Positions 1 to 64,000 of a stretch of 64,000 nt of DNA are shown one piece after another. The notes under the pieces were generated by a model. That model saw only the letters and a list, made by a program, of their open reading frames with translations. It ran no database searches and was not told the origin of the DNA. The stretch is from Candidatus Flemingiibacterium merdigallinarum. Its GTDB lineage: Bacteria > Bacillota > Clostridia > Oscillospirales > CAG-272. The position numbers were made by a program, and so were the translations under genes. The stretch is taken from NCBI GenBank assembly GCA_904386005.1, contig CAJFKR010000001.1:139525-203524 (forward strand), written 5' to 3'. Within the stretch, counting starts at the first letter, position 1; every line of letters starts with the position of its first letter.

Positions 1-1
1 C

Positions 2-352
2 AAGCGCGCGGCGCGCGAGGTGCTGCGGCTCGAGCCGGAGCGCCGTCCGACCGGACTTCTGACCGCGTCGGATGTGATCGCGCTGGGCGTGCAGAAGCAG
101 CTGCTGAAATCGGGGCTGCGGCTGCCCGAGGATATGTCGGTCGTCGGATTTGGAGATGTAGAGCTGGCGGCGTATATAAACCCGCCGCTGACGACGGTGC
201 GCATACCCGCGCGTGAGATGGGCATACAGGCGGCGAACGCGATCAACTACCTGATGCAGTCGCCGTCGATTATGAATATAAAGATACTGATGAAGTCGGA
301 GCTGTGTATCCGCGGGTCGACAATGGCATACAGCCCGAATGGCTTCGAATGA
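2..352 (+). CDS. LacI/GalR-family transcriptional regulator, C-terminal sugar-binding fragment; the 5' part lies outside the window
   Basis: The frame of ORF 20..352 stays open to the window edge. The stretch SDVIALGVQKQLLKSGLRLPEDMSVVGFGDVELAAYINPPLTTVRIP is typical of the C-terminal half of LacI-family repressors. Confidence 0.75.
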   Translation, partial: KRAAREVLRLEPERRPTGLLTASDVIALGVQKQLLKSGLRLPEDMSVVGFGDVELAAYINPPLTTVRIPAREMGIQAANAINYLMQSPSIMNIKILMKSELCIRGSTMAYSPNGFE

Positions 353-448
353 AATAGGCACCGTAAAATCGAATGAAATGACTCCGCAAAGTATGGACAG
401 GTACCGTAAAGGAGCATATGAAAACCGAACCAAATAGGAGGAATTGAT

Positions 449-1372
449 ATGAACACGAGATGCGCGCTTGTGACCGGAGCGGGCAGCGGAATCGGGCGGG
501 GAATCGCGCTCGGATTGGCGCGCGCCGGCTACAATGTCGCGATACACTACAACAGCAGTGAGGAGTCGGCGCTCGAGGCTGTGCGTCTCGCCGAGGGATA
601 TGGCGTGCGCTCGGCGGCAATCGGCGGGAGTCTTACGTCAAAGGCGGGGGTGGACGCTCTGTTTTGCGAATATGAGAAGCAGTTCGGTCGGCTCGATCTG
701 CTGGTCTGCAACGCGGGAGTCACCAAGACCGCCGATTTCGAGTCGCTCGACGAGGCCGACTTCGATCTGATGTATTCGCTCGACCTGAAGGGCTCGTACT
801 ACTGCATAGCCGCGGCGGCAAGGCTGATGCCGCGCGTGGGCAGTGGCTGTGACGTGGGGGATTCCGGCAAAACCGAGAGAGATGGCGCCGGATGTGCCGC
901 ACACAATCAAGCCGAGCGAGACGGCGCCGGATGTGCCGCACACAATCAACCCGAGCGAGACGGCGCCGCTCATACCAACCGCGGTATGCCGGATACCGAC
1001 AGCCGCGGACCGAGCATCGTCGTAATCGCGTCGAACAACGCGCATATGCAAACACCGCGCGCGGCGGCATACGCTTCGGTCAAAGCCGGACTCGTGCAGC
1101 TTGCGCGGCACAGCGCGGCAGAGCTCGCGCACCTCGGAATCCGCGTGAACACGATCTCGCCCGGCTGGACTGACACCGGCAGTCCGCGGCTCGGAAAAAA
1201 AGAGGACACCTACTACAAAATCCCGCTGAAGCGCTGGTGCCGTCCGGAGGAAGTCGCCGCCGCGGTGATATTTCTCGATTCGGCCGCGGCGGCGTCGGTG
1301 ACGGGCGCGGAGCTGGTCATGGACGGCGGCGCGTCGCTGATGAGCGACCGACCGGAACGGTATTGGCTGTAG
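449..1372 (+). CDS. SDR-family (short-chain dehydrogenase/reductase) oxidoreductase with a repeat-containing insertion of about 55 aa
   Basis: Rossmann motif TGAGSGIGRG, NAGV, and catalytic Y-x3-K (YASVKAG). An AGGAGG RBS lies 7 nt upstream of the ATG. Confidence 0.85.
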   Translation: MNTRCALVTGAGSGIGRGIALGLARAGYNVAIHYNSSEESALEAVRLAEGYGVRSAAIGGSLTSKAGVDALFCEYEKQFGRLDLLVCNAGVTKTADFESLDEADFDLMYSLDLKGSYYCIAAAARLMPRVGSGCDVGDSGKTERDGAGCAAHNQAERDGAGCAAHNQPERDGAAHTNRGMPDTDSRGPSIVVIASNNAHMQTPRAAAYASVKAGLVQLARHSAAELAHLGIRVNTISPGWTDTGSPRLGKKEDTYYKIPLKRWCRPEEVAAAVIFLDSAAAASVTGAELVMDGGASLMSDRPERYWL

Positions 1373-1614
1373 CAGGATATATCCTGCCGGATATATCTTG
1401 CAGGATTTGACCTGCCGGCTGTATTTTGACGCGGCGGCAATGCGGTATACCGCGGCGACAATTTATTTATCGCCGCGACAATTCCGCATACCCCGGTAGT
1501 TATGCCCTATCCTGCGGCGGCAATATCGCGGCGTCGGAAATTGCACTGCCAACCGGCATTCACGCAAAATAAAAACGGGGAGCTTTCGCCGAAAGCTCCC
1601 CGTTTTGTCATATG

Positions 1615-2457
1615 TCAGTTGTTTTTGATTATCCACTCACCGACGACCTTGTCGACTACAAACGCGTCGACGCGGCCTGCCTTGAGGTCGAGGTACGCGG
1701 TGATGTTGTCGGCGAACTCGACCAGCTCGCCGCCGTTCATTATAGCGTCATAGGTAGCGGTGTCGTTCTTGATAGCCTCGACTGCGGATGAGCCTGCCTG
1801 TACGGCAACCTTCTTGCCGGCGAGGTCAGCCTTCGTCTTTATCGGCGAGTCCTCGGCCACGATGATTACCTGCGCGTTGGCTACATACGGCTTTGACATG
1901 AACATCTCCTCGGTGCGCTCGGGGTTAATCGAGAAGCCGTTCCAGATGCAGTCGATCGTCTTGCCCGAAAGCTCAAGCTCCTTCGAGTTCCAGTCGATCG
2001 GCTGTGTTTCAAGCTTGACGCCGAGACGCGAGCAGACTTCCTCGGCGAGCGAGATGTCAAAGCCGACGATTTTGCCGGACTCGGAATCGCGGTAGCCCAT
2101 AGGCGGGAAGTTCTCGTCAAGTCCGAGGATGAGCGTGCCCTTGTCAAGGATATACTGGAGCGACTCGTCGCCCTCGACCGTCTGCATTTCACGTGGGAAT
2201 TCCTTGCCGGTCAGGAACGCGTCCTTGTTGCCGAACCACTCCTCGGCAATCTTGCCGGCAGTGCCGTCGGCGGCCATTTCGTCGAGTATCTCCTGTACCT
2301 TTGCGGCGAGCGCGTAGTCTTCCTTGCGGAAGCCGATAGCGTATTCCTCCGCGCCGAAGTTGTCGTCGAGGACGATATACTTCCTCGAGCTGCCGCAGGA
2401 CGCGAGCAGCGTCACGGCGAGTATTGCCGCGAGCATTAATGCGATGATTCTTTTCAT
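1615..2457 (-). CDS. ABC transporter substrate-binding lipoprotein, polar amino-acid (family 3) type
   Basis: Lipobox signal MKRIIALMLAAILAVTLLASC. The body (GFDISLAEEVCSRLGVKLETQPIDWNSKELELSGKTIDCIWNGFS) matches family-3 solute-binding proteins. Confidence 0.8.
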   Translation of the reverse strand: MKRIIALMLAAILAVTLLASCGSSRKYIVLDDNFGAEEYAIGFRKEDYALAAKVQEILDEMAADGTAGKIAEEWFGNKDAFLTGKEFPREMQTVEGDESLQYILDKGTLILGLDENFPPMGYRDSESGKIVGFDISLAEEVCSRLGVKLETQPIDWNSKELELSGKTIDCIWNGFSINPERTEEMFMSKPYVANAQVIIVAEDSPIKTKADLAGKKVAVQAGSSAVEAIKNDTATYDAIMNGGELVEFADNITAYLDLKAGRVDAFVVDKVVGEWIIKNN

Positions 2458-2714
2458 GATAGTCCTTCCCGCCGTGCGCGGTCATTTCCGGCACGACAAT
2501 AAAAATAATATAAAATAAGCTGTCAAGCATGATATTTAGCTGTCAAGCGTATTTTCAGTTTGAGTAAAAAAGCGTATAATCGATTCAGCGAATAATCGAT
2601 TCGCAAAATAAAGCGTTATCGCTTCGGTTGTCGGGTGAATCGATTGCTTGACTTTTGTCCGCCCGCGAAGCGGGGGCATTGCTTCGGCTACAGGGCGAAT
2701 CAAGTCGGACGCGC

Positions 2715-5456
2715 TCACTCCTCGCTGCCGCCGCTTACATTCGACTCGGCCATAATATCGACGAGCGCGTGTACCATTGACGCGGTTTCGGCGCGGGTCG
2801 CCGGCTCGCTCGGGCAGAGCTGTCCGTCGCGGCTCGGGTAGATGTCGTTCATCAAAAGCCAGCAGACCGGCTCGTATGCCCAGTCGGAGACGTCGTCGGC
2901 GTCTTCGTAGTCGAGACGGAACATCCACAGTCCGTCAAAGCCGCCGTCGTGGTATTGCAGATAGCGGTAGAGTATCGCCGCGAGCTGCTCGCGTGTGACC
3001 TCGTTGTTCGGACCGAAGGTGACCTCGTCGTAGCCATTGACGATTCCCTCTGCCGACGCCCAGCGAACCGCCTCGCTGTACCACTCGTCCTCGGGCACAT
3101 CGTCAAACTGCATCAGGTAGTTGACGACCGGACAGCCCTCGGCGCGCCAGAGTATAGTCACCGCCATCGCGCGGCTCAAGGTCAGGTCGGGCGCGAACAA
3201 TCCGCCAGGCAGACCGTCCATCAGCCCGTTTTCGGTCACAAATTTGACGTCGTCATAATACGGGCTTTCCTCGTCGATATCCGAATAAGGATTCTCCCAC
3301 GGCAGCGGCGCGAACACGGCTTCAATCGTATGGTCTTCGCGCACCCGTTCGAGGGTGAAGCTGCCATCGGCGCCGACCTCGTCGATTCGGCTTTCGCTGT
3401 CAACTATGATATCAGCGAGCATATAGCCGTCGTCAGGCGTCAGGGTGTAGCCGACGCTGCCGTCATAGCGCACCTCAGTTGTGCCGGCAGGCGAAATCGT
3501 GCCGCCGTCGGTCGCGGACGCGGTGACGTCGAAGGTTTGATTCAATATCGGAAGCAGCCAGATGAAGTCGTCGTCGGAATCGTCGGGTTCGGGTTCGTCA
3601 GGCTCTTGATCTATCGGCGTGTATAGTGCGGTCACATCGACCGGATATTCAGGCATTATGAATACGATTTCGGGCTTGTATTTGTCGGCTTCGGTGAGAT
3701 ATCCGTCGGCAATCAGCTGCTCGAGCCCCTGCCATTGGCTGAATTCTTTGTCGTCGTATTCCTCGGCGGTCAACCGAACCGCGGTGCCCTCATAATGTTC
3801 GGTAACGATTCCATCTACAGTCACCGAAAACGGAGTTTCGTCTGTGACGTCAGACAATACTACCTTGCCTTGGTCTATACGCAGTACGTATGTGTCGCTC
3901 ATATAGCGCAATGCCGCAAGATCCTGCGCGGTTATTGTGTATCCGTTATAGCCGGTCGCCAGCAGCAGATTATCACATTCAAGCCATGTATAGAAGTTGA
4001 GCGCTGCGCCGGAGGTGAGTCCGGCGATTTCTATATTTGAATAGCCGTAATTGTGGTTTCCGTCCGGATAAAGACCGCCGTCGGTCTCCTTGTCGGAGGT
4101 ATTGCCGGTTACGATCGGATTTCCACTTATGATGATATTGCCAAACGGCGAGCAATAAATTCCTCCGGCGTGAATGACCGCGTTATTGTCGGCTACACTT
4201 CCGCCGTGCAGCTCGAGCGTGCCGTCGATGTTGACAAAGATTCCGCCGCCGACTTTGATTGCCTTATTATTTGAGATTGTTCCGGACTCGAGTGTGAAAA
4301 ACGAGTCGGAGTTATCCACATACACGCCGCCGCCATACGTCGTCGCGGTGTTGTCTGAAATTTCTCCGCCAGACATAACGACGCTACCGCTGACTATGTA
4401 GACACCGCCGCCCAGCTGCGCGGTGTTGTTCGAGATTTGCGCGCCTTCCTGAATATACAGCTTGCCGTCGATCAGGCAGACTCCGCCGGACGCGCCGTTT
4501 TTGGTCGTGTTGTTGTTATTGCGCACGACCGCGCCGTCGCCGAGCGTGAGGCTGCCGCCGTTTATCGCGATGAGTCCTCTCGACGCGGTCAGTCCCTGCT
4601 CGCTGCCGCCGTCGACAATTACATTATTCAGCTCCACAGCATCGGAAATCTGAAGCAGATAGCCGTGCTTATCCTTTGTCGTGGATATTGATTTTGCCGC
4701 GCCGTCACTGGTTATAGTCAGACTTTTTTCAAGCGAGACAGTCGATGTGAGCTCGACGTCATTGATAAGATATATTGTGCCGCCGTCATACGAGTTTTCC
4801 ACAGCCTCGGCGAACGAGCCGGGCTGCCAGCTCTGTCCGGGCGCGGTCTGATATCTGGCGTCGGCTTCCTCAATAATGCTGAAGCTGAAGGTCAGCTGAC
4901 CTTTGTATTTTGCGGTATTCTTGGGCGCGATTGTGACTTCATATGTGCCGACCTCAACCGGCAAGGACGGGAGAATTTCGCCGGTGTCTTTTTTATAGGT
5001 TATATCATAATCGCCGTTGAAGTCCGAGCCGTCGGTGAGCTTTCCGCTGAGATTGATATATCCCGGATGCGGGTTGCCGTCGTACAGCACATTCTGCGGC
5101 TCGGCGGTGATGTTGACTATGTACTGTCCGGTGAGGCGTACATTGATATTGCATATGATAGTATCGCCGGTAGTGGTCGTCAGCTCGACGACAAGCGTCG
5201 TTGACACCGGCTCCTCAAAGGCTCGGGTGCTGAATTTCATATATCCATTCTGTTGCAATATCGGAACGGTGTAACCGGAGACTATACTGCTGTCATAAGA
5301 GAGCAGTTCGCCTGACGAAAGCTCTGTTTCCTTGGGCAGATATTCGAGAAAGTTGATTCTGAACTGCTGCTCGGTGTCGACCGGAGCTGACACATTGATA
5401 TCGACAGTCTGCGTGTCCGCGCTCAACGCAAATGTCAGGCAGACTGACAGCAGCAT
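2715..5456 (-). CDS. Large cell-surface protein: Ig/MBG-like N-terminal region, parallel beta-helix with GGGVY/GGGIF repeats, two Listeria-Bacteroides-type repeats, three C-terminal SLH domains
   Basis: 913-aa ORF. SLH motifs are present, e.g. FDDVPEDEWYSEAVRWASAEGIVNGY and ASMVHALVDIM-type ends. The annotated Met lies inside a signal-peptide h-region. The real ATG with its RBS is at 5488 in another frame (see finding). Confidence 0.8.
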   Translation of the reverse strand: MLLSVCLTFALSADTQTVDINVSAPVDTEQQFRINFLEYLPKETELSSGELLSYDSSIVSGYTVPILQQNGYMKFSTRAFEEPVSTTLVVELTTTTGDTIICNINVRLTGQYIVNITAEPQNVLYDGNPHPGYINLSGKLTDGSDFNGDYDITYKKDTGEILPSLPVEVGTYEVTIAPKNTAKYKGQLTFSFSIIEEADARYQTAPGQSWQPGSFAEAVENSYDGGTIYLINDVELTSTVSLEKSLTITSDGAAKSISTTKDKHGYLLQISDAVELNNVIVDGGSEQGLTASRGLIAINGGSLTLGDGAVVRNNNNTTKNGASGGVCLIDGKLYIQEGAQISNNTAQLGGGVYIVSGSVVMSGGEISDNTATTYGGGVYVDNSDSFFTLESGTISNNKAIKVGGGIFVNIDGTLELHGGSVADNNAVIHAGGIYCSPFGNIIISGNPIVTGNTSDKETDGGLYPDGNHNYGYSNIEIAGLTSGAALNFYTWLECDNLLLATGYNGYTITAQDLAALRYMSDTYVLRIDQGKVVLSDVTDETPFSVTVDGIVTEHYEGTAVRLTAEEYDDKEFSQWQGLEQLIADGYLTEADKYKPEIVFIMPEYPVDVTALYTPIDQEPDEPEPDDSDDDFIWLLPILNQTFDVTASATDGGTISPAGTTEVRYDGSVGYTLTPDDGYMLADIIVDSESRIDEVGADGSFTLERVREDHTIEAVFAPLPWENPYSDIDEESPYYDDVKFVTENGLMDGLPGGLFAPDLTLSRAMAVTILWRAEGCPVVNYLMQFDDVPEDEWYSEAVRWASAEGIVNGYDEVTFGPNNEVTREQLAAILYRYLQYHDGGFDGLWMFRLDYEDADDVSDWAYEPVCWLLMNDIYPSRDGQLCPSEPATRAETASMVHALVDIMAESNVSGGSEE

Positions 5457-5711
5457 TGTGAAAACAACCGATAAGATGATTTTTTCATAATATTACCTCC
5501 CGCATATAAAATCAACTTATATAAATTCATCTCACGTGAAAGCGGTGAAACTCATTTCATACACAGCATGATTATATCACAATTCGGACACAAAGTCAAG
5601 CGATTTAGCGTATTAAATTAATTGCCGCGTAAATTTGCGTAAATATACGAGGACGACAAATTGAATCGACAATTGTATTTTGAATTGGCTGCTCAAATTG
5701 GGTGAATATAA

Positions 5712-5745
5712 ATCTCCCCGCTCTGTATTCATAGAGCGGGGAGAT
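5712..5745 (-). terminator. Stem-loop downstream of the fucosidase gene
   Basis: 13-bp perfect stem atctccccgctct/agagcggggagat with an 8-nt loop. TTATATT follows on the minus strand. Confidence 0.55.
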
Positions 5746-5896
5746 GTGCAAAGCCGCTTGAATATTGAATCAAACCGAGCGTTACAGCAGCGTCAGCTCC
5801 TGCCGAAGCGTCAGCTTCTGCCGCGCGTCAAATATTGCCGCACGTCAATTCAGCCGAAGCGTCAGCTCCTGCCGCAGCGTCAAATCTTGCCGCGCG

Positions 5897-7213
5897 TCAG
5901 ATCTTGTTGCCGCCTGAACGGTCGTATCCGCCGCTGATCTGCGGATAGTAGGTGCCGCGGTACCACTCGGGCGGGGACGCGAAGGTCATTTTGATTATCG
6001 TCACGCCGAGCGGGTCGGGCGCGGTTTTCGGCAGATTCTTCATTAATATGCGCTGACCCTTGTATTCGAAATCGATCGGCGTGCCGTCAATGAGAGTCAC
6101 GCTCTCGGGCGCGCTCATGTAGCCGCCGAAGCCCATCTCGCCGTAGGACGGCCAGATCCAGTTCCAGAGGTAGACTATCTTTCCGTCCGCGCTCTGCGTC
6201 GTCGCGCAGACGCCGTTGCCGCCGGCGCGCATGAAGCCCTTCGGACGGCGCACCGGATATACCGCCTCGCCGTTGCGCTCGAGCCACTTGCCGACCTCAT
6301 TCAGCGGCTTTACCGCGTCGCTCGGCACGCTGCCGTCCGGAGCCGGTCCGATGTTGAGTAACAGGTTTCCGCCGCCTGCCGACGCGGTGTTCAGCATCTT
6401 CAAGATGCGCGGCGCGGTGTAGACATAGGGCGTCGCCTGCGCGGCGTCGACATAGCCCCACGAGATGTCGTTGAAGGTCATGCAGGCCTCCCAGTCGTTC
6501 GCCTCAGCGGTGACGTGACCCTCTGGCGTGCCGATGTCCTCAGGCAGGCGCGAGCGGTTGTTGATGATGATATCCGGCTGAAGCTCGCGCAGACGCTGAT
6601 TGCGTTCGAGCGAATCCCAGCCCTCCCAGTTTTCCATAGGGCAGGGTACGTCGTACCAGAGTATGTCGATCTTGCCGTAGTTTGTCAGCAGTTCGACGTT
6701 CAGTGCCTCGATGTAGTCGAGGAAGCGGCGGCGCGCGGCGGTGTCATACGCGCACTTGTAGCCGTCCTCGTGGTGCCAGTCCATAAGCGAGCTGTAGAAG
6801 CCGATGCCAAGCCCGAACTCGCGGCAGGCGCCGACGAACTCGGCGACGATGTCGCGTCCGCAGGCGTTGAACGAGTTGTACGGGTTGACCTTGCTGTTCC
6901 AGAGCGAGAAGCCCTCGTGATGACGCGTCGTCAGCACCATGTACTTCATTCCCGCGGCCTTCGCCTCGGCCGCCCACTCGCGGCAGATGCCCTCGCGCGG
7001 TCTGAACGTGTCGGCGAGACGCGCGTATTCGTCGCGCGGAATGTTCTCGTGCAGCTGCACCCACTCGTTGCGTCCGAGCTGGGAATAGAGTCCGTAGTGG
7101 ATGAACATTCCGAACCGCGCCTCGCGCCACCAAGCCATGCGGCGGTCACGCGTAGCAGCGCACTGCTGCTCGTATTCTGCCTTTGATACTATCTGTGCCA
7201 TTTGTGATATCAT
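5897..7213 (-). CDS. alpha-L-fucosidase, glycoside hydrolase family 29
   Basis: AWWREARFGMFIHYGLYS and TTRHHEGFSLW motifs, at typical GH29 length. The start could instead be the Met at 7201, which has better RBS spacing. Confidence 0.9.
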   Translation of the reverse strand: MISQMAQIVSKAEYEQQCAATRDRRMAWWREARFGMFIHYGLYSQLGRNEWVQLHENIPRDEYARLADTFRPREGICREWAAEAKAAGMKYMVLTTRHHEGFSLWNSKVNPYNSFNACGRDIVAEFVGACREFGLGIGFYSSLMDWHHEDGYKCAYDTAARRRFLDYIEALNVELLTNYGKIDILWYDVPCPMENWEGWDSLERNQRLRELQPDIIINNRSRLPEDIGTPEGHVTAEANDWEACMTFNDISWGYVDAAQATPYVYTAPRILKMLNTASAGGGNLLLNIGPAPDGSVPSDAVKPLNEVGKWLERNGEAVYPVRRPKGFMRAGGNGVCATTQSADGKIVYLWNWIWPSYGEMGFGGYMSAPESVTLIDGTPIDFEYKGQRILMKNLPKTAPDPLGVTIIKMTFASPPEWYRGTYYPQISGGYDRSGGNKI

Positions 7214-7420
7214 CCTTTCCGATTATAATCCCGGAATATCCCGGAGTTGGTTTCAGTATACCACAGGCGGCAGGGGTTGTCAATGTAATTTACATTATTA
7301 AATTAGGTAAAAAACATTACTAAAATACATAAAAGCGGCTGTACAGTCGACCGACATTGTGCCGCCGGCGGTACAGCCGCTATGGAGGATTATATCAAAA
7401 TTTTTAGATTTGTGTTCGGA

Positions 7421-8206
7421 TTATGAATAGAAATCGTGATTGCCGATAGTCGTCACATACGAGCGGTTTTCGGTGATCCACGAGCTTGTCGCGATCGCGG
7501 GGTTCAGAAAGTAGAGCGCTTCACGTGAGAGCGTATAGCCGTCGAGCACGATTTTCGCGGCGATGACGCTCTCGGCGGTCGGCGTGTTGTAGATAGTGCC
7601 GTTTGCGGTCGGCGTAAACTGGACGCCGAATTTGCTGTCGAAGATGACGCCGTAGATCGTGTTCGGGAAATCGTCGTGCCGGACGCGGTTCAGAACCACG
7701 TTGCCGACCAGAATCTTTCCGGTCATCGGCTCGCCCGACGACTCGGCGTTTATGATGCGCGAGAGCCAGTAGACCTCGTCGTCGCGGTAGTAGCTGTCGC
7801 CCGACTCAAATTCGTAGCCGCTCTCTGTCGTCAGTCCGACCGAGCGGGTCGCGTCGTCCCAGGTCACAGCCGCGCCGTAAACCTCGGCAATCGAGCGTAT
7901 CGGGATGAACAGCGCGCCGTCAATTATCAGATTCTCCGCGCCGCCGAGATATCGGCCGCTGACCGTTATGTAATTCTCGCCCGCGGTCACACTGATCTCA
8001 TGTGAGCTTCCGGTCACAGCTGAAAACAGCGAGCTCGCGCTCTCGTAACTCACGTATGTAGTCTGTCCGATCAGCCGCGCGTCCATGTCGACCGGGGTAT
8101 TGTTAATTGTGGTATGTACCGGTTCGACCGCGCTTGTGCTGAAAGCGAGAATTGAGGCTGTCAGGGCGGCGGATATCAGCCCTATGAGTTTTTTTGGTAT
8201 TTGCAT
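7421..8206 (-). CDS. SleB/CwlJ-type cell-wall hydrolase with N-terminal copper-amine-oxidase-like stalk domain
   Basis: Signal peptide MQIPKKLIGLISAALTASILAFSTSA. Hydrolase_2-like core YWLSRIINAESSGEPMTGKILVGNVVLNRV. The start was moved to ATG 8206. Confidence 0.8.
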   Translation of the reverse strand: MQIPKKLIGLISAALTASILAFSTSAVEPVHTTINNTPVDMDARLIGQTTYVSYESASSLFSAVTGSSHEISVTAGENYITVSGRYLGGAENLIIDGALFIPIRSIAEVYGAAVTWDDATRSVGLTTESGYEFESGDSYYRDDEVYWLSRIINAESSGEPMTGKILVGNVVLNRVRHDDFPNTIYGVIFDSKFGVQFTPTANGTIYNTPTAESVIAAKIVLDGYTLSREALYFLNPAIATSSWITENRSYVTTIGNHDFYS

Positions 8207-8480
8207 ATTGCATACCGTCCTTCTTTTGGTATTGTAAGATATGCGAGCTCGTCCGTATTCGGGACAAGTCGCAACGAAAAGGCATACGGACAAAGGTCAT
8301 CCGTATGCCTCTATTATACCATATTTGCCGAGTAATATCAACGCACAATATCTGCCAGCGGTCGGACGTGCCGTCGGCGGTCAGCGGGAACTGCGCCGGA
8401 CATAATGCACGGTCAGCCGGTGGACAGCGTAAACCGCACCGGACATATGCACAGTCAGCCGCCGGTATCCTGCGCGTGAA

Positions 8481-9920
8481 TCAATATGCCTTGCCCCAGT
8501 AGACCAGCTGCTTTGCCGGCTTGCCGCAGCAGACGCAGACGTCCGAAATCCGCTCCTGCTCGAGCGGCACGCAGCGCGAGCCGACTCCGGTCAGCTCCTT
8601 GACACGCTCCTCGCACTCGGGGTCGCCGCACCACATCGCGCGTACGAAGCCGTCGCCCGACGCGGCGAGCTTCTCGTTGATTTCGTCCATAGTCTTGCAG
8701 TCGTAGGTGCGGCGCACGAGATTGTCATGCGCTTTTTTATACATACCGTCGCGCACTTCCTTGAGCTTCGCTTCGACCGCGGTCTCGACGTTCACGAGGT
8801 CGACCGAAGTCTTTTCGCCGTTGTGACGGGTGACGAGCACGCACTTGCCCGCCTCAATGTCGCGCGGACCGAGCTCAATTCTGACCGGCACGCCCTTCAT
8901 CTCGTATTCGGCGAACTTCCAGCCGGGCGAGTTGTCCGACGCGTCCAGCTTTACGCGCACTCTGTCCTTGAGCCGTCTGTACAGCTCGTCCGCCGCCTCG
9001 AGCACGCCCGGCTTGTGCGCGGCTACCGGCACGATCACCGCCTGTATCGGCGCGACTGCCGGAGGCAGCACGAGTCCGCTGTCGTCGCCGTGAGTCATGA
9101 TGATGCCGCCGATCATTCGGGTCGTGCAGCCCCACGACGTCTGGAACGGATGCACGAGCTTGTTGTCGCGGTCGGCGTAGGTGATGTCGAACGCCTTAGC
9201 GAAGCCGTCGCCGAAGTAGTGCGACGTGCCGGCCTGAAGCGCCTTGCCGTCGTGCATCAGCGCTTCTATCGCGTAGGTGTCCTCCGCGCCGGCGAACTTG
9301 TCGCTCGGAGTTTTCGCGCCCTTGATCACCGGTATCGCGAGGTCGTTTTCATGGAAGTCGGCGTATACGTTCAGCATTTGCAGGGTCTCGGCGCGCGCCT
9401 CCTCGGCGGTGGCGTGCATGGTGTGACCCTCCTGCCACAAAAACTCGCGCGAGCGCAGGAACGGACGGGTAGTCTTTTCCCAGCGGACGACCGAGCACCA
9501 CTGATTGTACAGCTTCGGCAGGTCGCGCCACGAGCGGATGATGTTCGCGTAATGCTCGCAGAACAGAGTCTCGGATGTCGGACGGACGCAGAGCCGTTCG
9601 GTCAGCTTCTCGCTGCCGCCGTAGGTCACCCACGCGACCTCGGGCGCGAAGCCCGCGACGTGGTCCTTCTCCTTATTGAGCAGCGATTCGGGGATGAACA
9701 GCGGCATATACACGTTCTCGTGTCCCAGCTCCTTGAAGCGGTCGTCGAGGATCTTCTGGATGTTCTCCCAGATAGCGTAGCCGTAGGGGCGGATGATCAT
9801 ACAGCCCTTGACGCTCGAGTAGTCGATAAGATCGGCTTTTTTACAGATGTCGGTATACCATTGCGCGAAATCGACGTCCATTGACGTTATTTCGCTAACA
9901 AGCTTTTTATCGCCAGCCAT
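8481..9920 (-). CDS. proS: proline--tRNA ligase (archaeal/eukaryote-like form)
   Basis: N-terminus [35 protein letters not shown], class II motifs, and a C-terminal zinc-type CxxC...CxxC region. Confidence 0.93.
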
Positions 9921-10039
9921 GTTTATATTTATCCTTTCATAGTTGTTAGTTGTTTATTTATTAGTTATTAGTTATTAGTTGTTAGTTATCAGTTGTTAGT
10001 TATCAGTTGTTAGGTTGGGGCTGCGGCTGATATTATATT

Positions 10040-10068
10040 ATTATACAATATAAATACGATTGTGTCAA
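10040..10068 (-). promoter_or_regulatory. sigma-A promoter of proS (TTGACA-17-TATAAT, exact consensus)
   Basis: On the minus strand, TTGACA is at 10063..10068 and TATAAT at 10040..10045, with a 17-nt spacer. Confidence 0.6.
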
Positions 10069-10132
10069 GATAAATCATGTTAATTCTCGAAATACAGATG
10101 CGCTTAGCTTTATATAAAAATCAGATGTACTC

Positions 10133-10161
10133 TTGACAGTGCGTGGAAATTCTGATATAAT
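10133..10161 (+). promoter_or_regulatory. sigma-A promoter of the downstream putative glycoside hydrolase gene (TTGACA-17-TGaTATAAT)
   Basis: TTGACA at 10133..10138 and TATAAT at 10156..10161, preceded by an extended -10 TG. Confidence 0.6.
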
Positions 10162-10202
10162 ATTGATACCAAATGACATTTTCCGAAAGGATGGATAATA
10201 AA

Positions 10203-12089
10203 ATGATGCTACGCGCTCCGGCTGTTCCGCTTATAACAGTCGACCCCTATTTCAGCGTCTGGTCGAACACCGACCGACTCAATGACAGCGATCCGGTTCA
10301 CTGGACCGGCAAGCCGAACACAATCTGCGGCGTCGTCGAAATCGACGGCAAGGACTACCGCTTCATGGGTACCGGCGGTGGAGAGCCGCTCACCCAGACC
10401 TCGCTCGACATCACCACAATGACGACCACATACACGTTCGAGGGAGCTGGAATCAAGCTTGTCGCACGCTTCTTCACGCCGTTATTCATGGACGACCTTA
10501 AGATAATGACCCGTCCGGTAAGCTACCTTGAGGTCAAAGCCGAGCCGGTCGACGGCAGCACGCACTCGCTGAAGCTGAAGCTCTACGCGTCCGAGGAGCT
10601 CTGCCTTGACAAGCGCGACCAGTATGAGGTCGTCACCGAAACGCTCGACATCGACGGTGTGAGCGCGGTGCGCATCGGCTCGAAGGATCAGCCGGTGCTC
10701 GAGAAAAAGGGCGACGACATCCGTATCGACTGGGGCTACTTCTACATGGCGGCGTGGTGCGCCGATGTTGCCGGTTACAAGTGTACCGACACCAATATGA
10801 ACTTTGTCATGCTCGAGAAGCCGTTTGAGGATCGTGTGCTCGCGGTGTTCGCGTATGACGACGTCTACTCGATAAACTACTTCGGCGACAAGCTGAAATC
10901 GGTCTGGAACAACGACGGCAAGACTATCGAGACGGCGATACGCGAGGCGTTCGGCGATTACGACGAGCTGCTCAAAAAAGCGGTCGAATTTGACGTAAAG
11001 CTGTGGTGCGACGCTGTCCGCGCCGGCGGCGAGAAGTACGCCGAGCTTTTGCAGCTCGCGTACCGTCAGGTCATCGCGGCGCACAAGGCGGTAGTCGACA
11101 AGGACGGCGAGCTGCTCTTTATCTCGAAGGAGTGCTTCTCGAACGGCTGCGCGGCGACGGTCGATGTAAGCTATCCGTCGATACCGATGTTCCTAATATA
11201 CAACCCCGAGCTGGTGCTCGGCATGATGCGCCCGATATTCAAGTACGCGGCGAGCGACGACTGGAAGTTCGACTTCGCGCCGCACGACGCGGGTCAGTAC
11301 CCGATAGTCACCGGTCAGGTCTACGGCTCGAATGCCGAGAGCTACCAGATGCCGGTCGAGGAGTGCGGCAATATGCTTATAATGACCGCGGCGGCAGCTC
11401 GCGCGAGCCGTGATTACAGCTTCGCGAAGGCGCACCTCGAGACGCTCGAGGGCTGGACGAAGTACCTTATCGAGTACGGAGTCGACCCGGCGAACCAGCT
11501 CTGCACCGACGATTTCGCCGGACACCTCGCGCACAACTGCAACCTGTCGCTGAAGGCTATCTCGGGAATCGCGGGAATGTCGATTATCTGCGACGGTATC
11601 GGCGAGACCGACAAGGCGGTCGAGTACATGAAAAAGGCGCGCGAGATTGCGATAAAGTGGCTGCTGCGCGCGTCGAACGGCGACGGAAGCTATCGACTCG
11701 CGTTCGACCGCAAGGGCACGTACAGCATGAAGTACAACATCGTCTGGGACAAGCTGTTCGGCACCGGACTCATGCCGCACGAGGTATTCGATGGCGAGAC
11801 CTGGGCGAACCGCCGTCACTTCAACGCGTACGGTATGCCGCTCGACAACCGCAAGACCTACACGAAGTCCGACTGGCTCGTCTGGACGGCGACCCTCTGC
11901 GACACGAAGGCTGACTTCGAGAGTTACATCGCGCCGCTCTGGGACGCGTACAACGTAATGCCGACCCGTGTTCCGATGACCGACTGGTACGACACCGTGA
12001 CGTCGGCTAAGGTCGGGTTCCAGCACCGCACGGTTCAGGGCGGACTGTACATAAAGCTGCTCGAATATTACGGTACGGTAAAGGCATAA
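10203..12089 (+). CDS. Glutaminase-A-like / DUF4965-DUF1793-family putative glycoside hydrolase
   Basis: N-terminus LRAPAVPLITVDPYFSVWS and overall architecture fit this family. GAAAGGATGG RBS precedes ATG 10203. The upstream ATG 10173 would be nearly leaderless. Confidence 0.7.
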   Translation: MMLRAPAVPLITVDPYFSVWSNTDRLNDSDPVHWTGKPNTICGVVEIDGKDYRFMGTGGGEPLTQTSLDITTMTTTYTFEGAGIKLVARFFTPLFMDDLKIMTRPVSYLEVKAEPVDGSTHSLKLKLYASEELCLDKRDQYEVVTETLDIDGVSAVRIGSKDQPVLEKKGDDIRIDWGYFYMAAWCADVAGYKCTDTNMNFVMLEKPFEDRVLAVFAYDDVYSINYFGDKLKSVWNNDGKTIETAIREAFGDYDELLKKAVEFDVKLWCDAVRAGGEKYAELLQLAYRQVIAAHKAVVDKDGELLFISKECFSNGCAATVDVSYPSIPMFLIYNPELVLGMMRPIFKYAASDDWKFDFAPHDAGQYPIVTGQVYGSNAESYQMPVEECGNMLIMTAAAARASRDYSFAKAHLETLEGWTKYLIEYGVDPANQLCTDDFAGHLAHNCNLSLKAISGIAGMSIICDGIGETDKAVEYMKKAREIAIKWLLRASNGDGSYRLAFDRKGTYSMKYNIVWDKLFGTGLMPHEVFDGETWANRRHFNAYGMPLDNRKTYTKSDWLVWTATLCDTKADFESYIAPLWDAYNVMPTRVPMTDWYDTVTSAKVGFQHRTVQGGLYIKLLEYYGTVKA

Positions 12090-12259
12090 GCAGACACTGA
12101 ATATAATTATTATGAACACAAGGGGCATGGAGACGCACTCTCCATGCCCTGAATTTTTTATGGAATAAAAATGTCGAAAATAATTCGTATAATATTGACA
12201 AATTCGGATTTATAGTGTATCATATGTATATAATTATCGGAGAGAAGGTGCTTGACGGT

Positions 12260-12529
12260 ATGCGTGAATTATTCATTTTTATATTAACGGCAGCCCTATT
12301 CTTTGTTTTACAGCAGCAGCTGATACGGCGATGCGACCGGAAGGCGGTGCAGCTGATACCGATTTATCTGATTTCGGCGGCTTATGCGACCGCGATCACG
12401 CTGTTCATTATCGACCGTTTTACTGCCGGCGGCGTGCTTTTCAAAACGATTGTCGCTTTGCTCATAGCGGCATTGGCCACGGCTGCGTTGATTGGAGCCG
12501 GTATCGCGTGGCTTTACGAAAAGGTGTAA
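12260..12529 (+). CDS. Small integral membrane protein, unknown function
   Basis: Three predicted hydrophobic helices and a GGAGAGAAGGTG RBS. No recognisable family. Confidence 0.45.
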   Translation: MRELFIFILTAALFFVLQQQLIRRCDRKAVQLIPIYLISAAYATAITLFIIDRFTAGGVLFKTIVALLIAALATAALIGAGIAWLYEKV

Positions 12530-12560
12530 AATTTAATCATAATCGAAAGGAGCAATTACC

Positions 12561-13457
12561 ATGAAACACAAACTGCGCAAACTTCTCGCGATGATCATGA
12601 CGCTGTGCATGATTATCCCCACACTCGCTACCGGAGCGGCTGCAACCGACACGACTACCGCTCCATTTACCGATATCGCCGGTCACTGGGCGGAGGACAC
12701 AATCACCCGCTGGGCTGATGTAGGTATTGTCAACGGATATCCGGACGGGACATTCAGACCGGATGAATTTATCACACGAGCCGAGCTTGCGAAGATTGTG
12801 ACGCTCGCGTTCGGGCTCGAAACCGAATCTGACGCTCCGCTCGCTGACTGCGACCCTGACGCGTGGTATTATGAATACGTTAGAACCGCAGCTGACTACA
12901 TACCGAAATATCCATACATAGTTGGCTACGAGTCGGTGCTCATTTATCATAATAACACTTCGACTGGAAATTTTCTGCCGGATGAGCCGGTGCTGCGCTA
13001 TCATGCAGCCGACGCGTTTGCGACGCTCGCACTCGAGTATGGCGGCATGACGCTTGAGATTCCCGAGGATGAATACGAGGTTCACGCGGCGATATCGGAA
13101 GTTTTCTTGGACGAGTCGATACAGAGCTTTCCGACTTACTACCACCTGTTCCGGCCGAGCAATCCCACCGACCCGAATCTGATCCGTTTGCAGAATTCAA
13201 TTTATGCGGTCTACAAGCTGGGACTGATGACCGGTACGCCGACCGATGGCGGGTTTTATTTCTTCCCATTTATTGGTCTGTCCCGCGCGGAGGTGCTGAC
13301 TATACTTGACCGTATTCTCACGCCGGAGGAAGTAAGCGAGAATATGAACGGCACCGAAACAGCGGAGGAGAGCGAGCCGGTAGAGACTGAACCAGTAGAG
13401 ACAGAACCGGTAGAGACCGAGCCTGTCGAAACCGAGTTGCCAATTTTGATATTCTAA
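12561..13457 (+). CDS. Secreted SLH-domain protein, paralog A, with EPVET x4 C-terminal repeat
   Basis: Signal peptide MKHKLRKLLAMIMTLCMIIPTLATGAAA. SLH motif FTDIAGHWAEDTITRWADVGIVNGYPDGTFRPDEFITRAELAKIV. AAAGGAG RBS. Confidence 0.75.
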   Translation: MKHKLRKLLAMIMTLCMIIPTLATGAAATDTTTAPFTDIAGHWAEDTITRWADVGIVNGYPDGTFRPDEFITRAELAKIVTLAFGLETESDAPLADCDPDAWYYEYVRTAADYIPKYPYIVGYESVLIYHNNTSTGNFLPDEPVLRYHAADAFATLALEYGGMTLEIPEDEYEVHAAISEVFLDESIQSFPTYYHLFRPSNPTDPNLIRLQNSIYAVYKLGLMTGTPTDGGFYFFPFIGLSRAEVLTILDRILTPEEVSENMNGTETAEESEPVETEPVETEPVETEPVETELPILIF

Positions 13458-13477
13458 TTTCGAAAGGAGCAATTACC

Positions 13478-15058
13478 ATGAAACACAAACTGCGCAAACT
13501 ACTCGCGATGATCATGACGCTGTGCATGATTATCCCCACACTCGTGACCGGAGCGGCTGCTGACGACGCGCCGTTCTCTGATATCGCCGGACACTGGGCA
13601 GAGGACACAATCACCCGCTGGGCTGATGTAGGCATTGTCAACGGTTATCCGGACGGGACGTTCAGACCGGATGAATTCATCACCCGCGCGGAACTTGCGA
13701 AGATTGTGACGCTGGCGTTCGGGCTGACTGAAAAGACTGTGACCGAACTCAATGGAATCGACCCGGACGAATGGTATTACAACTATGTCTTGACTGCGGC
13801 GGATTTTATAACTTTGCAACCGATGTCTTTTCTACCGGAAGAGCTACATTTTTATCGTGTAAATCGAAGCGGCGCCAATGAGTTCTTTCCGAATGAACCT
13901 GCGCTGCGCTATCAGGCTGCCGAAGCTTTTGTACAGCTGAAAATATACGCTGACGGCGGTCTGACAAAAGAGATGCCGGAAACTGAAAATACTCAAACTC
14001 TTACGATTCCACAAAGCGATATCACTGTTGAAGTTCCCAGCGCATTTGAAATATTTTTGGAATTAAGGGAAACATTCAATGATTCCGAAATCGGACCACA
14101 AATAATGATGCTCGGTCCGGGCAGATGGGATACAAACCAGATGCGGAATGTTACATTCATGTGGCTCGCTTATGAACTTGGTATCATGCAAGGCGAAATA
14201 GAAGCGGATGGCAGATATTTTCATCCCAACGATTCGCTGACCCGCGCAGAGGTGTTGACCATACTCGACCGCATTCTCACGCCTGAACAGGCGGCTGCTA
14301 ACATGGCTGCTGCCGAAGCTGCGCTTGATGTGCCTGCGCCCGAGCCTGAGCCCGAACCGGTAGAGCTGCCTATACCCGACGGAACCGTTCCGGAGTCAAT
14401 CGACCTTGCCGACCCGAAATACAACATCACGCTGACCCGTGCGCAGTTCGCCGAGCTGCTCACAGTCGCGTTCGACCTTGACGGCGAAACCTCGCTTGCG
14501 CTCACCGACGTTGACCCGAACAGCGAATATTACAGTTACATCAAGGCGGCGGCTGATTATATCCCGAAATTCACCGGATATGAAATGCGCACCGAGGTTG
14601 ACGCGTATTATCAGGCGCAAAACCAATCTCGATACGACGATTTCCTGCCGGACGAGACTATTCTGCGTATGCACGCGTCGCAGTCGTTTACAGATATATA
14701 TGAGCTTCTGTACGGTGTTGAGTTCCCGATTCCGGATGATGCTTATGAGACAGCAGGTGTGATTTCGGCTTATTATGCAGACCCTTCCATAACATCAGTG
14801 GGAGGATTTCTGAATCCTATGATGCGCCCGGGATTTATTGCTGGTAATGTACTGCAATTCCAAAACGCAATCTACACTGGACATGTTCTCGGCATAATGA
14901 ACGATCGAATCGGCACTGACGGGCTGACCTACTTCCTGCCGTACGACGCGCTGACGCTGTCCGACGCGCTCTATTCGATTTTCAAGCTGCTGCCCTCTGA
15001 CGACGCGGAGGTGTTCGCGTCCGAGCTTGATAGCCTGTCGTTCATGCAGGCTGAATAA
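13478..15058 (+). CDS. Secreted SLH-domain protein, paralog B (two copies of the module found in paralog A)
   Basis: The RBS, signal peptide and first SLH motif are near-identical to those of 12561..13457. A second module begins near ITLTRAQFAELLTVAFDL. Confidence 0.75.
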   Translation: MKHKLRKLLAMIMTLCMIIPTLVTGAAADDAPFSDIAGHWAEDTITRWADVGIVNGYPDGTFRPDEFITRAELAKIVTLAFGLTEKTVTELNGIDPDEWYYNYVLTAADFITLQPMSFLPEELHFYRVNRSGANEFFPNEPALRYQAAEAFVQLKIYADGGLTKEMPETENTQTLTIPQSDITVEVPSAFEIFLELRETFNDSEIGPQIMMLGPGRWDTNQMRNVTFMWLAYELGIMQGEIEADGRYFHPNDSLTRAEVLTILDRILTPEQAAANMAAAEAALDVPAPEPEPEPVELPIPDGTVPESIDLADPKYNITLTRAQFAELLTVAFDLDGETSLALTDVDPNSEYYSYIKAAADYIPKFTGYEMRTEVDAYYQAQNQSRYDDFLPDETILRMHASQSFTDIYELLYGVEFPIPDDAYETAGVISAYYADPSITSVGGFLNPMMRPGFIAGNVLQFQNAIYTGHVLGIMNDRIGTDGLTYFLPYDALTLSDALYSIFKLLPSDDAEVFASELDSLSFMQAE

Positions 15059-15154
15059 TATTTTTAATAAAGCTCTTGCATTTTTCCGGAAAACAAGGTA
15101 TAATAGTATTGCTGCAAGGCAATCAAAATATATCCTGCACAAAGGAGAAACAAT

Positions 15155-15877
15155 ATGGAATACGGTCTTCAGATGTACAGCGTACGCGACATCACCGGCA
15201 ACGATCTCGCAGGCGCGCTGAAAAAGGTAGCTGAAATCGGCTATAAATTCGTAGAATTCGCGGGCTTCTTCGGTCATCCCGCTGAGGAAGTAAAGGCTAT
15301 GCTCGACGAGTACGGACTCAAGGTCAGCGGTACTCACTCGGGTCTCGGCGACCTCGACAACGATTTCGCCGGAACGGTCAAGTACCACAAGACTCTCGGC
15401 AACACGAACTACATAGTCCCGGGCGCTCCGTGGGACACCAAGGAAGGTCTCGATTCGACTATCGAAAAGCTGAACAAGTATCAGCCGATGCTCGCGGCTG
15501 AGGGAATCACGCTCGGTTACCACAACCATGACGGTGAGTTCAAGCCGAATAAGGACGGTCAGATCGCTCACGCCGAAATGGAAGCTCGCACCAGCGTCGA
15601 CTTCGAAATCGACACCTACTGGGCATTCTGCGCCGGCCGCGACCCGATCGAGACTATAACCCGCCTCAAGGACAGAGTACACGTCATTCACCTGAAGGAC
15701 GGCACTCGCGACCGCAAGGGTCTCGCGCTCGGCGAGGGCGAAGCTCCGGTGGCGGCAGTCCGCGCTAAGGCGATCGAACTCGGTATGCGCATGGTAGTCG
15801 AGAGCGAAGGTCTCGACCCGACCGGTATCGAGGAAGTCACCCGCTGCTTCAAGTACCTGATGACGCTCGAGAAATAA
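15155..15877 (+). CDS. Sugar phosphate isomerase/epimerase (xylose-isomerase-like TIM barrel)
   Basis: MEYGLQMYSVRD...IGYKFVEFAGFFG...HNHDGEF...VIHLKDG pattern. AAAGGAGAAA RBS. Confidence 0.8.
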   Translation: MEYGLQMYSVRDITGNDLAGALKKVAEIGYKFVEFAGFFGHPAEEVKAMLDEYGLKVSGTHSGLGDLDNDFAGTVKYHKTLGNTNYIVPGAPWDTKEGLDSTIEKLNKYQPMLAAEGITLGYHNHDGEFKPNKDGQIAHAEMEARTSVDFEIDTYWAFCAGRDPIETITRLKDRVHVIHLKDGTRDRKGLALGEGEAPVAAVRAKAIELGMRMVVESEGLDPTGIEEVTRCFKYLMTLEK

Positions 15878-15890
15878 TCTGATTTATATT

Positions 15891-15927
15891 CAGCCGTATA
15901 CGCAGACCGTATGCGGCTGATTTTTTT
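15891..15927 (+). terminator. Rho-independent terminator
   Basis: Stem cagccgtata.../...atgcggctg followed by T7. Confidence 0.65.
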
Positions 15928-16071
15928 GAAAATATTTACGAAAGTAGTTGACAATGCCGAAATAATACTGTATACTATAGTTATACAGTAAATATCCGTA
16001 TTCTATATTGGCAGCAATATTCTATATGGAGCTGACCGAAAAATCAGCTCTTTGTTTTAGGAGGTATCGAT

Positions 16072-16668
16072 ATGCGTGAATGCGAGGACTATGGCAAATA
16101 CGAACGCTGCAAGCATTGCCGTATGCACAAAAGACCGATGTCAAGGCGGCGAATCATTCTGCTTATCGTGCTCGGTGCAATCGTACTGCTGATTGCGGGG
16201 ACTGCCATCGGCTTCGTCGCGTTTGTAAAGAGCGGCGGATATCAGCTGCTCGACGATGTGCTCACTAAAGATACTGTCGAGCGTGTGACGCTGACCTATG
16301 GTATTATCGGCTACGAGCTTGAACTGCGCCCGGGTACGGTCGAATTTTACAGAGCGATAGCGTATACCGAGGATTTGCGCGTATACTTCTGGAGCATCGA
16401 CACCGACATGAACTGGAACGTGAGCGAGACGGTTATATTCGGTGGTCCTCCGCCGGTCGGTATCAATTTTTACCTGAAGGACGGCTCGACGCATCGGGTC
16501 GCGCTTACTGGTACGCGCTACTTCTTCAAGCACAATGTACACAATATCATCGTCGACGGCACGTCGTACATAACCGACGGCTGGCGTATTGAGGAATTGG
16601 GTAAGTTTGTTGAGCCCTACGTCGAGGATCTCATCGAGGGAAACAAGGAATATCAGAATCAACAATGA
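16072..16668 (+). CDS. Hypothetical single-pass membrane protein with Cys-rich N-terminus
   Basis: TM segment IILLIVLGAIVLLIAGTAIGFVAF. Its stop overlaps the start of the next gene (ATGA). No family recognised. Confidence 0.5.
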   Translation: MRECEDYGKYERCKHCRMHKRPMSRRRIILLIVLGAIVLLIAGTAIGFVAFVKSGGYQLLDDVLTKDTVERVTLTYGIIGYELELRPGTVEFYRAIAYTEDLRVYFWSIDTDMNWNVSETVIFGGPPPVGINFYLKDGSTHRVALTGTRYFFKHNVHNIIVDGTSYITDGWRIEELGKFVEPYVEDLIEGNKEYQNQQ

Positions 16669-17243
16669 ATGACATTATCTATCGTGAGCTTGAAGCGTCC
16701 GAGCTCGTACCCGAACTGTTCGCAGACTTCATTCGGCGGCAGGTCGTGAATCTCTGCTACCGCCATCCCGACGCGACCGCGTCTGACCCGGGCAAAGCTG
16801 CCGGATGGGTAGTCCGCCCCGACCCGTTTGTCGACGACTGGACGGACGACGACCACACCCGCGTGTCGGCAGACCTTTTATGCATAGTCGAATCAGGCGG
16901 GCTTGTATACGGCGCGTTCGTACCTGCCGAACCGAACGCGGGCAGACTCGTCGGCTTCATCTCAGTCGAGCCGGAGATATTCGGCGAGCGGCGATACATG
17001 GATCTTTCACATCTGCACGTGTCGGAGGATATGCGCGGCAGAGGTATCGGCGGCAAGCTGCTCGAATACGCGAAGCTGTGGGCTGCCAAGCAGGGAGCGC
17101 TGAGGTTATATATATCGGCACACTCCGCGCTTGAGTCGCAGAATTTCTACCGCCGCCGCGGCTGTATCGACGCCGTCGAGCCGCAGGATGAGCATATCGC
17201 GGAAGAGCCGTTCGACTGTCAGCTCGAATGCGACTGTATATAG
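16665..17243 (+). CDS. GNAT-family N-acetyltransferase
   Basis: Acetyl-CoA binding motif RGRGIGGKLLEYAKLWAAKQG. Confidence 0.8.
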   Translation: MNDIIYRELEASELVPELFADFIRRQVVNLCYRHPDATASDPGKAAGWVVRPDPFVDDWTDDDHTRVSADLLCIVESGGLVYGAFVPAEPNAGRLVGFISVEPEIFGERRYMDLSHLHVSEDMRGRGIGGKLLEYAKLWAAKQGALRLYISAHSALESQNFYRRRGCIDAVEPQDEHIAEEPFDCQLECDCI

Positions 17244-17316
17244 GCGTCATATCCGACCGCGAGCCTTCATAGACAATATACGTACAATTGTGAAAATGAA
17301 TCGCGCGGTATTAAAG

Positions 17317-17350
17317 CAAAATCGTCAGGTGTCAGCCTGACGATTTTGTT
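17317..17350 (+). terminator. Rho-independent terminator
   Basis: 13-bp stem caaaatcgtcagg/cctgacgattttg with a T-rich tail. Confidence 0.65.
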
Positions 17351-17354
17351 ATAT

Positions 17355-17446
17355 TGGCGGAGAAGCAGAGATTCGAACTCTGGAGACCCTTTTAAGGCCT
17401 ACACGATTTCCAATCGTGCGCCCTCGACCAGCTAGGCGACTTCTCC
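17355..17446 (-). tRNA. tRNA-Ser (anticodon GGA) with encoded CCA
   Basis: Hand-folded cloverleaf. Acceptor GGAGAAG/CTTCTCC. Anticodon stem CACGA/TCGTG with loop TTGGAAA. Long variable arm. T-arm CAGAG-TTCGAAT-CTCTG. Discriminator G plus CCA. Confidence 0.93.
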
Positions 17447-17474
17447 ATGTCCTATTAAGGTCGATTACCTTAAC

Positions 17475-17503
17475 AGTATACCACATTTCCGCCTGTTTGT
17501 CAA
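17475..17503 (-). promoter_or_regulatory. sigma-A promoter of tRNA-Ser (TTGACA-17-TGgTATACT)
   Basis: On the minus strand, TTGACA is at 17498..17503 and TATACT at 17475..17480, with a 17-nt spacer. Confidence 0.55.
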
Positions 17504-17616
17504 GGGGTATATCGAATTTTCCTCGCGATTCCGATTGAATTTTGCGCATGACCGCGGCTGCGCGCCGGTTCTTGAGTCTTTATTGACCATAGTCACAGCG
17601 AAAGCCGGCGTTATGG

Positions 17617-18552
17617 TCAGAGATTCCGATATTTCAGATACTTCTTCCGATAGTCAGTCGGCGATATCTCCTTCGCCGCGCGGAACGCGCGGTAGAAATT
17701 CGAGACGTCGCCGAAGCCGGTCTCGAGCGCAATGTCGAGTATCGACATATCCGAGCCGACGAGCAGCTTCTCGGCGCCGCTCAGACGTATCTCGATAAGA
17801 TAGTCCTTTGGCGTCTGACCGGTCACCTCGCGGAAGCCGGCGCGCAGCTGAGATATGCTCATGCAGCAGAGCTGCGCCAAATCCTCGATTTTCACAACCT
17901 TCATGTAGTTGTCACGTATGTATTCGAGCGCCGGCTTCAGCCGTTCGAGCTTCGGGTTGACTATGCAGCCCAGCTTCTTTTCATCAACGCTCGCCCGCGC
18001 GTTCAGCACGAGCAGCTCGGTCAGCATGGCCATGATAATCATGTACCGCCCCGGCTGGTCGGCAAGGCTCTCGGTGACAATCCGTCGTATCAGCGACGCT
18101 ATCATCGGATGCCGTTCGGCGTCGATTATGCCGGATATGCCGATTTCATTGTGTATCATGTCGATTATCTCTGAGTAGTTCGAGTGTCCGGTCTCGCTGC
18201 ACAGCCGCCCCAAATCTATCTGTATGAAGTTCCACAGGCTGTGACCGCCCGCCTTGCTGCGCGATATGTGATACTCATATGGAAAGAATATTTCAACATC
18301 ATCGGTCTTTGTGTCGTATATTCCGTGAACGGTGTGGCACTCTCCGACTCCGGCACGACAGAGCCCGAGCTCAATTGTGTCGTGAAAATGCAGCGCGCCG
18401 ATCTCGTTCTCCGGCAGCTCGTACAGCGAACAGTATACAATCTGTCGGTCGGCAGGCTGGTTTTTGTCAAAGCCATAATAATTATCGAATACAGGTGAAT
18501 CATATCGAGCGATAGTATTATTAAAATCTTTAGTATCGTTAACTTTTTGCAT
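17617..18552 (-). CDS. AraC-family transcriptional regulator (cupin-like sensor + HTH)
   Basis: C-terminal AraC HTH (ILDIALETGFGDVSNFYRAFRAAKEISPTDYRKK). AAAGGAG RBS 8 nt before ATG 18552. Confidence 0.85.
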   Translation of the reverse strand: MQKVNDTKDFNNTIARYDSPVFDNYYGFDKNQPADRQIVYCSLYELPENEIGALHFHDTIELGLCRAGVGECHTVHGIYDTKTDDVEIFFPYEYHISRSKAGGHSLWNFIQIDLGRLCSETGHSNYSEIIDMIHNEIGISGIIDAERHPMIASLIRRIVTESLADQPGRYMIIMAMLTELLVLNARASVDEKKLGCIVNPKLERLKPALEYIRDNYMKVVKIEDLAQLCCMSISQLRAGFREVTGQTPKDYLIEIRLSGAEKLLVGSDMSILDIALETGFGDVSNFYRAFRAAKEISPTDYRKKYLKYRNL

Positions 18553-18790
18553 GAAATTCACTCCTTTTTGCATTGAATTTTCTTTGACATACGTGTATAA
18601 TGATTATATCATGTGCGAATACACACGGCGATATGTTCATAATCGAACAAATGGGAACGCTTTGATATGGGCAGTCAATGATGTGTATTATTGTGCGCCG
18701 GGGACGGTCATACACGCCCTGCCGCCGCGGTGAGAAATTTCCGCGGTCGTGCTCGCGGCGCACCCAAAAATTACGAAAGGAAGTATCATC

Positions 18791-19396
18791 ATGAAGAAAA
18801 TTGCTTCAGCTATTCTTACGCTCGCGCTCGCGGCTACTCTCCCGCTCGGTCTGTCGGCAGCCGGCGAATCGGCTTTCGAAAATGTAATGATCACCGCTGA
18901 TACCAAGCTCTATGACGAGGGCGGTACCGACAATCCTATCGCTTATATGGAAGCTTACGGTGTAGGTTACTCCAGCAAGGGCGACCAGGTTATCTTTGAG
19001 GACATCGACTTCGGCGAAAACGGCGCTGATAAGATGTATATCAACTTCTCCTACGGCAACGAGAGCAACTCCACCAACCTTGAGGTTTACATCGACGAGG
19101 TCGCAGGCGAGCCGGCGGCTAAGTACAACATCGGTTACACCGGTGGTTGGGAATCCACATATGCCGAGGAATTCGAGACCGATATCTCCGTACCGGCAGG
19201 CACGCACGACATAATTGTCCTGTTCACCGACGAGACCGGTTCGTTCAACTACATCCGCTTCGACGAGGCTCCTCCGGCTCCGGTAGAAGAAGCTCCGGCA
19301 GAAGCTCCGCAGACCGCTGACCCGCTCACCATCACCGCTGCAATCGCAGCAGCAACGGCAGCCGGCGCAGTTGTCTTTAAGAAGCGCGCAAAATAA
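18791..19396 (+). CDS. Secreted CBM6/CBM35-like carbohydrate-binding protein with C-terminal hydrophobic anchor and basic tail
   Basis: Signal MKKIASAILTLALAATLPLGLSAAG. A beta-sandwich-like core. C-terminus PQTADPLTITAAIAAATAAGAVVFKKRAK. Confidence 0.65.
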   Translation: MKKIASAILTLALAATLPLGLSAAGESAFENVMITADTKLYDEGGTDNPIAYMEAYGVGYSSKGDQVIFEDIDFGENGADKMYINFSYGNESNSTNLEVYIDEVAGEPAAKYNIGYTGGWESTYAEEFETDISVPAGTHDIIVLFTDETGSFNYIRFDEAPPAPVEEAPAEAPQTADPLTITAAIAAATAAGAVVFKKRAK

Positions 19397-19640
19397 TTTC
19401 GCACCAAACTTTTTCATAACAGAACGATCGGCGGTATGACGCCGGTCATTCTTTTTTTCGGGATTATTTGTCGAAAGCATTGATTTTTAATCGCTTTTAT
19501 AATATAATTATAAAACAGATACGCGATAAAGTAAATGGACAAATCGACTATGTTAGCATAAATCAATCATGTCCGGAACGCCCCGAATATTTGCGTGTCA
19601 TATATCCACTGCGGTAAAATGCGCTTTCTGTTTGGACAAT

Positions 19641-19734
19641 TTCTAAAAATACATAAAAATCCGTGGGAAAAGCAAATCGATGACCGTCGTATCGATTTAT
19701 CTTTTCATTAAAATCGTATTTTTAGATTTTACCT
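19641..19734. repeat. 94-nt nested-palindrome element, copy A
   Basis: Roughly 85% identical by eye to 48857..48950. Nested inverted repeats tctaaaaatac/gtatttttaga, gggaaaag/cttttc and aaatcgat/atcgattt. Confidence 0.8.
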
Positions 19735-19818
19735 TTGATATTTTGTGTGAGCTGGGATATAATCAAGCGGTATAAAATTAAGGGAGCTTTCGCTTAACCG
19801 AAAGAATTGGATAAAATA

Positions 19819-20691
19819 ATGAACATTACAAACAGCACCCCTGAAATAATCAGCGACTCGAAATATTTCGAGCCTAATACGGTTCGAATAACAATATGCG
19901 GAAGCCAGCACCACGGCAAGGTCTGGCAGCATTCACACGCTTTCTATGAATTTGTCTATGTCGAGCAGGGCTTCTCGCTGCACTCGTATAATGGCAAGAC
20001 TTCGGTGCTGTGCGGCGGCGACCTGTTCGCGATATTCCCGGGCGACGTACACTCCTACAACAGCGCGTATCACACGCATATCTACAACTGTCTGTTCTAT
20101 CTCGAGGAGCTCGGCGACCTGCGGTCTGAGGTGCTGAAGCTTCCCGGCATCGACTGGGAGCGCAGGCGTGCCGCCTCGCCGCTGCCGATAATCCGCGTCG
20201 GGTTGTCCGAGCGTCGGGAGCTGGTCGAGCTGCTCGAGCATATGCGCCGCGAGCGCGAAAACAAGGCGGTCGGCTGGGAACTGAATCTGAAAGGACTGCT
20301 TATAAATTTCCTGACTATGTATTCGCGCCTGATCAGCTCGCTGCCCGATCACGAATGCAGGCAGGACGAGCGCGGTTACTGCGGGTATATCTATGCCGTA
20401 CTGAAATTTGTCGAGGAAAATTATACACATGACATCACGGGCGCGGATATCGCCGAGTTTGTCGGTTTATCGCAGGACTACCTATCGCGTCAGTTCAAGG
20501 CCGCGATGGCGATGACTCCGGTCGAGTACGTGCGCAAATTCCGCGTCGCGAAATCGATTGACTTACTGAAAACCACCGATATGTCGATTGCGAATATCGC
20601 CGACGCCTGCGGCTTCGGCGACATCAGCCTATACTCGCGCGTTTTCAAGCAGATAATCGGCGTCTCGCCCGCGGCCTTCAGAAAGGAATGA
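19819..20691 (+). CDS. AraC-family transcriptional regulator
   Basis: Cupin-like N-terminus plus HTH (IANIADACGFGDISLYSRVFKQIIGVSPAAFRKE). The start could be TTG 19807 or ATG 19819. Confidence 0.85.
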   Translation: MNITNSTPEIISDSKYFEPNTVRITICGSQHHGKVWQHSHAFYEFVYVEQGFSLHSYNGKTSVLCGGDLFAIFPGDVHSYNSAYHTHIYNCLFYLEELGDLRSEVLKLPGIDWERRRAASPLPIIRVGLSERRELVELLEHMRRERENKAVGWELNLKGLLINFLTMYSRLISSLPDHECRQDERGYCGYIYAVLKFVEENYTHDITGADIAEFVGLSQDYLSRQFKAAMAMTPVEYVRKFRVAKSIDLLKTTDMSIANIADACGFGDISLYSRVFKQIIGVSPAAFRKE

Positions 20692-20760
20692 CGCGTTTCT
20701 ACATGGACTTCAATATATATTAATTAGGCTATTGCAAAAGTGCAAGTCTGTTTGCTTTTA

Positions 20761-20798
20761 CTGGGGGAGGTGCCTTTTGAAAAAGGCACCTCCCCCAG
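20761..20798. other. Perfect 18-bp-arm inverted repeat (terminator-like hairpin without a U-tail)
   Basis: ctgggggaggtgcctttt/aaaaggcacctcccccag. No T-run on either side. Confidence 0.5.
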
Positions 20799-20879
20799 AC
20801 CCCCTCCGCGAAAACTTTAATAATTTGGTCAAAGCATAATTGTTTATAACTTCACAGAGATTATATAACTGCTTATCGT

Positions 20880-21080
20880 TAGAACAACAGAGATGCGCCG
20901 CCTAATGGGACCCTGCTTCCCAACCGGCGGCTTGGTTTCTACGTGGCTGTTTGAAATCGACTTCAGCTTCGCTGATCGCCGCTCCTCGCTCCTGAATTCT
21001 CCTCTATTCTCGCTAATCCTCGCTCCTGAATTCTCCTCTATTCCCGCTAATCCTCGCTCCTGAATCCTCATCCATTCCTG
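20880..21080 (-). repeat. GA-rich (on minus strand) intergenic repeat block: 34-bp tandem repeat x2.8 plus a hairpin module related to those at 28288 and 53688
   Basis: 34-nt units at 20987..21020, 21021..21054 and 21055..21080. The segment cagcgaagctgaagtcga (minus strand) is shared with 28299..28318. Confidence 0.6.
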
Positions 21081-21164
21081 CAATGCGCGGAAGCTGATGC
21101 TGCCCGCCGAGGTATAATTTGCAAATATGTGCGTATTGCACAAAAATAACAGAGATATTTCTGC

Positions 21165-21193
21165 TTGACAAAGCTCATATAGTGTCGTATAAT
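21165..21193 (+). promoter_or_regulatory. sigma-A consensus promoter P1 (TTGACA-17-TATAAT), about 200 nt upstream of blaI-like gene
   Basis: Exact hexamers at 21165..21170 and 21188..21193. Confidence 0.55.
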
Positions 21194-21276
21194 ATTAGTA
21201 TCGAATCGAATTTTATTACGGCTATATCACAGACTGGCGAAATTTTATAAATATCGAAAAATTTCGGCAAAACCTC

Positions 21277-21305
21277 TTGACACACGTAGTAAATTGTGAT
21301 ACAAT
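21277..21305 (+). promoter_or_regulatory. sigma-A promoter P2 (TTGACA-17-TGaTACAAT) of the blaI/blaR1-like operon
   Basis: Hexamers at 21277..21282 and 21300..21305. The palindrome ATTGT-gat-ACAAT overlaps the -10. Confidence 0.55.
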
Positions 21306-21388
21306 AGTATTGCAGGATTACACCATGACGTGTCGGAACGGCTTCCTTATCCACTTCCGGCGCGCCGATAAGGAATGGAGATAATCGT

Positions 21389-21790
21389 ATGATAAAGAAA
21401 AAGAAAGATTTCACAAAGCTTCCCGCATCCGAGCTTCAGATCATGCAGCTTATCTGGGATATGAACCAGAAGGGCGTGAAGGATATTCACGCCGGCGCGC
21501 TGCTCGCCGCTTACCCTGACGAGATTGGTCATCTCGCGCTTACCACGGTACTGACTCTCATTTCGAGACTTCAGACCAAGGGCTTTATCCGCCTTGAAAA
21601 GCACGGTCGCGCTAACTGCGCCATTGTAATCGCCGACGAGGACGAATACAAGCGCAAGGCGGCAGCCGACTTTGTTGCGACAGTTTATGAGAACAACACA
21701 AAGGGTCTGATTTCGGCTCTTTACAGCGACGGCATTCTTTCAAAGGAGGACATAGCCGAGCTGCGGCAGGAAATCGAAAACGACAAATAA
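21389..21790 (+). CDS. BlaI/MecI/CopY-family transcriptional repressor
   Basis: LPASELQIMQLIWDMN...TVLTLISRLQTKGFI winged-helix pattern. GGAATGGAG RBS. Confidence 0.88.
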   Translation: MIKKKKDFTKLPASELQIMQLIWDMNQKGVKDIHAGALLAAYPDEIGHLALTTVLTLISRLQTKGFIRLEKHGRANCAIVIADEDEYKRKAAADFVATVYENNTKGLISALYSDGILSKEDIAELRQEIENDK

Positions 21791-21805
21791 AGGTGGTGCT
21801 TCGGG

Positions 21806-23707
21806 ATGTTCGGCTTCGTTTTAAGCTTAACCGTGATGTCCGTGATGTTCACCTTGTCCGGCGGGGCGGCATTCATACTTCGGCGCACTCTAATGCGTGG
21901 GCGCGAGGGGAGAATGTACCCTGTCTGGATTGCTCTCTTTGCAATATCCGTTATACCGATTCGATTTAACCTTCCGGATATTGAACTTACCGAAGCGGCG
22001 AATTATAACACTGCTGCCGATATTTCAGACAATATCGCACAGGCTGATTCGCATTTTGACTTACAGCAGCCGATTGAGCCAGGTGTCAAGGACTCATCAG
22101 ATCTGCCGCGACAAAACGAAAATCTCGCTGAACTTCACCTGAGACGTTTCTTGGTCGCATTTGCCGAAAATCTCGATATGCTCACTTCCGTATTGTTTCT
22201 TTTGTGGCTCTCGGGCGCGACTATCAATTTCATTGTGTCGATGAACGAGTACTTTAGCGCGAAACGTATGCTTTACGCGAATTCGACGCCCCTGTGCGAT
22301 GAGCGGCTGATGTCGCTTATTGAAAAGGTGCGCGCCGATTGCCGCCTGAAGCGTCGGGTTGAAGTGCGCGTATTCGACGATATGCTGGTCGCGTCGCCGT
22401 GCGTGAGCGGTTGTCTCAAACCGATTTTGTACATCGAGTCGGGGGCTAAAGGGCTCGACGACGACAAGCTGCGCTATATCATTGCGCATGAGCTGACCCA
22501 TATCAAGCGCCACGATATTTTAATCAAGCTGTTTTCACTGTTCACCGCCGCGGTACACTGGCTGAATCCTGCAACCCGCAGCGTACTGCGCGCCGTATAC
22601 GAGGACTGCGAGCTGTCCTGCGACAGCCGGGTCATAAGTATCTACGGCAAGGAAATCAGCGGCGTCTATATGGGCGCGATACTCGATTTTGCGGAACGCT
22701 TTTCTGAAAACTCTCGACTCATCGGCGCGCCGATGCTGAACGGAGGACTGTTTGTCGCCCCGCCGTCCGGCGCACGTTATCTGAAAAGGAGATATGTGAA
22801 CATGAAAGGCTTCAGAAAAGATCGTGTGGCAGGCGTAATAACGGCATTGTTCTGCACAGCCTGCGCGGTGTCAAGCACCGTCGCGCTGTCCGCCTGCTCA
22901 GATATTACCCCAGGATTTTTCGAAAACGCGATAGTCCTCGACCAGCCGGTCGAGCAGATGGTTCGCGCATATTACGGACTGACCCTTGACGATTTCATCA
23001 CTCCGGATATGGTAGACGGAATAACGCAGCTCGAGGTCAGAGCACGCGAGAGCGCCGACGGCAAGATTTACGCCGAGTTCGTCGTGAACGGTCTCGACGG
23101 CTTTGCGTCGCCGCAGCCGAACTATTCAAAAAAGGTATATTGGGAAGACTGCACAGCCATGGCGGAAGCTATAACTGACTATGAGGGCGGTGCAGACCGG
23201 CAGAGAACCGATCTCAACAAGATCAACGCGTTCTATCAGCTCAAGGATCCAAGCGATCCAATGCTGACCGAGCGCGCACGTGCCGAGCTGCTCGCAATGT
23301 TCCCGATACTGAATGAAACCGGCGCGCTCTATTTCTTCGACCCCTACGCGTCCGAGCGCGAGATAAACGAGATACTGACGATATACGACCGCATGGGCGT
23401 CGCCGACCTGTGGGAAGTCGGCTCATACGAGTTCGACGCGTCGTCGCTGATGTATTTCACGAATCTGCGCGAGGTTACATTTGTCGGCTTTACGCCGGTG
23501 AATTACGATTTTCCGGATACGATCAAGGTGACGCTGGTCGACACGCAGCCGATCGAGACTGTCGATACCGACACGACCGAAGCGGTTGAAACGACCGAAG
23601 CGACCGACACGACCGAGGAAACCGCGGACACAAGTGCTGTTCCCAGCATCAAGGTTGAGGGCGGCGGTCGGGTTATCGTCGACAGCATTATCAGCACGCA
23701 ATCATAA
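21806..23707 (+). CDS. BlaR1-like M56 peptidase-family membrane sensor with divergent extracellular C-terminal domain
   Basis: N-terminal TM helices, zinc motif IIAHELTHIKRHD, and a Thr/Glu-rich C-terminal tail. Confidence 0.8.
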   Translation: MFGFVLSLTVMSVMFTLSGGAAFILRRTLMRGREGRMYPVWIALFAISVIPIRFNLPDIELTEAANYNTAADISDNIAQADSHFDLQQPIEPGVKDSSDLPRQNENLAELHLRRFLVAFAENLDMLTSVLFLLWLSGATINFIVSMNEYFSAKRMLYANSTPLCDERLMSLIEKVRADCRLKRRVEVRVFDDMLVASPCVSGCLKPILYIESGAKGLDDDKLRYIIAHELTHIKRHDILIKLFSLFTAAVHWLNPATRSVLRAVYEDCELSCDSRVISIYGKEISGVYMGAILDFAERFSENSRLIGAPMLNGGLFVAPPSGARYLKRRYVNMKGFRKDRVAGVITALFCTACAVSSTVALSACSDITPGFFENAIVLDQPVEQMVRAYYGLTLDDFITPDMVDGITQLEVRARESADGKIYAEFVVNGLDGFASPQPNYSKKVYWEDCTAMAEAITDYEGGADRQRTDLNKINAFYQLKDPSDPMLTERARAELLAMFPILNETGALYFFDPYASEREINEILTIYDRMGVADLWEVGSYEFDASSLMYFTNLREVTFVGFTPVNYDFPDTIKVTLVDTQPIETVDTDTTEAVETTEATDTTEETADTSAVPSIKVEGGGRVIVDSIISTQS

Positions 23708-23748
23708 ATATAAGCTCTTTGCTTAGATAAAAGCTCTTTGCTCAAATT

Positions 23749-23787
23749 AAAGCTCTCCGCTTCAAGCTGAAGCGGAGAGCTTTTTTT
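23749..23787 (+). terminator. Rho-independent terminator (probably bidirectional, between blaR1-like and ald)
   Basis: 16-bp stem aaagctctccgcttca/tgaagcggagagcttt followed by T7. Confidence 0.7.
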
Positions 23788-23810
23788 GACTTATGCTTCG
23801 ATTTTCAGAT

Positions 23811-24920
23811 TTATACTTCGAAAGGATTCGAATATTCAAGTCCGAGGCTGTCGGCGAGATTGCGATTCGCGCACTTGCCGTCGTAAATGTTCAGTCCCAT
23901 GACCAGACCGTGGTCGAGCTTCATCGCCGCTTCGAGTCCGTGCTGCGCAATCAGCATTCCGTAACGGAAGGTGGCGTTCGACAGCGCGATCGTCGACGTG
24001 TTCGGCACCGCGCCTGGCATATTTCCGACGCAGTAGTGTACGATGCCCTCGTCGATGTATACCGGATTGTCGTGCGTCGTGACGTGCGACGACTCGCAGC
24101 AGCCGCCCTGGTCGATTGCGATGTCGACGATGACCGCGCCCTTTTTCATAATTCCGAGATGCTCGCGGCGGATAAGCTTCGGAGTCGACGCTCCGGGTAT
24201 CAGCACCGAGCCTATAACGAGGTCGGCTTCGCGCAGCGACTTGCGGATATTCGCTTCGGTGCTGTACAGCGTAGTCACCGACGCGCCGAATATGTCCTCG
24301 AGGTAGGACAGCCGGTTCAGGTTGACGTCGAGCAGCGTCACCTGCGCGTCAATGCCGACCGCGGCTTTCGCGGCGTATGTGCCGGCGACGCCGCCGCCGA
24401 TTATCACAATCTTACCGCGCTCGACTCCGGGTACTCCGCCGAGCAGGATTCCGCGGCCGCCGTACGCCGCTTCGAGGTACTTCGCGCCCTCCTGTATCGA
24501 CAGTCGTCCGGCAATCTGGCTCATCGGGCGCAGGCAGGGCAGGTTGCCGTCGGCGTCGGTGATCGTTTCGAACGCGACCGCTTTGACGCCGCGTTCGAGC
24601 AGGACGTTCGCAAGCTCGGGATTCGCGGCGAGATGCAGGTAGGTGTAGAGAATCTGACCCTCGCGCAGATACTGATACTCGCAGGGCTCGGGCTCCTTGA
24701 CCTTGACAATCATATCCGCTTTGGCGAACACCTCGGCGGGCGAGTCGACAATGACCGCTCCGGCGGCGGCGTATTCGTCGTCCGAGAAATTCGCGCCCTC
24801 GCCGGCGTGTGTCTCGACATATACGGTGTGCCCCTTGGCGACATAGTCGGAAACGTTGTCGGGCGTGAGTCCGACGCGGTACTCGTGGTTTTTCAGTTCT
24901 TTTGTAGTTCCGATAATCAT
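23811..24920 (-). CDS. ald: alanine dehydrogenase
   Basis: MIIGTTKELKNHEYRVGLTP N-terminus, NAD-binding motif VIIGGGVAGTYAAKAA, 369 aa. Confidence 0.92.
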   Translation of the reverse strand: MIIGTTKELKNHEYRVGLTPDNVSDYVAKGHTVYVETHAGEGANFSDDEYAAAGAVIVDSPAEVFAKADMIVKVKEPEPCEYQYLREGQILYTYLHLAANPELANVLLERGVKAVAFETITDADGNLPCLRPMSQIAGRLSIQEGAKYLEAAYGGRGILLGGVPGVERGKIVIIGGGVAGTYAAKAAVGIDAQVTLLDVNLNRLSYLEDIFGASVTTLYSTEANIRKSLREADLVIGSVLIPGASTPKLIRREHLGIMKKGAVIVDIAIDQGGCCESSHVTTHDNPVYIDEGIVHYCVGNMPGAVPNTSTIALSNATFRYGMLIAQHGLEAAMKLDHGLVMGLNIYDGKCANRNLADSLGLEYSNPFEV

Positions 24921-24980
24921 TATGTGTTCATCCTAATCTGTGTATTTCGACGCAATAACGCGCGGTAGTATAATATACTA

Positions 24981-25009
24981 TTATACTACCGATTCGTAGA
25001 GATGTCAAT
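24981..25009 (-). promoter_or_regulatory. sigma-A promoter of ald (TTGACA-17-TATAAT, exact), overlapped by an 11-bp-arm palindrome
   Basis: On the minus strand, TTGACA is at 25004..25009 and TATAAT at 24981..24986. The palindrome ggtagtataat-atact-attatactacc spans 24965..24991. Confidence 0.6.
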
Positions 25010-25120
25010 AATATTTGCGGAAATCGCCGCGATAAAATGCAATATTTTTGATTTTCGCGGCTAAAACGCAAAAAATCCGTTCGCACCGCTGAGTGTACGA
25101 CCGGATTTCTGACCGTAATA

Positions 25121-26113
25121 TCAATAATGCACCGGCACATCGGTTTGGGCGCGTATCGTATCGACCCAGCGCGTGACGGCATCGGGAGCGGGCATAGTGT
25201 CGCAAGACCGCGATGTCTCACGGTTCATCGGATATTCGCGCCCGAGCCGCAGGCATTTCGCCGCGCCGAGCGGGTGGTAGGGCTCGACGTCGATTTCGAT
25301 TATATTCGTCAGCCGATTCGCGAGCGAAGCTATTGCCGCGAGGTGCTCTGGGCGGTCGTTCAGCCCGGGGATTATCGGACAGCGGAGTATCGATTTTGCG
25401 CCGACCGAGTCGAGCCGCAGCAGGTTATCGACAATCTGTCGGTTGTCGACGCCAGTGTATTTTTTGTGCAGCACGGGCGAGGTCTCCTTATAGTCGTAGA
25501 GGAAGATGTCGCAGACCTCGGCGAGCTCACGCAGCCGCTCAAATGGCGCGCAGCCGCTCGTCTCGACGCAGGTGTGCAGTCCCGACGCCTTCGCGCCGCG
25601 GAGAAGATTATAGGTGAATTCGAAGCTGTACAGCGGCTCGCCGCCGGTGACTGTCAGTCCTCCACGGACTGTCAGTCCGTATTCGCTGCCGTAGAAGTCG
25701 CGGTCGCGCAGGACGGTATCGAGCGTCTCGCCGACGGTCAGCTCGCGCCCACAGAGCTCGAGCGCTTCGGCAGGGCAGACGTCGGCGCAGCGTCCGCAGC
25801 CAATGCAGGCGGCGCGGTCGAAGATGTGGATTCGGTCGGGGTGACTGTTGTCGCGGTCGGTGTTACCGACTATGCGGTGGCACTCGCAGACCCGCGCGCA
25901 CTCGCCGCAGCCGATACACTTGCTCTCGTCGTAGAACAGCTCGGGTTCACGCCGCTTCGACTCGGGGTTGTGACACCAAAGGCAGTCGAGCGGACAGCCC
26001 TTCAAAAACACCGACGTGCGTATGCCCGGTCCGTCGTGGACCGAGAAACACTGAATATTGAATACTGTCGCGGTTACGGTCGGGTCGAATTGTGTGGATA
26101 AAATCTGGTTCAT
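25121..26113 (-). CDS. Glycyl-radical enzyme activase AE-1 (radical SAM with two auxiliary ferredoxin-type clusters)
   Basis: FNIQCFSVHDGPGIRTSVFLKGCPLDCLWCHNPES, plus CIGCGECARVC and CIGCGRCADVCP. Start set at ATG 26113 (MNQIL), 43 nt after the GRE-1 stop. Confidence 0.9.
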   Translation of the reverse strand: MNQILSTQFDPTVTATVFNIQCFSVHDGPGIRTSVFLKGCPLDCLWCHNPESKRREPELFYDESKCIGCGECARVCECHRIVGNTDRDNSHPDRIHIFDRAACIGCGRCADVCPAEALELCGRELTVGETLDTVLRDRDFYGSEYGLTVRGGLTVTGGEPLYSFEFTYNLLRGAKASGLHTCVETSGCAPFERLRELAEVCDIFLYDYKETSPVLHKKYTGVDNRQIVDNLLRLDSVGAKSILRCPIIPGLNDRPEHLAAIASLANRLTNIIEIDVEPYHPLGAAKCLRLGREYPMNRETSRSCDTMPAPDAVTRWVDTIRAQTDVPVHY

Positions 26114-26156
26114 GTTTGATTTTGTGTCATCTGGTATCAAGTTCGTCGGCTTTATG

Positions 26157-28265
26157 TCAAATCTCGTGCTCGGTGCGCAGCAGAACTTCCTCCTGCATCT
26201 CGGGCGAGAGGTGGACGAAATAATCGCTGTAGCCGCCGATGCGCACGACGAGGTCGCGATAAGCCTCGGGGTTCTCACGCGCGGCGAGCAGAGTGTCGCG
26301 GTCGACGATATTTATCTGTATCTCGAAACCGCCGCGCGCGAGGTAGGCGCGGATAAGCTCGGCGGCTTTGCGGCGCGAGTCGGCGTTGAAGGTCTTTTTC
26401 GTGAACTTCATATTGACCGCGACGCCGCCGATGAGTTCGGTGTGGCTCCACTTCGTGCTCGACAGTATCGACGCGGTCGGACCGCGCCTCTCGCGCCCCT
26501 GACAGGGACCCGAGCCGTCGCCGAGCGGGAATCCGGCGAGCCGTCCGTCGGGAGTCGCGCCGGTCGAACGCCCGAACTGCTCGTGCATAATCCAGCAGAA
26601 CACGCTCGGCACGAGGTGTCCGTTTGTGAACATAGGCGTGTATTTTTTGCATTCGGCGACGATGAAGTCGATGATACGACCGAACAGCGCGTCTACGCGG
26701 TCGATATCGTTGCCGTATTTGTCACAGCGGTTTAATAGCTTCAGCCGCAGCGGCTCGAAGCCCTCGAAGTTTTTGTCAAGCGCGGTCTTAAGTTCTGCAA
26801 GCGTCAGCTCGCCGCGCTCGAATATCAAGGTTCGGATAGCGTGCAGCGAGTCGACGAGATTCGCCATGCCGACAAAGCTCGGCATGATCCAGTTGTAGCG
26901 CGCGCCTCCCTGCTCTATGTCGACTCCGCGACGAAGGCAGTCGTGGACAAAGCAGGAGAGCAGCGGAGTCATTCCGCGCTCGGCGCGAAGTGCGCGTATG
27001 CGGTTCTGCTCGTCGAAGTTCGCGCGGATGTGGTTCGACAGCCGGTCGAAATAAGCGTTTATCAGCGACTCGAAGTCGTCGTATTCGCCGCCGAGCAGCT
27101 CGAGCAGCAGCCCGGGCATATTTGTGTAGGGGCTGGCTACCCAGACGTTCGACGAAGCTATCGGCGTGATTTCGACGCAGGTACTGTGTATGTACATATG
27201 CGAGTCGGACTCGGGCAGACCGTAGAGCCGTATGCCCTTTGAGATCACGTCGTCGTTGAATATTGCTGGATGCGAGCGTCCGTGCGACAGAATCTCACAG
27301 GCGCAGTCGAGGTATTCGTTCGGCATATCGCGCGTCCAGCAGAGCCCGACCGACGGATAGACGAGCCGTATGTCGTCGACGGCGCGCATACCCATTATAG
27401 TCAGCTCGTTCACGACCGGCTTGCCGTTATCGCGGCCGCCGAGCATATAGCCGGACGAGAGTCCGCGCGGCACACGGCGGTTTATCTGTATCGCGAGGCA
27501 GTCGATGAGGCACTGCGCCGTCTCGTCATCGATCGCTCCGCGCTCGACGTCGGCTTTGTAATAGCGGTAGAGGTAGCGGTCGGGGCGGCCGAGCTGAAAC
27601 TGCTGCGCGGCGAAGTAGCGGAAAGGGTCGAGCGTCAGGCAGTGCGTGACAAAATGCACCGACTGCACGGCTTCCCAGAAGCTCTCGGCAGGACCCGCGG
27701 GCACGCGGCGGCAGATGTTGGCGATAGTCCGCAGCTCTGCGGCGCGCTGTGGGTCGGTGCATTCAGCCGCGAGCTGCTCGGCACGGTTCGCGTAACGGCT
27801 CGCGTAGACCTTGACGGCTTCAAGGCAGGTGCGGCAGCAGCGGTAGAACGCGGCTTTGTCGCCGTCCGTATCGCCGAGTCTTTCGAGACAGGAGTCTATA
27901 ATAGATATAATGCCGTCGATTCCACCATCGAGCAGCAGGTCGTAGTCGACAGCCATATGCGAGTCCTGTCCGGCGATAGCGAGGCGGCTCGCGGCAATCG
28001 GCTGCAAACGCCGCCACTCATCGGCGTCGGCTTCGGTGAGCGGCGCGGACAGGTGTCCGACAATCAGCTCGTCGTCGTCAATCTCGGCGTCGAGTCCGGA
28101 GAGGGCGGTATAATAGGAGCGTGCGTAGCGTTCGCGGTCGTCAAGCTCGGGGCGGCGCTCCCACTCACGCCAGAAGCCGAGGTACATGGCTTCGTGGCAG
28201 AAGCGCGGCTCAACGGCGGCGCTCCGCAGGCGTTCGATGCGCTCGCGGTCGGAAGCTGTAAGCAT
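26157..28265 (-). CDS. Glycyl-radical enzyme GRE-1 (PFL-like fold, eliminase-type Cys-x-Glu loop), 702 aa
   Basis: C-terminal VVRIGGYSDYF with Gly codon at 26232..26234. Thiyl loop STCVE with Cys codon at 27177..27179. N-terminal ERIERLR...DDELIVG pattern. GAAAGGTG RBS before ATG 28265. Confidence 0.9.
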   Translation of the reverse strand: MLTASDRERIERLRSAAVEPRFCHEAMYLGFWREWERRPELDDRERYARSYYTALSGLDAEIDDDELIVGHLSAPLTEADADEWRRLQPIAASRLAIAGQDSHMAVDYDLLLDGGIDGIISIIDSCLERLGDTDGDKAAFYRCCRTCLEAVKVYASRYANRAEQLAAECTDPQRAAELRTIANICRRVPAGPAESFWEAVQSVHFVTHCLTLDPFRYFAAQQFQLGRPDRYLYRYYKADVERGAIDDETAQCLIDCLAIQINRRVPRGLSSGYMLGGRDNGKPVVNELTIMGMRAVDDIRLVYPSVGLCWTRDMPNEYLDCACEILSHGRSHPAIFNDDVISKGIRLYGLPESDSHMYIHSTCVEITPIASSNVWVASPYTNMPGLLLELLGGEYDDFESLINAYFDRLSNHIRANFDEQNRIRALRAERGMTPLLSCFVHDCLRRGVDIEQGGARYNWIMPSFVGMANLVDSLHAIRTLIFERGELTLAELKTALDKNFEGFEPLRLKLLNRCDKYGNDIDRVDALFGRIIDFIVAECKKYTPMFTNGHLVPSVFCWIMHEQFGRSTGATPDGRLAGFPLGDGSGPCQGRERRGPTASILSSTKWSHTELIGGVAVNMKFTKKTFNADSRRKAAELIRAYLARGGFEIQINIVDRDTLLAARENPEAYRDLVVRIGGYSDYFVHLSPEMQEEVLLRTEHEI

Positions 28266-28287
28266 AGACACACACCTTTCAAACAAG

Positions 28288-28549
28288 AGTGGTCTCGACT
28301 TCAGCGAAGCTGAAGTCGAGAGAGTGGAGAGTGGAGAGTGGTCTCAAACCGCCGCAGGCGGTTTGAGAGCTGTGGTAGGAAATCGCCGGAGGCGATTTCC
28401 GGAATTGATTATAAGAGAGGAGAGATGAGAGTGGGGAACGGACTCACCGCGGATGGTTTCGAGAGAACGGGCTCCCAAAGGGTGGTTTCGAGAGAGCGGA
28501 CTCACCGCGTGTGGTTTCGAGAGAGTGGACTTCCCACGGGTGTCGGAGC
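28288..28549 (+). repeat. GA-rich modular hairpin array (three long GNRA-like-looped hairpins plus 29-nt tandem units x3.5)
   Basis: Hairpins at 28293..28321, 28342..28368 and 28378..28400. 29-nt units start at 28438, 28467, 28496 and 28525. The 28318..28400 core recurs at 53783..53862. Confidence 0.7.
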
Positions 28550-28609
28550 TATAATAGCGGGCGGAATGGATTTATGATTGATATCGGTATTAAGACGCTC
28601 CTATAATCA

Positions 28610-29125
28610 TCATTCCTTGACAAAATAGCACATATCGAGAATGACGTTTCCTTTTTCGTCGGGGGTGGTGAAGCGGGGGCACTGGTAACGCTCGAAGAAC
28701 CAGAACGCGCCGTCCATAATCGCAAGCTCAAGCCCCTCGTCGGCAAGGCGAGGACAGATAACGTCCTCACGGCAGTACAGCTCGCCGTTTGACTCATTGC
28801 CGTAGACCTAAGCGACGCCGATTGGCGCGGCGGGGAAATCGTGATAGTCGAGTCCCTCGGGAACGGCGGTGTCAGGCTTCATGAACATTCCGATCCAATA
28901 TTCGAACGGCTCGCCGTCGAGGTGGCGCATGAGTCCGATATACGCGCCGCTGTCCTCGAAAAACTGCTCTCCGGCGATTGCTTCGAGCCGCTCGAATAGT
29001 CCGGTCTCGAACGCTTCGCCCCATTTTGCGCCGAAGCTGCCGTCGTCGCGGTCGTCGTCCGAGTATTTTTTGCCGATAAAGCGGGTCGCGGGCAGGGATT
29101 GTTTATAGATTCGCTTAATTTCCAT
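28610..29125 (-). pseudogene. GyrI-like / AraC-effector-binding-domain small-molecule-binding protein interrupted by an in-frame TAG
   Basis: MEIKRIYKQSLPATRFIGKKY...PIGVA, then TAG (28808..28810), then in-frame VYGNESNGELYCRED...MCYFVKE to the stop at 28610..28612. AAGGAG RBS before ATG 29125. Confidence 0.7.
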
Positions 29126-29373
29126 CGTGTGACTCCTTAGCTTTGTATTGCCGAACGCCATCGGATGCTAAGCGTTCGATTATGGTATAATCATACTACC
29201 ACACGGCTTCTGCCATGTCAATAGCCGGCGCGCAACCTGACGATATTCTATAAATGCTACAAAAATGCAGGTGCAATTTGTACAAATTGCGAGGGCGAGC
29301 TGTCAATATGCTTTTAATACTCCGATTGTGTTCGACTTCGATTTGATGTCATATCAAGAAATATGTTCGTTTC

Positions 29374-30351
29374 TCACAACAGCTTTACTCCGTGAGTGGT
29401 CAGATATTCGCCCGCCGCTCGCAGCTCATCGCGCGTCGGCGGCTGACAATCGCTGTCGCGAACATTGCGTCCGAGCGCGGACAGCTTCGAGTTGCCCCAG
29501 GCGTGATAGGGCAGCAGCTTCACGCCGCCGCAGCGCTTCAAGCGTAGGTACAGCGACGCGATATTGTCGAGGTGCCGCTCGTCGAGGTTAACGCCCTTTA
29601 TCAGGATGCACCGCAGCTGTGTCGGCGCGCCGAGCGAGTCGACCGCGAGCAGATTGTCGACTATCACATCGAGCGCGGCGCCGGTGTTCGCGCGATGCCG
29701 AGCGTCGTCCGAGTCCTTGTAGTCCCAGAGCAGCAGGTCGCACAGCTCAACCAGCCGAGGTATGTATTTCGGGTCAAAGCAGCCGCAGGTCTCGACCGCC
29801 GTTCCGATACCGCGTCGGCGGCACTCGGCGAGCAGATCGAGAGCGCAGTCGGGGCTGTACATCGGTTCGCCGCCCGACAGCGTGATTCCACCCTTAGTTC
29901 CCATGAACGCGCGGTCGCGCTCGACAAGGTCGGCGATTTCGGATATCGACATGAGCCGGTACGACGCCTCGAGCGCACCGGTCGGACAGGCGTCGACGCA
30001 GGCAAAGCAGGATTTGCAGCGCGCGCGGTAGATTGTATGCGAGATGGGGATATTGGTGGGAGTGGGTACGTCAGTGTGAACAGCTTCGAATATATGCGCG
30101 CGGCTCGGGCAAGCCTTGGCGCACTCGCCGCAGCCGATGCACTTCTTTTCATAATATAATAGCTGCGCTTCGCGGCTCTGCGTCTCGGGGTTGTGACACC
30201 ACCGGCAGGACAGCGGGCAGCCGGCGAAAAACACTACCGTCCGCACGCCCGGTCCGTCGTGCATACAAAAACGCTGAATATTTGTTACCGGTATCTGAAT
30301 TCCTATTACCTCCTTTCCTTGCCGATGTTTTGTGACGGTTTTGCGAAGCAA
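29374..30351 (-). CDS. Glycyl-radical enzyme activase AE-2 (start uncertain: TTG 30351, or ATT 30300 behind a strong RBS)
   Basis: NIQRFCMHDGPGVRTVVFFAGCPLSCRWCHNPE, plus CIGCGECAKACP and CKSCFACVDACP. Confidence 0.88.
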   Translation of the reverse strand: MLRKTVTKHRQGKEVIGIQIPVTNIQRFCMHDGPGVRTVVFFAGCPLSCRWCHNPETQSREAQLLYYEKKCIGCGECAKACPSRAHIFEAVHTDVPTPTNIPISHTIYRARCKSCFACVDACPTGALEASYRLMSISEIADLVERDRAFMGTKGGITLSGGEPMYSPDCALDLLAECRRRGIGTAVETCGCFDPKYIPRLVELCDLLLWDYKDSDDARHRANTGAALDVIVDNLLAVDSLGAPTQLRCILIKGVNLDERHLDNIASLYLRLKRCGGVKLLPYHAWGNSKLSALGRNVRDSDCQPPTRDELRAAGEYLTTHGVKLL

Positions 30352-30405
30352 ATCGCGGTCTGTGACCGCGAAGTCACAAAACGCGTGGTTTGAAAAATTT
30401 ATTTT

Positions 30406-32568
30406 TCAAACTTTGCCCTCAAGCTCGGCGATTATCATGTTCTGCCAGTCGCAGTTCAGCGTCACGAAGCGTGCGTTCCAGCCCGACACGCGCACCGACA
30501 GCGCTTGATAATTCTCGGGGTGCGCCTGCGCGTCGCGCAGTATGCTCGCGTCGGCGACGTCCGGCTGCATGAAGAAACCGCCGAGCGTAACAAAGCCGCG
30601 CATCAGTCCGACGATAGCGTCGAGTCCCTCGTCGCCGTCGACGCTGTCGGGCAATAGCTTGATGTCGAGTGCCGCGCCGGTCACTTGCTTTGTGAGGTCG
30701 GCGGCGGCATACGACCGGATAATCGCGGTCGCGCCCTCGCGGTCACTGCCCGGGGTCGGCGAGCAGTTCGGGGCGAGCACCTCATGTGCGCGATGTCCGT
30801 GCGGCGACGCGAGCCGGTTCGGCGCCCACTCGAGCTGACGACCGAACGTGCTGACTCCGCTCGGAAAGCGATACCCGCAATTTGTGCCGAGCCTTTGCTC
30901 CATGTCATGACAGATGTCCGAGAAGTCGGAGAGCAGCTTTGAATAGATCGAGTCGACCTCGGGGTTGTCGTTGCCGAAGTAGCGGTACGCGGTCAGCATA
31001 TGCTGTCGGAGCGGCTCGCTTTCGTCCCAGTCCGCGGCGAGAATATCGAAGAATTCATCGAGCCCCAGCAGCCCCTCGTCGAATACGGCTTTCTTAATCG
31101 CGTACAGGCTGTTCACCGTGTCGGCGAGTCCGCCGATGTGCGGCGAGATGACGTTGTAGACCGGTCCGCCCTCGAAGTAGGAATATCCCCTCTCGATACA
31201 GCCCTGCTCGAACAGCGACACTACCGTGCAAGGGGCGGTCGGACGCCAGACGAGCCTGCCGTCAGGGTCGCGCTCGGTCTCGAAGCGCGCGAGCTGACCG
31301 CGTCCGATTCCCTCGACATATGCCTTGAGGTCGCGGACATACGCGTCGTACAGCGCGTCGAAGTCGGCGAAATCTCGATTCTTGTAGTCGGCGAGCGTCG
31401 TGTGCTGCAAAATCGCGAGCGAGTCGAACGGCGTGTAGATGAAGTAGGTCTTGCCCGGGATCTGCACCTCCCAGCAGCCGTCGTTCGCGAACCTTTTCGC
31501 TTCGCGCTCGTCGTATCCGAATTTGGTCAAGGCGTCGATAATCAGCGGCTCGTTGTACAGCGCGATTATGCCGCCGCCGTAGCGGATAGTGTTCGCGACG
31601 CGGTAGAGAAGCTCGTCGCTCGAGTCGGGCGAGATACGGACGGTTATCGGGAAATCGCTGATACCAAGCTCGTCGATTATGTCGAGGACGAGGTAGGTGA
31701 CATTGCACTCGACCGAGTTGTCGTTCTCGTCGATGCCGCCGAGCAGGATATTCTGATAATGCTGCGCATCGCCACTGCCGTAGTCGCCGCCGCTGACCCA
31801 CTCGCAGCCCTTGATGAAGAAGTGCGCGAGCAGCTCGCGCGCTTCGTCGAGTGTGATTTTGCCGTCGGCGAGGTCGCGCTCGAGATACTCGCCGAGCAGC
31901 ATATCAATCCGTCCGATGCCGGGCCAGTTTCCGCAGAGCCGCACAAACGCGAACGTGAACCACAGGCTCTGCACCGCCTCGCGGAAATTCGACGCCGGCT
32001 CGAACGGCACGCGGCGGAGTATGTCGGCGTTGTCGTGATATCCGCCCGCTTCAAGCGCGTTGATATAGCGGTCGCGCCAGATTAGCATTGAGTCAAGGCA
32101 GCTTTTACAGCTTGCGAGAAACTTAAGCCGTCGGGTCGAATACAGGTCGCTGTTAAATATTATCTCCGACATGGATTTTTCTATTTTGTCGTAAAGACCT
32201 ACGACTCCGTCTCTCAGCACCGACACAAAGTCGAGCGTCAGGTGGCTGACGCTGCCGAACACCGGACGACCGTCGATTGTCGCCGGAACGACGTGCGATA
32301 TCGCAAGTCCGAGTGTCGCCGCGCCCGATATAAGCTCGCCGTCACAGATTCGTATCGGCGCGCTCTCGGCGATACGGCGGATCGCGGCGTTGTATTTTTT
32401 CAGGTCGGACAGCTCCGATATGCCGTCGATATCGTCGAGCGGCACCGACATCACGCGTCGGGTGTCGAGCCCGTAGCGGTGGTCATACAGCGATTCATAC
32501 GCGAAGCGTCGCGTCGCGTCCGAAAGACGCACCGGACGCTTTTCTTTTGATACTGTGAAGAATTCCAT
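30406..32568 (-). CDS. Glycyl-radical enzyme GRE-2, 720 aa
   Basis: C-terminal SVRVSGWNARF with Gly codon at 30481..30483. Thiyl loop DGCWE with Cys codon at 31474..31476. GGGGAG RBS before ATG 32568. Confidence 0.9.
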   Translation of the reverse strand: MEFFTVSKEKRPVRLSDATRRFAYESLYDHRYGLDTRRVMSVPLDDIDGISELSDLKKYNAAIRRIAESAPIRICDGELISGAATLGLAISHVVPATIDGRPVFGSVSHLTLDFVSVLRDGVVGLYDKIEKSMSEIIFNSDLYSTRRLKFLASCKSCLDSMLIWRDRYINALEAGGYHDNADILRRVPFEPASNFREAVQSLWFTFAFVRLCGNWPGIGRIDMLLGEYLERDLADGKITLDEARELLAHFFIKGCEWVSGGDYGSGDAQHYQNILLGGIDENDNSVECNVTYLVLDIIDELGISDFPITVRISPDSSDELLYRVANTIRYGGGIIALYNEPLIIDALTKFGYDEREAKRFANDGCWEVQIPGKTYFIYTPFDSLAILQHTTLADYKNRDFADFDALYDAYVRDLKAYVEGIGRGQLARFETERDPDGRLVWRPTAPCTVVSLFEQGCIERGYSYFEGGPVYNVISPHIGGLADTVNSLYAIKKAVFDEGLLGLDEFFDILAADWDESEPLRQHMLTAYRYFGNDNPEVDSIYSKLLSDFSDICHDMEQRLGTNCGYRFPSGVSTFGRQLEWAPNRLASPHGHRAHEVLAPNCSPTPGSDREGATAIIRSYAAADLTKQVTGAALDIKLLPDSVDGDEGLDAIVGLMRGFVTLGGFFMQPDVADASILRDAQAHPENYQALSVRVSGWNARFVTLNCDWQNMIIAELEGKV

Positions 32569-32764
32569 TGCGGTATCTCCCCTCACAAGAATTGATGTGT
32601 GATTTAATTATACCATATATCGCGCCCGATTTGTATTGACAAAACTATGATAAATATGTATAATACTATTAATAAAAAAACCGCTGTCCGGCGCTTCAGT
32701 CGCACGGCAGCGGAAATATATAAATTATGGATTCGCGGTTTTTGCTAAAAATATGAGGGATAAT

Positions 32765-33547
32765 ATGAAAATCGAGACGATAGACATAAAATACCATTTC
32801 TACGGGCGGTTTCGCGACAATCACTGCGACAACGTGCGCAACATCAAGTCGCTGCCCTGGCTGTCGGTCGTGCAGGCGGAGACCGGACGCTATTCTCTGC
32901 GGCTCGGCGGCAGCGAGACATACGAGATCCCGACCGGCGGCTTCTTCATCGCGCCGTCGCAGGTTACACAGGACATCGTCCACCACGTCGACCAAATGTC
33001 GGGGACGATGAACGCGCGCTGGCTGTTCATTGAGATTGAGGTGAACGGCGGCTACAAGCTCGAACACCTCTACGATTTTCCGGCGGTGGTCGGCGGGGAG
33101 ACTTCGATCAAATTGAACCGGCTGTTCGACGATATGTTCGCGTCGCGCACTCTCTGCGAGCGGATGAGTATTTACTACCGGATAATCGACATTCTGCTCG
33201 GCATCGCGTCGCCGAGGTCGGTGATGCTCGCCGGAAATATGCTCGATATCGCCGGCTACATAGCGAGCAACTACAGCCGTGACCTCTCCGTCGCCGAGCT
33301 CGCGGCAAGGGCGCATATGTCCGAGTCGAACTTCTACGCGGTGTTCCGGCGCAACTTCGGTATGTCGCCGATGGCCTATCTGAACCGATACCGTCTGTCG
33401 GCGGCGTCCGTGCTGTTGACCAGAACAGATCTGACGATAGCCGAGGTCGCGTCGTCGGTCGGGTATACCGACCCGCTCTATTTCAGCCGGCAGTTTCATC
33501 GGCTGTTTCAGGCATCGCCTCGCGACTACCGCAAGGCGGGGGTGTGA
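32765..33547 (+). CDS. AraC-family transcriptional regulator, divergent from GRE-2
   Basis: HTH region LSVAELAARAHMSESNFYAVFRRNFGMSPMAYLNRYRL...YTDPLYFSRQF. GAGGGA RBS before ATG 32765. Confidence 0.85.
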   Translation: MKIETIDIKYHFYGRFRDNHCDNVRNIKSLPWLSVVQAETGRYSLRLGGSETYEIPTGGFFIAPSQVTQDIVHHVDQMSGTMNARWLFIEIEVNGGYKLEHLYDFPAVVGGETSIKLNRLFDDMFASRTLCERMSIYYRIIDILLGIASPRSVMLAGNMLDIAGYIASNYSRDLSVAELAARAHMSESNFYAVFRRNFGMSPMAYLNRYRLSAASVLLTRTDLTIAEVASSVGYTDPLYFSRQFHRLFQASPRDYRKAGV

Positions 33548-33777
33548 GCGGTTTGAACCTAATTCGTTATAATATACAAAATGTCCTTTTATTAGTTGGC
33601 ATGATATACAAAAATGGTTTATCGCTGTTATAAATATTGCAATTATGCGTTAAGTATGATATAATAAATTCATAAATAGCCGCGCTATAATTACATAGTA
33701 CGGCAGAGTCTGCAAATGATCACTCGGCGGACTTCGCCGTATATACGACGCTATATGGAGAAAGGACGGTCATACTC

Positions 33778-35256
33778 ATGCTGAAATATTCAAATCGAAG
33801 TCTGCTGCCGGTTCTGGTGCTGCTCGCGGCGATAATAGCTTCCTGCGGTACCGTCGAGACGGCTGATACCGAAGCCACGACGGCGATTAGCGATACAGGA
33901 ACGGATACATCATCCGAAAAGCCGCTTCCGGAGCTGCCGGAGGACGACTTCGACGGCTACAATTTCCGTGTGGCGCACTGGGATATGCCCGACTGGCCTA
34001 TGCGCGCCTGCGTCGATATTGTAGGCGAGAACAACGGCGACACGATAAGCGACGCGGTCTATCGGCGCAATCTCGCGGTCTGCGAGCGTTACAATTTTGA
34101 AATATCACTGATTTCGGTGAGGTGGGACGAGCTGAAAGGCATGGTCACGAACGCTGTCATGGCGGGCGACGACGCGTTCGACCTTGTGATTCTGCGTATG
34201 TATGAGGGAAAGGATCTGCTTACAACCGGTCAGCTTGTCGATTTCCACAGCATTCCCTACATCGATCTGACCGCGCCGTGGTGGGACTCGAATTGCTCGG
34301 ACAATCTGACTATCGACGGCAAGCTCTATTACGCCGCGTCCGACCTTACTATCGAGGACAAGAACGCGACGTCGGCAATCCTGTTTAACAAAAAAATCGC
34401 CGACGATTACGGCGTCGAAGATCTGTATTCGCTGGTGAGATCGGGTGAATGGACGATTGAACGCATGATGAACATCTATTCCGAAGTCACTTCTGACCTT
34501 GACGGCGACGGCGAGCTGGGCGAAAACGATATCTGGGGCTTCCTCGGCGGCAACGATGTCGGCAGCGCGTTCTTCCTCGGCGGGGGCGGCAAGTATTTGT
34601 CCAAGGACGGGAGCGGCGTCTTTTACGACTCGTTCAACACCGAACGGAATATAGAGCTGTCGCAGCTGATACAGCGGCTTATGTCTGACAGCGACAATTT
34701 CTACAATCACCACACAGGTGCGCAAAAGGTTCCGATAACCGACGACACCGAATATCGAAATCTGTTCGCGAGCGGAGCGGGGCTGTTCTATTGGGATAGG
34801 CTCGACGCGGTCTCGGACCTGCGTTCGCTCGACACCGACTTCGGTATTCTGCCTACACCGAAATATGACGCCGAACAGGAAAATTACATAAATCAGGTTA
34901 GCCATCACACGATGGGATTACTCTCGGTGCCGGCGACGCAGACCGACCTTGAGCGCACCGGCATCATACTCGAGGCGCTGTCGGCCGAGTCGCGCTATGA
35001 GCTCAATCCCGCTTATTATGATGTGTTGCTTAAGACCAAGTCGATACGCGACGAGGATTCGTCGGAAATGCTCGACATAATACTGGCGAATCGCTGTTAT
35101 GACTTCGCCGCGATATTCAACATCGGCGGCTGGCCTGATGAACTGATAAATGTGATGAAGAACGGGTCGGCTATAGTTTCAAGCTATGAAAGCTACGCGA
35201 CAAAAATCGAATCCGCGCTGGACGACATCTACGACGAGCTGTCGATACTCGACTGA
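33778..35256 (+). CDS. ABC transporter sugar/oligosaccharide-binding lipoprotein (family 1), with no adjacent permease genes
   Basis: Lipobox LLAAIIASCGT. Paralogous to 58038..59468 (shared DAVYRRN, WW, SGxWxIxRM motifs). Confidence 0.85.
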   Translation: MLKYSNRSLLPVLVLLAAIIASCGTVETADTEATTAISDTGTDTSSEKPLPELPEDDFDGYNFRVAHWDMPDWPMRACVDIVGENNGDTISDAVYRRNLAVCERYNFEISLISVRWDELKGMVTNAVMAGDDAFDLVILRMYEGKDLLTTGQLVDFHSIPYIDLTAPWWDSNCSDNLTIDGKLYYAASDLTIEDKNATSAILFNKKIADDYGVEDLYSLVRSGEWTIERMMNIYSEVTSDLDGDGELGENDIWGFLGGNDVGSAFFLGGGGKYLSKDGSGVFYDSFNTERNIELSQLIQRLMSDSDNFYNHHTGAQKVPITDDTEYRNLFASGAGLFYWDRLDAVSDLRSLDTDFGILPTPKYDAEQENYINQVSHHTMGLLSVPATQTDLERTGIILEALSAESRYELNPAYYDVLLKTKSIRDEDSSEMLDIILANRCYDFAAIFNIGGWPDELINVMKNGSAIVSSYESYATKIESALDDIYDELSILD

Positions 35257-35346
35257 CCTTTGCGATAAATATAATACACAAAAACAGTTCTGCCTCGCGC
35301 GGAACTGTTTTTGTGCGGGTCTGAAATATCGACCGGCTCGGACTAT

Positions 35347-35943
35347 TCAACATTTGCGCCCCATGACGCAGTGCTCCATTATCTCGCATATCTGCTCGAT
35401 TGAGTCGGCGCAGTCGCGTTTCAGCCACTCATTGACTATCGCCATGAGCCCGTTCATGTAAAAGGTCATCATATAGCCCTGTTCCTGCTCGGGAACCTGA
35501 AATCGCTCCAATATCGGTCTGAATATATGCTCAAATATATGATGGTAGGTTTTATATAGCCGGAGCGACTCGGAATTTTTGAGCACGGTGCGAAACAAGC
35601 GCTTGTGTCCGGCGATGTAGGAAAGATAGGGCATCAGATATTCGGGCGTTATCAGATACAGCTCCTCGAGCGGGCATATGCGTATTCTGTTTACAAGGTC
35701 GTCCGACGTCGGCTTCATATGCGAAAAAAAGTCGCTGACGAAATACCGCACGCTTTCCTCGAGCAGGTCGCCTATCGACTCATAGTGCAGATAAAAGGTG
35801 GAGCGGTTGACACCGGCGGCGGCGCACAGCTCCTTTACCGTGATATATTCGATGTCCTTCTTCTCGAGCAGTTCGAGAAACGCCTGATCCATACGAGCCG
35901 CGGTGCTGTAATATTTGCTTTCGGATCTATTCAAGCTTATCAC
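35347..35943 (-). CDS. TetR/AcrR-family transcriptional regulator
   Basis: N-terminal HTH ITVKELCAAAGVNRSTFYLHYESIGDLL. Confidence 0.88.
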   Translation of the reverse strand: MISLNRSESKYYSTAARMDQAFLELLEKKDIEYITVKELCAAAGVNRSTFYLHYESIGDLLEESVRYFVSDFFSHMKPTSDDLVNRIRICPLEELYLITPEYLMPYLSYIAGHKRLFRTVLKNSESLRLYKTYHHIFEHIFRPILERFQVPEQEQGYMMTFYMNGLMAIVNEWLKRDCADSIEQICEIMEHCVMGRKC

Positions 35944-36835
35944 CCTTGTCTTGGCAAAACGCGCGTATTAACATAAATAAAGCTATGGCTATAACTCCAA
36001 TAACTACCGCCGAACCGGTTATCGTGTCCATTAAGCGGCGGTAATCGGTGTCATGCGGTGAAAACCTTGATATCAACGCGGATTGCAAAGTGAGTATAGA
36101 CAGCATCGCGCACACAAGATTGATGGCTTTCGCGGCTGAAAGTATCGGGCTGCCCACTTTGCGGAATTTTACAATATTGATTATCGACAATACCATAATG
36201 TAGAATGTATAAAACGCGGTCATATAAATGAGGTTGCCCGGATAAACGATATCGGGCGCGCTCTTTACCATCAGCACTACCATTCCGGACATAGGTATGA
36301 TGAGGACGAGCAGCATTACCGCCGTGCGGCGGTAGCAGCGCAGCTCGTAGTCCCTGCCCCGCGTCTCCCGCCGCCGGTAGCCCCTCGCCAGCTGCGCGCG
36401 CATGATGATGAGTACCATGTAAAACACCGCGACCGTGAAAAACCATACCGAGCCATACCACAAAGCGGTGATATACCGGTATAGCATATACGCGAAATTG
36501 ACAGTCATTCCTTGATATATGCCGACACTGCCGCGGTAAAAACAATCGGTTGAATATTTTTTCACAAATGTGATCAGCCTTGATTTTTGCTGTGGGTCAT
36601 AAGTGACCAGCGCGCTTTTCATTCGTTTGATCCACCTGATAAGCGCAGGCAGTCGGATTGAAATTATCGTGAGCGAATAGGCTGACGATAGATAAATCGG
36701 ATAGGAAATGACGCTTTCCTCCAAGCCGCCGACGAAAATTACGACAAGCAGGGGAAATGATACGCTCGAAAGCAGTATCAAAACCCACTTTGGAGGAAAT
36801 AGAAGGTCGTGTAGAAGCCTGTTCGCTCCTCGCAT
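35927..36835 (-). CDS. Polytopic membrane protein, unknown function
   Basis: At least 6 hydrophobic segments. Overlaps the tetR start by 17 nt, suggesting coupling. Confidence 0.6.
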   Translation of the reverse strand: MRGANRLLHDLLFPPKWVLILLSSVSFPLLVVIFVGGLEESVISYPIYLSSAYSLTIISIRLPALIRWIKRMKSALVTYDPQQKSRLITFVKKYSTDCFYRGSVGIYQGMTVNFAYMLYRYITALWYGSVWFFTVAVFYMVLIIMRAQLARGYRRRETRGRDYELRCYRRTAVMLLVLIIPMSGMVVLMVKSAPDIVYPGNLIYMTAFYTFYIMVLSIINIVKFRKVGSPILSAAKAINLVCAMLSILTLQSALISRFSPHDTDYRRLMDTITGSAVVIGVIAIALFMLIRAFCQDKGDKLE

Positions 36836-36839
36836 TGCG

Positions 36840-37193
36840 TCACTCCTCGCTGATTTCCTTTGCCAGCTCCATTATATCAAACGCGTATTTGCGCTTGCCT
36901 TTTTCGAGCAACCGCTTGTAGATCGGATAGTTGAAGCCCATGCCCGCGAAGCCGATAAGTCCGATTATTACGCCGAGGATAAACATTGCCGCGCTTCCGT
37001 CGCCGATAACCTCCATCGCAAGGCACATTCCGACTCCGGTGACGAGTGACGAAACAATTCCGAACGTGTAGCTGAAAATTGTCGACGGCAGCTTTGCCTC
37101 AGCGTCGAGCTTGCGCAGCGCGACAACCTTGGAATCTCTCTTGGGCGCGTATTCGTTGGCGAGATGCTCCGCGTAAATCTTATCTGTGTTCAT
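36840..37193 (-). CDS. Small membrane protein (two TM helices), first gene of the TetR operon
   Basis: AGGAGG RBS before ATG 37193. Hydrophobic core IFSYTFGIVSSLVTGVGMCLAMEVIGDGSAAMFILGVIIGLIGFAGM. Confidence 0.55.
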   Translation of the reverse strand: MNTDKIYAEHLANEYAPKRDSKVVALRKLDAEAKLPSTIFSYTFGIVSSLVTGVGMCLAMEVIGDGSAAMFILGVIIGLIGFAGMGFNYPIYKRLLEKGKRKYAFDIMELAKEISEE

Positions 37194-37268
37194 GTTTGTT
37201 TGCCTCCTGTTATTTTGTGATTACAGTATACCACAAAATAAAGTCGGACTGAACAACACAAATTATAA

Positions 37269-37344
37269 TTTGTGTTGACACAAATCATGATTTGTGTTGA
37301 CACAAACGGCGATATGTGTTGACACAAACGGCGATATGTGTTGA
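37269..37344. promoter_or_regulatory. Array of 3.5 near-palindromic 16-bp boxes (TTTGTGTTGACACAAA) phased every 22 bp; putative TetR operator array
   Basis: Boxes at 37269..37284, 37291..37306, 37313..37328, and a partial one at 37337..37344. They lie 76-150 nt upstream of ATG 37193. Confidence 0.6.
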
Positions 37345-37426
37345 ATTGAGGCGGCGCGGCGAAAATATCCGGTCAGATTGCGTCCGAGCCGATTTTGGCA
37401 GGCGGTATCGCGGCGGCTGTGGTTCT

Positions 37427-38962
37427 TTACTGCCCGAACTTGAGCTTCGCGAGACCTCCCTCGGCGGTCTCCTTGTATTGGCGCGAAATGTCGAGTCCGG
37501 TCTCCTTCATCACGTGTATGACCTTGTCGAGCGAAATTTTGCGCGAGTCGACGAGGAAGCTCGCGAGGCTGACCGCGTTTATCGCGCGCATTGCCGCGAC
37601 CGCGTTGCGCTCGATGCAGGGGATCTGCACAAGCCCGCATATCGGGTCGCAGGTCAGACCTAAGTGGTGCTCGATGGCGATTTCGGCGGCGTATTCAATC
37701 TTGTCGAGGTCGAGTCCGAACAGCTCGGCGAGCGACGCCGCGGCCATCGCGCAGGCTGAGCCGATCTCCGCCTGACAGCCGCACTCGCTGCCCGATATCG
37801 ACGCGTTCGTCTTGATGAGGTTGCCGACGACACCGCCCGCCGCGAGCGCGCGCAGTATCTCCATATCGGTATAGTCGCGCTTCTTCTGCTGATAGTATAA
37901 AACCGCCGGCAAAACTCCCGACGAGCCGCAGGTCGGCGCGGTGACTATCGTCTCGGCGCAGGCGTTCTGCTCGCTGACCGCGAACGCGTAAGCGCAGACC
38001 ATGCGGTTCTCGCGCGTCTCGGCACTCTCGTCTATATGCTCGCGGCATAAAAGCTGCTTTGCCTTTTTCTGCACGCCGAGTCCGCCCGGGAGTATGCCCT
38101 CGTCGGCGAGTCCGCGCTCAATGCTCGCTTTCATGCCGCGCCAGATTTCGGAGAGGTAGTCCCAGATGCCGCTGCCCTCGGCGCGCTCGACATACTGCCA
38201 GAGCCGCAGATTGTTCGCGCGGCACTCCTTCGCTATCTTCTCGAACGACGATACCGGATAGACGTCGGGCGGCTCGGGCAGCAGGTATTTGTCGTTCTCG
38301 AATCTTCCTCCGCCGGTGCTGACAACGCGGATGCGGTCAATCTGTGCGCCTTGTCTGAACGCGATCATGTCCATTGTGTTCGGGTGCGGCAGGTCAAGCT
38401 CGGTCGTGTTGAAAATGATATCGCAGCTGACCGGCGCCAATGTGGCTTTGATTACCCGGTCGGTGCCGTGACCGATTCCGGTCTTGGCGAGCGAGCCGTA
38501 GAGTATCACCTTGAAACGGTCGGCGGTCGGGTTCTTCTCGCGGAACATACGCGACGCGCGTTCGGGCGCTATAGTGTGCGAGCTCGAGGGTCCGCGCCCG
38601 ACGAGGTATAGCTCGGTCAGCGATTTCATACCGGTGGGAGAGGGCTCATCTCTGATTTCAGATTGCAGCTCGCTGCCGAAAAAGTAATCGACCGGAACAT
38701 TGAAGATTTTCGCGAGCTTATACACATTCTCGGTTGACGGCAGCGCGAGTCCGGTCTCCCATTTCGAGACGGCGCGGTTGCTGACGCCGAGCCGCTCGCC
38801 GAGCTCTCGCTGTGTGATGCCGCTGCGTCTGCGCAGCGCGGCGAAGGTCTTAGCAAAGGCTGTGTCTTTAGCAAAGGCTGTGTCTTTAGCAAAGGCTGTG
38901 TCTTTAGCAAAGGTTTCGCCTTTAGCAAAGGCTTTGCCTTTGGCAAATTCGTTTTCGTTCAT
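37427..38962 (-). CDS. XRE-type HTH domain fused to single-chain iron-sulfur L-serine dehydratase (beta + alpha domains)
   Basis: HTH ITQRELGERLGVSNRAVSKWETG. Dehydratase motifs GRGPSSSHT and APTCGSSGVLPAVL. N-terminal FAK-type hexapeptide repeats. Confidence 0.85.
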   Translation of the reverse strand: MNENEFAKGKAFAKGETFAKDTAFAKDTAFAKDTAFAKTFAALRRRSGITQRELGERLGVSNRAVSKWETGLALPSTENVYKLAKIFNVPVDYFFGSELQSEIRDEPSPTGMKSLTELYLVGRGPSSSHTIAPERASRMFREKNPTADRFKVILYGSLAKTGIGHGTDRVIKATLAPVSCDIIFNTTELDLPHPNTMDMIAFRQGAQIDRIRVVSTGGGRFENDKYLLPEPPDVYPVSSFEKIAKECRANNLRLWQYVERAEGSGIWDYLSEIWRGMKASIERGLADEGILPGGLGVQKKAKQLLCREHIDESAETRENRMVCAYAFAVSEQNACAETIVTAPTCGSSGVLPAVLYYQQKKRDYTDMEILRALAAGGVVGNLIKTNASISGSECGCQAEIGSACAMAAASLAELFGLDLDKIEYAAEIAIEHHLGLTCDPICGLVQIPCIERNAVAAMRAINAVSLASFLVDSRKISLDKVIHVMKETGLDISRQYKETAEGGLAKLKFGQ

Positions 38963-39003
38963 TGTATGGTTTCCGGCAGCTGCCGGCAGTTTCTCCTTAT
39001 ATA

Positions 39004-39912
39004 TTACGGCTGTTTTAGCTTTGATAGTATATGTGTATACAAATCGTCGACCGATTCAAGCTCACTTTGCGGCAGGATACGCTGTCTGACGATATCTCCG
39101 CCGAAATCGTGTATCAGCAGTCCGTCGACAATCATCTGCGCAAGCGATTCGGGCGGCATATCGCCGAAATATCCGCGGATTAGGTCGCCCTCGAGTCTGA
39201 ACAATTCGGTGGCAATCAACGCCTGCTCGTAGAATTTCGGGGCTTTGACCGCGTCGGCGAAGTCGATGACGCGGAGGTTTCCATCTCGGTCGACGAGGAT
39301 GTTGTCCGAATTGAGGTCGCCGTGGACGAACACGCGCGCCGAGGTGTCGAGCCGGTCGATATACGCGCGGCGGTCGGCGCGGAAGCTCTCGGTGTAGCAG
39401 TCCCAGCGGCGCGAGCGCTCGGGGTCGTTAATGATGTCGACCGAGTTGAAGTCGGGCGCGGGCTGGTTCATGCGGTCGGTGAGCTCTCTCAGCGACGCGG
39501 CAAGTCCGCGCTTTTTTTCGGGGTGGTCATGAATATAGCTGTCGAAGTCGATTCCGTCGATATATTCGCTGACGATATACACGAAACGGTAGCGGTCGCT
39601 GACCTCGCCGCTCGCGACGATACGCGGAGTCGGCACGTCATGCTCGCGCGCGAAGCGTTCGGCGAACAGCTCGGTCGACATATCGGACACGCAGTCGACG
39701 CCGCTCTCGATCGGGGCGTAGATTTTGACGACATACCTGCCTATTCTGAACACGGCGTTAGTGCCGGGCGTCAGCTTTTCGGGCGGGGTATAGTCGAGCC
39801 GTTCGCGGTCGAAGATATATTCGGCGAGCGGCGCGAACGCGTCGGGCGAGTTGAACACACGTCCCCAGTCAGCCCAGCTCGCGATGCTGAAGTTGAAAAG
39901 ATATTCGCTCAA
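39004..39912 (-). CDS. Aminoglycoside/choline-kinase-like phosphotransferase family protein
   Basis: Catalytic loop VFVHGDLNSDNILV and the IDFADA motif. Confidence 0.75.
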   Translation of the reverse strand: MSEYLFNFSIASWADWGRVFNSPDAFAPLAEYIFDRERLDYTPPEKLTPGTNAVFRIGRYVVKIYAPIESGVDCVSDMSTELFAERFAREHDVPTPRIVASGEVSDRYRFVYIVSEYIDGIDFDSYIHDHPEKKRGLAASLRELTDRMNQPAPDFNSVDIINDPERSRRWDCYTESFRADRRAYIDRLDTSARVFVHGDLNSDNILVDRDGNLRVIDFADAVKAPKFYEQALIATELFRLEGDLIRGYFGDMPPESLAQMIVDGLLIHDFGGDIVRQRILPQSELESVDDLYTHILSKLKQP

Positions 39913-40084
39913 ATGAGACTCACCCCCCTCGACATAAATTTTGTATTATCGTGTATTTGCTTGCTGCGTCGGTTCATAGTACTATTGTACCACATTTCGC
40001 TCGGGATTACAACAAGAATTTTCGATGTGATAATATTAACGTAAAAATAGAAGCAGGGAGAGTTTCCTCTCCCTGTAAATATTG

Positions 40085-41626
40085 TTATTCGTCGTCGTCG
40101 ATCGAGGTCTTGGAGCGGACGAGCACCTTCTGCTCGTAGCAGGAGAATATCGAGTCGACGTCGTTTTTAGGCTTTGGCGTCAGGTAGCTGACTATCGGTA
40201 CAATGATGAGACCGAGTGTCATCGCGATTGCGCCGGCGTTTATCGGCGAGTCGATGAAGCCGATGAACATATTCGAAACGGTCAGTCCGACGCCGGTTAT
40301 AAAGCAGACCCAGACCGCGGCTTTCGTGACGCGCTTCATGTACAGACCGTACAGGAACGGCGCGAGGAAGGCTCCGGCGAGCGCGCCCCACGAGATGCCC
40401 ATCAGCTGCGCGATGAACGCGTTCGCCGAGTGGTACTGCATAATCGCGATGACCGCGGATATGACTATAAACACCGCGACAAGTATACGAATCGACAAGA
40501 GCTGCTTCTTTTCACTCATGTTCTTTATAATGCTGCCGCGCAGCAGGTCGAGCGTCAGCGTCGAGCTCGAGGTCAAAACGAGCGACGAAAGCGTCGACAT
40601 CGAAGCCGAAAGCACAAGGATTATGACAATGCCTATGAGTATATCCGGCAGGGTCTCGAGCATGGACGGGATGATCGAGTCGTAGACCGGCGCGCCGTTA
40701 TTGTATTCGACAACGTCGCCGAACAGTCTGCCGAAGCCGCCGAGGAAGTAGCTGCCGCCCGCGACCACGAACGCGAACAGCGTCGAGATGATCGCGCCCT
40801 TCTTGATGTCGTTCTCATGCTTTATCGAGTAGAATTTCTGCACCATCTGCGGCAGTCCCCATGTGCCGAGCGACGTCAGTATAACGACTCCGAGCAGTCC
40901 GAGCGGGTCGGGACCGAAGAACGAGGAGTACGCGCCCTGCATATTCGCCGCTGTGCCGGTCGCCTCGGACGGTATCTGCGAAAGCGAGGTCATAGCCTCC
41001 ATGAAGCCGCCCTTGCCCGAAAGCACCGCGCCGATTACCGCGCAGATGCCGACCAGCATTATTATTCCCTGAAGGAAGTCGTTTATAGCCGTGGCTGTGT
41101 AGCCGCCGAGGATTACGTACACCGCGGTCAGCGCCGCCATCGCGAGCACACACCAGGTGTAGTCGATACCGAACGCCATGCCGAACAGACGCGAGAGTCC
41201 GTTGTAAACCGACGCGGTATAGGGAATGAGGAACACGAACGTGATTATCGCCGCCGCGATTTTGAGCGGCTTTGAGTCGAAGCGTTTTTCGAAGAATTCA
41301 GGCATAGTGCTGGCGTCGAGGTGATGAGTCATTACCCGCGTGCGTCTGCCGAGGATGACCCAGGCAAGCAGACTGCCGATGAGCGCGTTGCCGACGCCGA
41401 TAAAGGTAGAAGCGATGCCGTACTTCCAGCCGAACTGTCCCGAATAGCCGACGAAAATGACGGCCGAGAAGTATGAGGTGCCGTACGCGAACGCGGTCAG
41501 CCAAGGTCCGACTGAGCGTCCGCCAAGCACAAAGCTGTTGACACTGGTCGCGCGCCTACGGCAGTATATGCCGACCGCTACCGTCATGGCTACAAATATC
41601 AGTATCATCAGGATTTTTGCAAACAT
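40085..41626 (-). CDS. Sodium:solute symporter (SSF) family transporter
   Basis: About 13 TM segments and an SSF-like N-terminus (FVLGGRSVGPWLTAFAYGTSYFSA). AAAGGAA RBS before ATG 41626. Confidence 0.85.
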   Translation of the reverse strand: MFAKILMILIFVAMTVAVGIYCRRRATSVNSFVLGGRSVGPWLTAFAYGTSYFSAVIFVGYSGQFGWKYGIASTFIGVGNALIGSLLAWVILGRRTRVMTHHLDASTMPEFFEKRFDSKPLKIAAAIITFVFLIPYTASVYNGLSRLFGMAFGIDYTWCVLAMAALTAVYVILGGYTATAINDFLQGIIMLVGICAVIGAVLSGKGGFMEAMTSLSQIPSEATGTAANMQGAYSSFFGPDPLGLLGVVILTSLGTWGLPQMVQKFYSIKHENDIKKGAIISTLFAFVVAGGSYFLGGFGRLFGDVVEYNNGAPVYDSIIPSMLETLPDILIGIVIILVLSASMSTLSSLVLTSSSTLTLDLLRGSIIKNMSEKKQLLSIRILVAVFIVISAVIAIMQYHSANAFIAQLMGISWGALAGAFLAPFLYGLYMKRVTKAAVWVCFITGVGLTVSNMFIGFIDSPINAGAIAMTLGLIIVPIVSYLTPKPKNDVDSIFSCYEQKVLVRSKTSIDDDE

Positions 41627-41649
41627 ACGAACATTCCTTTCGAGATATT

Positions 41650-41980
41650 TTCGAAAGGGCAAAAGAAAACGCCCTTCCGTAATCGTAATTACAGAGGACG
41701 AATAAATCGTGTTACCACCTCAGTTCGCCTGCCCCTCACGAGACAGACCTCAGAAAGTACTGGACAGACGTGCGCACGCGTCCACATACTCGGCGCCAGA
41801 TAACGGCGGCGTTCCGTTACCGCTTAATTGTACAGGCAAATGAGCCCTTCCGTTCGCAGTACAGCTCTCGGGATGTAATATTACTCTGCGATGCTCCGCG
41901 CCTCTCACCAACCGGCGGCTCTCTGTGGTATCGCGTGCGAGTATATCCGGACAAATCCGGTTCCCGGTCACAGCTTTTAT
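41650..41980 (-). promoter_or_regulatory. T-box riboswitch leader
   Basis: On the minus strand: Stem I AG-box plus distal loop AGAGAGCCGCCGGTTGGTGAGAGGCG, F-box CCGTTA, AGTA box, and T-box core AACTGAGGTGGTAACACG (plus coordinates about 41708..41725). Confidence 0.7.
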
Positions 41981-41986
41981 ATTTTT

Positions 41987-42015
41987 ATTATATCACCATA
42001 TTGAAGCTTTGTCAA
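41987..42015 (-). promoter_or_regulatory. sigma-A promoter of the T-box leader (TTGACA-17-TATAAT, exact)
   Basis: On the minus strand, TTGACA is at 42010..42015 and TATAAT at 41987..41992. Confidence 0.65.
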
Positions 42016-42166
42016 TAGTTATTTGCAAAAAAATGAAAATTTTGTCTTAAGCGGGCGACCCGACGCGGTCTCAGCCAAGACCGCGAATAAGCGGAGCTCG
42101 AGCGGTTATACTATGGATGATTCGGCAAAGCTCTGCCGAAAATCATTATTTGAAAGGTTTGTATAT

Positions 42167-43231
42167 ATGAAAGGTTACGCAATGCTCGGAATCGGGCGCA
42201 CCGGCTGGATCGAAAAGAATACGCCCGAGTGCGGACCGCTCGACGCGCTCGTGAAGCCGCTCGCGGTCTCGCCCTGCACGTCCGACATACACACGGTCTG
42301 GGAGGGGGCGATAGGCGACCGGCACGACATGATTTTAGGTCACGAGGCGGTCGGCGAGGTCGTGTCTGTCGGTTCGCTCGTGCGCGATTTCAAGCCGGGC
42401 GACCGGGTATTAGTTCCGGCGATCACCCCCGACTGGGGAAGTCTCGAAGCCGAGGCCGGCTTCTCAATGCATTCGGGCGGTATGCTCGCCGGCTGGAAAT
42501 TCTCGAACTTCAAGGACGGCGTGTTCGCCGAGTGCTTCATGGTCAACGAAGCCGACGCGAATCTCGCGCTGCTGCCTGACGGCGTAGACATAGCGTCCGC
42601 GGTCATGCTGTCGGACATGGTGCCGACCGGATTCCACGGCGCGGAGCTCGCGCGTGTTCAGTATGGCGAGAGCGTCTGCGTCATCGGTATCGGACCGGTC
42701 GGTCTTATGTCGGTAGCGGCGTCGGCGCTGCGCGGAGCGGGACGGATATTCGCGGTCGGCTCGCGGCCGAGGTGCGTCGACGCGGCGAAGCAATACGGCG
42801 CGACCGACATCATAAACTACCGCGACGGCAGCATATCCGAGCAGATAGCCGCGCTGACGGGCGGCCGTGGCGTCGACAAGGTCATTGTCGCCGGCGGCGA
42901 CAATGACACGTTCATCGACGCGGTTAAAATCTGCGCGCCGGGCGGTATCATCGGCAACGTGAACTACCTCGGCAGCGGCGACTATGTAAAGATTCCGCGC
43001 GTCGAATGGGGCTGCGGAATGGGTCACAAGACGATAGCCGGCGGTCTGATGCCTGGCGGCAGACTGAGAATGGAGCGGCTCGTGTCACTGCTAAAATATG
43101 GCAGACTCGACACGTCGATACTGCTGACTCACCGCTTCGACGGCTTTTCGCACATCGAGGACGCGCTGTTTTTGATGCGCGATAAGCCGCGCGACCTCAT
43201 CAAGCCGGTCGTAATGATAGAGTCGGACTGA
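42167..43231 (+). CDS. Zinc-dependent, NADP-type (secondary) alcohol dehydrogenase
   Basis: MKGYAMLGIGRTGWIEK...CTSDIHTVWEGA...LGHEAVGEVVSVG and GIGPVGLM. Start moved to ATG 42167. Confidence 0.88.
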   Translation: MKGYAMLGIGRTGWIEKNTPECGPLDALVKPLAVSPCTSDIHTVWEGAIGDRHDMILGHEAVGEVVSVGSLVRDFKPGDRVLVPAITPDWGSLEAEAGFSMHSGGMLAGWKFSNFKDGVFAECFMVNEADANLALLPDGVDIASAVMLSDMVPTGFHGAELARVQYGESVCVIGIGPVGLMSVAASALRGAGRIFAVGSRPRCVDAAKQYGATDIINYRDGSISEQIAALTGGRGVDKVIVAGGDNDTFIDAVKICAPGGIIGNVNYLGSGDYVKIPRVEWGCGMGHKTIAGGLMPGGRLRMERLVSLLKYGRLDTSILLTHRFDGFSHIEDALFLMRDKPRDLIKPVVMIESD

Positions 43232-43254
43232 ATCAGGCATACAGTAAATACAGA

Positions 43255-43295
43255 ACGCGCGGTATCACACAAAGGTTTGATACCGCGCGTTTTTG
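43255..43295 (+). terminator. Rho-independent terminator
   Basis: 13-bp stem acgcgcggtatca/tgataccgcgcgt followed by TTTT. Confidence 0.7.
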
Positions 43296-43486
43296 CGCTT
43301 TATTTAAGCTCGCCGTCGCGTATGTGCAGTTCACGTGAACACTGTTTTGCTATCGCGTCATCGAGCTGCTCCGATACGCCGAGCGATTCGGCAGTGCCAG
43401 AGAGCTGGCTTTCGTCCGGCTTCTTGTCCTTGAGCAGCCGGTATCGCGATATTTTCACGCGGTGAGTATTGGCAAAATATAAGAGT

Positions 43487-44089
43487 CTATATAAAGAAAT
43501 GTTTATAATCATTTCCATGGCTTTCGCGCGGAGAGAGCTTCCTTTTATACTTTCCTCCCAAGTCCTCCATGAATCCCATTCCGATAAGATCATGCTTTAC
43601 CGTGCAGTAATCGTCGTATATCTCGGAAATCAGAGCGACGACCTCTTTTTCGGTATAAACTCGATTTGGCTCGAATTTTTCGGCTATGTGACCGATAATT
43701 ATTTCACGTTTTTTGATCTGTGTGGGAAGGTGTGTCAGTTTCCCATACGCAAAAAATCTGTCAATGATTTTTTGCTCGTAGCTATCGTAGCTGTCAGGCT
43801 CTATCGTCGCGCGGATAAGGTCACTGATTTTTTTGTCCATCAGCTCATAATTGATTGAATATATGGTGTAGTGCTGAATTTTGGTTGATAAAACTATCCC
43901 CGCCTTTTCAAGTTTGTCCATATGGTATGATACGGTGGGAGCAGTCAGATTGAGCTTTGCGGACAGATATTCGGTGTAGCTGTCCTTTTCAAACAGGATG
44001 CTTAAAATTTTCAGCCTTGACTCGTCCGCCAGCGCCTTGAAAATCGCGGTCTCCGCGGTTTCGACAGTCTTTTTAGGCATTATTGACAC
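43487..44089 (-). CDS. ArsR-family HTH regulator fused to a DUF2087 domain
   Basis: ALADESRLKILSILFEKDSYTEYLSAKLNLTAPTVSYHMDKLEKAGIV, with a DUF2087-like C-terminal half. Confidence 0.75.
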   Translation of the reverse strand: MSIMPKKTVETAETAIFKALADESRLKILSILFEKDSYTEYLSAKLNLTAPTVSYHMDKLEKAGIVLSTKIQHYTIYSINYELMDKKISDLIRATIEPDSYDSYEQKIIDRFFAYGKLTHLPTQIKKREIIIGHIAEKFEPNRVYTEKEVVALISEIYDDYCTVKHDLIGMGFMEDLGGKYKRKLSPRESHGNDYKHFFI

Positions 44090-44573
44090 CTCCTACACTC
44101 TGCCACCACTTGTCCCATTCCGACAAAAGCTCGGTAAGTGTGTCAATAATGATACTGCATTCAAAGATCGCCTCGACCGAGTTTGACAGCTTGGCAAGCT
44201 CCAATTCCTCGACCCTATGGTCTAAAAAGGCGGAGTGTATCATCTGAACGGCGTGCGCGTATACCAAAAACGCTTCTTTGCGGTCGACGTCGCTTTCATT
44301 ATCATACCAAGTCTTATACTCGGAAAAATACATTTTCCGAGAGTTTCTGAAAACTCTGTTTTCACGCAGGCTGTAATACTTTTCGCCATATGGCGGTTGA
44401 GAGAAGCTCATATTAACCATCTTCTGCGACTGCTCGATCATTGACAGCGATATTTTATACGCCTTGATAGCGGTTTTCTGCCGCGCGTCAACCTTACTCA
44501 TAGCATCGCTTGTCTTTGAACGCAGCTTTTCGGCGATCAAAAGCAGCTCACGCTCTACATCCTGTCCTGTCAT
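44073..44573 (-). CDS. Hypothetical protein (helical, no recognised family), translationally coupled to the ArsR/DUF2087 gene
   Basis: 166-aa ORF whose 3' end overlaps the next start by 17 nt. GGAGCGAAAA RBS-like sequence. Confidence 0.5.
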   Translation of the reverse strand: MTGQDVERELLLIAEKLRSKTSDAMSKVDARQKTAIKAYKISLSMIEQSQKMVNMSFSQPPYGEKYYSLRENRVFRNSRKMYFSEYKTWYDNESDVDRKEAFLVYAHAVQMIHSAFLDHRVEELELAKLSNSVEAIFECSIIIDTLTELLSEWDKWWQSVGGVNNA

Positions 44574-44801
44574 GTGTTTTCGCTCCTTTATAATTTACTT
44601 AGATAAATATCTAAGTAAATTATATCACATCACAAACGAACTGTCAAGATTTTTTATGTTTTTTTATTGGCAGATTGAAAAATGAAATTGCACTATCCAA
44701 ACTGATAAAAAGTTTTCATAAAAAGAGTATGGGAGATTATTGACATATTTGCATTGATGTGATATAATAATAAAAATCCGTTTATCGGGAGGTGGCGTAC
44801 A

Positions 44802-45563
44802 ATGGAAAAAATCACGGTTGACAACGGGCAGAAGTTCGACTTTGGGCGAACCTCAGCCGAATATGCGAAATACCGCGACATCTACCCGCCCGAGCTTTAC
44901 GACAGGCTGTATAGTCTCGGCGTCGGCGCGACGAATACACGCTGGCTCGACCTCGGCACCGGCACGGGTACAGTCGTGCGCGGACTCGCGAAATATGGCG
45001 CGGATATCGCAGCAATTGACAGCTCAAAGGAGCAGATAGCACAGGCAATCGAGCTGTCGCGCGGGTATGACAACATCAGATACGAGGTGGTCAGCGCCGA
45101 GGAGGCATCGTATCCCGAACACAGCTTCGACACAGTCACCGCCTGTCAGTGCTTCTGGTACTTTGATCCGGCGGCAGTAGTGCCGAAGATAAAGAAATGG
45201 CTGAAATCGGGCGGAATGTTTCTGAAGCTGTATATGAGCTATCTCAAGGAAGACCCGATTGCGAGCCGTTCGCACGCGCTCGTAAAGGAGCTGAACTCGA
45301 ACTGGACCGGCGGTTCGGCGGCAGTGCAGGATCTGCGGACACATTATTTCGACGCCCCGCAGCTTGACAGCTTTTGTATAGACCTGCCGTTCACGCGCGA
45401 GAGCTGGCACGGTCGAATCAAAGCTTGCCGTGGTGTGCTCGCGTCTATGGACAGCGACACGTTCAGGCGTTTTGAGGAGCGTCACCTCGAATTGCTTAGG
45501 ACTCTGCCCGAGCACTTCACGGTGAGACACAAGGTTTTTCTGACCTATTACATTATGAAATAA
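44802..45563 (+). CDS. Class I SAM-dependent methyltransferase
   Basis: Motif I WLDLGTGTGTVVRGL, with an acidic residue after beta-2 (AIDSS). Confidence 0.8.
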   Translation: MEKITVDNGQKFDFGRTSAEYAKYRDIYPPELYDRLYSLGVGATNTRWLDLGTGTGTVVRGLAKYGADIAAIDSSKEQIAQAIELSRGYDNIRYEVVSAEEASYPEHSFDTVTACQCFWYFDPAAVVPKIKKWLKSGGMFLKLYMSYLKEDPIASRSHALVKELNSNWTGGSAAVQDLRTHYFDAPQLDSFCIDLPFTRESWHGRIKACRGVLASMDSDTFRRFEERHLELLRTLPEHFTVRHKVFLTYYIMK

Positions 45564-45624
45564 TATATCCCCCTCAACTCTGAGATTCGGTTGAGGGGGT
45601 ATCTTTATCTTAAATTGTACGAAA

Positions 45625-46821
45625 TCAGTAATACCAACTCGAGTCAAGTTCGTCGAGCGTGCCGAACGAATAACCCTCGTCCTGCAAGAACTCGATAATC
45701 CAACCGAGCATATCGGCGGTTTCGGTGTAGGATTCGTGCAGCAGTATAATCAGAGGAGAGTTTTTCAGCGACGAGCCGTATTTGAAGGTGTCAGTAAAAT
45801 TTTTCTTGAGCCATTCGTCGGCGGTCATATTGGCAGGACATTTTTTCAGCATACTGTCGTAGTTCGCGCAGTTCCAGTCGTAGCCCTTGTAGCCGAGCTC
45901 GGATAGCTTGCCTTTCAGGTCGAGCGCGCTCTTTTTAGTCGAGCCTCCGGGGAACCGGAACAGCTTTTCGTCCGGTACCTCGCCGAGCGCGTTGTTTATC
46001 GCCGACTCCCATTCGGAGATTTCGGCTTCAAGCCCGCCCTCCTTTTGTATGCGCGCGTAGTCGTGGTCGTAGGAATGGCAGCCGATTGCATGTCCGCGCT
46101 CGTAGCAGTCGGCGACCAGCTGCGGGTAGGAGTCTACGAGGTAGCCGACGGTGAAGAAGGTCGCTTTGACGCCGTATTCGTCAAGCGTGTCGAGGATTGT
46201 CGCGATGTTCTTTTTGTTCGGTCCGTCGTCAAAGGTCAGGTATGCGACCTTGCCGCTCGAAGGCTTCGCGGCGGCAGTATCGGCTGCCGTCGATGTACCT
46301 GCGGCAGTATCGGCTGCCGTCGACGTATCTGCGGTGGTATCGGCTGCCGTCGATGTACCTGCGGTGGTATCGGCTGCGGGTGACGTATCTGCGGTCGTCT
46401 CGGCTGTAGTTGATATGTCAGCCGTTTTTGGCTCGGCGGCGTCCGATTCGGCAGTATCGTCGGGCTCTTCCGGCTTGGCTGTGACCGGCGCGGCGGTTTC
46501 GGATTCGAGCGATTCGGTATTGTCGCTGCTTACTTCAATTTCAGTGGTTTCGGGGAGCGGCGTGTATATCGAGTCGTCTGACGCTGTCTCGGCACAGACC
46601 TCGGTTTCGGTCGGAATGTGCGCGGATGACGTTTCGGTCGTATCACGGCGATATGGCACAACGGTGCGCCGTGTCAGATATGCGTCCTCGGCGCTGACCC
46701 GTGACGCGAAATTCGCACAGGATACTGCCAATACAGTGAATATTGCAAGTATTGCAACCGTAAGTATACGCGATATACGTAAAGCTGTGTATGGTTTGTG
46801 ATTTGCGGCTCTGTGTTTCAT
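45625..46821 (-). CDS. Membrane-anchored polysaccharide deacetylase (NodB homology domain) with long Thr/Ala/Asp-rich repeat linker
   Basis: NodB motifs YLTFDDGP and HSYDH. N-terminal TM segment ILTVAILAIFTVLAV. Confidence 0.85.
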   Translation of the reverse strand: MKHRAANHKPYTALRISRILTVAILAIFTVLAVSCANFASRVSAEDAYLTRRTVVPYRRDTTETSSAHIPTETEVCAETASDDSIYTPLPETTEIEVSSDNTESLESETAAPVTAKPEEPDDTAESDAAEPKTADISTTAETTADTSPAADTTAGTSTAADTTADTSTAADTAAGTSTAADTAAAKPSSGKVAYLTFDDGPNKKNIATILDTLDEYGVKATFFTVGYLVDSYPQLVADCYERGHAIGCHSYDHDYARIQKEGGLEAEISEWESAINNALGEVPDEKLFRFPGGSTKKSALDLKGKLSELGYKGYDWNCANYDSMLKKCPANMTADEWLKKNFTDTFKYGSSLKNSPLIILLHESYTETADMLGWIIEFLQDEGYSFGTLDELDSSWYY

Positions 46822-46990
46822 TGGTTTCGTACTCCCCTCTTATATCCTTTTGTATATATGACGAAAATAATGTTGAAAAGTTCCGATATAACAACAAAAT
46901 GCGTGAAAGTTTGATTATAGTTCATATTTAGTTAACAATATTACCGTCATCAGCGTCATTGCCGTCATCGCGTCAAGACAAAACTATGCC

Positions 46991-47024
46991 AAGATATAAA
47001 TAGACCCGCGATCGGTCGCGGGTC
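46991..47024 (-). terminator. Terminator of fucI
   Basis: Stem gacccgcga/tcgcgggtc with loop tcgg. TATTTATATCTT follows on the minus strand. Confidence 0.6.
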
Positions 47025-47062
47025 GGGATATTGAGGTTGTACTATATGCGCAAATAGCTACA

Positions 47063-48829
47063 TTATTTATACAGCGGACCGTATGCGGCGCAGGCACGGT
47101 AGTCTGCGTCCTCGAGGTTGGTCGTGCCGAATGCCGACCATGCGTGCGGACGGTAGACCTTGTCTGCCGGAATATTGTGCATCGATACCGGTATGCGCAG
47201 CATCGAAGCGAGAGTAAGGATATCCGCGCCGATGTGTCCGTAAGCGAACGCGCCGTGGTTTGCGCCCCAGTTAGCCATTACGCTGTAGACATCGGTGAAC
47301 GCGCCCTCTCCGGTGAGCGTCGGTGCGAACCAGATCGAAGGCCAGGTCGGGTCGGTGCGGTCGAGCAATGTATGGGTTACCTTGTCGGGCAGCTCAACGG
47401 TGTAGCCCTCGGCGACCTGGATTACCGGTCCTAATTTGTCGACGAGGTTGACGCGAACCATCGTAACCGGCATTTCGCCCTTCGATATGTACTGGCTCGA
47501 GAATCCGCCGCCGCGGAAGTAGCCCTTGTTCGCCGGAGCCCACTTCGTGTTGGCGAGCATAGCCTCGATGTCGGCGTCGGTGACGTTCCACCATTCCTTC
47601 ATGACCGAGTTGCCGTTTTCGTCCTTAGCCGCGCCGTTGCCGTCGAGTGCCGACGCGCCAGAGTTGATAAGGTGCATGAAGCCGCCCGATGCCTTGCCGG
47701 TGACCTCAAAGCCGGCGACGCGCTTGACCGCGTCGGGGCTCCAGTAGGTGCGCACGTCGGAGAATACCGCCGGACGGTTCGAGACGAGGTTCAGAAGCAG
47801 CATAGCGAGACCGTTGAGGTTGTCATTCTCGGTAGCGAGAATGAACGGCGGGCGCTTGCCGTTCCAGTCGAACGTCGTGTTGAGTATAGCCTCGGTGAAG
47901 TCAGCGTTCGGCATATAGTCGGTCCACTGGCGCTGACCCTGGAAGCCGCCAAAGATAGCGTTGCGGCCGTTCGACTCCTCGATGTAGCCCATTTCGGCGA
48001 GCTTCGGGTTTCCGAGCATAATGTCGCGGACGATGAGCGTCATCTTCGCGATAAACTCCCACTCCTTCTCGTCCTGCTCGGCGTTGTTCTGCCATTCGGG
48101 CGGATTGACCTCGAGACCCTTCGGGCAGTTCTTCTTGATCCACGCGAGTTCCTTCTCGTATTCGTCGTGATCGTAGATGCCGAGGTCTACGCGGCGGAGA
48201 ATCTCAACCATGTCGACCCACTCGGCGCGAATTCCGAGATACTTCTGCATGAAGTCGGGATCTGCGAACGAGCCGGCGATACCCATTGCGACCGCGCCGA
48301 GTCCGCAGTATGCCTTGCCGCGCATGAGTCCGACCGCGATAGCGCAGCGCGCGAAGCGGAGGATTTTTTCAGCGACGTCGGCGGGAATCGTCGTGTCGCC
48401 CATGTCCTGAACGTCGTGACCGTAGATCGCGAACGCGGGAAGTCCGCGCTGTGCGTGCGCGGCCATGACGGCGGCGAGGTAGACCGCGCCGGGGCGCTCG
48501 GTGCCGTTGAAGCCCCAGACCGCCTTAGTCGTCAGCGGGTCGAGGTCCATAGTCTCGCTGCCGTAGCACCAGCAGGGAGTTACCGACAGGGTCGCGCAGA
48601 CGTTCAGCTTTGAGAATTTCTCGGCGCAGAGAGCGGCTTCCTTGCCGCCGCCGATAGTGGTGTCGGCGATGACGCACTCGACGTGCGTTCCGTCCGGATA
48701 GAAGAGCGTCGACTCGATTAACTCCTTTGCGGCGCGAGCCATGTTCATCGTCTGATCCTCAAGGCTCTCGCGGATTCCGCGGCGGCGTCCGTCGATTATC
48801 GGGCGGATGCCGATTACCGGTTTGTTCAT
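47063..48829 (-). CDS. fucI: L-fucose isomerase
   Basis: 588 aa. N-terminus [24 protein letters not shown] and overall colinearity with FucI. Confidence 0.92.
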
Positions 48830-48856
48830 AATAATATCCCCTTTTCTTTAGGTTAC

Positions 48857-48950
48857 TTCTAAAAATACATAAAAATTCGTGGGAAAAGTAAATCGATGCC
48901 TATGGTATCGATTTATCTTTTCCTTCAGATCGTATTTTTAGAGGTTACCT
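48857..48950. repeat. 94-nt nested-palindrome element, copy B (immediately 5' of the fucI RBS)
   Basis: Roughly 85% identical by eye to 19641..19734. The palindrome arms extend to about 48850..48951. Confidence 0.8.
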
Positions 48951-49264
48951 GTATAGTTTTTGGCAGCGGGCGGATTGCTGGGCTGTAAGCGGATATGTAT
49001 TAGCCCGCGACCTTATTGATTTAAGTATACATATTAAATATACCATACCGCGCGCCATTTTGCAATAGATTTTTTATTATTTTATATGAATTTTCCGGTA
49101 AAGGGAGAAAAATGACTTCGGGCGATAAATCCGGTCGTTGTTATGTAAATTGCCGCAATTGTATTGACAGCGGTAGAAAATTATGCTACAATGTAGATAC
49201 CGAAAGAATAATTCGGAAACGCGGGAAAAGCTATGTTCATGATCAATGAAAGCGAGGGGATGAA

Positions 49265-50236
49265 ATGAAGCATTGGGCAATCGGCGTGCTGCTTGTATTT
49301 ATATGCTGTCTATCCATATCCTGCGCGGATATAGCCGACGACGGCAATTTGAACACGCCGTCGCCGCGAATCGCGTGGCTTGATAGGATTGTCAGAATTG
49401 AACTCGGCGATGACGCTGACCGCATTGTGTCGTCCGACGGCGAGACTATGTATACGTCCGATGGCGAGCTGCTCGGACTCACCGCCGCCGACGGCTGTGT
49501 ATACTTCCTCGAGCGAGAGGCGAACGGCGGTTCGGCATTGAGCCGCGACGTGACTATAGGCAGAATCGACGCGGACGGTACCGTACACAATCTGACAAGC
49601 GAGCTGTTTTCTGACAGTGAAATACACAACGAGCTCGGATTCATACGCATACTTGACGGCAAAATCTTCATCTCGGGCGCGTCGGCATACGGCGACGCGT
49701 ATCTCTGCGACCCCGAAACCGGAAATGTCAGCTTACGAAATATGCCGGCGACGAACGCGCTCGACAGCGAGAATATCTACTACACCGACGGCGGGTACGA
49801 GATATACCGTCTGACCGCCGACAATTTCGGGGGTGAAGCGGAAATTTACTACGACGGCAGTGACTTTGTCGGCTGGGAGGACGCGGAATATTATGTCGGC
49901 GTCGGAATCGAACAATTATGCGTTGGCGGCGGCAGATTGTACTTTACAGTATCGGCATCTGACGGGTATCGGATATATTCATACGACGGCGAGCTGTCGC
50001 TTCTGCACACAAACGAAAATCCGGTGCGTCAGCTGCAATATTACGGCGGTGAGCTGTATTATTCGGACGAAAACGGAATCTGGCGGCTTTCGGACGAGCC
50101 GGAGCGGATATGCGGGCTCTGTGCGCGCGGGGGCGAGTCGGGTCGGCTGCAAATGTTCGCCTGCGATTTTGTGATACACTCGGGTCGGCTTTACTATGAT
50201 ATCGACGATTTGACAGTATACGAGGAGCTTGGATAA
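49265..50236 (+). CDS. Hypothetical lipoprotein, beta-propeller-like (DUF5050-like YY repeats)
   Basis: Lipobox VFICCLSISCAD. Repeated ...YY.D....I.R... strands. Confidence 0.6.
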   Translation: MKHWAIGVLLVFICCLSISCADIADDGNLNTPSPRIAWLDRIVRIELGDDADRIVSSDGETMYTSDGELLGLTAADGCVYFLEREANGGSALSRDVTIGRIDADGTVHNLTSELFSDSEIHNELGFIRILDGKIFISGASAYGDAYLCDPETGNVSLRNMPATNALDSENIYYTDGGYEIYRLTADNFGGEAEIYYDGSDFVGWEDAEYYVGVGIEQLCVGGGRLYFTVSASDGYRIYSYDGELSLLHTNENPVRQLQYYGGELYYSDENGIWRLSDEPERICGLCARGGESGRLQMFACDFVIHSGRLYYDIDDLTVYEELG

Positions 50237-50251
50237 CAGGGAAGTGGTGAC

Positions 50252-50704
50252 GTGAAAAGGTCGCTGTATATATACGCGGGGATTTTGATACTGCACGCGA
50301 TGAATATGTGCGTCAATTTCTATATTGTCTGGCAGTTGAATATACGCAAGTCGTACGACCCGCCGGAGGGGTGGTTCGAGAGGGCTGACCGGCGAATGTT
50401 CATCGCATCGGCACTGGTATTGACGGTGACGGCAATATATCTGCTGGTGATGTGCCGAAGCGAGCGGTGGCTATGTCTATATCCGGCGGCGCTGACGTTC
50501 GTGAGCGGCGTTTCACTTATATCCGCGCGGTTTGAGTGGTCGACGCCGCTGCAACTGCTGATTGATTTTATAGGCGCGCTGCCGGTGGGGGCGCTCGGGT
50601 TCATCGACCGCGGGCACGAGTACGAGCTGTCACTGGTGTACTATGCTGTGCTGACGTTGCTGGTGGTGTGCGTGATGTTGGTTCGGAGACGGGGGCGGGA
50701 ATGA
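50252..50704 (+). CDS. Hypothetical membrane protein (4 TM)
   Basis: GTG start and four hydrophobic segments. No family recognised. Confidence 0.45.
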   Translation: MKRSLYIYAGILILHAMNMCVNFYIVWQLNIRKSYDPPEGWFERADRRMFIASALVLTVTAIYLLVMCRSERWLCLYPAALTFVSGVSLISARFEWSTPLQLLIDFIGALPVGALGFIDRGHEYELSLVYYAVLTLLVVCVMLVRRRGRE

Positions 50705-50737
50705 ACAGCCAGCTTTTATTTTAGGAGGTGATACTGT

Positions 50738-51532
50738 ATGAAAAAATTGGCTGTTTGTGCAGGTCTTATCACTGTGTTATACCTTATGCAAAGCTGTGCG
50801 GGCAATCAGGTCGAAAGCTCAGCGACTGAAATGGTGAATACTACGCCGGTCTCACCGTCCGACGCGTATTCAACCTCTCCGGCTGAAAGCAGCATAGACG
50901 AAACAACACAAACCGCGTCAGTATCAACGCCGGTTGATTATTCGAATACACAAACCTTTGACAGTATACGGGAAATGAAATTATCAATAGAAGGTACATC
51001 AACTGACTTATCTCTTACCGAAAATACCGATATTAATTCCCTGATTTGGCGCGAGCTCACCGGTCTTGACAGTGAGTATTCGGAGGACTTTGTAGAATGG
51101 TCAGGCGGCGGCAGTTATTTCATCTATTATACAAATGGAGAATATGTGACAGCCTTTATGCCGTTTTCGACTGAAGCGGAGCTGTCGGACGCAATGAATA
51201 GTTGGCTTTCAGTCGACGGAACATATGAAAGCCTTACTGCAAACGAGCGGATATCGGATATAGTCAAAAACGATATTGACACCGAGCTCGGCACGATGTA
51301 TGAATGTACATATAATACTGACAAGGTCGAGGGACTGAAAACCCGATATCACGAATATACCGATGAGGGCGGGAGAACCTACATCCTTTCGCAATCGTTT
51401 ATGTCAGACGGCAGTCTGTCAAGCAACGCGTTGTTTGTGTTTGATGGCGAAGCGTCGTTTATGTGCAGCGGAAATGACCCGAGCTTTACGATGAACTCGG
51501 CACTTAGTCTGATATCGGCTGCAATTGAATGA
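50738..51532 (+). CDS. Hypothetical lipoprotein
   Basis: Lipobox VLYLMQSCAG. TAGGAGG RBS. Confidence 0.6.
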   Translation: MKKLAVCAGLITVLYLMQSCAGNQVESSATEMVNTTPVSPSDAYSTSPAESSIDETTQTASVSTPVDYSNTQTFDSIREMKLSIEGTSTDLSLTENTDINSLIWRELTGLDSEYSEDFVEWSGGGSYFIYYTNGEYVTAFMPFSTEAELSDAMNSWLSVDGTYESLTANERISDIVKNDIDTELGTMYECTYNTDKVEGLKTRYHEYTDEGGRTYILSQSFMSDGSLSSNALFVFDGEASFMCSGNDPSFTMNSALSLISAAIE

Positions 51533-51540
51533 ATAATCTC

Positions 51541-51574
51541 ATCTCCGGCAGCTTCGCTGCCGGAGATTTTTTTC
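51541..51574 (+). terminator. Rho-independent terminator
   Basis: 11-bp stem atctccggcag/ctgccggagat followed by T7. Confidence 0.75.
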
Positions 51575-51701
51575 ATTTTTTTTGTCTTTTTCCCCTTGCC
51601 AAACCCCGCGCTTTGCGGTATAATATTCACAAAGCAATATGATTTGTCCTGCTAAAACACAGGATATATCTGCCAAAATCAGTCAGAAAGGATAATTGCC
51701 A

Positions 51702-53687
51702 ATGTCACAAGCCCTGCTTGACTATGTCCTCGCCGGTGAGCATCACGCGTTCCGCCGAGACGCCGCCGACGCGCTCGGAATCGACAATCTCGCCGAATAC
51801 TACCGCGCCGCCGGACTTACGCCCGAGGAGCGCATGGCGGACCGCTTCGAGCGGCTCTGCCGTGCCGAAACACCGCGTATACTTCCGGACGAAAAAATCT
51901 GCTATGTCCGCACGATAAAAAATATCCCCGACTGCTTCACGCCCGACGAGTGGGACGAGATACGAAAAGGTCACTTCATCCACGAGATCGGCTATATCTC
52001 GAACCTCTCGCCCGACTACGCGAAGGCAATCTCGCGCGGCCTCGTTGCACTGCGCGAAGAAGCCGACGAATACGGACGGCGCGCTATCGACAACATCATC
52101 GACCTCGCCGACCGCTACCGCGACGAGGCTTTGCGTATCGGCCGCGGCGACATCGCCGCGACGCTCGAGCGCGTGCCGCGCTACGGCGCGACGAATCTGC
52201 GCGAGGCGTTGCAGTTCTTCCGGATAATCCACTTCTCGCTCTGGCTCGAGGGCAACTACCACGTCACGACCGGACGCTTTGACAAATACATCTACCCCTA
52301 CTTCAAAGCCGACATGGACAAGGGAATATATACGCGCGAGACCGCGCTCGAGCTCATCGAGGACTTCTTCATCTCGTTCAACAAGGACAGCGACCTCTAC
52401 CCCGGAGTTCAGCAGGGCGACAACGGTCAGTCCATGGTGCTCGGCGGCCGCGACAAAAACGGGCGCGAATGGTTTTCCGAGCTGTCCGAGCTCTGCCTTG
52501 AGGCGAGCCGGAATCTCGGGCTGATCGACCCGAAGATAAACCTGCGCGTGTCGAAGTCGACTCCGATCGATGAATACATAAAGGGCACCGAGCTCACCCG
52601 CGCCGGACTCGGCTTCCCGCAGTATTCGAACGACGACGTCGTAATCGACGGGCTTGTCTCGCTCGGATATTCGCCCGAGGACGCGGCGAACTATGTCGTC
52701 GCCGCCTGCTGGGAGTTTATAATCCCGGGCTGCGCGTTTGATGTCGTGAATATCGGCGCGCTGTCATTCCCTAAGGTTATCGACACTGTGCTTCACACGA
52801 GCTTTTCGGGCTGCAATGACTTTGACGAGCTGCTGGGGAAAGTGCGCGACGAAATCAACGCCGAATGCGACTCGATAACCTCGAAGATTCACGATTTGTG
52901 GTTTGTGCCGTCGCCGTTCATGTCGGTCATGCTCGACGATATCAAGTACCGCAATTTCGGCATACACGGCACCGGCATCGCGACCGCCGCCGACTCGCTC
53001 GCGGCGATTCGAAAATATGTCTATGACGATAAATCCATAACTCCAACCGAGCTTATCGCCGCGGTCGACGACAACTTCGAGCACACTCCCGAGCTGTTGC
53101 ACAAGCTGCGCTATGACGCGCCGAAGATGGGACGTGACGACGACTATGTCGACGGTATCGCTACGTCGCTCGAGGATATGTTCGCCGACTCGCTCGCCGG
53201 CCGCCGGAACTGTGAGGGCGGAATCTATCGCGCCGGAACCGGCTCGGCTATGTACTACCTCTGGCACGCCGCCGAAATCGGCGCGTCGCCCGACGGCAGA
53301 CGCCGCGGCGAGCCGTTCGGCACGAACTTCTCGCCGAGCCTGTTTGCCGATACTGACGGTCCGGTGTCGGTCATAAAGTCGTTCACAAAGCAGCATCTCG
53401 GCAGGGTGATAAACGGAGGTCCGCTGACGCTCGAGTTCCACAACAGCGTATTCCGCGGCGACGACAGCCTTGAAAAAGTCGCGGCTATAGTCAAGTATTT
53501 TATCGACCGCGGCGGTCATCAATTGCAGCTGAACTCGGTCAATCTCGAGACGATGAAGGACGCGAAGCTGCACCCCGACAAGTACCGCCGTCTGGTCGTG
53601 CGGATCTGGGGCTGGAGCGCGTACTTTGTCGAGCTCGACCCCGAGTATCAGGATCATGTTATCGCGAGACAGGAATACAGCATTTAG
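51702..53687 (+). CDS. Glycyl-radical enzyme GRE-3, 661 aa (shortest of the three)
   Basis: C-terminal VVRIWGWSAYF with Gly codon at 53610..53612. Thiyl loop AACWE with Cys codon at 52707..52709. GAAAGGA RBS before ATG 51702. Confidence 0.9.
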   Translation: MSQALLDYVLAGEHHAFRRDAADALGIDNLAEYYRAAGLTPEERMADRFERLCRAETPRILPDEKICYVRTIKNIPDCFTPDEWDEIRKGHFIHEIGYISNLSPDYAKAISRGLVALREEADEYGRRAIDNIIDLADRYRDEALRIGRGDIAATLERVPRYGATNLREALQFFRIIHFSLWLEGNYHVTTGRFDKYIYPYFKADMDKGIYTRETALELIEDFFISFNKDSDLYPGVQQGDNGQSMVLGGRDKNGREWFSELSELCLEASRNLGLIDPKINLRVSKSTPIDEYIKGTELTRAGLGFPQYSNDDVVIDGLVSLGYSPEDAANYVVAACWEFIIPGCAFDVVNIGALSFPKVIDTVLHTSFSGCNDFDELLGKVRDEINAECDSITSKIHDLWFVPSPFMSVMLDDIKYRNFGIHGTGIATAADSLAAIRKYVYDDKSITPTELIAAVDDNFEHTPELLHKLRYDAPKMGRDDDYVDGIATSLEDMFADSLAGRRNCEGGIYRAGTGSAMYYLWHAAEIGASPDGRRRGEPFGTNFSPSLFADTDGPVSVIKSFTKQHLGRVINGGPLTLEFHNSVFRGDDSLEKVAAIVKYFIDRGGHQLQLNSVNLETMKDAKLHPDKYRRLVVRIWGWSAYFVELDPEYQDHVIARQEYSI

Positions 53688-53912
53688 TGAGGAGTTAGGA
53701 GTTAGGAGTGAGGAGTTTCGGTAGAAATTCGCCGAAGGCGAATTTCTGAAACAGAGTGGACTCAAATTCGCGAAGCGAATCCGAGAGAGTGGAGAGTGTG
53801 TGGTCTCAAACCGCCGAAGGCGGTTTGAGAGCTGTGGAAGCAATTCGCCGGCGGCGAATTGCAATTGTTGGAAATTAGAATCCGGCGGATTTGGAAATGA
53901 GTGGTCTCACCA
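53688..53912 (+). repeat. GA-rich modular hairpin array between GRE-3 and AE-3
   Basis: AGGAG x4 run at 53689..53715. Hairpins at 53723..53747, 53761..53787, 53804..53830, 53840..53862 and 53879..53891. The core is shared with 28318..28400. Confidence 0.7.
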
Positions 53913-53935
53913 CACGATTATGAATTATCCCGGCT

Positions 53936-54877
53936 TTGCCGGTTTTGGTGCGAATGAACGATATATTTGATACAGCTGATGGAATTGAAAAATCTGGTCG
54001 GGCTGACGGATTTGATGGAATTGACAAATCTGATAAATTTGATAAAGGCGAAGATACACACGAGCCGCGCGGCATCGTCTTTGACATAAAGGAGTTCGCG
54101 GTGCATGACGGGCCGGGTGTGCGGACGACGGTGTTCATGAAAGGCTGTCCGCTTTCCTGCCGCTGGTGTCACAATCCCGAGGGCTTGTCGCCGCGCCCCG
54201 AGCTGATGGTCAAGACCGCGCGCTGCCGTCACTGCGGCTTGTGTACGCGTCCCTGCGAACACGAGGACTGCAAGCCGTACGGTCGCTGTCTGCATATCTG
54301 TCCGGAGGGACTGATATCGGTCGTCGGCAAAAGCTGGACGCCCGACGAGCTGGCGGCGCGGATACTTCGAGACTATGATTTTCTGAAATCGAGCGGCGGC
54401 GTGACGATCTCGGGCGGCGAGCCGACGATGCAATCCGAGTTCGTGTCAGAGCTGCTGCGCCGGCTGCATGGGCTGCACCGCGCGGTCGAGACCTGCGGAT
54501 ATTGCAGCGGCGAGCGGTTCACGTCGGTGATAAATGAGTGCGATTATGTGATAATGGACATAAAGCTCGCCGACCCCGAAGCGCACAAGGTGTGGTGCGG
54601 CGTCGACAATGCCCCGATCCTCGAAAATTTCGAGCGGTTAAGGTCGAGCGGGCGCGAGTATCTCGTCCGAGTGCCGCTGATACCCGACGTCACCGACACG
54701 CGCGAGAATCTCGCCGCGATATCCGAAATCGTCGGCGACAGCAGGGTCGAGCTGCTCGGCTACAACAATATGGCGGGCGCGAAGTATGCCGGAGTCGGGC
54801 GGGTTTACACGCTTCCTGACAAGAAGAACCGCGAGATCGACCTTGCGCTGTTCAAGCACGCGGTATTGAGCCGGTAA
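53936..54877 (+). CDS. Glycyl-radical enzyme activase AE-3 (start uncertain: TTG 53936 or ATG 53954)
   Basis: FDIKEFAVHDGPGVRTTVFMKGCPLSCRWCHNPE, plus CRHCGLCTRPC and CLHICP. Low-complexity N-terminal extension. Confidence 0.88.
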   Translation: MPVLVRMNDIFDTADGIEKSGRADGFDGIDKSDKFDKGEDTHEPRGIVFDIKEFAVHDGPGVRTTVFMKGCPLSCRWCHNPEGLSPRPELMVKTARCRHCGLCTRPCEHEDCKPYGRCLHICPEGLISVVGKSWTPDELAARILRDYDFLKSSGGVTISGGEPTMQSEFVSELLRRLHGLHRAVETCGYCSGERFTSVINECDYVIMDIKLADPEAHKVWCGVDNAPILENFERLRSSGREYLVRVPLIPDVTDTRENLAAISEIVGDSRVELLGYNNMAGAKYAGVGRVYTLPDKKNREIDLALFKHAVLSR

Positions 54878-54953
54878 AATTCAATACACAGCATTGAGGA
54901 AATCGGGATAGAGAAATATTCGGAGAGGGAATCAATCAGAGAGGGAAAGCAAA

Positions 54954-57032
54954 ATGAACACAATCAAAATCACCCGCGCCGCCTTTGCACTCGCGGACGG
55001 CGGCATATACGAATTCACGCGCACGAACAACGGCTGGGAATACGCGTCGGGCGATATCAGCGCGCATCTGACAGTTACGGTTGACGAGCAAACCGCAGAC
55101 TTCGGCGTACTCGGCGCGATACGCGTATCGGCTTCGGTCGACGGCGGATGCTTTTCGGCAGACAACGCGATAATGCTGACTGTCGGCGAGGACATACCGG
55201 CTGTCAGCTACATGGCGAACTACCAGAGCTGTCCGCACTGGTGCCGTCCGGCGTTCCCCGAGACACAGGACGCGATACCGAACAAGACGCAGGCGTTACT
55301 CGGCAGATACGGTGATGAATACGGCTTTATCCTGCCGGTCGTGGACGAGACCTACAAGACCGCGCTGCGCGGCGGCGATGTCTCGGGGAGGGGCGGCATG
55401 GAGCTGTATAGCTTCGCGAACGTGTCGAATTTAAGTGAATGTGAGACGCTCGCGGCGGTATACGCGTTTGGAGCTGAGCCGTACAAGCTCGCGAGCGAGT
55501 GCGCGAAATACGCGCTTGAGCTGCTGAACAACGGCGCGGCGATCCGAGCCGAGCGCCGCTATCCCGAGATATTCGAATATCTCGGCTGGTGCTCGTGGGA
55601 CGCGCTCGAGATACGTGTCAGCACCGAGGGACTGCTCGAGAAGTGCCGCGAGTTCAAGGAGAAGAACATACCGGTGAAGTGGGCGATAATCGACGATATG
55701 TGGGCCGAGTGCGACAATCTGCGCGACATACCCGACGACCTGACGCGCGAGACGGGAATGTTCAAGGTCATGCACTCGTCGAAGCTGCGCAGCTTCGAAG
55801 CCGACCCGAAGCGCTTCCCGTTGGGACTTCGCGACTGCATAGCAAAGATACACGAATACGGACTTAAGGTGGGTATGTGGCACCCGACAAGCGGCTACTG
55901 GTCGGGTATCGACCCGACGTCGCCGCTCGCGGACGAGCTGCGCGAGCTCCTTATCGAGACACCGAACGGTCGGCTGCTGCCGAAGCCCGAGCTTGAGACG
56001 GCTTATCTATTCTACAACGCGTTCCACGATTTCCTCAAAGCCTGCGGCGCCGACTTTGTGAAGATAGACAATCAGGGCTTCATCGCCGAGAACTATCGCG
56101 AGGTACTGCCGCTCGGCAAGGCGGCGCGTGCGTTGCAGAAGGCTATCTGCTCGTCGGTCGGCGCGCACTTTGACAACGACATCATCAACTGCATGGGCAT
56201 GGCGAGCGAGAATATGTTCAACCGCCCGTCGGGCGCGGTTTCGCGCTGCTCGGGAGACTTTTTGCCCGAGAACCGCGAGTGGTTCATACGGCACATACTC
56301 GCCTGCTCGTACAACTCGCTCGTGCAGGGACAGTTCTACTGGAGCGACTGGGATATGTGGTGGACCGACGACGAGCAGGCGAAGAAGAACAGCGTCCTGC
56401 GCGCGATTTCGGGCGGCCCTATCTATGTCAGCGACAAGATCGGGCGCAGCCGTCCGGAGGTGTTCGAGCCGCTCTGCTACAGTGACGGTCGGATTCTGCG
56501 CTGCGAGTCGCCGGCGACGCCGACGCTCGACTGTCTTACGGTCGACCCCGAGAAGAGCGGACGGATATTCAAGGTGAAGAATCTATACGACAAGGGCGGC
56601 GTGATCGCGGCGTTCAACCTCGACGCGGGAAATCAGCCGGTCAGCGGCAGCATCCGCGCCGCCGATTTGGGACTTAGCGGCGAGGTCGCGATATACGAGC
56701 ATTTCTCGGGCGAGGCGTGGATTTTAGCGGACGGCGATAGTCTCGACGTGACCTTGTCCGACCACGACGACTTCCGGCTCTACACGATAGTGCCGTTCGA
56801 CAAAATCGCGGTGCTCGGTCTTATCGACAAATTCAACTCTCCGCTCGCGGTATCCGGCGGATTCGACGATGTATACTCGCTCTACGAGGGCGGCGAGTTC
56901 GCGATAGTCGCTCCGGAGGGCGAATACAAGCTGCACACCGACGCCGGCGACTATGCGCTCGAGCGGAATGGGTGCGTATATTCGGCGAAGCTGCCGCTTG
57001 AGACACGCGCGGTGAAGATTGTGCGGCGATGA
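54954..57032 (+). CDS. Cytoplasmic GH36-clan / raffinose-synthase (Sip1)-like glycosidase
   Basis: YLGWCSWDALE, WAIIDDMW and FVKIDNQG motifs. No signal peptide. GAGAGGGAAAG RBS. Confidence 0.72.
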   Translation: MNTIKITRAAFALADGGIYEFTRTNNGWEYASGDISAHLTVTVDEQTADFGVLGAIRVSASVDGGCFSADNAIMLTVGEDIPAVSYMANYQSCPHWCRPAFPETQDAIPNKTQALLGRYGDEYGFILPVVDETYKTALRGGDVSGRGGMELYSFANVSNLSECETLAAVYAFGAEPYKLASECAKYALELLNNGAAIRAERRYPEIFEYLGWCSWDALEIRVSTEGLLEKCREFKEKNIPVKWAIIDDMWAECDNLRDIPDDLTRETGMFKVMHSSKLRSFEADPKRFPLGLRDCIAKIHEYGLKVGMWHPTSGYWSGIDPTSPLADELRELLIETPNGRLLPKPELETAYLFYNAFHDFLKACGADFVKIDNQGFIAENYREVLPLGKAARALQKAICSSVGAHFDNDIINCMGMASENMFNRPSGAVSRCSGDFLPENREWFIRHILACSYNSLVQGQFYWSDWDMWWTDDEQAKKNSVLRAISGGPIYVSDKIGRSRPEVFEPLCYSDGRILRCESPATPTLDCLTVDPEKSGRIFKVKNLYDKGGVIAAFNLDAGNQPVSGSIRAADLGLSGEVAIYEHFSGEAWILADGDSLDVTLSDHDDFRLYTIVPFDKIAVLGLIDKFNSPLAVSGGFDDVYSLYEGGEFAIVAPEGEYKLHTDAGDYALERNGCVYSAKLPLETRAVKIVRR

Positions 57033-57105
57033 GGAGAAATAGATAATAAATTGACATAACAAATGGCTGTCGTTTTTTAGCGACAGCCATATTGTGTATT
57101 CTTTG

Positions 57106-57915
57106 TTATAACAATTTAATGATATTATTTCTATATTCAGTTGGAGATTGCTTACTATACTTTTTAAAAAACAGTGAAAAATTTGAAACATTATCAAATC
57201 CCACCATAACAGCAATATCACTGATGCTTTTTTCAGTCGAAGTTAGCAGCATACAGGCGTATTCATACCGTTTAATATTTAATAAAGCTTTGACACTCAT
57301 ACCAAAATATCGATGACATATGCGTTGAAGACTTGATATACTGGTATAGAGACCATCAGCGATATCAGTTAGTGTAATATTATCTGATATATGAGTGTTG
57401 ATGTATTCGGTAAGACGAGTAGAATTTAGCTTGGACATATCGAGTTCACTTTGATTAATTATTTGACAAATAATTAATTTAGCAGCTAAGTTTTGTGCCT
57501 CATACGCCAAACAATCACTCTGAAATAAACTATTGGACAGCACTGTGGTGAACTTTAATATCTCGGGAATATTTAGAATTGTAGGAGTTTTGAATTTATC
57601 GATAAGGCTATAAGGGGGTGTATTATTATCATAAACCATATCTATGCCGCACTGACTATATCCATTAACGCTTGTTAACATATGATTATAAGCAGGCGGA
57701 ATAATCATAACACAGCCTTCGCGTACGACAAAAGTATTGTTGTCATTATAAACATTCAAACTGCCACAGGTAACAACAATAAATTGATAAAACTCATGCT
57801 GATGATAATCCATTTTAAAGCCGGCAGGGCGTACCATATAGTCGATATGGATTATTGGATAATCGGGGTGACTTGATACATATGAAATTTCTGTTTGCAA
57901 CGCGTAATCTCCCAT
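57106..57915 (-). CDS. AraC-family transcriptional regulator (AT-rich islet)
   Basis: C-terminal HTH ISDIAVMVGFDNVSNFSLFFKKYSKQSPTEYRNN. Cupin-like N-terminus. Confidence 0.85.
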   Translation of the reverse strand: MGDYALQTEISYVSSHPDYPIIHIDYMVRPAGFKMDYHQHEFYQFIVVTCGSLNVYNDNNTFVVREGCVMIIPPAYNHMLTSVNGYSQCGIDMVYDNNTPPYSLIDKFKTPTILNIPEILKFTTVLSNSLFQSDCLAYEAQNLAAKLIICQIINQSELDMSKLNSTRLTEYINTHISDNITLTDIADGLYTSISSLQRICHRYFGMSVKALLNIKRYEYACMLLTSTEKSISDIAVMVGFDNVSNFSLFFKKYSKQSPTEYRNNIIKLL

Positions 57916-58037
57916 TGACTCGATTTAATAACATTATGAACATTTTTTATATTGTAATTATCGGTCTGTTCTTGTATAATATAGACAAAGCCTGTGTTTG
58001 TTATATATGGGCTAATAAAAATGAGGTGGGAAATGCT

Positions 58038-59468
58038 ATGTACCGAGTATTTTCATTGATATGCGTTCTATCGCTGCTAATGGCAAGTGTTTCATGTGTC
58101 AGTGATGACAACGATGTTGTGACGACTAATGAATCATCTCAATCAGAAGTTGAAACAACAGAGTTATTTACTGTTGAAATTAAGGATTTTGACAACTATG
58201 ATTTCAGATTCTACACATATTCAACAGGCGTTGATATGTATGCGCCGGAAGAGGAGACAGGCGATATTGTAAATGACGCGGTATACCGTCGAAATCGCGA
58301 AATCGAAGAAATGTACAATATCACTATCAGTACGATTGACAGCGGCACGTTGAATGAAAGAGAACATAGAGATGCGATTAATACAATGATCAACGCGGGC
58401 GATGAGGCTTGCGATGTTGTATTGAATATTGGAAAGCAGCTGGCAAACCAAGCGCTGGATGGTTATTATATCAATATGTATGATATTGAGGAATTCGACT
58501 TCGACAAATCGTGGTGGTCAAAGCAGCTTGTAGAAGATTTATCGTTTTCTGGTTGTATGTATTTTTGCTCAAACAATCTCCATTATGAGGAATTTGCGGC
58601 TTCGAAGGTGTTTTACTTCAACAAAGATAAAATCGACGAATACCAACTGGATGATCCATATGAGCTTGTTTTAAGCGGAAAATGGGTAATTAATCGAATG
58701 ATTGAAATGACACGAGATGTTAACGAGGATTTGAATGGCAACAATATAGCTGACAACGAAGATTTTTACGGCTTGCTGACTACTGTGTCACATAATGCGT
58801 GGGCAGTTTGCTTTGATATCCCAGTGTGGGAAAAAAATAATGACTCAATTGAATTGGTGGCAATGAGCGATAAAATGTTAAATGCATTCGATAAAATCCA
58901 CTCGTGGTATTATGACAGCATTGGATTATATACGTGGGATAGTTACTCAAAAGCAATAAATGAGATGCGCGATATGTTCAAAGCCGGGCAGGGGATGTTT
59001 GTATTTGGTTTTGTGGGTGATTCCGGCACATATTATAGAGATACCGATGTCGATTATGGTATTGTACCATTTCCAAAATACGATGAAAATCAAGAAAATT
59101 ATCGTGTATTCTTCGGAGCTAATACGTCAAATATGTTTGCCATCCCGATATTTGCATCCGATAAATCAAGAACCGGTCTAATATTAGAGGCGCTTTCGGC
59201 TAAAGGATATGAGGAATTGATACCGGTATATTATGAGGTCGCACTCAAAGATAAATATATGAGAGATGAAACTTCGGTAGAAATTCTTGACATTATTACT
59301 GAAAACAGAACCATCAGCTTTTCATATTGTTATGACAATTGGGATGCCGGTCTTGGCTTTGGTAATTGTTTTCAGAGTGAATTTAAAGATAGTTTCTCTA
59401 CATTCTACGCTGCTCGTGAAAATATTGTAAAATCACGCATACAGAAAGTAGTTGAAGCTTTTACTTAA
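58038..59468 (+). CDS. ABC transporter sugar/oligosaccharide-binding lipoprotein (AT-rich islet), with no adjacent permease genes
   Basis: Lipobox LLMASVSCVSD at ATG 58038. Paralog of 33778..35256. Confidence 0.85.
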   Translation: MYRVFSLICVLSLLMASVSCVSDDNDVVTTNESSQSEVETTELFTVEIKDFDNYDFRFYTYSTGVDMYAPEEETGDIVNDAVYRRNREIEEMYNITISTIDSGTLNEREHRDAINTMINAGDEACDVVLNIGKQLANQALDGYYINMYDIEEFDFDKSWWSKQLVEDLSFSGCMYFCSNNLHYEEFAASKVFYFNKDKIDEYQLDDPYELVLSGKWVINRMIEMTRDVNEDLNGNNIADNEDFYGLLTTVSHNAWAVCFDIPVWEKNNDSIELVAMSDKMLNAFDKIHSWYYDSIGLYTWDSYSKAINEMRDMFKAGQGMFVFGFVGDSGTYYRDTDVDYGIVPFPKYDENQENYRVFFGANTSNMFAIPIFASDKSRTGLILEALSAKGYEELIPVYYEVALKDKYMRDETSVEILDIITENRTISFSYCYDNWDAGLGFGNCFQSEFKDSFSTFYAARENIVKSRIQKVVEAFT

Positions 59469-59523
59469 TCATCATACTTGCAGTAAGTCAGTTTCTTGCC
59501 AGTGCGGGCATTTCATCACGCGA

Positions 59524-59560
59524 CCCTTTGCGTCATGAGACGCAAGGGCCGCGCTTTTGT
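59524..59560 (+). terminator. Probable terminator
   Basis: Stem ccctttgcgtc/gacgcaaggg with loop atga. The T-run begins 6 nt later. Confidence 0.5.
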
Positions 59561-59665
59561 ACCATAACTTACTGAAGTGACGCTCACAATCTGTACACCC
59601 TGTCGCAGGCTTTAGTATTATATTCGGTTAACTGCATTTGTGACGTCGTAAGTAGTCAACCGCGG

Positions 59666-60553
59666 TCAGTCTATGGCCTTTATCTTGTAGCCGACCGAAT
59701 ACTTCTTGCCCGGCTCAAGCGTGATCGCGTAGGGCTTGTCCTCGAAGTTGCCGGTCTCGCCGAGGTGCGCGGGGAGTCCGTTCCACGGCTCGAGGCAGAC
59801 GAACGGAGCCTGCTTTTTCGGTGGCGTCCAGACGCCGAGCGCGTTGAAGCCGGTGAAGTCGAAGTCGATGCCCTTGCCGGTGTTCTTGTTGACCAGCTTG
59901 ACCTGACGGCTCTTCAGCTTCTTTGCGAGCAGCACGTCGACGTCGAAGTCGGGATAGTTCAGCTCCCACTCGTTCGTGTTCTTCAGCTTGTCGGTTATCG
60001 GCAGCGATGGGTCTATGTAACCTCCGCCGTAGTTGGTTGTGTAGATGACGTCCTCATTCTCGACCTCGCTGAATATCAGCTTGTAATCCGAGAATTTCTC
60101 GCCGTCATGCAGCGGGCATTTGAAGCCGGCGTGACCGCCGATGCAGAACACGATGTTCTTCGAGTCGATATTCTCGACTGTATATGTAGTCGAGAAGCCC
60201 TCGTCACTGATTTTGTGCTCGATAAGCAGACGGAACTTGTACGGGTAGACCTCGTGCGACGCGGCGCTGTCGAATAATTCGTACACGAGCCGGTCGGAGT
60301 CGGCTTCGAGCAGCCGGAACTCCTGCTTGCGCGCAAAGCCGTGCTTCTTCAGCGGATACGCCTTGCCCTCGAATTTTACGCTGTCGTCGATTGTCGAGCC
60401 GACTGTCGGGAACAATACCGGCGCGTGGCTTGCCCAGTACTCGGGCAGTCCCTCCCAGACGTATTCCTGCCCGTCGCGCTTATACGAGACAAGCTCGCCG
60501 CCGAGCGTTGAGCCGACAGCCACGGCTTTCGCGGTTTTAATTTCTGTGTTCAT
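59666..60553 (-). CDS. Aldose 1-epimerase (galactose-mutarotase-like) family protein
   Basis: PVLFPTVG...HGFAR...GGHAGF...CLEPW pattern. Confidence 0.85.
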   Translation of the reverse strand: MNTEIKTAKAVAVGSTLGGELVSYKRDGQEYVWEGLPEYWASHAPVLFPTVGSTIDDSVKFEGKAYPLKKHGFARKQEFRLLEADSDRLVYELFDSAASHEVYPYKFRLLIEHKISDEGFSTTYTVENIDSKNIVFCIGGHAGFKCPLHDGEKFSDYKLIFSEVENEDVIYTTNYGGGYIDPSLPITDKLKNTNEWELNYPDFDVDVLLAKKLKSRQVKLVNKNTGKGIDFDFTGFNALGVWTPPKKQAPFVCLEPWNGLPAHLGETGNFEDKPYAITLEPGKKYSVGYKIKAID

Positions 60554-60762
60554 TCTTGATTCCTCCTGATAATATTGGATAGTATGATTTTACCTGCCGG
60601 TCCCTCGGCGTATGCTTATATGCAAGCGTTCCGATGCAGCGGCAAACTCACGAAATAACAGACAGCGGCACGGCAGATTCGCCGCGCCGCTGTTTTATTT
60701 GCGCTGTCACGTATAAATTCTAATCCGGTCTGCGTAACAGTTATCACGACGCGGAGCCGCGT

Positions 60763-62766
60763 TTATTCCTTCATTCTCGGCGGGAATTCACCGTCGTGTC
60801 CTGAGTGCTGGTTCTTAGCCCTTTCCTCTGCTTCGCGGCGCTGGCGCGCTTCCTCGTCGGCTATCGCGCGATTGCGGTTCTCCTCCTCGCTGCGGCGGCG
60901 CTTCTCCTCGGCGAGCGCTTCAAGCTCCTCCTCGGTCGCGCCGTCGTCCATAGCGGCGTTGAACTGCGCCTCGTCCATGACCTCGTGCTTCATAAGGAAC
61001 GCGGCGATGAAATGCAGCTTGTCGATGTTCTCGTTTAAGAGCTTCATCGCGGTGTTGTACGCCGTCTCGACCAGACGCTTGATTTCATTGTCGATGAGTG
61101 TCGCGGTGTCCTCGGAGTAGTTGCGCGACGTGTTGAAGTCGCGGCCGAGGAATACCTCGTCGCTGTTGTGCTCCGAGCCGTAGACTATCGGTCCGAGCAC
61201 GTCGCTCATGCCATAGCGGGTGACCATGTTGCGGGCAATCGTAGTCGCGCGCTGGATGTCGTTCGACGCTCCGGTCGAGATGTCGCCGAGAATCAGCTTC
61301 TCCGCGACGCGTCCGCCGAGCAGCGAGACAATCTCGTTCTCCATCTCGCTCTTCGAATTGTACGAGCGATCCTCCTTGGGCAGCGACAGCGTATATCCGC
61401 CGGCGCGTCCGCTCGGGATTATCGAGATCTGATGAACCGGTGTGTCGGGCTGCAAAATCTTCGTGACGATAGCGTGACCGGCTTCGTGGTACGCGGTCAG
61501 CCGCTTTTCCTTTTCGCTGATTATCTTCGACTTCTTCTGAGGTCCGACCAATACCTTTATCGTCGCTTCCTCGAGGTCGTTCATACCGATAAGGCTTTTA
61601 CCCTTGCGAGCCGCGAGCAGCGCCGCTTCGTTCAAGAGATTCGCGAGGTCCGCGCCGGTGAAGCCGACCGTAGTCTTTGCGAGTGTGTGAAGGTCTACGT
61701 TTTCCTCAAACGGCTTGCCGTTCGCGTGAACCTTGAGTATTTCCTCGCGTCCGTTGATATCCGGGTAGTTTACCGTGATCTGCCGGTCGAAGCGTCCTGG
61801 ACGCAGCAGCGCCGGGTCGAGTATATCCGGACGGTTGGTCGCCGCGATGACGATGACTCCCTCGTTGCCGCCGAAGCCGTCCATCTCGACGAGCAGCTGG
61901 TTCAGTGTCTGCTCGCGCTCGTCATGTCCGCCGCCGAGTCCGGCTCCGCGGTGACGTCCGACCGCGTCGATTTCATCGATGAATATGATGCTCGCCGGAT
62001 TCTTCTTCGCGGTGTCGAACAGGTCGCGCACACGCGACGCGCCGACGCCGACGTACATCTCGACGAAATCCGAACCCGAGATCGAGTAGAACGGAACTCC
62101 GGCTTCTCCGGCTACCGCCTTTGCGAGCAGGGTCTTACCGGTGCCGGGAGGTCCTACAAGCAGGACGCCGTGCGGTATGTGCGCGCCGAGCCGCGAGAAC
62201 TTAGCCGGATCGCGCAGGAACTCGACTACCTCGACGAGCTCTTCCTTCTCCTCATCCGCTCCGGCTACGTCCTTGAAGTATACCTTCTTTTTCTCGTCCG
62301 AACCGAGCTTGGCGCGCGCCTTACCGAAGCTGCCTACCTTGCCGCCCTTGCCGCCGGCGCCCGAGAACTGGTTGATTATGAAGAACCAGAATACAATGAA
62401 CAGTATGATTACTATAGCGTACGGCAGCAGGCTGACCCACCACGGGATATCCACCGGCTCGGCGATGTTGTACTCCTCGATGATGCCGTCGCGGAACTGC
62501 TGCTCTATAGTGTCGCCGAACTGCTGCCAGAACACGTAGTAGTCGCGCAGCTTGAACGTGACTATCGTATTGTCCTGCTTTATTATAGTCAGCCGGTCGT
62601 CGCTGTCTATCTCAAAGGCTTTGACCTGCTGTTCGTAGAACAGCCGGTCAATATCGCTGTAAATGACCTTCTCGCCCGGCTGATTGCCGAACAGCGCCGC
62701 CGTCGCGAAGAGTATCACGCCGATCAGCACCACGTAGAAGATCATTATCTTATAATTTGATTTCAT
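60763..62766 (-). CDS. ftsH: ATP-dependent zinc metalloprotease FtsH
   Basis: Walker [12 protein letters not shown] region, and zinc motif HEAGHAI. Confidence 0.95.
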
Positions 62767-62843
62767 TAATTAAAACCTCGCCGGAGCGCCGCGGTACGCG
62801 GAACGCCCGCCATCCTTTCTTGTTTTGTCAAATATCACCGTGG

Positions 62844-63401
62844 TCAGTTTTTATTCTGATACACTTTGGGGCTGAGCACGCCTATGTAAGGCAGAGCCCG
62901 GTATTTTTCGTCATAGTCAAGCCCATAGCCGACCACAAACTCATCGGGTATCACCCTGCCGCAGTAGTCGGGGGTGAGGTTTATGCTCGGGTCGCGACGG
63001 TCGGGCTTGTCGAGCACGGTGGCGATCCGGACACTCTTTGCGCCCTTGTTTTTAAGGTAGGTCGTGAGGTATGACAGCGTGTGTCCGCTGTCGATAATGT
63101 CCTCGACTATCAGGATATCGATATCGGAGATATCGCTGCGGTGCAAATCGAGCAGTATCGTCGGTGTACCGCTTGACGTAGTTGAGCGACCGTAGCTCGA
63201 TACCTTCATGAAATCGATCTCGACCGGGATGCTGATTTTTTTCATGAGGTCGCCCATGAACACGACCGAGCCTTTCAGAATACAGAGCAGCAGCAGCCGC
63301 TTTCCTCGGTAGTCCTCGCTGATGCGATCGGCGATATCCTGCGTGATTTTATCGAGCTCCTCGCGTGAGACCAGAATGCTTTCAATGTCATTATTAATCA
63401 A
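62844..63401 (-). CDS. hpt: hypoxanthine phosphoribosyltransferase
   Basis: PRPP-binding motif ILIVEDIIDSGHTLSYL, 185 aa, in the conserved tilS-hpt-ftsH order. Confidence 0.92.
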   Translation of the reverse strand: MINNDIESILVSREELDKITQDIADRISEDYRGKRLLLLCILKGSVVFMGDLMKKISIPVEIDFMKVSSYGRSTTSSGTPTILLDLHRSDISDIDILIVEDIIDSGHTLSYLTTYLKNKGAKSVRIATVLDKPDRRDPSINLTPDYCGRVIPDEFVVGYGLDYDEKYRALPYIGVLSPKVYQNKN

Positions 63402-63448
63402 ATCGGAACCATACCTTTCTTAACAAAGCCGGTTTATATCGGACGGCG

Positions 63449-64000
63449 TCAGTTCGCCGGATTATAATAATACCAGACCGACAAAATCCTGTCGGAATCG
63501 GCTCTCGCGCGGTCGGCGACCGCGAAGCCCGGAACCCAGACGATTCCCTCCGAGTCGCAAAAGACCGGCAGTCGTTCGCGCTCGTCACGGCTCAACTTAT
63601 GGTCATTGTAGAGCTTTTTGAGCCGTCGGGTCATTCCGCCAAAGACATACGCGTCTCCGGCGCGCCTTGAGCGTACAAATAATATATGATTTATTTTATC
63701 AGAATTTAATTCTGCGTGTATTGATAATTTGTAAATATTTTTGAGTCTTTCGTTATATTTTTCAAATTCGCCGCATTTTTTCGAATTTGGCAATAAAATC
63801 GCCGCAAAATCGGGCGACGCGAATTGATTTATGCCAACGGCGAGCGGATATTCAAACTCAATCCGCTGCTGTGGCGCGGCATTATTGGCATAAGCCAAAT
63901 TGGCATAAGCCGAATTGGCAGAAGCTGAATTGGTAGAAGCCGAATCAATAAAAGTCAATTTTCCGCGCGAGATTTCAGCGCGAATTTTCCCGGGCAGCGA
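63449..64000 (-). CDS. tilS: tRNA(Ile)-lysidine synthetase, C-terminal part; the 5' end lies outside the window
   Basis: The frame stays open to the window edge (SLPGKIRAEISRGKLTF...). C-terminal domain RRAGDAYVFGGMTRRLKKLYNDHKLSRDERERLPVFCDSEGIVWVPGF. Sits in tilS-hpt-ftsH synteny. Confidence 0.8.
   Translation of the reverse strand, partial: SLPGKIRAEISRGKLTFIDSASTNSASANSAYANLAYANNAAPQQRIEFEYPLAVGINQFASPDFAAILLPNSKKCGEFEKYNERLKNIYKLSIHAELNSDKINHILFVRSRRAGDAYVFGGMTRRLKKLYNDHKLSRDERERLPVFCDSEGIVWVPGFAVADRARADSDRILSVWYYYNPAN

Follow-up and report, generated by a model that had tools for sequence, protein, structure and literature searches.

Two copies of a long palindromic sequence are present in the window (by which the whole stretch of DNA analysed, 64 kb in length, is meant), one of them close to a gene of an AraC-family regulator and the other close to the L-fucose isomerase gene fucI. 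The question raised by this locus is whether such an arrangement reflects a cis-regulatory element which links both genes, or a mobile palindrome of the MITE type which was inserted at both places. The two possibilities were put forward in the initial annotation, in which colinear copies with approximately 85% identity were placed at 19641-19734 (copy A) and 48857-48950 (copy B). These coordinates were confirmed, and an identity of 84.7% was measured in the global alignment of the complete units.

Structure of the element

The three nested inverted repeats described previously are present in both copies, and folding agrees with the hairpin predicted from them, as copy A and copy B each fold as a single long nested hairpin. 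The element itself is real, but its dimensions had to be corrected: alignment of all copies gives a unit of 98 nt in place of 94 nt, and the palindrome reaches beyond the 94 nt first noted, with inverted terminal arms of 17-19 nt and not 11 nt. The terminal inverted repeats (17-18 nt, consensus GGTWACYTCTAAAAATAC) surround a core formed by the nested palindrome; in copy B the arms comprise 19 nt and are 89% complementary (inverted-repeat pair I21). According to MAFFT alignment and repeat finding (repeat family D6), copies A and B are 83% identical across 109 nt, and the differences between them are concentrated in the apical loop and at a small number of stem or bulge positions, much as had been estimated by eye. 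Among the four copies known at present (A, B, and the copies C1 and C2 from another contig) pairwise identity amounts to 83-94% over 98 nt, the non-palindromic positions included. Coordinates of the features are collected in Table 1.

Table 1. Features of the repeated element and of its surroundings (positions are those of the window)
Feature	Position	Strand	Remarks
Probable MITE, copy A	19635..19732	+	98 nt, most decayed copy
Probable MITE, copy B	48851..48948	+	98 nt, near-perfect hairpin
Left terminal inverted repeat, copy B	48850..48868	+	AGGTTACTTCTAAAAATAC; pair I21
Right terminal inverted repeat, copy B	48932..48950	+	GTATTTTTAGAGGTTACCT; pair I21
Left direct repeat, copy A	19630..19634	.	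GTTTG
Right direct repeat, copy A	19733..19737	.	CTTTG; 4/5 match to left
Left direct repeat, copy B	48846..48850	.	CTTTA
Right direct repeat, copy B	48949..48953	.	CTGTA; 4/5 match to left
Direct repeats, copy C1			TGTCA left, CTTTA right; 2/5, degenerate
Direct repeats, copy C2			CTTAT left, CTTAT right; 5/5, perfect
Sigma-70-type promoter TTGATA-17-TATAAT	19735..19763	+	11/12 matches; of the AraC/RhaS-like gene, directly downstream of copy A
AraC-family regulator gene, closest to RhaS	19819..20691	+	downstream of copy A
Likely fucI promoter TTGCAA-17-TATATT, TG extension	49037..49065	-	kept in the strain without the element
L-fucose isomerase gene fucI	47063..48829	-	NF008220, 1005 bits

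No third copy was found in the window by pattern search, nhmmer or fuzzy matching, while copies A and B were recovered by nhmmer with E-values of 1.9e-31 and 3.6e-34, respectively. For the outer arm (TCTAAAAATAC/GTATTTTTAGA) the 64-kb window contains four occurrences and no more, versus 0.61 expected by chance, and these four are the two arms of copy A and the two arms of copy B; in each of the four copies of the element the TCTAAAAATAC arms are exact. The folding z-scores of the 94-nt versions were -3.0 for copy A and -7.6 for copy B, and full-length copy B reached -45.7 kcal/mol with a z-score of -11.4. With open reading frames of at least 50 aa listed, the unit of 98 nt is too short to encode a transposase. 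The termini of copy A are decayed (GACAAT.../...TTTTAC in place of GGTTAC) and its identity to the other copies is the lowest (83-85%), which suggests that it is probably the oldest one; copies B and C2, being 94% identical and forming near-perfect hairpins, are by the same kind of sequence comparison probably the youngest.

Copies and their distribution

Four loci of the element are known, all of them in one uncultured Oscillospiraceae species-level clade, and this count rests on approximately 0.1 Mb of sequence from the species. In a scan for pairs of termini spaced 50-78 nt, in which each of 185,579 species was represented by one genome, 16 loci were obtained, and the true relative among them was a single contig, CALXDF010000203.1, derived from an uncultured Oscillospiraceae MAG. 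The other 15 were rejected as chance matches coming from unrelated phyla and having unrelated interiors. Copies C1 and C2 are situated on that contig approximately 1 kb apart, mutually inverted, on both sides of a TetR/DhaS-like gene. When metagenomes were scanned with a 23-base internal pattern, one sample was positive, with one orthologous locus for each of A, B, C1 and C2 and no others. Viral contigs searched with a degenerate 18-mer of the terminus gave seven chance matches and lacked the element, and blastn of copy B against plasmid and phage collections returned just chance matches of 26-30 nt. In about 0.3 Mb of sequence examined there was neither an autonomous element or transposase with matching ends nor any further match to the termini; the terminus spacing used in the scan of the genome collection excludes a full-length IS from detection.

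The segment of about 1 kb bracketed by C1 and C2 (L017/L032, 491-1668) holds only the TetR/DhaS-like regulator gene and its promoter, and the layout C1-TetR-C2 resembles a composite arrangement. A fragment of an IS3-like transposase was also seen on CALXDF010000203.1, at 4639-5382.

One more intergenic sequence of the window, 7305-7415, was considered as a fifth copy and rejected, as it has a GC-rich terminator core, is devoid of flanking repeats and is negative in nhmmer. Common to it and to the arms of the element are TTAGGTAA, a stretch of 16 nt (CTAAAATACATAAAAG) and a TTTTTAGATTT block. Its core is the GC-rich intrinsic terminator (minus strand) of a cell-wall hydrolase gene (7421-8293), and it is located just upstream of a TTGACA-17-TATACT promoter of an alpha-L-fucosidase gene (5897-7213). 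The likeness could be a matter of chance, a relic, or a clue to the origin of the arms.

Genomic context of the copies

Copy A follows the terminator (19426-19447) of a CBM_6 gene and precedes the AraC-family gene. The start of this gene at 19819 and the TATAAT box in front of it were both recognised correctly in the initial annotation; the box turned out to be a part of a complete promoter, the -35 hexamer of which begins 3 nt past copy A, and the last 3 nt of the right 5-bp repeat serve at the same time as the beginning of the -35 box. Since copy A is placed upstream of this promoter, it stays outside the AraC mRNA which starts there. Copy B is found between divergent genes, its neighbours being fucI, the identity of which was confirmed, and a lipoprotein-like gene of 323 aa. 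As the likely fucI promoter is upstream of copy B, the copy would belong to the fucI leader (5' UTR), in orientation antisense to fucI, and together with its 5-bp repeat it stops 8 nt short of the fucI Shine-Dalgarno sequence. Copy C1 is preceded by a TTGATA-18-TATAAT promoter and followed by the RBS of a gene encoding an 880-aa PMR1/SERCA-like (Ca-type) P-type ATPase, and copy C2 lies in the leader of a gene for a 336-aa protein which had no match in Pfam or NCBIfam; both are sense to their genes.

The flanked genes (AraC regulator, fucI, P-type ATPase, 336-aa protein) are functionally unrelated. The position in relation to the promoter varies as well, with A upstream of it and B, C1 and C2 inside 5' UTRs. 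Three of the four copies end within approximately 40 nt of a start codon, a proximity which random intergenic placement would give about 1% of the time according to a rough estimate. A target preference would explain it, and selection for an effect in cis is possible too.

This location of B, C1 and C2, inside 5' UTRs and near the RBS, is what might be expected of a shared cis-regulatory element, be it a leader RNA resembling a riboswitch or an attenuator, or a long palindromic operator recognised by one regulator, through which the AraC gene, fucI and the other flanked genes would be co-regulated. The equal orientation of C1 and C2 relative to their genes is also in line with such a function, and so is the richness of the window in fucose and glycan genes. 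The same set of contexts speaks against it on several points, however: copy A precedes the AraC promoter and is absent from the mRNA, copy B is antisense to fucI, and neither a common function of the flanked genes nor a constant position and orientation can be seen. Moreover, the identity of 83-94% extends across spacer positions and 5-bp repeats flank the copies, which points to copying and not to convergent binding sites, and in the genome and metagenome scans the element was not found beyond one species-level clade.

Flanking direct repeats and empty sites

The element is flanked by direct repeats of 5 bp, the pentamers of which are T-rich (CTKTA, CTTAT, STTTG). In the AT-rich parts of the window a match of at least 4/5 at the same spacing is expected by chance at 2.2% of sites, and by our own calculation the probability that three of four sites would reach at least 4/5 by chance is approximately 4e-5.

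Evidence of insertion was provided by the fucI locus. In two contigs (L024 and L025, P0001) fucI is 97% identical to that of the window and the gene order (319-aa gene, fucI, polysaccharide deacetylase, methyltransferase) is common to them and the window, but the fucI leader is devoid of the element. The leader reads CCCCTTTT-CTGTA-TAGTTTT in these contigs (the junction sequence is also given as TTTTCTGTATAG, with a single CTGTA) and CCCCTTTT-CTTTA-(98 nt)-CTGTA-TAGTTTT in the window, so the filled and empty sites form a base-exact pair in which the pentamer is present once when the site is empty and twice around the element. A second empty site was found in a relative with a TetR neighbour 89% identical (L028), in which C1 is absent between the -10 box of the ATPase gene and the RBS; both flanks can be aligned, and L028 is too diverged for the junction to be resolved to the base. 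The samples with the empty B site also have contigs in which C1 and C2 are filled (L033, L036); if these contigs come from the same strain, the insertion state varies by locus within the clade. For copy A no empty site was found among the relatives of the AraC gene P0122, P0121 and P0128: the contigs of the first two (AraC genes 83% and 99% identical) begin 59 and 36 nt upstream of the AraC gene, respectively, and in the third (95%) the site is filled. Two contigs, L022 (fucI 93% identical) and L023 (87%), were tried as outgroups for the fucI site and rejected because their gene neighbourhoods differ.

It is the empty sites by which the idea of a cis-regulatory link is largely refuted, the element being missing both beside a 97%-identical fucI and in the ATPase leader of a relative. 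Taken with the varying position and orientation, with the ATPase and the 336-aa gene standing behind the other copies, and with the Rfam result given below, they make a regulatory element common to the AraC gene and fucI, as proposed alongside the mobile palindrome in the initial annotation, improbable.

A different mode of mobility has to be weighed at this point, namely that the palindrome is of the REP/REPIN type or derived from IS200/IS605, and was mobilised in single-stranded hairpin form, with a Y1 transposase (RAYT/TnpA) at work instead of a DDE enzyme. One hairpin of about 100 nt has the size typical of REPINs, and in copy B the sense strand exceeds the antisense strand in stability by 10 kcal/mol (due to G-U/G-T pairs), which could reflect a strand-specific single-stranded form. 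In copy A, however, it is the minus strand that is more stable, so the asymmetry is inconsistent between the two. Elements mobilised by Y1 enzymes make no target-site duplications, whereas three of the four copies have 5-bp repeats at their sides and the pentamer is present once in the empty site. The GTAG and CGTC end tags, described for REP elements (PMC3733652), are absent and the ends read GGTWAC instead; beside the junction in the empty fucI site there is no guide tetranucleotide of the TTAC type, and the copy number is far below that of a REPIN population. Such transposition is consequently regarded as very improbable. The IS200/IS605-type mechanism had been considered because of the TTAC contained in GGTTAC, and was rejected on the empty site without TTAC and on the presence of duplications.

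In a more distant relative (L029, ENA ERZ21549450, TetR 71% identical), a different nested palindrome of about 75 nt is found within 4655-4765. It occupies the C1 position, past the -10 box of the orthologous P-type ATPase gene and ahead of its RBS. It reads CACTGA...AAAAGCCTGT-TAATTC-ACAGCTTTT...TCAGTG, and a stretch of 111 nt around it folds with -26 kcal/mol and a z-score of -3.5. No similarity between this palindrome and the element was detected, and no flanking duplication is obvious; a separate insertion event or a hairpin native to the leader may account for it.

Analysis at the RNA level

A match to a described ncRNA family had been foreseen as a possible outcome, but Rfam 15 at the gathering score yielded tRNA in the window and nothing at the element. 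In the E-value mode the sub-threshold matches were generic hairpin models, the best of them plant miRNA hairpins with 26.6 bits against a gathering score of 100. RNAalifold, applied to six distinct sequences of little divergence, gave 31 pairs, most of them invariant. One genuine compensatory change was noticed (A-U to G-C in C2, by which the inner stem is kept), and this pair can be counted in favour of a conserved RNA structure; it is set against 8 broken cells and an unfavourable covariation term of +1.22. On the sense strand of B and of C2, the inner hairpin with the CUUUUCCUUC that follows fits a loosely defined terminator consensus, a match to the consensus only, and this is also a feature which an attenuator would have.

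The core of the element is laid out as an A-tract, a hairpin and a T-tract, and its 16-nt arm stretch recurs at a true terminator (7321-7336). It could accordingly be supposed that the copies are duplicated bidirectional intrinsic terminators, or static hairpins, which were spread by recombination and not by transposition. Terminators are expected at 3' ends, but all four copies are placed 5' of genes or between divergent promoters and never at 3' ends, and the real terminator of the gene which precedes copy A is situated approximately 185 nt upstream of it. The 5-bp duplications and the exact empty site would be left unexplained, and this origin is considered extremely improbable.

An integron attC site was also taken into account and rejected, because the ends AGGTAAC/GTTACCT do not fit RYYYAAC (R'')/GTTRRRY (R'), no cassette array is present, and the element is 5' of genes.

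The element as a probable MITE

On account of the terminal inverted repeats, the 5-bp duplications, the non-coding unit of 98 nt without a transposase reading frame, the dispersed copies with unrelated flanks and the two orthologous empty sites, the element is very probably a low-copy, lineage-restricted MITE, a non-coding relic of a DNA transposon. These are the features by which MITEs are defined in the summary of Delihas 2011 (PMC3184786). A plain MITE had been expected to show many copies at random intergenic sites; the contexts are indeed unrelated, but just four loci are known, which is a low number for a MITE family.

Mobilisation of such an element is proposed to rely on a transposase provided in trans by an insertion sequence; this enzyme would bind the terminal repeats and cut with a 5-bp stagger at T-rich pentamers. 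Pentamers of this kind are frequent between promoters and RBSs, which would explain why three of the four copies are near start codons. Copies B, C1 and C2 would then be co-transcribed in 5' UTRs as hairpins of -29 to -45 kcal/mol on the sense strand, and a transcribed hairpin may locally alter mRNA stability, translation initiation or read-through. Local effects on the expression of fucI, the ATPase gene and the 336-aa gene are in this way possible as predicted from folding, and they would arise as a by-product of insertion, not as a shared regulatory function.

It is rather unlikely, although it deserves a mention, that the MITE has been domesticated as a portable 5'-UTR module which prefers T-rich pentamers between promoter and RBS, and the transcribed hairpin of which (with its A-tract/hairpin/U-tract core) would be an attenuator, a site for RNase III or a stabiliser at the 5' end. 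If it were so, presence or absence of the module at the strain level would rewire the expression of fucose utilisation and cation transport.

The recognition of a MITE removes the tempting inference of a regulatory RNA or operator common to the AraC gene and fucI. A previously unlisted, lineage-restricted MITE of an uncultured gut Oscillospiraceae species is thereby described with insertion junctions at the base level, and the polymorphic fucI insertion, 8 nt from the ribosome-binding site, constitutes a natural pair with and without the element for the effects of a leader hairpin. Otherwise the element would be ordinary selfish DNA.

Comparison with known elements

The Correia and RUP elements duplicate a TA dinucleotide upon insertion. 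Members of the Tn3 family produce a 5-bp target-site duplication and prefer AT-rich targets; their ends have approximately 38 bp and start with GGGG, and the miniature elements of this family (TIMEs) comprise about 200-260 bp. The element presented here may resemble TIMEs in the 5-bp duplication and the AT-rich target preference, but its ends are of 17-18 bp and start with GGTWAC, and the unit is smaller. It differs from Correia and RUP elements in the duplication of 5 bp at T-rich pentamers.

With bacterial MITEs in general (Correia/NEMIS of Neisseria, RUP of Streptococcus pneumoniae, ERIC/IRU of enterobacteria; PMC3184786) the element shares small size, lack of coding capacity and terminal inverted repeats around a core, as well as target-site duplications, intergenic location near promoters or RBSs, a transcribed stem-loop and insertion polymorphism among close relatives. 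In the collections searched here no sequence similarity to the described families was found. There are four copies here versus tens to hundreds, there is no known partner insertion sequence, and the host is an uncultured Oscillospiraceae species. REPINs (REP doublets associated with RAYT) are likewise imperfect palindromes of about 100 nt which form one long hairpin, and are extragenic and non-coding. Unlike them, the element has target-site duplications and AT-rich terminal repeats of 17-18 nt, carries no GTAG/CGTC tag and is present in very low copy number; no RAYT gene was found in the sequence examined.

Other repeats in the window

Several further repeats were observed in the window. Arrays of short GC-rich hairpins with loops of 3-4 nt (GAAG, GCAG, GGAG) and GAGAGTGG-like spacers are present at 28288-28548 and 53700-53910, both directly downstream of genes, the latter after a gene of a PFL-like glycyl-radical enzyme. 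A two-hairpin block of 61 nt is common to both (28338-28398 and 53800-53860, 90% identity), and the first array also contains tandem units of 29 nt (28436-28542). No Rfam match was obtained for either array, and judging by their sequence they look like a REP/BIME-like repeat family of this genome. At 37254-37343, within an intergenic region, four palindrome units of 22 nt (CAACACAAATNATNATTTGTGTTG) are lined up head to tail, the last two of them degenerate; their layout is reminiscent of an operator array with several sites for a dimeric repressor.

Downstream of the AraC gene (20761-20798) there is a perfect, terminator-like palindrome with arms of 18 nt (CTGGGGGAGGTGCCTTTT/AAAAGGCACCTCCCCCAG), and three tandem repeats of 34 nt (TCGCYRMTCCTCGCTCCTGAATTCTCCTCTATTC) are found at 20976-21077, upstream of a BlaI/BlaR1-like gene pair. 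The remaining repeats are a tandem duplication of 12543-13020 and 13460-13931 (period approximately 910 nt; three blocks with 81-94% identity), tandem repeats of 30 nt within the polysaccharide deacetylase gene (46241-46420) and tandem repeats of 18 nt (TTAGCAAAGGCTGTGTCT) at 38832-38965; all three are probably coding repeats.

Follow-up and report, generated by a model that had tools for sequence, protein, structure and literature searches.

Three glycyl-radical enzymes (GREs), each followed by an activase, are encoded in the 64,000-nucleotide stretch of DNA analysed here (the window), which is part of the chromosome of an uncultured gut bacterium of the Bacillota (Clostridia). They belong to three different compact families found widely among Clostridia of the gut and rumen, none of them biochemically characterised. 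Judging from sequence, they are likely to be three independent and functional GRE-activase systems on the eliminase/isomerase side, whose substrates are probably carbohydrate-derived.

Gene organisation of the three cassettes

A preliminary description of this DNA had located three GRE genes, each with a C-terminal glycyl-radical fingerprint and a Cys-x-Glu (CXE) loop, and the open reading frames and their translations bear out all of these features:

26157..28265, minus strand: GRE1, compact glycyl-radical enzyme of 702 aa (RIGGYS and STCVE); Gly678 codon 26232-26234, Cys363-Val-Glu365 loop at about 27171-27179, His103 equivalent to His164 of glycerol dehydratase (GD)
30406..32568, minus strand: GRE2, compact glycyl-radical enzyme of 720 aa (RVSGWN and DGCWE); Gly696 codon 30481-30483, Cys365-Trp-Glu367 loop at about 31468-31476, His109 equivalent to GD His164
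51702..53687, plus strand: GRE3, compact glycyl-radical enzyme of 661 aa (RIWGWS and AACWE); Gly637 codon 53610-53612, Cys336-Trp-Glu338 loop at about 52707-52715
25121..26113, minus strand: AE1, radical-SAM activase for GRE1 (CPLDCLWC and a two-cluster ferredoxin insert); 330 aa from ATG 26113
29374..30351, minus strand: AE2, radical-SAM activase for GRE2 (CPLSCRWC and two CX2CX2CX3C motifs); ORF from TTG 30351
53954..54877, plus strand: AE3, activase for GRE3 (CPLSCRWC and a compact 7-Cys/His auxiliary-cluster insert)

All three GREs matched the Pfam domains PFL-like (E 1e-78 to 1e-112) and Gly_radical. The exact proteins are HIX93796.1 (GRE1) and HIX93799.1 (GRE2), both annotated 'hypothetical protein', and HIX91296.1 (GRE3), annotated 'pyruvate formate-lyase'. 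The radical glycine indeed lies 24 residues from the C-terminus in each, but this spacing is not distinctive, since GD shares it (Gly763 of 787 aa).

The assignment of a radical-SAM activase to the same strand, 3' of each GRE, is upheld by model TIGR02494, whose cut-off of 174 bits was passed by AE1 (307), AE2 (290) and AE3 (270). The expected CPLDCLWC or CPLSCRWC motif occurs in all three; the two ferredoxin-type Cys clusters also ascribed to every activase are found in AE1 and AE2, whose insert has 8 Cys within about 60 aa, but not in AE3, where Pfam detected no Fer4 domain and where the family has a compact insert of 26 aa with seven invariant Cys, to which a His is added in the eight sequences displayed. 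AE3 also carries a low-complexity N-terminal insert of 38 aa that is missing from aligned homologues. Translation of AE1 probably begins at ATG 26113, slightly off the ORF start, and that of AE3 at ATG 53954, while its ORF opens at TTG 53936. The true start of AE2 is uncertain: a strong ribosome-binding site, AGGAAAGGAGG, at about 30312-30322 is followed by ATT/ATA codons but by no canonical start codon, and an independent gene caller gave a length of 296 aa. A terminator-like hairpin (30353-30371) parts AE2 from GRE2.

The surrounding features are the following:

28290..28545, strand not assigned: repeat-rich spacer 5' of GRE1, with repeats and GC-rich hairpins
28609..29125, minus strand: interrupted reading frame of 170 codons with an in-frame TAG at codon 106, between the two cassettes
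29221-29193: promoter-like site (promoter scan)
32636-32664: consensus promoter (promoter scan) in the AraC/GRE2 divergent region
32753..33547, plus strand: AraC-family regulator, divergent from GRE2 (Pfam HTH_18 and HTH_AraC)
51541-51567, plus strand: terminator-like hairpin 5' of GRE3
51596-51624, plus strand: promoter-like site (TTGCCA-17-TATAAT) after the hairpin
53688..53935, plus strand: GRE3-AE3 spacer of 248 nt with 4-5 GC-rich hairpins (-88.7 kcal/mol, z -4.56)
54954..57032, plus strand: GH36-like protein ('raffinose synthase'/Sip1 family) of 692 aa (Pfam PF05691, 2.7e-62)
57063-57090: terminator closing the GRE3-AE3-GH36-like unit
57106..57915, minus strand: AraC-family regulator with a cupin sensor domain (Pfam), convergent with the GRE3 unit

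The spacer 5' of GRE1 contains three overlapping copies of a 49-nt repeat at 29-nt spacing (28436-28542). The interrupted frame, for which no protein family match was found, is likely to be either a pseudogene or a small unrelated gene, and the divergent AraC gene likely regulates the GRE2 cassette. The hairpin and promoter-like site at 51541..51624 delimit the GRE3 transcription unit on its 5' side; predicted promoter and terminator sites bracket GRE3, AE3 and the GH36-like gene, which appears to be co-transcribed with them, and the same gene order is found in loci L001 and L005. The long GRE3-AE3 spacer is specific to this lineage, the corresponding distance being 2-15 nt in three homologous loci. 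The convergent AraC gene is a candidate regulator of this unit.

Length and divergence of the three families

The short lengths are genuine, because the ORFs can barely be extended, lengths within each family are tight and the same proteins recur on many contigs. The longest possible ORFs encode 709 (GRE1), 726 (GRE2) and 663 aa (GRE3), an upstream extension of at most 2-7 codons; homologues of the same length number hundreds per family (696-704 aa for GRE1, about 709 for GRE2, 655-663 for GRE3); and identical proteins are present on 37-39 independent contigs. A start-codon or assembly artefact, which the preliminary description had named as a threat to its reading, is thereby excluded. Two peripheral segments of canonical enzymes (about 790 aa) are absent from all three GREs, one linking the ELIVG motif to the His loop and one after the Cys hairpin. 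It is this loss that makes them compact; barrel, Cys loop and Gly domain are all untruncated. Short GREs are common: when full-length proteins are clustered at 50% identity, the 109 representatives nearest to GRE3 include 39 with fewer than 700 aa and 28 with 700-749 aa.

The mutual divergence that had been noticed by eye was confirmed in pairwise comparisons, with only 25-30% identity among the three proteins. None comes near 45% identity to a characterised GRE, the bound set beforehand: BLASTP alignments over about 600 aa with GD, propanediol dehydratase (PD), PflD, HpyG and CutC gave 29-33% for GRE1 and 27-29% for both GRE2 and GRE3, so that 33%, the value of GRE1 against GD and PD, is the maximum. 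All three also score below the cut-off (678 bits) of the broad subfamily model TIGR01774, with 437 (GRE1), 276 (GRE2) and 298 bits (GRE3), and 3-5 times under each NCBIfam equivalog cut-off. Eliminase models rank above the decarboxylase and PFL models, as the scores of GRE1 illustrate (HypD 342, indoleacetate decarboxylase 245, PFL 90 bits). In an approximate tree, a neighbour-joining sketch of sequences selected for similarity to GRE3, the three occupy three separate branches. Each resembles canonical long GREs more than it resembles either of the others. The proposal of one or more uncharacterised subfamilies is therefore supported and can be refined to three separate lineages rather than a single 'short' clade. 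A one-genome-per-species collection contains relatives of GRE3 at no fewer than 485 places.

Active sites, neighbourhoods and the reaction

AlphaFold2 models of GRE2 (pLDDT 87.7; TM 0.83 to PD and GD) and GRE3 (pLDDT 84.9, with the Gly loop below 50; TM 0.82 to GD and PD) overlay GD, PD, CutC and HypD with TM 0.82-0.84. Active-site correspondences, which derive from sequence alignment across loop regions, are as follows for GD positions 164/281/282/339/447/640:

GD: H/H/S/Y/D/Y
GRE1: H/Q/Q/S/A/F
GRE2: H/N/W/Y/gap/S
GRE3: N/Y/H/G/N/G

As aligned, each family has its own invariant set of active-site residues, which differs from those of GD, PD and PflD. In GRE3 the alignment places Asn101 at GD His164 and an invariant His187 at GD Ser282.

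From the conserved residues and established GRE chemistry, including that of CXE-containing GREs as set out in excerpts of a 2026 superfamily review (PMC13450708), we infer a common mechanism. The CX3CX2C [4Fe-4S] cluster of the activase would cleave S-adenosylmethionine, and the 5'-deoxyadenosyl radical would take a hydrogen from Gly678 (GRE1), Gly696 (GRE2) or Gly637 (GRE3). The stored glycyl radical would then convert Cys363, Cys365 or Cys336, respectively, into a thiyl radical, which would take a hydrogen from a hydroxyl-bearing substrate carbon; the proton of that hydroxyl would pass to the loop glutamate (Glu365, Glu367 or Glu338). The resulting ketyl radical would lose a vicinal leaving group, a hydroxyl or a ring/ether oxygen, its expulsion aided by His103 (GRE1), His109 (GRE2) or, probably, the relocated His187 (GRE3). 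The substrates would differ among the three GREs and from all known GRE substrates, and are most likely sugars, polyols or other glycoside-breakdown products, presumably sensed by the adjacent AraC/LacI regulators.

The neighbourhoods, surveyed at 80 loci each for the GRE2 and GRE3 families, have only two kinds of recurrent member, the activase and a regulator of the AraC or LacI type. The activase adjoins the GRE in nearly every locus with downstream sequence. In the GRE3 family AraC is the commonest neighbour (divergent in 30 of 80 loci), LacI is found in 11/80, and GH36-type genes lie sporadically near 20; a GH36-like gene is counted at 13 loci and a melibiase gene at 7. In the GRE2 family nothing recurs but the activase and AraC, which is divergent in 17/80 loci and also in L008 and L009. 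Genes bordering GRE1-family loci encode GH32 or other glycoside hydrolases, a LacI-like regulator or a sugar ABC transporter. Neither glycoside hydrolases nor transporters were found near three quarters of the GRE3-family loci and essentially all GRE2-family loci (80 each), and neighbours are diverse (134 Pfam families among 130), so the carbohydrate link is a weak, statistical one. As first described, partner genes of known GRE pathways are missing: domains of microcompartment shell proteins, aldehyde dehydrogenases, phosphotransacylases or sulfite reductases were not detected in the scanned ORFs of the 64-kb window, which comprised most of those with 150 aa or more but no smaller or overlapping ones.

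The CXE loop had been read as an eliminase signature. It is present in all three GREs, but according to excerpts of PMC13450708 it also occurs in GRE isomerases and in 4-hydroxyphenylacetate decarboxylase (HPAD; Cys503/Glu505), so the motif does not fix the reaction class. A different chemistry, decarboxylation of arylacetate-like acids or an undescribed reaction type instead of 1,2-elimination or isomerisation, would also fit the scores below the TIGR01774 cut-off, the hydrophobic residues at the aligned pocket positions of GRE1 (Ala377, Phe556, Trp558) and the new reactions that, in the same excerpts, uncharacterised clades have repeatedly yielded. We consider it unlikely, as decarboxylase and X-succinate synthase models and structures consistently score below eliminases, no HPAD- or BSS-like small-subunit genes adjoin the GREs in the scanned window ORFs or the GRE2- and GRE3-family loci, and the regulators are of the sugar-type AraC or LacI kind.

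Fucose fermentation leads to propanediol, and an L-fucose isomerase gene lies about 3 kb from GRE3, as it does near the GRE3 homologue in two related loci. This linkage, GD and PD as the top PDB/Foldseek matches, and the GD His164 equivalent retained in GRE1 and GRE2 would suit a trimmed orthologue of a known enzyme, such as 1,2-propanediol or glycerol dehydratase, acting on its known substrate. That any of the three is such an orthologue is nevertheless quite improbable: identity to GD and PD is only 27-33%, equivalog scores fall far under their cut-offs, and most GD/PD substrate-contact positions have changed (all six in GRE3), only the His164 equivalent (GRE1, GRE2) and Tyr339 (GRE2) being retained. 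Microcompartment, aldehyde dehydrogenase and 1,3-propanediol dehydrogenase genes were not found among the scanned window ORFs, and the fucose isomerase accompanies only close relatives of GRE3 (73-78% identity), is missing at a 67% homologue and does not figure in the neighbour clusters that recur across 80 species of the family.

Decay into deletion-shortened, non-catalytic paralogues might be read from lengths below those of every characterised GRE, from local disruption (the interrupted 28609-29125 ORF, the repeat and hairpin insertions 5' of GRE1 and between GRE3 and AE3, the AE3 low-complexity insert) and from distant relatives without Cys and Gly motifs (P0412, P0416), but it is highly improbable given three intact ORFs, tight family lengths, an intact activase at nearly every locus with downstream sequence, the 485 or more GRE3 relatives, and the invariance of Gly, Cys, Glu and about 150-210 further positions in each family alignment (35 sequences, about 60-97% identical to the window protein).

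Relation to known systems

For the three compact GREs, the closest known systems include B12-independent GD from Clostridium butyricum (1R8W) and PD from Roseburia inulinivorans (5I2A; 9RCO). With these they share the 10-stranded barrel fold (TM 0.82-0.83 for the GRE2 and GRE3 models), the C-terminal Gly-radical domain with its glycine 24 residues from the end, a G-C-x-E type Cys loop and a ferredoxin-type insert in the activase; a counterpart of GD His164 is present in GRE1 and GRE2, and the PDGR motif is TPDGR in GD and GRE1, SPDGR in GRE3 and SPHGH in GRE2. Unlike GD and PD they are 67-126 aa shorter at 27-33% identity, lack the ELIVG-to-His-loop and post-Cys-hairpin segments, do not conserve GD H281, S282, D447 and Y640, have no 1,3-propanediol dehydrogenase or microcompartment genes among the scanned window ORFs and fall under the TIGR01774 cut-off.

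Comparable in sequence and fold similarity are YbiW and PflD (8ID7, 8ID0, 8YJO), likewise CXE-type GREs with carbohydrate-derived substrates, which open the ring of 1,5-anhydroglucitol-6-P and 1,5-anhydromannitol-6-P. GRE1 is 33% identical to PflD, and GRE3 shares with PflD a Gly at the GD Tyr339 position. YbiW and PflD differ in being full length (about 765-810 aa). Against NF007437 ('formate C-acetyltransferase', model PRK09983), which we take to be of the PflD type, the window proteins score 331 (GRE1), 223 (GRE2) and 240 bits (GRE3), with a cut-off of 1109. YbiW and PflD are parts of defined anhydroglycolysis pathways with aldolases (PMC13450708, in excerpt), whereas no conserved aldolase or kinase partner was found in 80 loci each of the GRE2 and GRE3 families.

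Choline TMA-lyase (CutC), hydroxyproline dehydratase (HypD) and the sulfonate lyases/dehydratases IslA, IseG, HpsG and HpfG have the same superfamily branch, CXE loop and activase subfamily as the three GREs, which differ from them by 70-190 aa in length, by equivalog scores 3-5 times under the cut-offs and by having no cut, hyp or sulfite-reductase partner genes among the scanned window ORFs. In the excerpts of PMC13450708, compact forms of 650-720 aa or shared deletions receive no mention that we could find; the same excerpts describe entire GRE clades as still unannotated and without experimental validation, and the three window families are instances of such clades. The finding is thus useful but expected, since specialists are aware that whole GRE clades lack annotation.

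Three compact glycyl-radical enzymes and their activases

The three PFL-fold reading frames reported in the preliminary description are borne out, in coordinates and in size, by the ORF list and the translations, and the profiles it had named match all of them (PF02901, E of 1e-78 to 1e-112; PF01228, E of 2e-16 to 5e-24; 3/3). We refer to these glycyl-radical enzymes (GREs) as GRE1, GRE2 and GRE3, and to their radical-SAM activases as AE1, AE2 and AE3.

26157-28265, (-) strand, GRE1, 702 aa, Pfam PFL-like and Gly_radical domains
30406-32568, (-) strand, GRE2, 720 aa, Pfam PFL-like and Gly_radical domains
51702-53687, (+) strand, GRE3, 661 aa, Pfam PFL-like and Gly_radical domains

With a PFL-like barrel and a C-terminal RVxG-aromatic Gly-radical motif, all three are members of the GRE superfamily. 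The translations contain the Gly-loop fingerprints RIGGYS (GRE1), RVSGWN (GRE2) and RIWGWS (GRE3) and the Cys-loop motifs STCVE, DGCWE and AACWE, respectively, as had been claimed. The catalytic Cys (C363 in GRE1, C365 in GRE2, C336 in GRE3) aligns with Cys433 of the B12-independent glycerol dehydratase (GD) and is invariant in each family in 35-sequence family alignments, as is the Cys-x-Glu itself (CVE in GRE1, CWE in GRE2 and GRE3). The motif had been taken as a signature of the eliminase clade; it is indeed found in all three proteins, but GRE isomerases and HPA decarboxylase carry it too. By analogy with the chemistry outlined in a 2026 review of the superfamily (PMC13450708), the Glu of this loop would act as general base in GRE1-3.

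Downstream of each GRE, and on its strand, lies a dedicated radical-SAM protein with a CX3CX2C motif, as first described, and 3/3 pass TIGR02494 (307 bits for AE1, 290 for AE2 and 270 for AE3, against 174); none passed an equivalog activase model. The activase adjoins the GRE in most homologous loci, and pairwise identity among AE1, AE2 and AE3 is 32-45%. Two ferredoxin-type Cys clusters had been assigned to every activase, which holds for AE1 and AE2, where two CX2CX2CX3C motifs (8 Cys) are inserted after the radical-SAM motif, but not for AE3, which has a 7-Cys insert and no match to Pfam Fer4. In the AE3 family (window 54220-54320; homologous loci L010-L089) this auxiliary insert is 26 aa long with 7 invariant Cys, against the usual ~60 aa and 8 Cys, and a His lies between Cys 4 and 5 in 8/8 sequences displayed (CX2CX2CX3C-x-H-x2-C-x5-C-x3-CP). 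Activases of the GRE3 clade are short, of about 251-272 aa.

Several local features of these genes were observed. AE3 has a 38-aa low-complexity N-terminal insert (NDIFDTADGIEKSGRADGFDGIDKSDKFDKGEDTHEPR; window 53954-54070), partly encoded by an imperfect 18-nt tandem repeat and not present in any of the 11 family members displayed at the N-terminus (about 40 aligned). AE2 (window 30300-30351, (-) strand) is preceded by a strong RBS, AGGAAAGGAGG, after which there are only ATT or ATA codons; its nearest canonical start, TTG at 30351, lies upstream of the RBS, and an ATG at residue 30 would remove conserved N-terminal residues. The gene may use a non-canonical start codon. Between GRE2 and AE2 there is a terminator-like hairpin (30353-30371). 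GRE3 and AE3 are separated by 248 nt (window 53688-53935) with 4-5 GC-rich hairpins, e.g. GAAATTCGCC-GAA-GGCGAATTTC, and a predicted RNA fold of -88.7 kcal/mol (z -4.56), while the GRE-to-activase spacing in three homologous loci is 2-15 nt. Since a similar hairpin (…CTCAAACCGCC…GGCGGTTTGAG…) occurs upstream of GRE1 at ~28340-28370, these structures suggest a dispersed palindromic repeat element. Three overlapping 49-nt copies, with 29-nt spacing and 73-82% identity, also lie in the spacer ahead of GRE1 (28436-28542).

Length, missing segments and relatedness

The short lengths are not start-codon or assembly artefacts, in agreement with the preliminary description. Upstream stop codons limit the ORFs to at most 709 (GRE1), 726 (GRE2) and 663 aa (GRE3). 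Each exact sequence was found on 37-39 contigs, the longest of 348 kb, and is on record at NCBI from a 'Firmicutes bacterium' MAG (HIX93796.1 for GRE1 and HIX93799.1 for GRE2, both 'hypothetical protein'; HIX91296.1 for GRE3, labelled 'pyruvate formate-lyase'). Homologue lengths are tight, mostly 696-704 aa for GRE1, ~709 aa for GRE2 and 655-663 aa for GRE3, in samples of 120 relatives per enzyme among the matches listed, with 58-97% identity. We also considered a split gene with the N-terminus encoded upstream, and rejected it because the absent residues are internal, between the conserved ELIVG motif and the His loop (the loop with the equivalent of GD His164). Upstream of the three GREs we find a divergently transcribed AraC regulator, a lipoprotein gene with a terminator behind it, and an unrelated ORF that is interrupted.

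Alignment with canonical representatives of ~790 aa revealed two absent segments common to GRE1-3, one of ~55-70 residues from the ELIVG motif to the His loop and one of ~20-35 residues after the Cys-loop hairpin. Further gaps in GRE3 are a 13-residue 'CIxxGxxxxxGGA' segment and portions of two helices, and GRE1 is without ~14 residues ahead of the VGG strand; representatives of intermediate length have partial versions of these gaps. None of the three has the full N-terminal helical region of the TIGR01774 type, ~160 residues before the His loop. The N-terminal helices are described as the conserved GRE dimer interface in the review (PMC13450708), and the segment missing between ELIVG and the His loop may be part of that interface. 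That all three do without two peripheral segments shows what GREs can dispense with, which bears on engineering. GREs are hard to handle as enzymes.

The three are distant both from each other (25-30% pairwise identity, the divergence first noticed by eye) and from known enzymes. Against the catalytic regions of GD, 1,2-propanediol dehydratase (PD), the sugar-phosphate isomerase PflD, HpyG and CutC, with sequences taken from phmmer alignments and confirmed in length, identity is 29-33% for GRE1 and 27-29% for each of GRE2 and GRE3. No curated NCBIfam model was reached at its cut-off. Scores for TIGR01774, the PFL2/glycerol-dehydratase subfamily, were 437 (GRE1), 276 (GRE2) and 298 bits (GRE3) against a cut-off of 678.2, in alignments that start at profile positions 153-209. 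Likewise, GRE1-3 stayed below the cut-offs of 994-1150 bits of the equivalogs for CutC, HypD, HpsG, HpfG, the indoleacetate and HPA decarboxylases and PFL, the best being the HypD model (342, 227 and 271 bits for GRE1, GRE2 and GRE3) and the PFL model giving 80-90 bits. With 27-33% identity to the characterised GREs tested and scores below all NCBIfam cut-offs, the earlier proposal of one or more uncharacterised GRE subfamilies stands. AF2 models of GRE2 (pLDDT 87.7) and GRE3 (84.9) superpose on GD, PD, HypD and CutC with TM scores of 0.82-0.84 at 20-24% identity, and no one structure among known enzymes stands out as a match.

A full search of 1.84 billion cluster representatives, with GRE3 as query, recovered 1622 clusters at E <=1e-30; among the 109 full-length representatives in the best 150 of these 1622, 39 are shorter than 700 aa and 28 measure 700-749 aa. 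A neighbour-joining sketch places GRE3 within a large clade of 609-709 aa proteins, and GRE1 and GRE2 on separate long branches amid groups of 690-775 aa, with the characterised enzymes forming a crown of ~780-810 aa. By score, each compact GRE is also closer to GD than to either of its two counterparts (for GRE1, 321 bits against GD, 191 against GRE3 and 186 against GRE2). On these sequence comparisons we therefore regard GRE1, GRE2 and GRE3 as three separate lineages, not a single short clade. Three 50%-cluster representatives of 634-668 aa (P0412, P0416 and P0421) have the PFL fold and are 32-34% identical to GRE3 residues 3-611. Neither the Cys-x-Glu loop nor the C-terminal glycyl-radical domain is present in P0412 and P0416 as aligned, and the match of P0421 likewise stops at GRE3 residue 611; these GRE-like proteins may be split or non-radical.

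Genomic context and distribution

A Pfam scan of most ORFs of at least 150 aa in the 64-kb window detected no microcompartment shell, aldehyde dehydrogenase, phosphotransacylase or sulfite reductase gene, which agrees with the claim that partner genes of known GREs are missing. The partners of GD or PD (1,3-propanediol dehydrogenase, or shell plus aldehyde dehydrogenase plus phosphotransacylase) were found neither in the scanned ORFs nor among recurrent neighbours. For the GRE3 family, with at least 485 relatives in a one-genome-per-species collection, we clustered the neighbouring ORFs of 80 loci. The activase is present in 74/80, a divergent AraC gene in 30/80, an upstream LacI gene in 11/80, a GH36-like 'raffinose synthase' protein in 13/80, and a melibiase and DUF4867 in 7/80 each; other neighbours are highly varied. 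Hosts include Acutalibacteraceae, Oscillospiraceae and Lachnospiraceae, with Ructibacterium gallinarum DSM 107454 and Bacterium 1xD8-48 as cultured members. In the window, GRE3, AE3 and the GH36-like gene are bracketed as one unit: a terminator (51541-51567) and a promoter-like site (51596-51624) precede them, and a second terminator (57063-57090) follows. In the GRE2 family (80 metagenomic loci) no neighbours recur apart from the activase and a divergently oriented AraC gene, and in five places in other genomes the surroundings of the GRE1 family variously include AraC, a LacI-like regulator, GH32, further glycoside hydrolases or an ABC transporter for sugars. Regulator, GRE and activase thus make up a self-contained cassette in each system, without a dedicated downstream pathway. 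The association of the cassettes with carbohydrate genes is modest but repeated.

The tandem arrangement of GRE1 and GRE2 was considered as a functional link, and is treated as occasional: elsewhere it was seen, in altered form, only at locus L172 (3719-9109, GCA_054297425.1), and neither four other GRE1-family places nor the remaining GRE2-family loci have it. L172 contains a GRE2-family gene (49% identity), a URO-D-like gene and a GRE1-family gene (64%), followed by a Peripla_BP_4/ABC sugar transporter, with no activase within 7 kb. Longer GRE-activase pairs (732-803 aa) or NrdD sometimes adjoin GRE3-family cassettes (loci L025, L033, L062, and 3/40 sampled GRE3-family loci), so clustering of radical-enzyme cassettes is not unique to the window.

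Small subunits like those of HPAD or BSS were rejected, as two small ORFs lying between AE2 and GRE1 are in fact a single frame that is split by an in-frame TAG and matches no family, and no conserved small neighbour gene was found in 160 loci of the GRE2 and GRE3 families. This frame (28609-29125, (-) strand, between the GRE2 and GRE1 cassettes) has 170 codons, the TAG at codon 106 and its own promoter-like site. It matched nothing in Pfam or NCBIfam, and a GyrI-like identity gained no support from Pfam; the region yields a 105-aa call in another assembly of the same species too, and may represent either a pseudogene or a gene expressed by read-through. Immediately downstream of AE1, and on its strand, is an alanine dehydrogenase/PNT-family gene (23811-24920, (-) strand). 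We discarded this gene as a pathway partner because it has its own promoter, a perfect sigma-70 consensus (25008-24980), and is not conserved elsewhere; a longer ORF of 391 aa on the opposite strand is probably spurious.

Proposed chemistry and comparison with known dehydratases

The best-supported reading is that these are three functional, predicted eliminase/isomerase-type GRE systems acting on three different substrates, probably carbohydrate-derived. The fold, the motifs and how well they are conserved, the cognate activases, and the distinctness and distribution of the three families are shown directly; the reaction class, histidine roles and substrate class are inferred. The mechanism proposed for GRE1-3 follows established GRE chemistry (PMC13450708). 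The activase would cleave SAM to generate a glycyl radical on the GRE, which would pass to a thiyl radical on the Cys; the thiyl radical would take hydrogen from the position next to a substrate hydroxyl, and the loop Glu would deprotonate that hydroxyl with loss of the vicinal leaving group. A different GRE chemistry, for which the presence of Cys-x-Glu outside the eliminases leaves room, seems to us quite unlikely.

As a tentative extension, which we consider unlikely, the compact GREs may be minimal scaffolds that lack part of the N-terminal helical region (the dimer interface in canonical GREs) and would therefore perhaps be monomeric or differently assembled, carrying out as-yet-undescribed radical C-O chemistry on free sugars, glycosides or polyols that glycoside hydrolases of the gut liberate, with the acid of the GRE3 clade at the Ser282 position rather than that of His164. 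If true, this would add, in abundant Clostridia that are uncultured, one or more new anaerobic routes for carbohydrate deoxygenation or ring opening. GREs underlie gut activities that affect the host, such as the production of trimethylamine, hydrogen sulfide, p-cresol and skatole, and new members of the family have repeatedly exposed new anaerobic pathways. Three concrete uncharacterised families are now defined, each with a cognate activase, family-invariant residues at GD substrate-contact positions and candidate sugar-responsive regulators. In the texts open to a full-text literature search there was no description of these families or of compact (650-720 aa) GREs as a group. That they are uncharacterised upholds the earlier reading; whole GRE clades without experimental validation are already recognised in the review (PMC13450708). 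The families fill a gap familiar to specialists and overturn no expectation; to them, the finding is a sound but unsurprising enzyme-discovery lead.

We compared the residues at six GD positions in a MAFFT alignment that agrees with the phmmer alignments.

Residues at GD positions 164/281/282/339/447/640
GD: H/H/S/Y/D/Y
PD: H/H/S/F/D/Y
GRE1 family: H/Q/Q/S/A/F
GRE2 family: H/N/W/Y/gap/S
GRE3 clade: N/Y/H/G/N/G

From the GD/PD set of His164, His281, Ser282, Asp447 and Tyr640, GRE1 and GRE2 retain His164 alone and GRE3 none. It is very unlikely that the three are trimmed orthologues of dehydratases already known, and by these residues none of GRE1-3 can be a simple GD or PD orthologue. Cys, Glu and Gly are kept throughout. 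The patterns are identical across all family members in that alignment, and H103/A377/F556 (GRE1), H109/W215/Y271 (GRE2) and N101/Y186/H187 (GRE3) are invariant in the 35-sequence alignments; that the three are decaying paralogues is barely credible.

The GRE3 clade has Asn in place of His at position 164 and an invariant His at the Ser282 position, which suggests that the acid catalyst may have moved from the former position to the latter. At the C-terminus the three enzymes resemble GD: in GRE1, GRE2 and GRE3, as had been claimed, the radical Gly is followed by 24 residues, and the tail after the radical Gly of GD has this same length (Gly763 of 787).

Follow-up and report, generated by a model that had tools for sequence, protein, structure and literature searches.

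Two genes for glycyl radical enzymes (GREs), each with a gene for a radical-SAM activating enzyme (AE), lie between an alanine dehydrogenase gene (ald) and a TetR gene in the 64-kb window (the whole stretch of DNA analysed here), together with a TAG-interrupted, putative small-molecule-binding gene, a hairpin array, an AraC-type regulator and a lipoprotein. Every gene and other feature of the initial annotation was recovered in the order and at the coordinates it gave, including a spacer of 196 nt (32569-32764) between GRE-2 and the AraC gene. The features are as follows.

23811-24920, minus strand: alanine dehydrogenase (ald; TIGR00518, 483 bits vs a cutoff of 392)
25121-26113, minus strand: AE-1, radical-SAM glycyl-radical activating enzyme, 330 aa
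26157-28265, minus strand: GRE-1, PFL-like glycyl radical enzyme, 702 aa (PFL-like and Gly_radical domains)
28293-28542, no strand assigned: REP-like multi-hairpin array, three perfect hairpins and three 29-nt tandem units
28610-29125, minus strand: GyrI-like/Cass2-superfamily small-molecule-binding gene, 171 codons, TAG-interrupted
29193-29221, minus strand: promoter-like site TTGACA-17-TAGTAT with TG (consensus scan only)
29273-29290, minus strand: palindrome, remnant of the SBP-B gene terminator (from comparison with sister strain L169)
29374-30351, minus strand: AE-2, radical-SAM activating enzyme, 325 aa (TIGR02494)
30406-32568, minus strand: GRE-2, PFL-like glycyl radical enzyme, 720 aa (PFL-like and Gly_radical domains)
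32600-32675, no strand assigned: conserved regulatory core, predicted back-to-back divergent promoters and direct repeats R2 and R1
32765-33547, plus strand: AraC-family regulator, 260 aa (HTH_18/HTH_AraC)
33778-35256, plus strand: permease-less lipoprotein with the modelled fold of a CUT1-type sugar-binding protein, 492 aa
35347-35943, minus strand: TetR
51696-59468, no strand assigned: third module, as context (GRE-3, AE-3, GH36-like gene, AraC-3, SBP paralogue)

No further enzyme, permease or ATPase was found between ald and TetR, and none of the scanned ORFs of at least 200 aa across the 64 kb encodes an ABC permease or ATPase. Neighbour analyses are based on naive ORF calls, and every promoter or terminator named here is no more than a match to a consensus.

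GRE-1 and GRE-2 both give significant matches to PF02901 and PF01228, and in each protein the glycine-radical motif of the superfamily, R-V/I-x-G-[FWY], is present along with a catalytic Cys (RIGGY and C363; RVSGW and C365, respectively). His103, Cys363-Val-Glu365 and R-I-G-G678-Y of GRE-1 are invariant (20 family members), as are His109, Cys365-Trp-Glu367 and R-V-S-G696-W of GRE-2 (20 family members). The C-x-E motif on the Cys loop (TCVE in GRE-1, GCWE in GRE-2), invariant in each family, is a hallmark of GRE eliminases and isomerases (review PMC13450708). Both proteins are intact, short (about 700 aa) and keep the Gly motif, Cys-x-Glu loop and His of the 1,2-eliminase/isomerase class. The best solved relatives of GRE-1 are CutC, GDH and PflD (E ~1e-90) and that of GRE-2 is propanediol dehydratase (5i2a, E = 1e-64), with HpyG (8id1) among the top matches. 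Both fall far under every curated NCBIfam cutoff for a known enzyme (GDH/PFL2-3, HypD, CutC, HpsG/HpfG, IAD, HPAD, PFL), the best model being TIGR01774 (437 bits for GRE-1, 276 bits for GRE-2; cutoff 678). In pairwise HMMER alignments the His and Glu435 equivalents of GDH are kept, while the diol-binding Asp (GDH Asp447) is Ala in GRE-1 and a gap or Thr in GRE-2, so that neither enzyme need act on the same type of substrate as GDH and PD. Purifying selection acts on both GREs, with dN/dS vs the sister strain of 0.126 (GRE-1) and 0.125 (GRE-2), compared with 0.073 for the flanking housekeeping gene ald. Public records label the two proteins merely 'hypothetical protein', no paper describing either family was found in the literature, and entire GRE clades are still without experimentally validated function (2026 review of glycyl radical enzymes). 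GRE-1 and GRE-2 stand for two uncharacterised CXE families that are very widespread in ruminant and human gut Clostridia.

Judging from these conserved motifs, the activase would set a radical on Gly678 (GRE-1) or Gly696 (GRE-2), and this would in turn lead to a thiyl radical on Cys363 or Cys365; together, the conserved His (103/109) and the Glu at position +2 from the Cys would then drive 1,2-elimination or isomerising ring-opening of a hydroxylated small molecule, yielding a carbonyl product that ordinary metabolism could use. Both enzymes have in common with GDH and PD (B12-independent GRE 1,2-eliminases; 1R8W, 5I2A) the PFL-like barrel, the glycyl-radical domain, the Cys-x-Glu loop, a His that aligns with His164 of GDH and His166 of PD, and a dedicated activase with ferredoxin-type clusters. 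However, the similarity is remote (E of 1e-92 and 1e-65), the GREs here are ~60-80 residues shorter N-terminally, and microcompartment and aldehyde-processing genes are absent near them. PflD and YbiW (1,5-anhydrohexitol-6-phosphate GRE isomerases; 8YJO, 8ID7) are likewise of the CXE type and act on a sugar derivative. Their product reaches glycolysis via generic enzymes (review PMC13450708), and product entry of this kind would explain the missing dedicated downstream genes. GRE-1 differs from PflD in its score (331 bits vs a cutoff of 1109; NF007437) and in the absence of a PTS/aldolase context.

Both activases score well above the TIGR02494 cutoff of 174 (AE-1, 306.7 bits; AE-2, 290.3 bits), and AE-1 has a CxxxCxxC motif plus ferredoxin-type clusters. 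The AE-1 ORF extends to 26278, but conservation of the N-terminus agrees with the public gene call on a length of 330 aa, and a terminator-like hairpin (25100-25081) lies immediately past its stop codon. AE-2 is 325 aa long from a TTG start, while the public call (296 aa) begins at 30264. The two are 45% identical, and each is usually nearer to activases of its own GRE family.

The only conserved neighbours of GRE-2 are an orthologous activase, directly 3′ of it in 50/66 loci, and an orthologous AraC gene (34-52% identity, full length), found divergently beside it, ~97 nt upstream, in 37 of the 69 loci with room for it (only 54%). No pathway gene is conserved beside either family in 80 GRE-2 and 80 GRE-1-family loci (de novo ORF clustering, Pfam scans), and in metagenomes the genes directly beside members of the GRE-1 family match 126 different Pfam families. 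The lack of downstream enzymes remarked on in the initial annotation is thus real and general, and the comparison it had proposed, of orthologues in other genomes, places neither enzyme in a conserved pathway. Sugar genes do not occur consistently at the GRE-2 loci. Some relatives of GRE-1 have carbohydrate-flavoured neighbourhoods (GH32; LacI/DUF5107/GH123; a CUT2 ABC system).

The 492-aa lipoprotein (lipobox IIASC) scores 16 bits against Pfam SBP_bac_1 (E = 0.013), under the gathering cutoff of 26, and sequence-only PDB and Pfam searches failed to place its fold; placing it took a profile and a structure model. With an AlphaFold2 model of pLDDT 90, the top Foldseek matches are the sugar SBPs MalE, CbpB, Lmo0181 and AbnE (E 4e-15 to about 1e-14; probability 1.00; target-normalised TM-score 0.6-0.69). 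A profile search reaches AbnE at E = 9e-4, and some homologues (35-50% identity) carry PF13416 or PF01547. The model indicates a genuine two-lobe sugar-SBP fold, and the earlier 'sugar-binding' label stands at this level, although not at that of the Pfam score. Like the CUT1-family lipoproteins MalE, CbpB and AbnE, the protein combines a lipobox with this predicted fold, but it and its close relatives have no adjacent permease or ATPase genes and the family is longer (about 490-500 aa vs 370-430 aa in the solved matches). Permease genes are also lacking beside close homologues at loci L170, L171 and L173; the lack of a permease therefore characterises the family and is not special to this locus.

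Such lipoproteins are paired with GREs again in 7/80 GRE-1-family loci, at the GRE-3 locus, in L006, which is the nearest GTDB species, and in the sister strain, where there are two paralogues. At GRE-2 loci a homologue is found in only ~5/80 cases, directly adjacent in one (L006). The link is lineage-specific: the pairing claimed initially holds for close relatives and not for GRE-2 loci at large, and of the two genes proposed to be co-conserved with GRE-2 it is the AraC gene, not the lipoprotein gene, that commonly accompanies it. At the third module, GRE-3 (663 aa; CWE loop, RIWGW motif) has a GH36-like gene and an aldose epimerase nearby, and the SBP paralogue there is 32% identical to the lipoprotein.

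These associations are suggestive only, but make a carbohydrate-derived substrate plausible. The alternative that survives best, although we think it unlikely, is that the substrates are not carbohydrates but hydroxy compounds that derive from amino acids, amines or sulfonates, like those of HypD, HpyG, CutC and IslA, with the sugar neighbours reflecting a glycan-degrading genome. Models for HypD, sulfopropanediol dehydratase and CutC score about like those of diol dehydratases, HpyG is among the best matches of GRE-2, alanine dehydrogenase is adjacent, and GRE-2 loci are without conserved sugar genes; glycan genes are generally abundant in the window, so that adjacency of sugar genes may be background. 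Against this, no specific family cutoff is reached, and SBP-like lipoproteins and glycoside-hydrolase-type genes recur beside GRE-1-family and GRE-3 genes. Somewhat more speculative still is the broader proposal that short (660-720 aa) CXE GREs, AraC sensors and permease-less SBP-like lipoproteins make up an undescribed radical-enzyme locus for carbohydrate utilisation in uncultured gut Clostridia. If so, it would represent new C-O-cleaving chemistry on a glycan-derived molecule (e.g. an anhydro-sugar, deoxy-sugar or polyol), with three such modules in the window and relatives of GRE-2 alone in at least 564 GTDB species. Gut carbon metabolism would gain a new radical reaction if the substrate turned out to be a common molecule from the diet or the host.

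Our main reading, to which we give a probability of roughly 0.7, is that the segment holds two independent, self-contained GRE modules with their own activases, the second probably under AraC control, together with a REP-like array, a GyrI-like gene killed by a TAG codon and a lineage-specific link to the lipoprotein. A rival model built on the initial annotation instead has the two modules arise by local duplication and divergence, with related substrates derived from sugars and with AraC, the lipoprotein and GRE-2 as one functional unit. The modules are indeed adjacent and share the GRE-AE architecture, the activases are 45% identical, AraC and SBP genes are co-directional in the window, L169 and L006, and in L168 a GRE-2-like gene neighbours a GRE-1-like gene. 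However, GRE-1 and GRE-2 are only 25% identical to each other, while relatives 57-68% identical to one or the other occur in many other Clostridia MAGs, which makes them two old, distinct families rather than products of a local duplication; these identity values already point to separate deep clades. A GRE-1-type gene is adjacent in 0/80 GRE-2 loci, the SBP homologues counted above were sought within 10 kb of GRE-2, and the AraC operator motif is not found upstream of the SBP gene or GRE-1. With activases that are usually family-specific as well, the duplicated-module description is dropped, and we consider it improbable that the proposal as a whole is right.

The proposed control of GRE-2 by AraC from the divergent spacer fared better. 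The regulator has a C-terminal double helix-turn-helix (HTH_18/HTH_AraC, residues 170-261, E = 1e-24) with a further match to the solved DNA-binding domain of AraC (2k9s), while residues 1-160 gave no Pfam or PDB match, including AraC_binding/cupin. AraC-3 of the third module (57106-57915) does carry a recognisable N-terminal ligand-binding domain. A promoter/operator core of ~65 nt within the spacer is conserved at the nucleotide level in 31 species, the alignment of which defines the regulatory core (32600-32675), although the proteins are only about 60% identical. It contains direct repeats R2 (32638-32650) and R1 (32658-32670), a consensus-scan match for P_araC (TTGACA-17-TATAAT, plus strand, 32636-32664) and a predicted minus-strand −10 of P_GRE-2 (32607-32612); a third repeat has diverged in the window and the closest relatives. 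A motif search of the window for further operator copies found only the regulator's own spacer. The promoter of GRE-2 and AE-2 would have a weak −35 and stand back-to-back with that of the divergent AraC gene, which fits the consensus. The geometry of the sites and their conservation across species make it most likely that AraC binds the two direct repeats, 21 bp apart and with centres near −64 and −43; it would activate GRE-2 on sensing substrate as well as autoregulate.

In the araC-araBAD paradigm, class II activation of the AraC/XylS type goes together with divergent promoters that are autoregulated. The predicted arrangement resembles it in the divergent regulator, two direct-repeat half-sites 21 bp apart, a proximal half-site overlapping a weak −35 and sites that overlap the regulator's own promoter. 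It differs in its N-terminal sensor domain, for which no AraC_binding/cupin match could be detected, and binding here is a prediction. A dedicated AraC sensor with a sharply defined operator/promoter conserved across species could serve as a substrate-finding biosensor in metabolite screens for the GRE-2 family, a route on which the substrates of an oxygen-sensitive enzyme need not be guessed, the usual bottleneck.

On the GRE-1 side, the ORF upstream is interrupted by an in-frame TAG (28808-28810). Its homologues are about 172 aa long with a conserved Trp at this position, and in the sister strain the gene is intact at 171 aa and has the Trp in place. The TAG is a fixed TGG-to-TAG nonsense mutation, the truncated 105-aa product being indexed in 53 blocks of the sequence collection, and would have inactivated the gene in this lineage. 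The window sequence itself matches neither PF06445 nor PF14526. Homologues, some of them fused to an AraC HTH, give GyrI-like/Cass2 matches of 17-26 bits, just under the cutoffs, and a family profile matches the BrlR effector domain (E = 5e-4); the 'GyrI-like' label therefore holds only at superfamily level, by way of sub-threshold homologue scores and not of a direct match. The gene is linked to GRE-1 in none of 80 loci elsewhere. A consensus scan found no promoter-like site on the minus strand between its stop codon and the start of GRE-1, and GRE-1 and AE-1 probably ride on a transcript that starts upstream of it, the site at 29193-29221 being a candidate promoter. Farther upstream, the palindrome at 29273-29290 corresponds in L169 to a full inverted repeat with a T-run following a 474-aa SBP-like gene (SBP-B) that is absent from the window, the indel boundary lying at about 29290.

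The nonsense codon could be read as a sign that the GRE-1 side is decaying, and that this lineage has ceased to express or need GRE-1 and AE-1. Loss from the window of the 1.6-kb segment that carries SBP-B in the sister strain and L006, and the absence of a consensus promoter directly upstream of GRE-1, would fit. Such decay is nevertheless very doubtful: GRE-1 and AE-1 are intact with every catalytic residue kept, the dN/dS of GRE-1 is like that of ald, and the identical GRE-1 protein is present in 38 contigs. We rejected decoding of the TAG (by pyrrolysine or suppression) into a full-length GyrI-like protein as extremely improbable: the allele is fixed across many assemblies and the downstream frame is open and conserved (dN/dS 0.131 vs the sister strain), but the codon replaces the family Trp by one transition from TGG, TAG ends 3/36 ordinary genes in the window, and the window proteins covered by general Pfam scans gave no pyl-related family match.

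Between GRE-1 and the disrupted gene, the array comprises perfect hairpins at 28293-28321, 28342-28368 and 28378-28400 (stems 10-13 bp, loops 3 nt) and three 29-nt tandem units at 28436-28542, with an RNA fold z of −5.6. Rfam (E up to 1; 24800-35400) returned nothing relevant to the array or UTRs. The hairpins were rejected as classical terminators, none having a T-run and only one giving a weak pattern match, and upstream hairpins were rejected as a family trait, being near background (3/60 GRE-1 loci, 4/73 GRE-2 loci). The array was seen in loci of its own species alone and is best described as a species-specific REP-like element rather than a specific riboswitch.

REP/BIME-type elements are intergenic palindromic elements. 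The array is like them in being an intercistronic cluster of short GC-rich perfect hairpins with more than one copy per genome: a homologous second copy (53723-53862) lies between GRE-3 and AE-3, sister strain L169 has a different count of units, and stems are kept through compensatory changes. It differs in the distinctive CTCTC...GAGACCAC frame of its flanks and in the number and position of copies, just two being seen within the 64-kb window to which the count applies, both beside GRE genes.

GRE-1 and GRE-2, two PFL-like glycyl radical enzymes (GREs), lie with their respective radical-SAM activases (AE-1, AE-2) in one minus-strand series, with two plus-strand genes upstream; the gene map of the initial annotation is correct:

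30406–32568, minus strand: GRE-2 (720 aa), first in minus-strand transcription order
29374–30351, minus strand: AE-2, after GRE-2
28610–29125, minus strand: GyrI-like ORF of 171 codons, interrupted by TAG at 28808–28810
28293–28542: hairpin/repeat region, between the GyrI-like ORF and GRE-1
26157–28265, minus strand: GRE-1 (702 aa)
25121–26113, minus strand: AE-1, after GRE-1
23811–24920, minus strand: alanine dehydrogenase (ald), after AE-1
32765–33547, plus strand: AraC-family gene
33778–35256, plus strand: gene for a 492-aa lipoprotein resembling substrate-binding proteins (SBP)
next after the lipoprotein gene, minus strand: TetR gene

A public metagenome scaffold carries the same locus with identical gene calls, and in a GenBank ‘Firmicutes bacterium’ MAG GRE-1, GRE-2 and the lipoprotein are annotated as ‘hypothetical protein’ (H9681_13080, _13095, _13105).

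Within a known kind of enzyme, the CXE-type GREs, GRE-1 and GRE-2 represent two new and uncharacterised families. Both contain PFL-like and glycyl-radical domains, and both downstream activases score above the cutoff (174 bits) of TIGR02494, the curated model for GRE activases (AE-1, 307 bits; AE-2, 290 bits). Both enzymes fall far under the cutoff of every curated enzyme-specific model, the best being the PFL2-3 subfamily (GRE-1, 437 bits; GRE-2, 276 bits; cutoff 678), and the nearest solved structures are remote (CutC, GDH and PflD for GRE-1, ~1e-90; propanediol dehydratase for GRE-2, 1e-64). The glycine motif (RIGGY in GRE-1, RVSGW in GRE-2) and the Cys-x-Glu loop (HSTCVEITP and NDGCWEVQIPG, respectively) are invariant within each family, as is a His in both that aligns with GDH His164 and PD His166. 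The CXE motif is a common hallmark of GRE 1,2-eliminases and isomerases (2026 review, PMC13450708). The diol-binding Asp of GDH is not conserved in GRE-1 or GRE-2, and both begin about 60 residues ‘late’ compared with solved GREs. dN/dS against the sister strain (L169) is about 0.125 for both genes, indicating purifying selection.

The two modules had been interpreted as duplicated and diverged, but local duplication is ruled out: GRE-1 and GRE-2 are only 25% identical (AE-1 and AE-2, 45%), while each belongs to a separate large family, nearly all from uncultured Clostridia (GRE-1, 696–702 aa, 58–68% identity; GRE-2, about 709 aa, 57–66% identity). A GTDB scan using one genome per species identified GRE-2 relatives in at least 564 species.

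In a set of 80 GRE-2 loci, each from a different species, recurring neighbours are limited to two gene families: the activase, directly 3′ of GRE-2 in 50 of the 66 loci with room, and AraC, an orthologue of which is divergent and upstream of GRE-2 in 37/69 loci with room (34–52% full-length identity; median spacer 97 nt). Every other neighbour family is found in seven loci or fewer, and loci lacking AraC or AE have unrelated housekeeping genes as neighbours. Alignment of the AraC/GRE-2 spacers revealed a core of ~65 nt (consensus AATAGTATTATACATnnnTTTnGTAGnATTGTCAATTGnTTTTnATAGTTTTATnCTGTATAAT) kept at the nucleotide level in 31 species, window included, despite protein identity of only about 60%. 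This core contains an AraC-directed promoter match (consensus TTGACA-17-TATAAT; window 32636–32664), and a GRE-2-directed match (TTGnTT-17-TATAAT; -10 at 32607–32612, minus strand) abuts its -35. It also includes (A/G)TAGnnTTnT direct repeats at a spacing of 21–22 nt. The two still present in the window (32658–32670 and 32638–32650) overlap AraC’s own promoter and have their centres at about -64 and -43 relative to the predicted start of GRE-2, a placement which, by what is generally known of the family, would be the typical one for class II activation by an AraC-type regulator. In the window, about 95 extra nt with a hairpin separate the core from the AraC start codon, and no second copy of the motif was found upstream of the lipoprotein gene or GRE-1. 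The proposal that AraC controls GRE-2 is strongly supported by the divergent orthologues and the conserved core, and can be refined to a defined predicted operator. What makes the locus most useful is the ready-made sensor and promoter of the GRE-2 family, with which its substrate could be sought. Two hairpins (30353–30411) separate the stop codon of GRE-2 from the start of AE-2, one AT-rich (30388–30411) and one GC-rich and followed by TTTG (30371–30353); these could reduce activase expression relative to the GRE.

Contexts of the GRE-1 family are heterogeneous (80 metagenomic loci, L086–L165; 41–94% identity). Only 21 of the 80 have an AE close by, so that many members must use an activase encoded elsewhere, and in a Pfam scan 115 immediate neighbours matched 126 different families, with only the activase standing out. 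Four annotated loci of closer relatives were inspected for gene order: AraC(cupin)-GRE-AE; GRE-AE-LacI-DUF5107-GH123-like; GH32-GRE-AE-DUF5722 ×2; and, in L168 (4719–14095), from a different MAG, a row of GRE-2-like (49% identity), URO-D family and GRE-1-like (64% identity) genes that precedes a CUT2 sugar ABC system and has no activase close by. The L168 arrangement shows that the two families can adjoin elsewhere too. In three of the 80 metagenomic loci (L116–L118), the GRE occurs together with a membrane protein of the Acyl_transf_3 type and a lipoprotein resembling SBPs.

The interrupted ORF itself has no Pfam match, but belongs to a family of about 172-aa proteins with sub-threshold GyrI-like/Cass2 matches, some fused to AraC HTH domains, and the family profile matches the GyrI-like effector domain of BrlR. 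A conserved Trp aligns with the TAG, and the L169 homologue is intact (171 aa), with TGG at this position. The sequence collection indexes the truncated product (105 aa) in 53 blocks, and the allele is therefore a fixed one in the lineage, not an artefact of sequencing; TAG ends 3 of 36 ordinary genes in the window. The dN/dS of 0.13 suggests recent inactivation. A GyrI-like gene lies beside GRE-1 in none of the 80 GRE-1-family loci.

The adjacent array consists of three perfect hairpins plus three 29-nt tandem units, with no Rfam match. A homologous array (53723–53862) lies between GRE-3, the third GRE of the window, and its activase AE-3; about 130 nt align with 28290–28420, one stem being identical and another preserved by two compensatory changes (GGAAATCGCC/GGCGATTTCC vs GCAATTCGCC/GGCGAATTGC). 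Both arrays have the same plus-strand orientation, with flanking genes on opposite strands. In L169 the CTCTC...GAGACCAC frame is the same, but the unit number and the palindromes inside it differ. Among the loci searched, the element is confined to those of the window’s species, and upstream hairpins are not characteristic of either GRE family. We read the array as a REP-like intergenic element; any influence on mRNA stability or the GRE:AE ratio is speculation.

In an operon model with promoter and terminator sites taken only from consensus scans, one transcript would start at the GRE-2-directed promoter and run through GRE-2, the GC-rich intercistronic hairpin and AE-2 to a terminator remnant (29290–29273). 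A second, starting at 29221–29193, would take in the GyrI-like pseudogene, array, GRE-1 and AE-1 before stopping at a terminator-like hairpin (25100–25081). AraC would be driven by 32636–32664, and the lipoprotein gene by a separate promoter-like site (33637–33665).

The lipoprotein has a weak sequence match to SBP_bac_1 (E = 0.013) and none in the PDB. A profile of 53 homologues matched AbnE (arabino-oligosaccharide binder), and the AlphaFold model (pLDDT 90) matched MalE, Lmo0181, CbpB, UspC, UgpB and AbnE (E about 1e-14, probability 1.0), so that the protein, which carries a lipobox, has the fold of CUT1-type binding proteins. The scanned ORFs of ≥200 aa across the 64-kb window yielded neither an ABC permease nor an ABC ATPase. 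Homologues in three other genomes (L170, L171, L173; 46–56% identity) also have no adjacent permeases, making ‘permease-less’ a trait of the family. The closest non-strain homologues (L170 5358–11222 and L171 5355–12036; about 55% identity) are flanked on one side by a protein of roughly 870 aa (with a weak match to GH106 in L170 and none to Pfam in L171) and on the other by an HTH_3 domain fused to a GFO_IDH_MocA/GH109-type domain.

The lipoprotein is not generally conserved as a GRE-2 partner, with a homologue within 10 kb in about 5/80 loci and directly adjacent only in the closest GTDB species (L006), where SBP-like genes flank AraC-GRE-2-AE on both sides. In L169, a second SBP-like paralogue (13333–14757; 474 aa, 33% identity) lies between AE-2 and the GyrI-like gene, on a 1.6-kb segment absent from the window (boundary about 29290). 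The window has lost this gene by deletion, part of its terminator palindrome remaining at 29273–29290. An SBP-like gene is also near 7/80 GRE-1-family loci (immediately adjacent in four) and in a third module at 51696–60553, comprising GRE-3 (663 aa; CWE loop, RIWGW motif), AE-3, a GH36/raffinose-synthase-like gene, AraC-3 with a cupin domain, a paralogue of the SBP sharing 32% identity with the lipoprotein, and an aldose 1-epimerase. Among the window’s further glycan genes are those for fucosidase and fucose isomerase. Together with the recurring SBP/GRE pairing, these make a carbohydrate-derived GRE substrate plausible. The link to the binding protein and a sugar-derived substrate proposed earlier is lineage-specific and suggestive only.

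Between the window (33778–35256) and L169 (7313–8791), dS of the lipoprotein gene is 0.009, versus 0.13–0.23 for the flanking AraC, GRE-2, GRE-1 and ald genes, suggesting a recent recombination tract over the SBP gene. Elsewhere, a long imperfect palindrome/repeat (37254–37321; CAACACAAATTATAATTTGTGTTGACACAAAT...) lies past the 3′ end of a minus-strand ORF (37427–38962) that encodes an unusual fusion of an XRE-type HTH with L-serine dehydratase alpha and beta domains.

Follow-up and report, generated by a model that had tools for sequence, protein, structure and literature searches.

Hairpin arrays beside glycyl radical enzyme genes as probable members of a dispersed mosaic repeat family in an uncultured gut Bacillota lineage

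Organization of the spacer in front of GRE-1

The window, by which we mean the whole 64,000-nt stretch of DNA that was analysed, has a G+C content of ~54% and carries the glycyl radical enzyme (GRE) genes GRE-1, GRE-2 and GRE-3. The spacer in front of GRE-1 runs from the start codon of that gene at 28268 to the stop codon, at 28610, of the upstream gene, which is also on the minus strand. It contains the element considered in the present study (28286-28549; hereafter named locus A). The GRE genes and the parts of locus A are as follows.

26157-28268, minus strand: GRE-1 gene, with PFL-like and Gly_radical domains and a radical-SAM activase downstream
28286..28292, plus strand: first linker AGAGTGG, the array edge that faces GRE-1, with 18 nt between it and the ATG (28268, minus strand)
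28293..28321, plus strand: module 1, perfect hairpin TCTCGACTTCAGC-GAA-GCTGAAGTCGAGA with a 13-bp stem; covariance model score 58.5 bits
28322..28341, plus strand: linker GAGTGG(AGAGTGG)x2, a 7-nt tandem
28342..28368, plus strand: module 2, which is the last module, TCTCAAACCGCC-GCA-GGCGGTTTGAGA, 12 bp; covariance model score 40.4 bits
28369..28377, plus strand: junction GCTGTGGTA, joining the last module to the cap; GCTGTGGTA-type junctions lie 5′ of ~38 caps
28378..28400, plus strand: cap hairpin GGAAATCGCC-GGA-GGCGATTTCC, 10 bp, perfect, without the TCTC/GAGA frame
28401..28435, plus strand: post-cap stretch, A/T-rich and then GA-rich; similar tails occur at other arrays
28436..28542, plus strand: 29-nt tandem, 3.7 copies with 76% matches (Tandem Repeats Finder), a locus-specific part of the post-cap GA-rich zone
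30406-32586, minus strand: GRE-2 gene, activase present
51702-53687, plus strand: GRE-3 gene, activase present

All three hairpins of locus A are perfect inverted repeats with a 3-nt loop, and this includes the 13-bp-stem hairpin at 28293..28321 that had been pointed out in an earlier note on this DNA. The same note had described each module as bracketed by TCTC...GAGA; this holds for the first two hairpins and fails for the third, the cap. When folding was compared with that of shuffled sequences, the hairpin core gave z = -7.0 on the plus strand and -9.5 on the minus strand. The 29-nt units beside the core, also described in that note and recovered by Tandem Repeats Finder with a period of 29, folded no better than chance (z = +1.2 and +0.5), which ruled them out as degenerate hairpins, and no other copy of the unit was found in the window or in the 34 fetched loci of a close relative (see below). 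A coding reading of locus A was rejected as well: a period of 29 nt is not divisible by three, and the array is crossed only by short ORFs that change frame.

A ribosome-binding site lies between the GRE-1 ATG and the edge linker. A promoter scan upstream of the array gave no match on the minus strand and no convincing promoter for GRE-1, and the two matches on the plus strand are directed away from GRE-1 and are probably due to chance. The ATTATA at 28408-28413, in the tail and 7 nt from the cap, reads TATAAT on the minus strand, with no -35 match beside it. A TATAAT-like box was present at only ~10 of 38 caps, about a quarter, and a promoter borne by the element is unsupported.

Further arrays in the window and its flanks

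Locus A has a counterpart in the GRE-3 spacer (locus B). BLAST aligned 28281-28398 with 53749-53860 at 84.7% over 118 nt (E=1.3e-29), the first hairpin included. For the narrower segments 28318-28400 and 53783-53862, which had been judged by eye to be 85-90% identical, a global alignment gave 72 of 83 positions (86.7%), in agreement with that estimate. The accompanying claim that the differences fall mainly in the hairpin loops did not stand up: only 2 of ~11 do so, and four of them belong to the third hairpin, the cap, where two stem pairs have changed in a fully compensatory way (GGAAATCGCC/GGCGATTTCC at locus A versus GCAATTCGCC/GGCGAATTGC at locus B). The parts of locus B, together with a third array in the window, are as follows.

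53686..53717, plus strand: AGGAGTT heptad tandem, which begins at the GRE-3 stop codon; the strain L081 is without heptads
53723..53747, plus strand: cap-type hairpin AGAAATTCGCC-GAA-GGCGAATTTCT
53759..53785, plus strand: imperfect module ACTCAAATTCGC-GAA-GCGAATCCGAGA, homologue of module 1; covariance model score 23.5 bits
53804..53830, plus strand: last module TCTCAAACCGCC-GAA-GGCGGTTTGAGA; covariance model score 35.2 bits
53831..53862, plus strand: junction GCTGTGGAA and cap GCAATTCGCC-GGC-GGCGAATTGC, the cap hairpin being at 53840-53862
53879..53908, plus strand: tail, comprising the short AATCC-GGC-GGATT hairpin and a linker, GAGTGGTCTC, that is an orphan in that no hairpin follows it
20957..21080, minus strand: third array, degenerate, in which only a remnant of the module-1 hairpin is left; 34-nt tandem units, rich in purines (AGGAGCGAGGA...), come after it

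Apart from its imperfect module, locus B likewise has three perfect hairpins, with loops of 3 nt. Folding of locus B compared with shuffled sequences gave z = -5.95. Heptads similar to its AGGAGTT units are present at other loci of the relative. The remnant in the third array has 19 nt identical to 28301-28319, and a search with the GAGTGGWCTC motif and the module covariance model (filters off) returned only loci A and B within the window.

The flanks of the window were fetched via exact protein look-ups. No array was found in 9.5 kb of the left flank, and two further arrays lie within 9 kb of the right flank, one between an AraC-type gene and an acetyltransferase gene and the other, a double array, upstream of rplI-dnaB. 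The density is therefore 4-5 arrays in ~82 kb of contiguous, unselected sequence, and by extrapolation the number of arrays per genome would be of the order of a hundred. Another dispersed repeat, which is unrelated to the arrays (E2; window 20749-20956), was also noticed, and several spacers are common to E2 and the arrays.

Size and host range of the family

A metagenome scan with the pattern AGAGTGGTCTC-N11-23-GAGAGAGTGG retrieved 34 loci (250 kb), all from two ENA assemblies; the loci of any one assembly were similar in coverage. Each of the matches was a perfect hairpin and each stem was different, with the frame GAGTGG-TCTC...GAGA-GAGTGG constant. One of the loci (L068) is the orthologue of window 21045-28345 with 94.8% identity, which places the metagenome contigs in a close relative of the window organism. 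In the window and the relative together (314 kb of array-selected sequence) we counted at least 148 perfect hairpins with a linker immediately 5′ of them and, among these, 69 distinct stems, which bears out the earlier proposal of a proliferating structured family with a constant frame and a variable top. The TCTC...GAGA frame is present on 120 of the 148, the stems fall mainly into two length groups (8 bp and 12-13 bp), and the loops are almost all of 3 nt. With a threshold of E<=1e-3, the covariance model gave 84 hits to long modules in the relative, and control loci from other taxa yielded no hit. Among these controls is a locus of another Clostridia MAG that contains a 68%-identical GRE-1 orthologue and has no array.

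All of the arrays are intergenic. Outside this lineage we found no member of the family. Among 185,579 species-representative genomes, the pattern GAGTGGTCTC-N6-9-CGNAG-N6-9-GAGAG gave 33 matches, all of them due to chance and lacking arm complementarity, and therefore the family is absent from, or unassembled in, this collection. In viral contigs the family pattern had no match and a trial pattern had four, again by chance. Rfam gave nothing relevant at gathering or permissive thresholds, the sole hit in the window being a tRNA and the best sub-threshold matches at locus A scoring <20 bits. A limited literature search returned no description of such a repeat family in uncultured gut Bacillota. 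Several contigs of the relative stop within an array or within E2, as expected of repeats that break short-read assemblies.

Architecture and polarity of the arrays

Read on the purine-rich strand, an array follows a gene start or stop with the (A)AGAGTGG edge, the modules, the junction GCTGTGGTA, the cap and an A/T-rich tail. There are one to six modules per array, each of the form TCTC-stem-3 nt loop-stem-GAGA, and the spacers between them are GAGTGG(AGAGTGG)n, i.e. linkers of 6 + 7n nt. Judged by these asymmetric linkers, the modules of one array have the same orientation. The (A)AGAGTGG edge was seen at nearly all arrays of the relative, and the last module is often TCTCAAACCGCC-like. The cap has the family-wide consensus G(G)AAAT(T)YGCC-nnn-GGCRA(A)TTTC(C) and is without a TCTC/GAGA frame. 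Its A/T-rich tail, often followed by GA-rich low-complexity sequence, contains 1-6 T in the first 10 nt and is U-rich at only some caps.

The arrays are polar with respect to the neighbouring genes. A gene lies within 50 nt of the module end in 24 of 37 arrays as against five of 37 for the cap end, and the module end is the one closer to a gene in 25 of 37 arrays (p=0.047, with crude ORF calls). With the same crude calls, the abutted gene end was a stop codon in 21 cases and a start codon in 18. Where an array precedes a start codon, as at GRE-1, the pyrimidine-rich strand is in the mRNA sense; where it follows a stop codon, as at GRE-3, the purine-rich strand is. The label 'antisense' that had been attached to the GRE-1 element is thus not meaningful, since start-side arrays normally have this orientation and stop-side arrays the opposite one. 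In spacers between two genes, pairs of arrays facing cap-to-cap recur, sometimes with one common cap.

Pairing and covariation of the stems

Covariation was analysed in a set of 38 segments of 29 nt that were picked by their flanking linkers alone, with no pairing filter. Standard pairs were observed in 90.7% of the cells compared with 61% after shuffling, and double-change cells numbered 135 compared with 43. The covariation score was 0.643 versus 0.184 for shuffled data, with none of 500 shuffles reaching 0.643, and slid controls in which the partners were moved by 1-3 columns scored at most 0.105; 11 of the 13 pairs were changed on both sides. The check for compensatory stem changes that the earlier note had proposed thus gave a very strong signal.

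Pairing within the modules is close to complete. Module-like segments contained 1339 Watson-Crick pairs, nine mismatched pairs and five G.T pairs, and among linker-delimited modules (17-31 nt in length) 117 were perfect, eight had one mismatch and three had only G.T departures. The loop-closing pair is invariably C:G, and 71 of 100 loops in arrays abutting a called gene were GNA or TNC, compared with 12.5% expected. C:G-closed GNA/TNC triloops are the most stable single-stranded DNA mini-hairpins known. No bias of GNA loops towards the sense strand was detected (p=0.10), GNA and TNC being of about the same frequency. Perfect pairing on both strands points to a constraint at the level of DNA or of both strands, or else to a mechanism that equalizes the arms; template switching is one process that turns quasipalindromes into perfect palindromes (PMC7202029).

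Turnover of arrays between strains

Orthologous arrays of close strains were compared at both GRE loci. At locus A, strains in which GRE-1 is 93-95% identical have kept the cap and the last module. Module 1 has a swapped stem in L038 and a different loop in L042; module 2 is kept in both of these strains and has the loop GCC in L068. The strains further differ in the presence or absence of an extra short module (TCTCCGCC-CGC-GGCGGAGA) and of an extra long module, and L038 has three of the 29-nt units at this locus compared with four in the window. At locus B of L081, in which GRE-3 is at least 90% identical, the gene-proximal modules are all different, the cap is kept, and the last module is kept with the loop GCA instead of GAA.

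Differences were also observed between the two metagenome samples, at two loci with identical flanks. At one of them the cap is present in one sample only, and at the other a double array with facing caps has been inverted as a whole. One module is chimeric and resembles the product of a deletion between two hairpins.

Neighbouring genes and alternative readings

GRE genes occur at two of the 34 array-bearing loci of the relative, one being the GRE-1 orthologue and the other a fourth paralogue (L063) in which the array lies between the GRE gene and its activase. The 34 array-abutting genes in the relative have diverse functions, among them rhamnosidases, FGGY kinases, GH35, GH123, a fucosidase, NFACT, a ComM-like protein, GyrB, RelA/SpoT, an SPOUT methyltransferase, an MraY-like protein and MutS. 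With neighbours as diverse as these, the suggestion of a specific link to GRE genes, or of recombination between the GRE loci, is not borne out. The earlier note had also said that hundreds of copies in a genome-wide scan with no enrichment near GRE genes would reduce the element to an ordinary REP-like family, and the observations go a long way towards this, with many copies dispersed among unrelated genes in the 34 loci and the window region. Since three GRE paralogues have an adjoining array (GRE-1, GRE-3 and the L063 paralogue), some enrichment at GRE operons is possible. A GRE-specific cis-regulatory leader, such as a riboswitch, an attenuator or an operator array common to paralogous GRE operons, would agree with the fact that two of the three window arrays flank GRE genes, with the array at the L063 paralogue and with an array edge only 18 nt from the GRE-1 start codon. 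Nevertheless, 32 of the 34 array loci of the relative are without a GRE gene, the neighbours extend to gyrB, relA/spoT, mutS, mraY, rlmH-like genes, glycosidases and rplI, and the orientation and position of the array relative to the gene are not alike at GRE-1 and GRE-3. Modules are swapped between strains, the 68%-identical GRE-1 orthologue has no array and no Rfam match was found, so that this reading is largely refuted and now very unlikely. We think it quite probable, as part of the explanation preferred below, that arrays adjoin GRE genes only because GRE operons are some of many hosts.

Another reading is that of true REP/BIME elements. A RAYT (TnpA-REP, a Y1 HUH transposase) would recognize the hairpins in single-stranded DNA and multiply them, with GTGG taking the place of the GTAG head. 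In favour of this, the units are extragenic palindromes, short, G+C-rich and numerous, arranged as mosaics with linkers, and a constant GTGG stands directly 5′ of every stem foot; the absence of wobble excess and of strand bias fits a DNA-level process, and TnpA-REP strand transfer in vitro can make tandem BIME copies (PMC3333891). However, REP of Escherichia coli is an imperfect palindrome of 30-40 nt with a 5′ GTAG, arranged as REP/iREP inverse pairs with linkers and present in hundreds of extragenic copies per genome, and a cognate RAYT gene with REPs on its flanks makes up a REPtron. Neither the GTAG nor the stem mismatch is dispensable for TnpA-REP, a perfect-palindrome mutant being uncleaved (PMC3333891). 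In the present family 117 modules of 17-31 nt are perfect, GAGTGG stands 5′ of the foot with GTAG absent, and inverse orientation is seen only in whole arrays that face cap-to-cap; the modules are in direct orientation, and their stems are hypervariable instead of belonging to a small number of classes. A six-frame search of the window and L038-L080 for NPVRAG-type Y1 motifs was negative (~0.37 Mb, of which ~0.33 Mb is from this lineage, which makes for a weak test), and no transposase was found in the ~0.33 Mb of lineage sequence that was read. With these three testable defining features lacking, we do not file the family as REP/BIME, though it is alike in kind, and we regard the reading as unlikely. 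Genes for protein-sequestering sRNAs like CsrB/RsmZ, with GGA/GGAG between hairpins titrating an RNA-binding protein or ribosomes, are highly improbable. Purine-rich GGAG linkers do alternate with stable hairpins on one strand, and Rfam PrrB_RsmZ gave a weak sub-threshold match; its 13.9 bits are nevertheless far under the gathering score of 44, the linker motifs lie outside the loops, no promoter-plus-terminator unit marks an sRNA gene, and there are about a hundred arrays per genome (extrapolated) in both orientations relative to transcription. A CRISPR-like or templated memory array, with constant repeats, acquired variable units and growth from one end, might be suggested by the alternation of constant linkers with variable inserts and by a cap-proximal end that is kept while the gene-proximal end varies between strains. 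We rejected this reading on anatomy and give it next to no credence, because the variable units are perfect palindromes of 17-31 nt that are related to each other by paired substitutions and are not foreign, the 'repeats' are of 6-20 nt versus at least 23 nt in CRISPR, there are, by extrapolation, dozens of arrays per genome with 1-6 units each, and no cas-like genes were noted among the neighbours. In a CRISPR array the spacers are unique, similar in size and non-palindromic, and cas genes usually accompany it. A MITE was also considered and rejected, as the two array ends are unlike (AGAGTGG edge versus cap hairpin) and there are thus no terminal inverted repeats; no flanking direct duplications of the MITE type were noticed by inspection of the array displays.

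Taken together, our results suggest that 28286-28549 is quite probably one array of a high-copy intergenic mosaic repeat restricted to an uncultured gut Bacillota lineage. The repeat resembles REP/BIME, BOX and NIME and is a new relative of these, with perfectly paired stems that vary between copies.

Comparison with known repeats

The likeness to the REP/BIME of Enterobacteria and Pseudomonas extends, beyond the short G+C-rich intergenic palindromes in many copies and the mosaics with short linkers, to the constant tetranucleotide at the 5′ stem foot, a strain-variable copy number and a position at gene ends with possible 3′ mRNA structures. In contrast with REP, which has a few classes of imperfect palindromes, a GTAG head and alternating orientation, the present family has 69 perfect stems in 148 copies, a GTGG head and direct orientation. 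It also has 3-nt loops with a C:G closing pair and a distinct conserved cap per array, and its host is an uncultured Bacillota with no RAYT seen in the sequence scanned.

The pneumococcal BOX element (boxA-boxB(n)-boxC) is likewise a polar modular composite of a Gram-positive host in which the number of internal modules is variable, differs between strains and is accompanied by predicted stem-loops if transcribed and by many unrelated neighbour genes (PMC3049150). It differs in that BOX modules are of 45-59 nt and conserved in sequence and boxA pairs with boxC, whereas here the palindromes are self-contained, variable and of 17-31 nt, and the terminal element (the cap) is at one end only. In the neisserial NIME, variable RS units of 50-150 bp, which are non-palindromic, are separated by the conserved dRS3, a 20-bp repeat that is a phage integration target. 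The present arrays share with NIMEs (named in PMC3049150) the intergenic location and the alternation of conserved short repeats with variable units, but no phage-integration role is indicated for them.

Possible mechanism and implications

The hairpins would exist for single-strand pairing, in DNA and/or RNA. Complementarity of their arms is probably upheld either by intrastrand template switching, which acts at quasipalindromes, or by selection of equal strength on the two strands; an alteration of one arm would be copied to the other, and stems could then drift with pairing intact. Modules may be gained, lost, swapped and inverted via slippage and recombination between the identical linkers. 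As for neighbouring genes, the position of the arrays and the U-rich tails of some caps make stable structures at transcript ends a likely effect. An array 3′ of a stop codon, with its modules and then the cap and U-rich tail, would serve as a 3′ stabilizer, an attenuator or a terminator, and at locus B such a structure would sit between GRE-3 and its activase. An array 5′ of a start codon, as at GRE-1, would form a structured 5′ leader.

Another possibility, which we consider quite unlikely, is an active process on hairpin cassettes, for example by a single-stranded DNA enzyme (HUH/Y1-like or other) that would cut at GAGTGG|TCTC and insert, replace or flip palindromes at the gene-facing end, with the cap as an anchor. 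Such a process would explain the constant frame, the perfect yet ever-different stems and the invariant C:G-closed GNA/TNC triloops, and it would also explain gene-facing strain variation with the last module and cap kept, as seen at the two loci compared. If true, repeats would here proliferate in a new way, and not through passive slippage combined with template switching.

On our preferred reading as a dispersed mosaic repeat, the lead to GRE genes is removed and the element says nothing specific on the regulation of glycyl radical enzymes. A REP/BIME/BOX-like family is instead newly documented in uncultured gut Bacillota. Its arrays disrupt short-read assembly, with many contigs of the relative ending within them, and their fast variation between close strains makes them potential strain-typing markers. 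The constant single-stranded frame with hypervariable stems that are 99% Watson-Crick offers a natural system for the study of concerted arm evolution, be it by template switching or by structure selection, and the array design allows a search for a possible new hairpin-mobilizing activity.

The arrays also invite comparison with Rho-independent terminators and intercistronic stabilizers, to which the G+C-rich stems at gene ends and the U-rich tails of some caps are alike. In Clostridia, internal terminators set operon stoichiometry (PMC9045158). The present modules differ from terminators in that most are without a U tract, they stand in tandem, and they occur as often 5′ of starts as 3′ of stops. 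At the true terminator at 51541-51567 in the window, the outer part of the stem (TCTCCGGC/GCCGGAGA) is the same as the commonest short stem of the family.

Variation of the hairpin arrays between samples and within a duplication

Loci with identical flanks in metagenome contigs of the ~95%-identical relative differ between samples (L052 883-1083 against L077 8097-8301, and L048 against L050). In one case an entire cap-to-cap double array is in inverted orientation, and in another a cap hairpin found in one sample is missing from the other. Within a further locus, L047, a segment of ~1 kb is duplicated, and the two resulting array copies (4274-4365 and 5287-5378) differ from each other by one compensatory G:C/C:G swap together with a new loop.

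Module structure and a terminator with module-like features

An intrinsic terminator in the window resembles the array modules:

Window 51541-51567, upstream of the glycyl radical enzyme gene GRE-3: intrinsic terminator, ATCTCCGGCAGC-TTC-GCTGCCGGAGAT, then a T run

This hairpin shares with the array family both the TCTC...GAGA frame and a C:G-closed triloop, and the outer part of its stem, TCTCCGGC, is the commonest short stem of the family. The array modules may have descended from a terminator hairpin of this kind, or the terminator hairpin from modules.

At every module start of the TCTC type, the junction of linker and stem forms GGTCTC (e.g. window 28291-28296 and 28340-28345), a sequence recognised by BsaI/Eco31I-type IIS restriction enzymes. 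The site is probably incidental, because module variants beginning with TCTG, TGTC or ACAT do not contain GGTCTC.

Genes and promoters next to the arrays

Two near-consensus sigma-70-type promoters lie close to the degenerate third array (20957-21080, minus strand), and the gene upstream of the GRE-1 array looks interrupted:

Window 21165-21193, plus strand: promoter, TTGACA-17-TATAAT
Window 21277-21305, plus strand: promoter, TTGACA-17-TACAAT
Window 28610-29161, minus strand: gene upstream of the GRE-1 array, read as a 117-aa ORF and a 35-aa ORF whose frames differ

The interval from the degenerate array to the blaI-like gene at 21389 contains both promoters, which places the array upstream of them and outside the transcript. 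In a close strain (L038), the orthologue of this apparently interrupted gene is called as a single 171-aa gene; either a frameshift or a sequencing error may account for the apparent interruption. Pfam records gave no hit for the 117-aa ORF or for the L038 orthologue.

Other dispersed intergenic repeats

A second dispersed intergenic repeat of ~210 nt, named E2, was observed at the following positions:

Window 20749-20956, plus strand: one copy
L049: five copies
L047, L053, L061, L065, L077 and L078: further copies
L086, about 5240-5450: one copy

E2 starts with a 17-bp hairpin, CTGGGGGAGGTGCCTTT-TGAA-AAAGGCACCTCCCCCAG, and contains a 37-nt core, GCGCCGCCTAATGGGACCCTGCTTCCCAACCGGCGGC, which is unchanged in 11 of the 12 aligned copies and carries a single substitution in the remaining one; the flanks around the core are 81-96% identical among these copies. 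Searches revealed no Rfam match for E2, no strong sigma-70-type promoter in it and no copy in the viral contigs searched. Both orientations occur between genes, and in four cases, including the rplI leader, a pyrimidine-strand array follows E2 immediately downstream.

A third type of intergenic low-complexity repeat, consisting of TAGTTAT/TAGTTGT-type heptads, was seen at window 9940-10013, and such heptads recur in several spacers of the relative (L059, L067 and L072; e.g. ...aactaacaactaatatctaacaactaac...).
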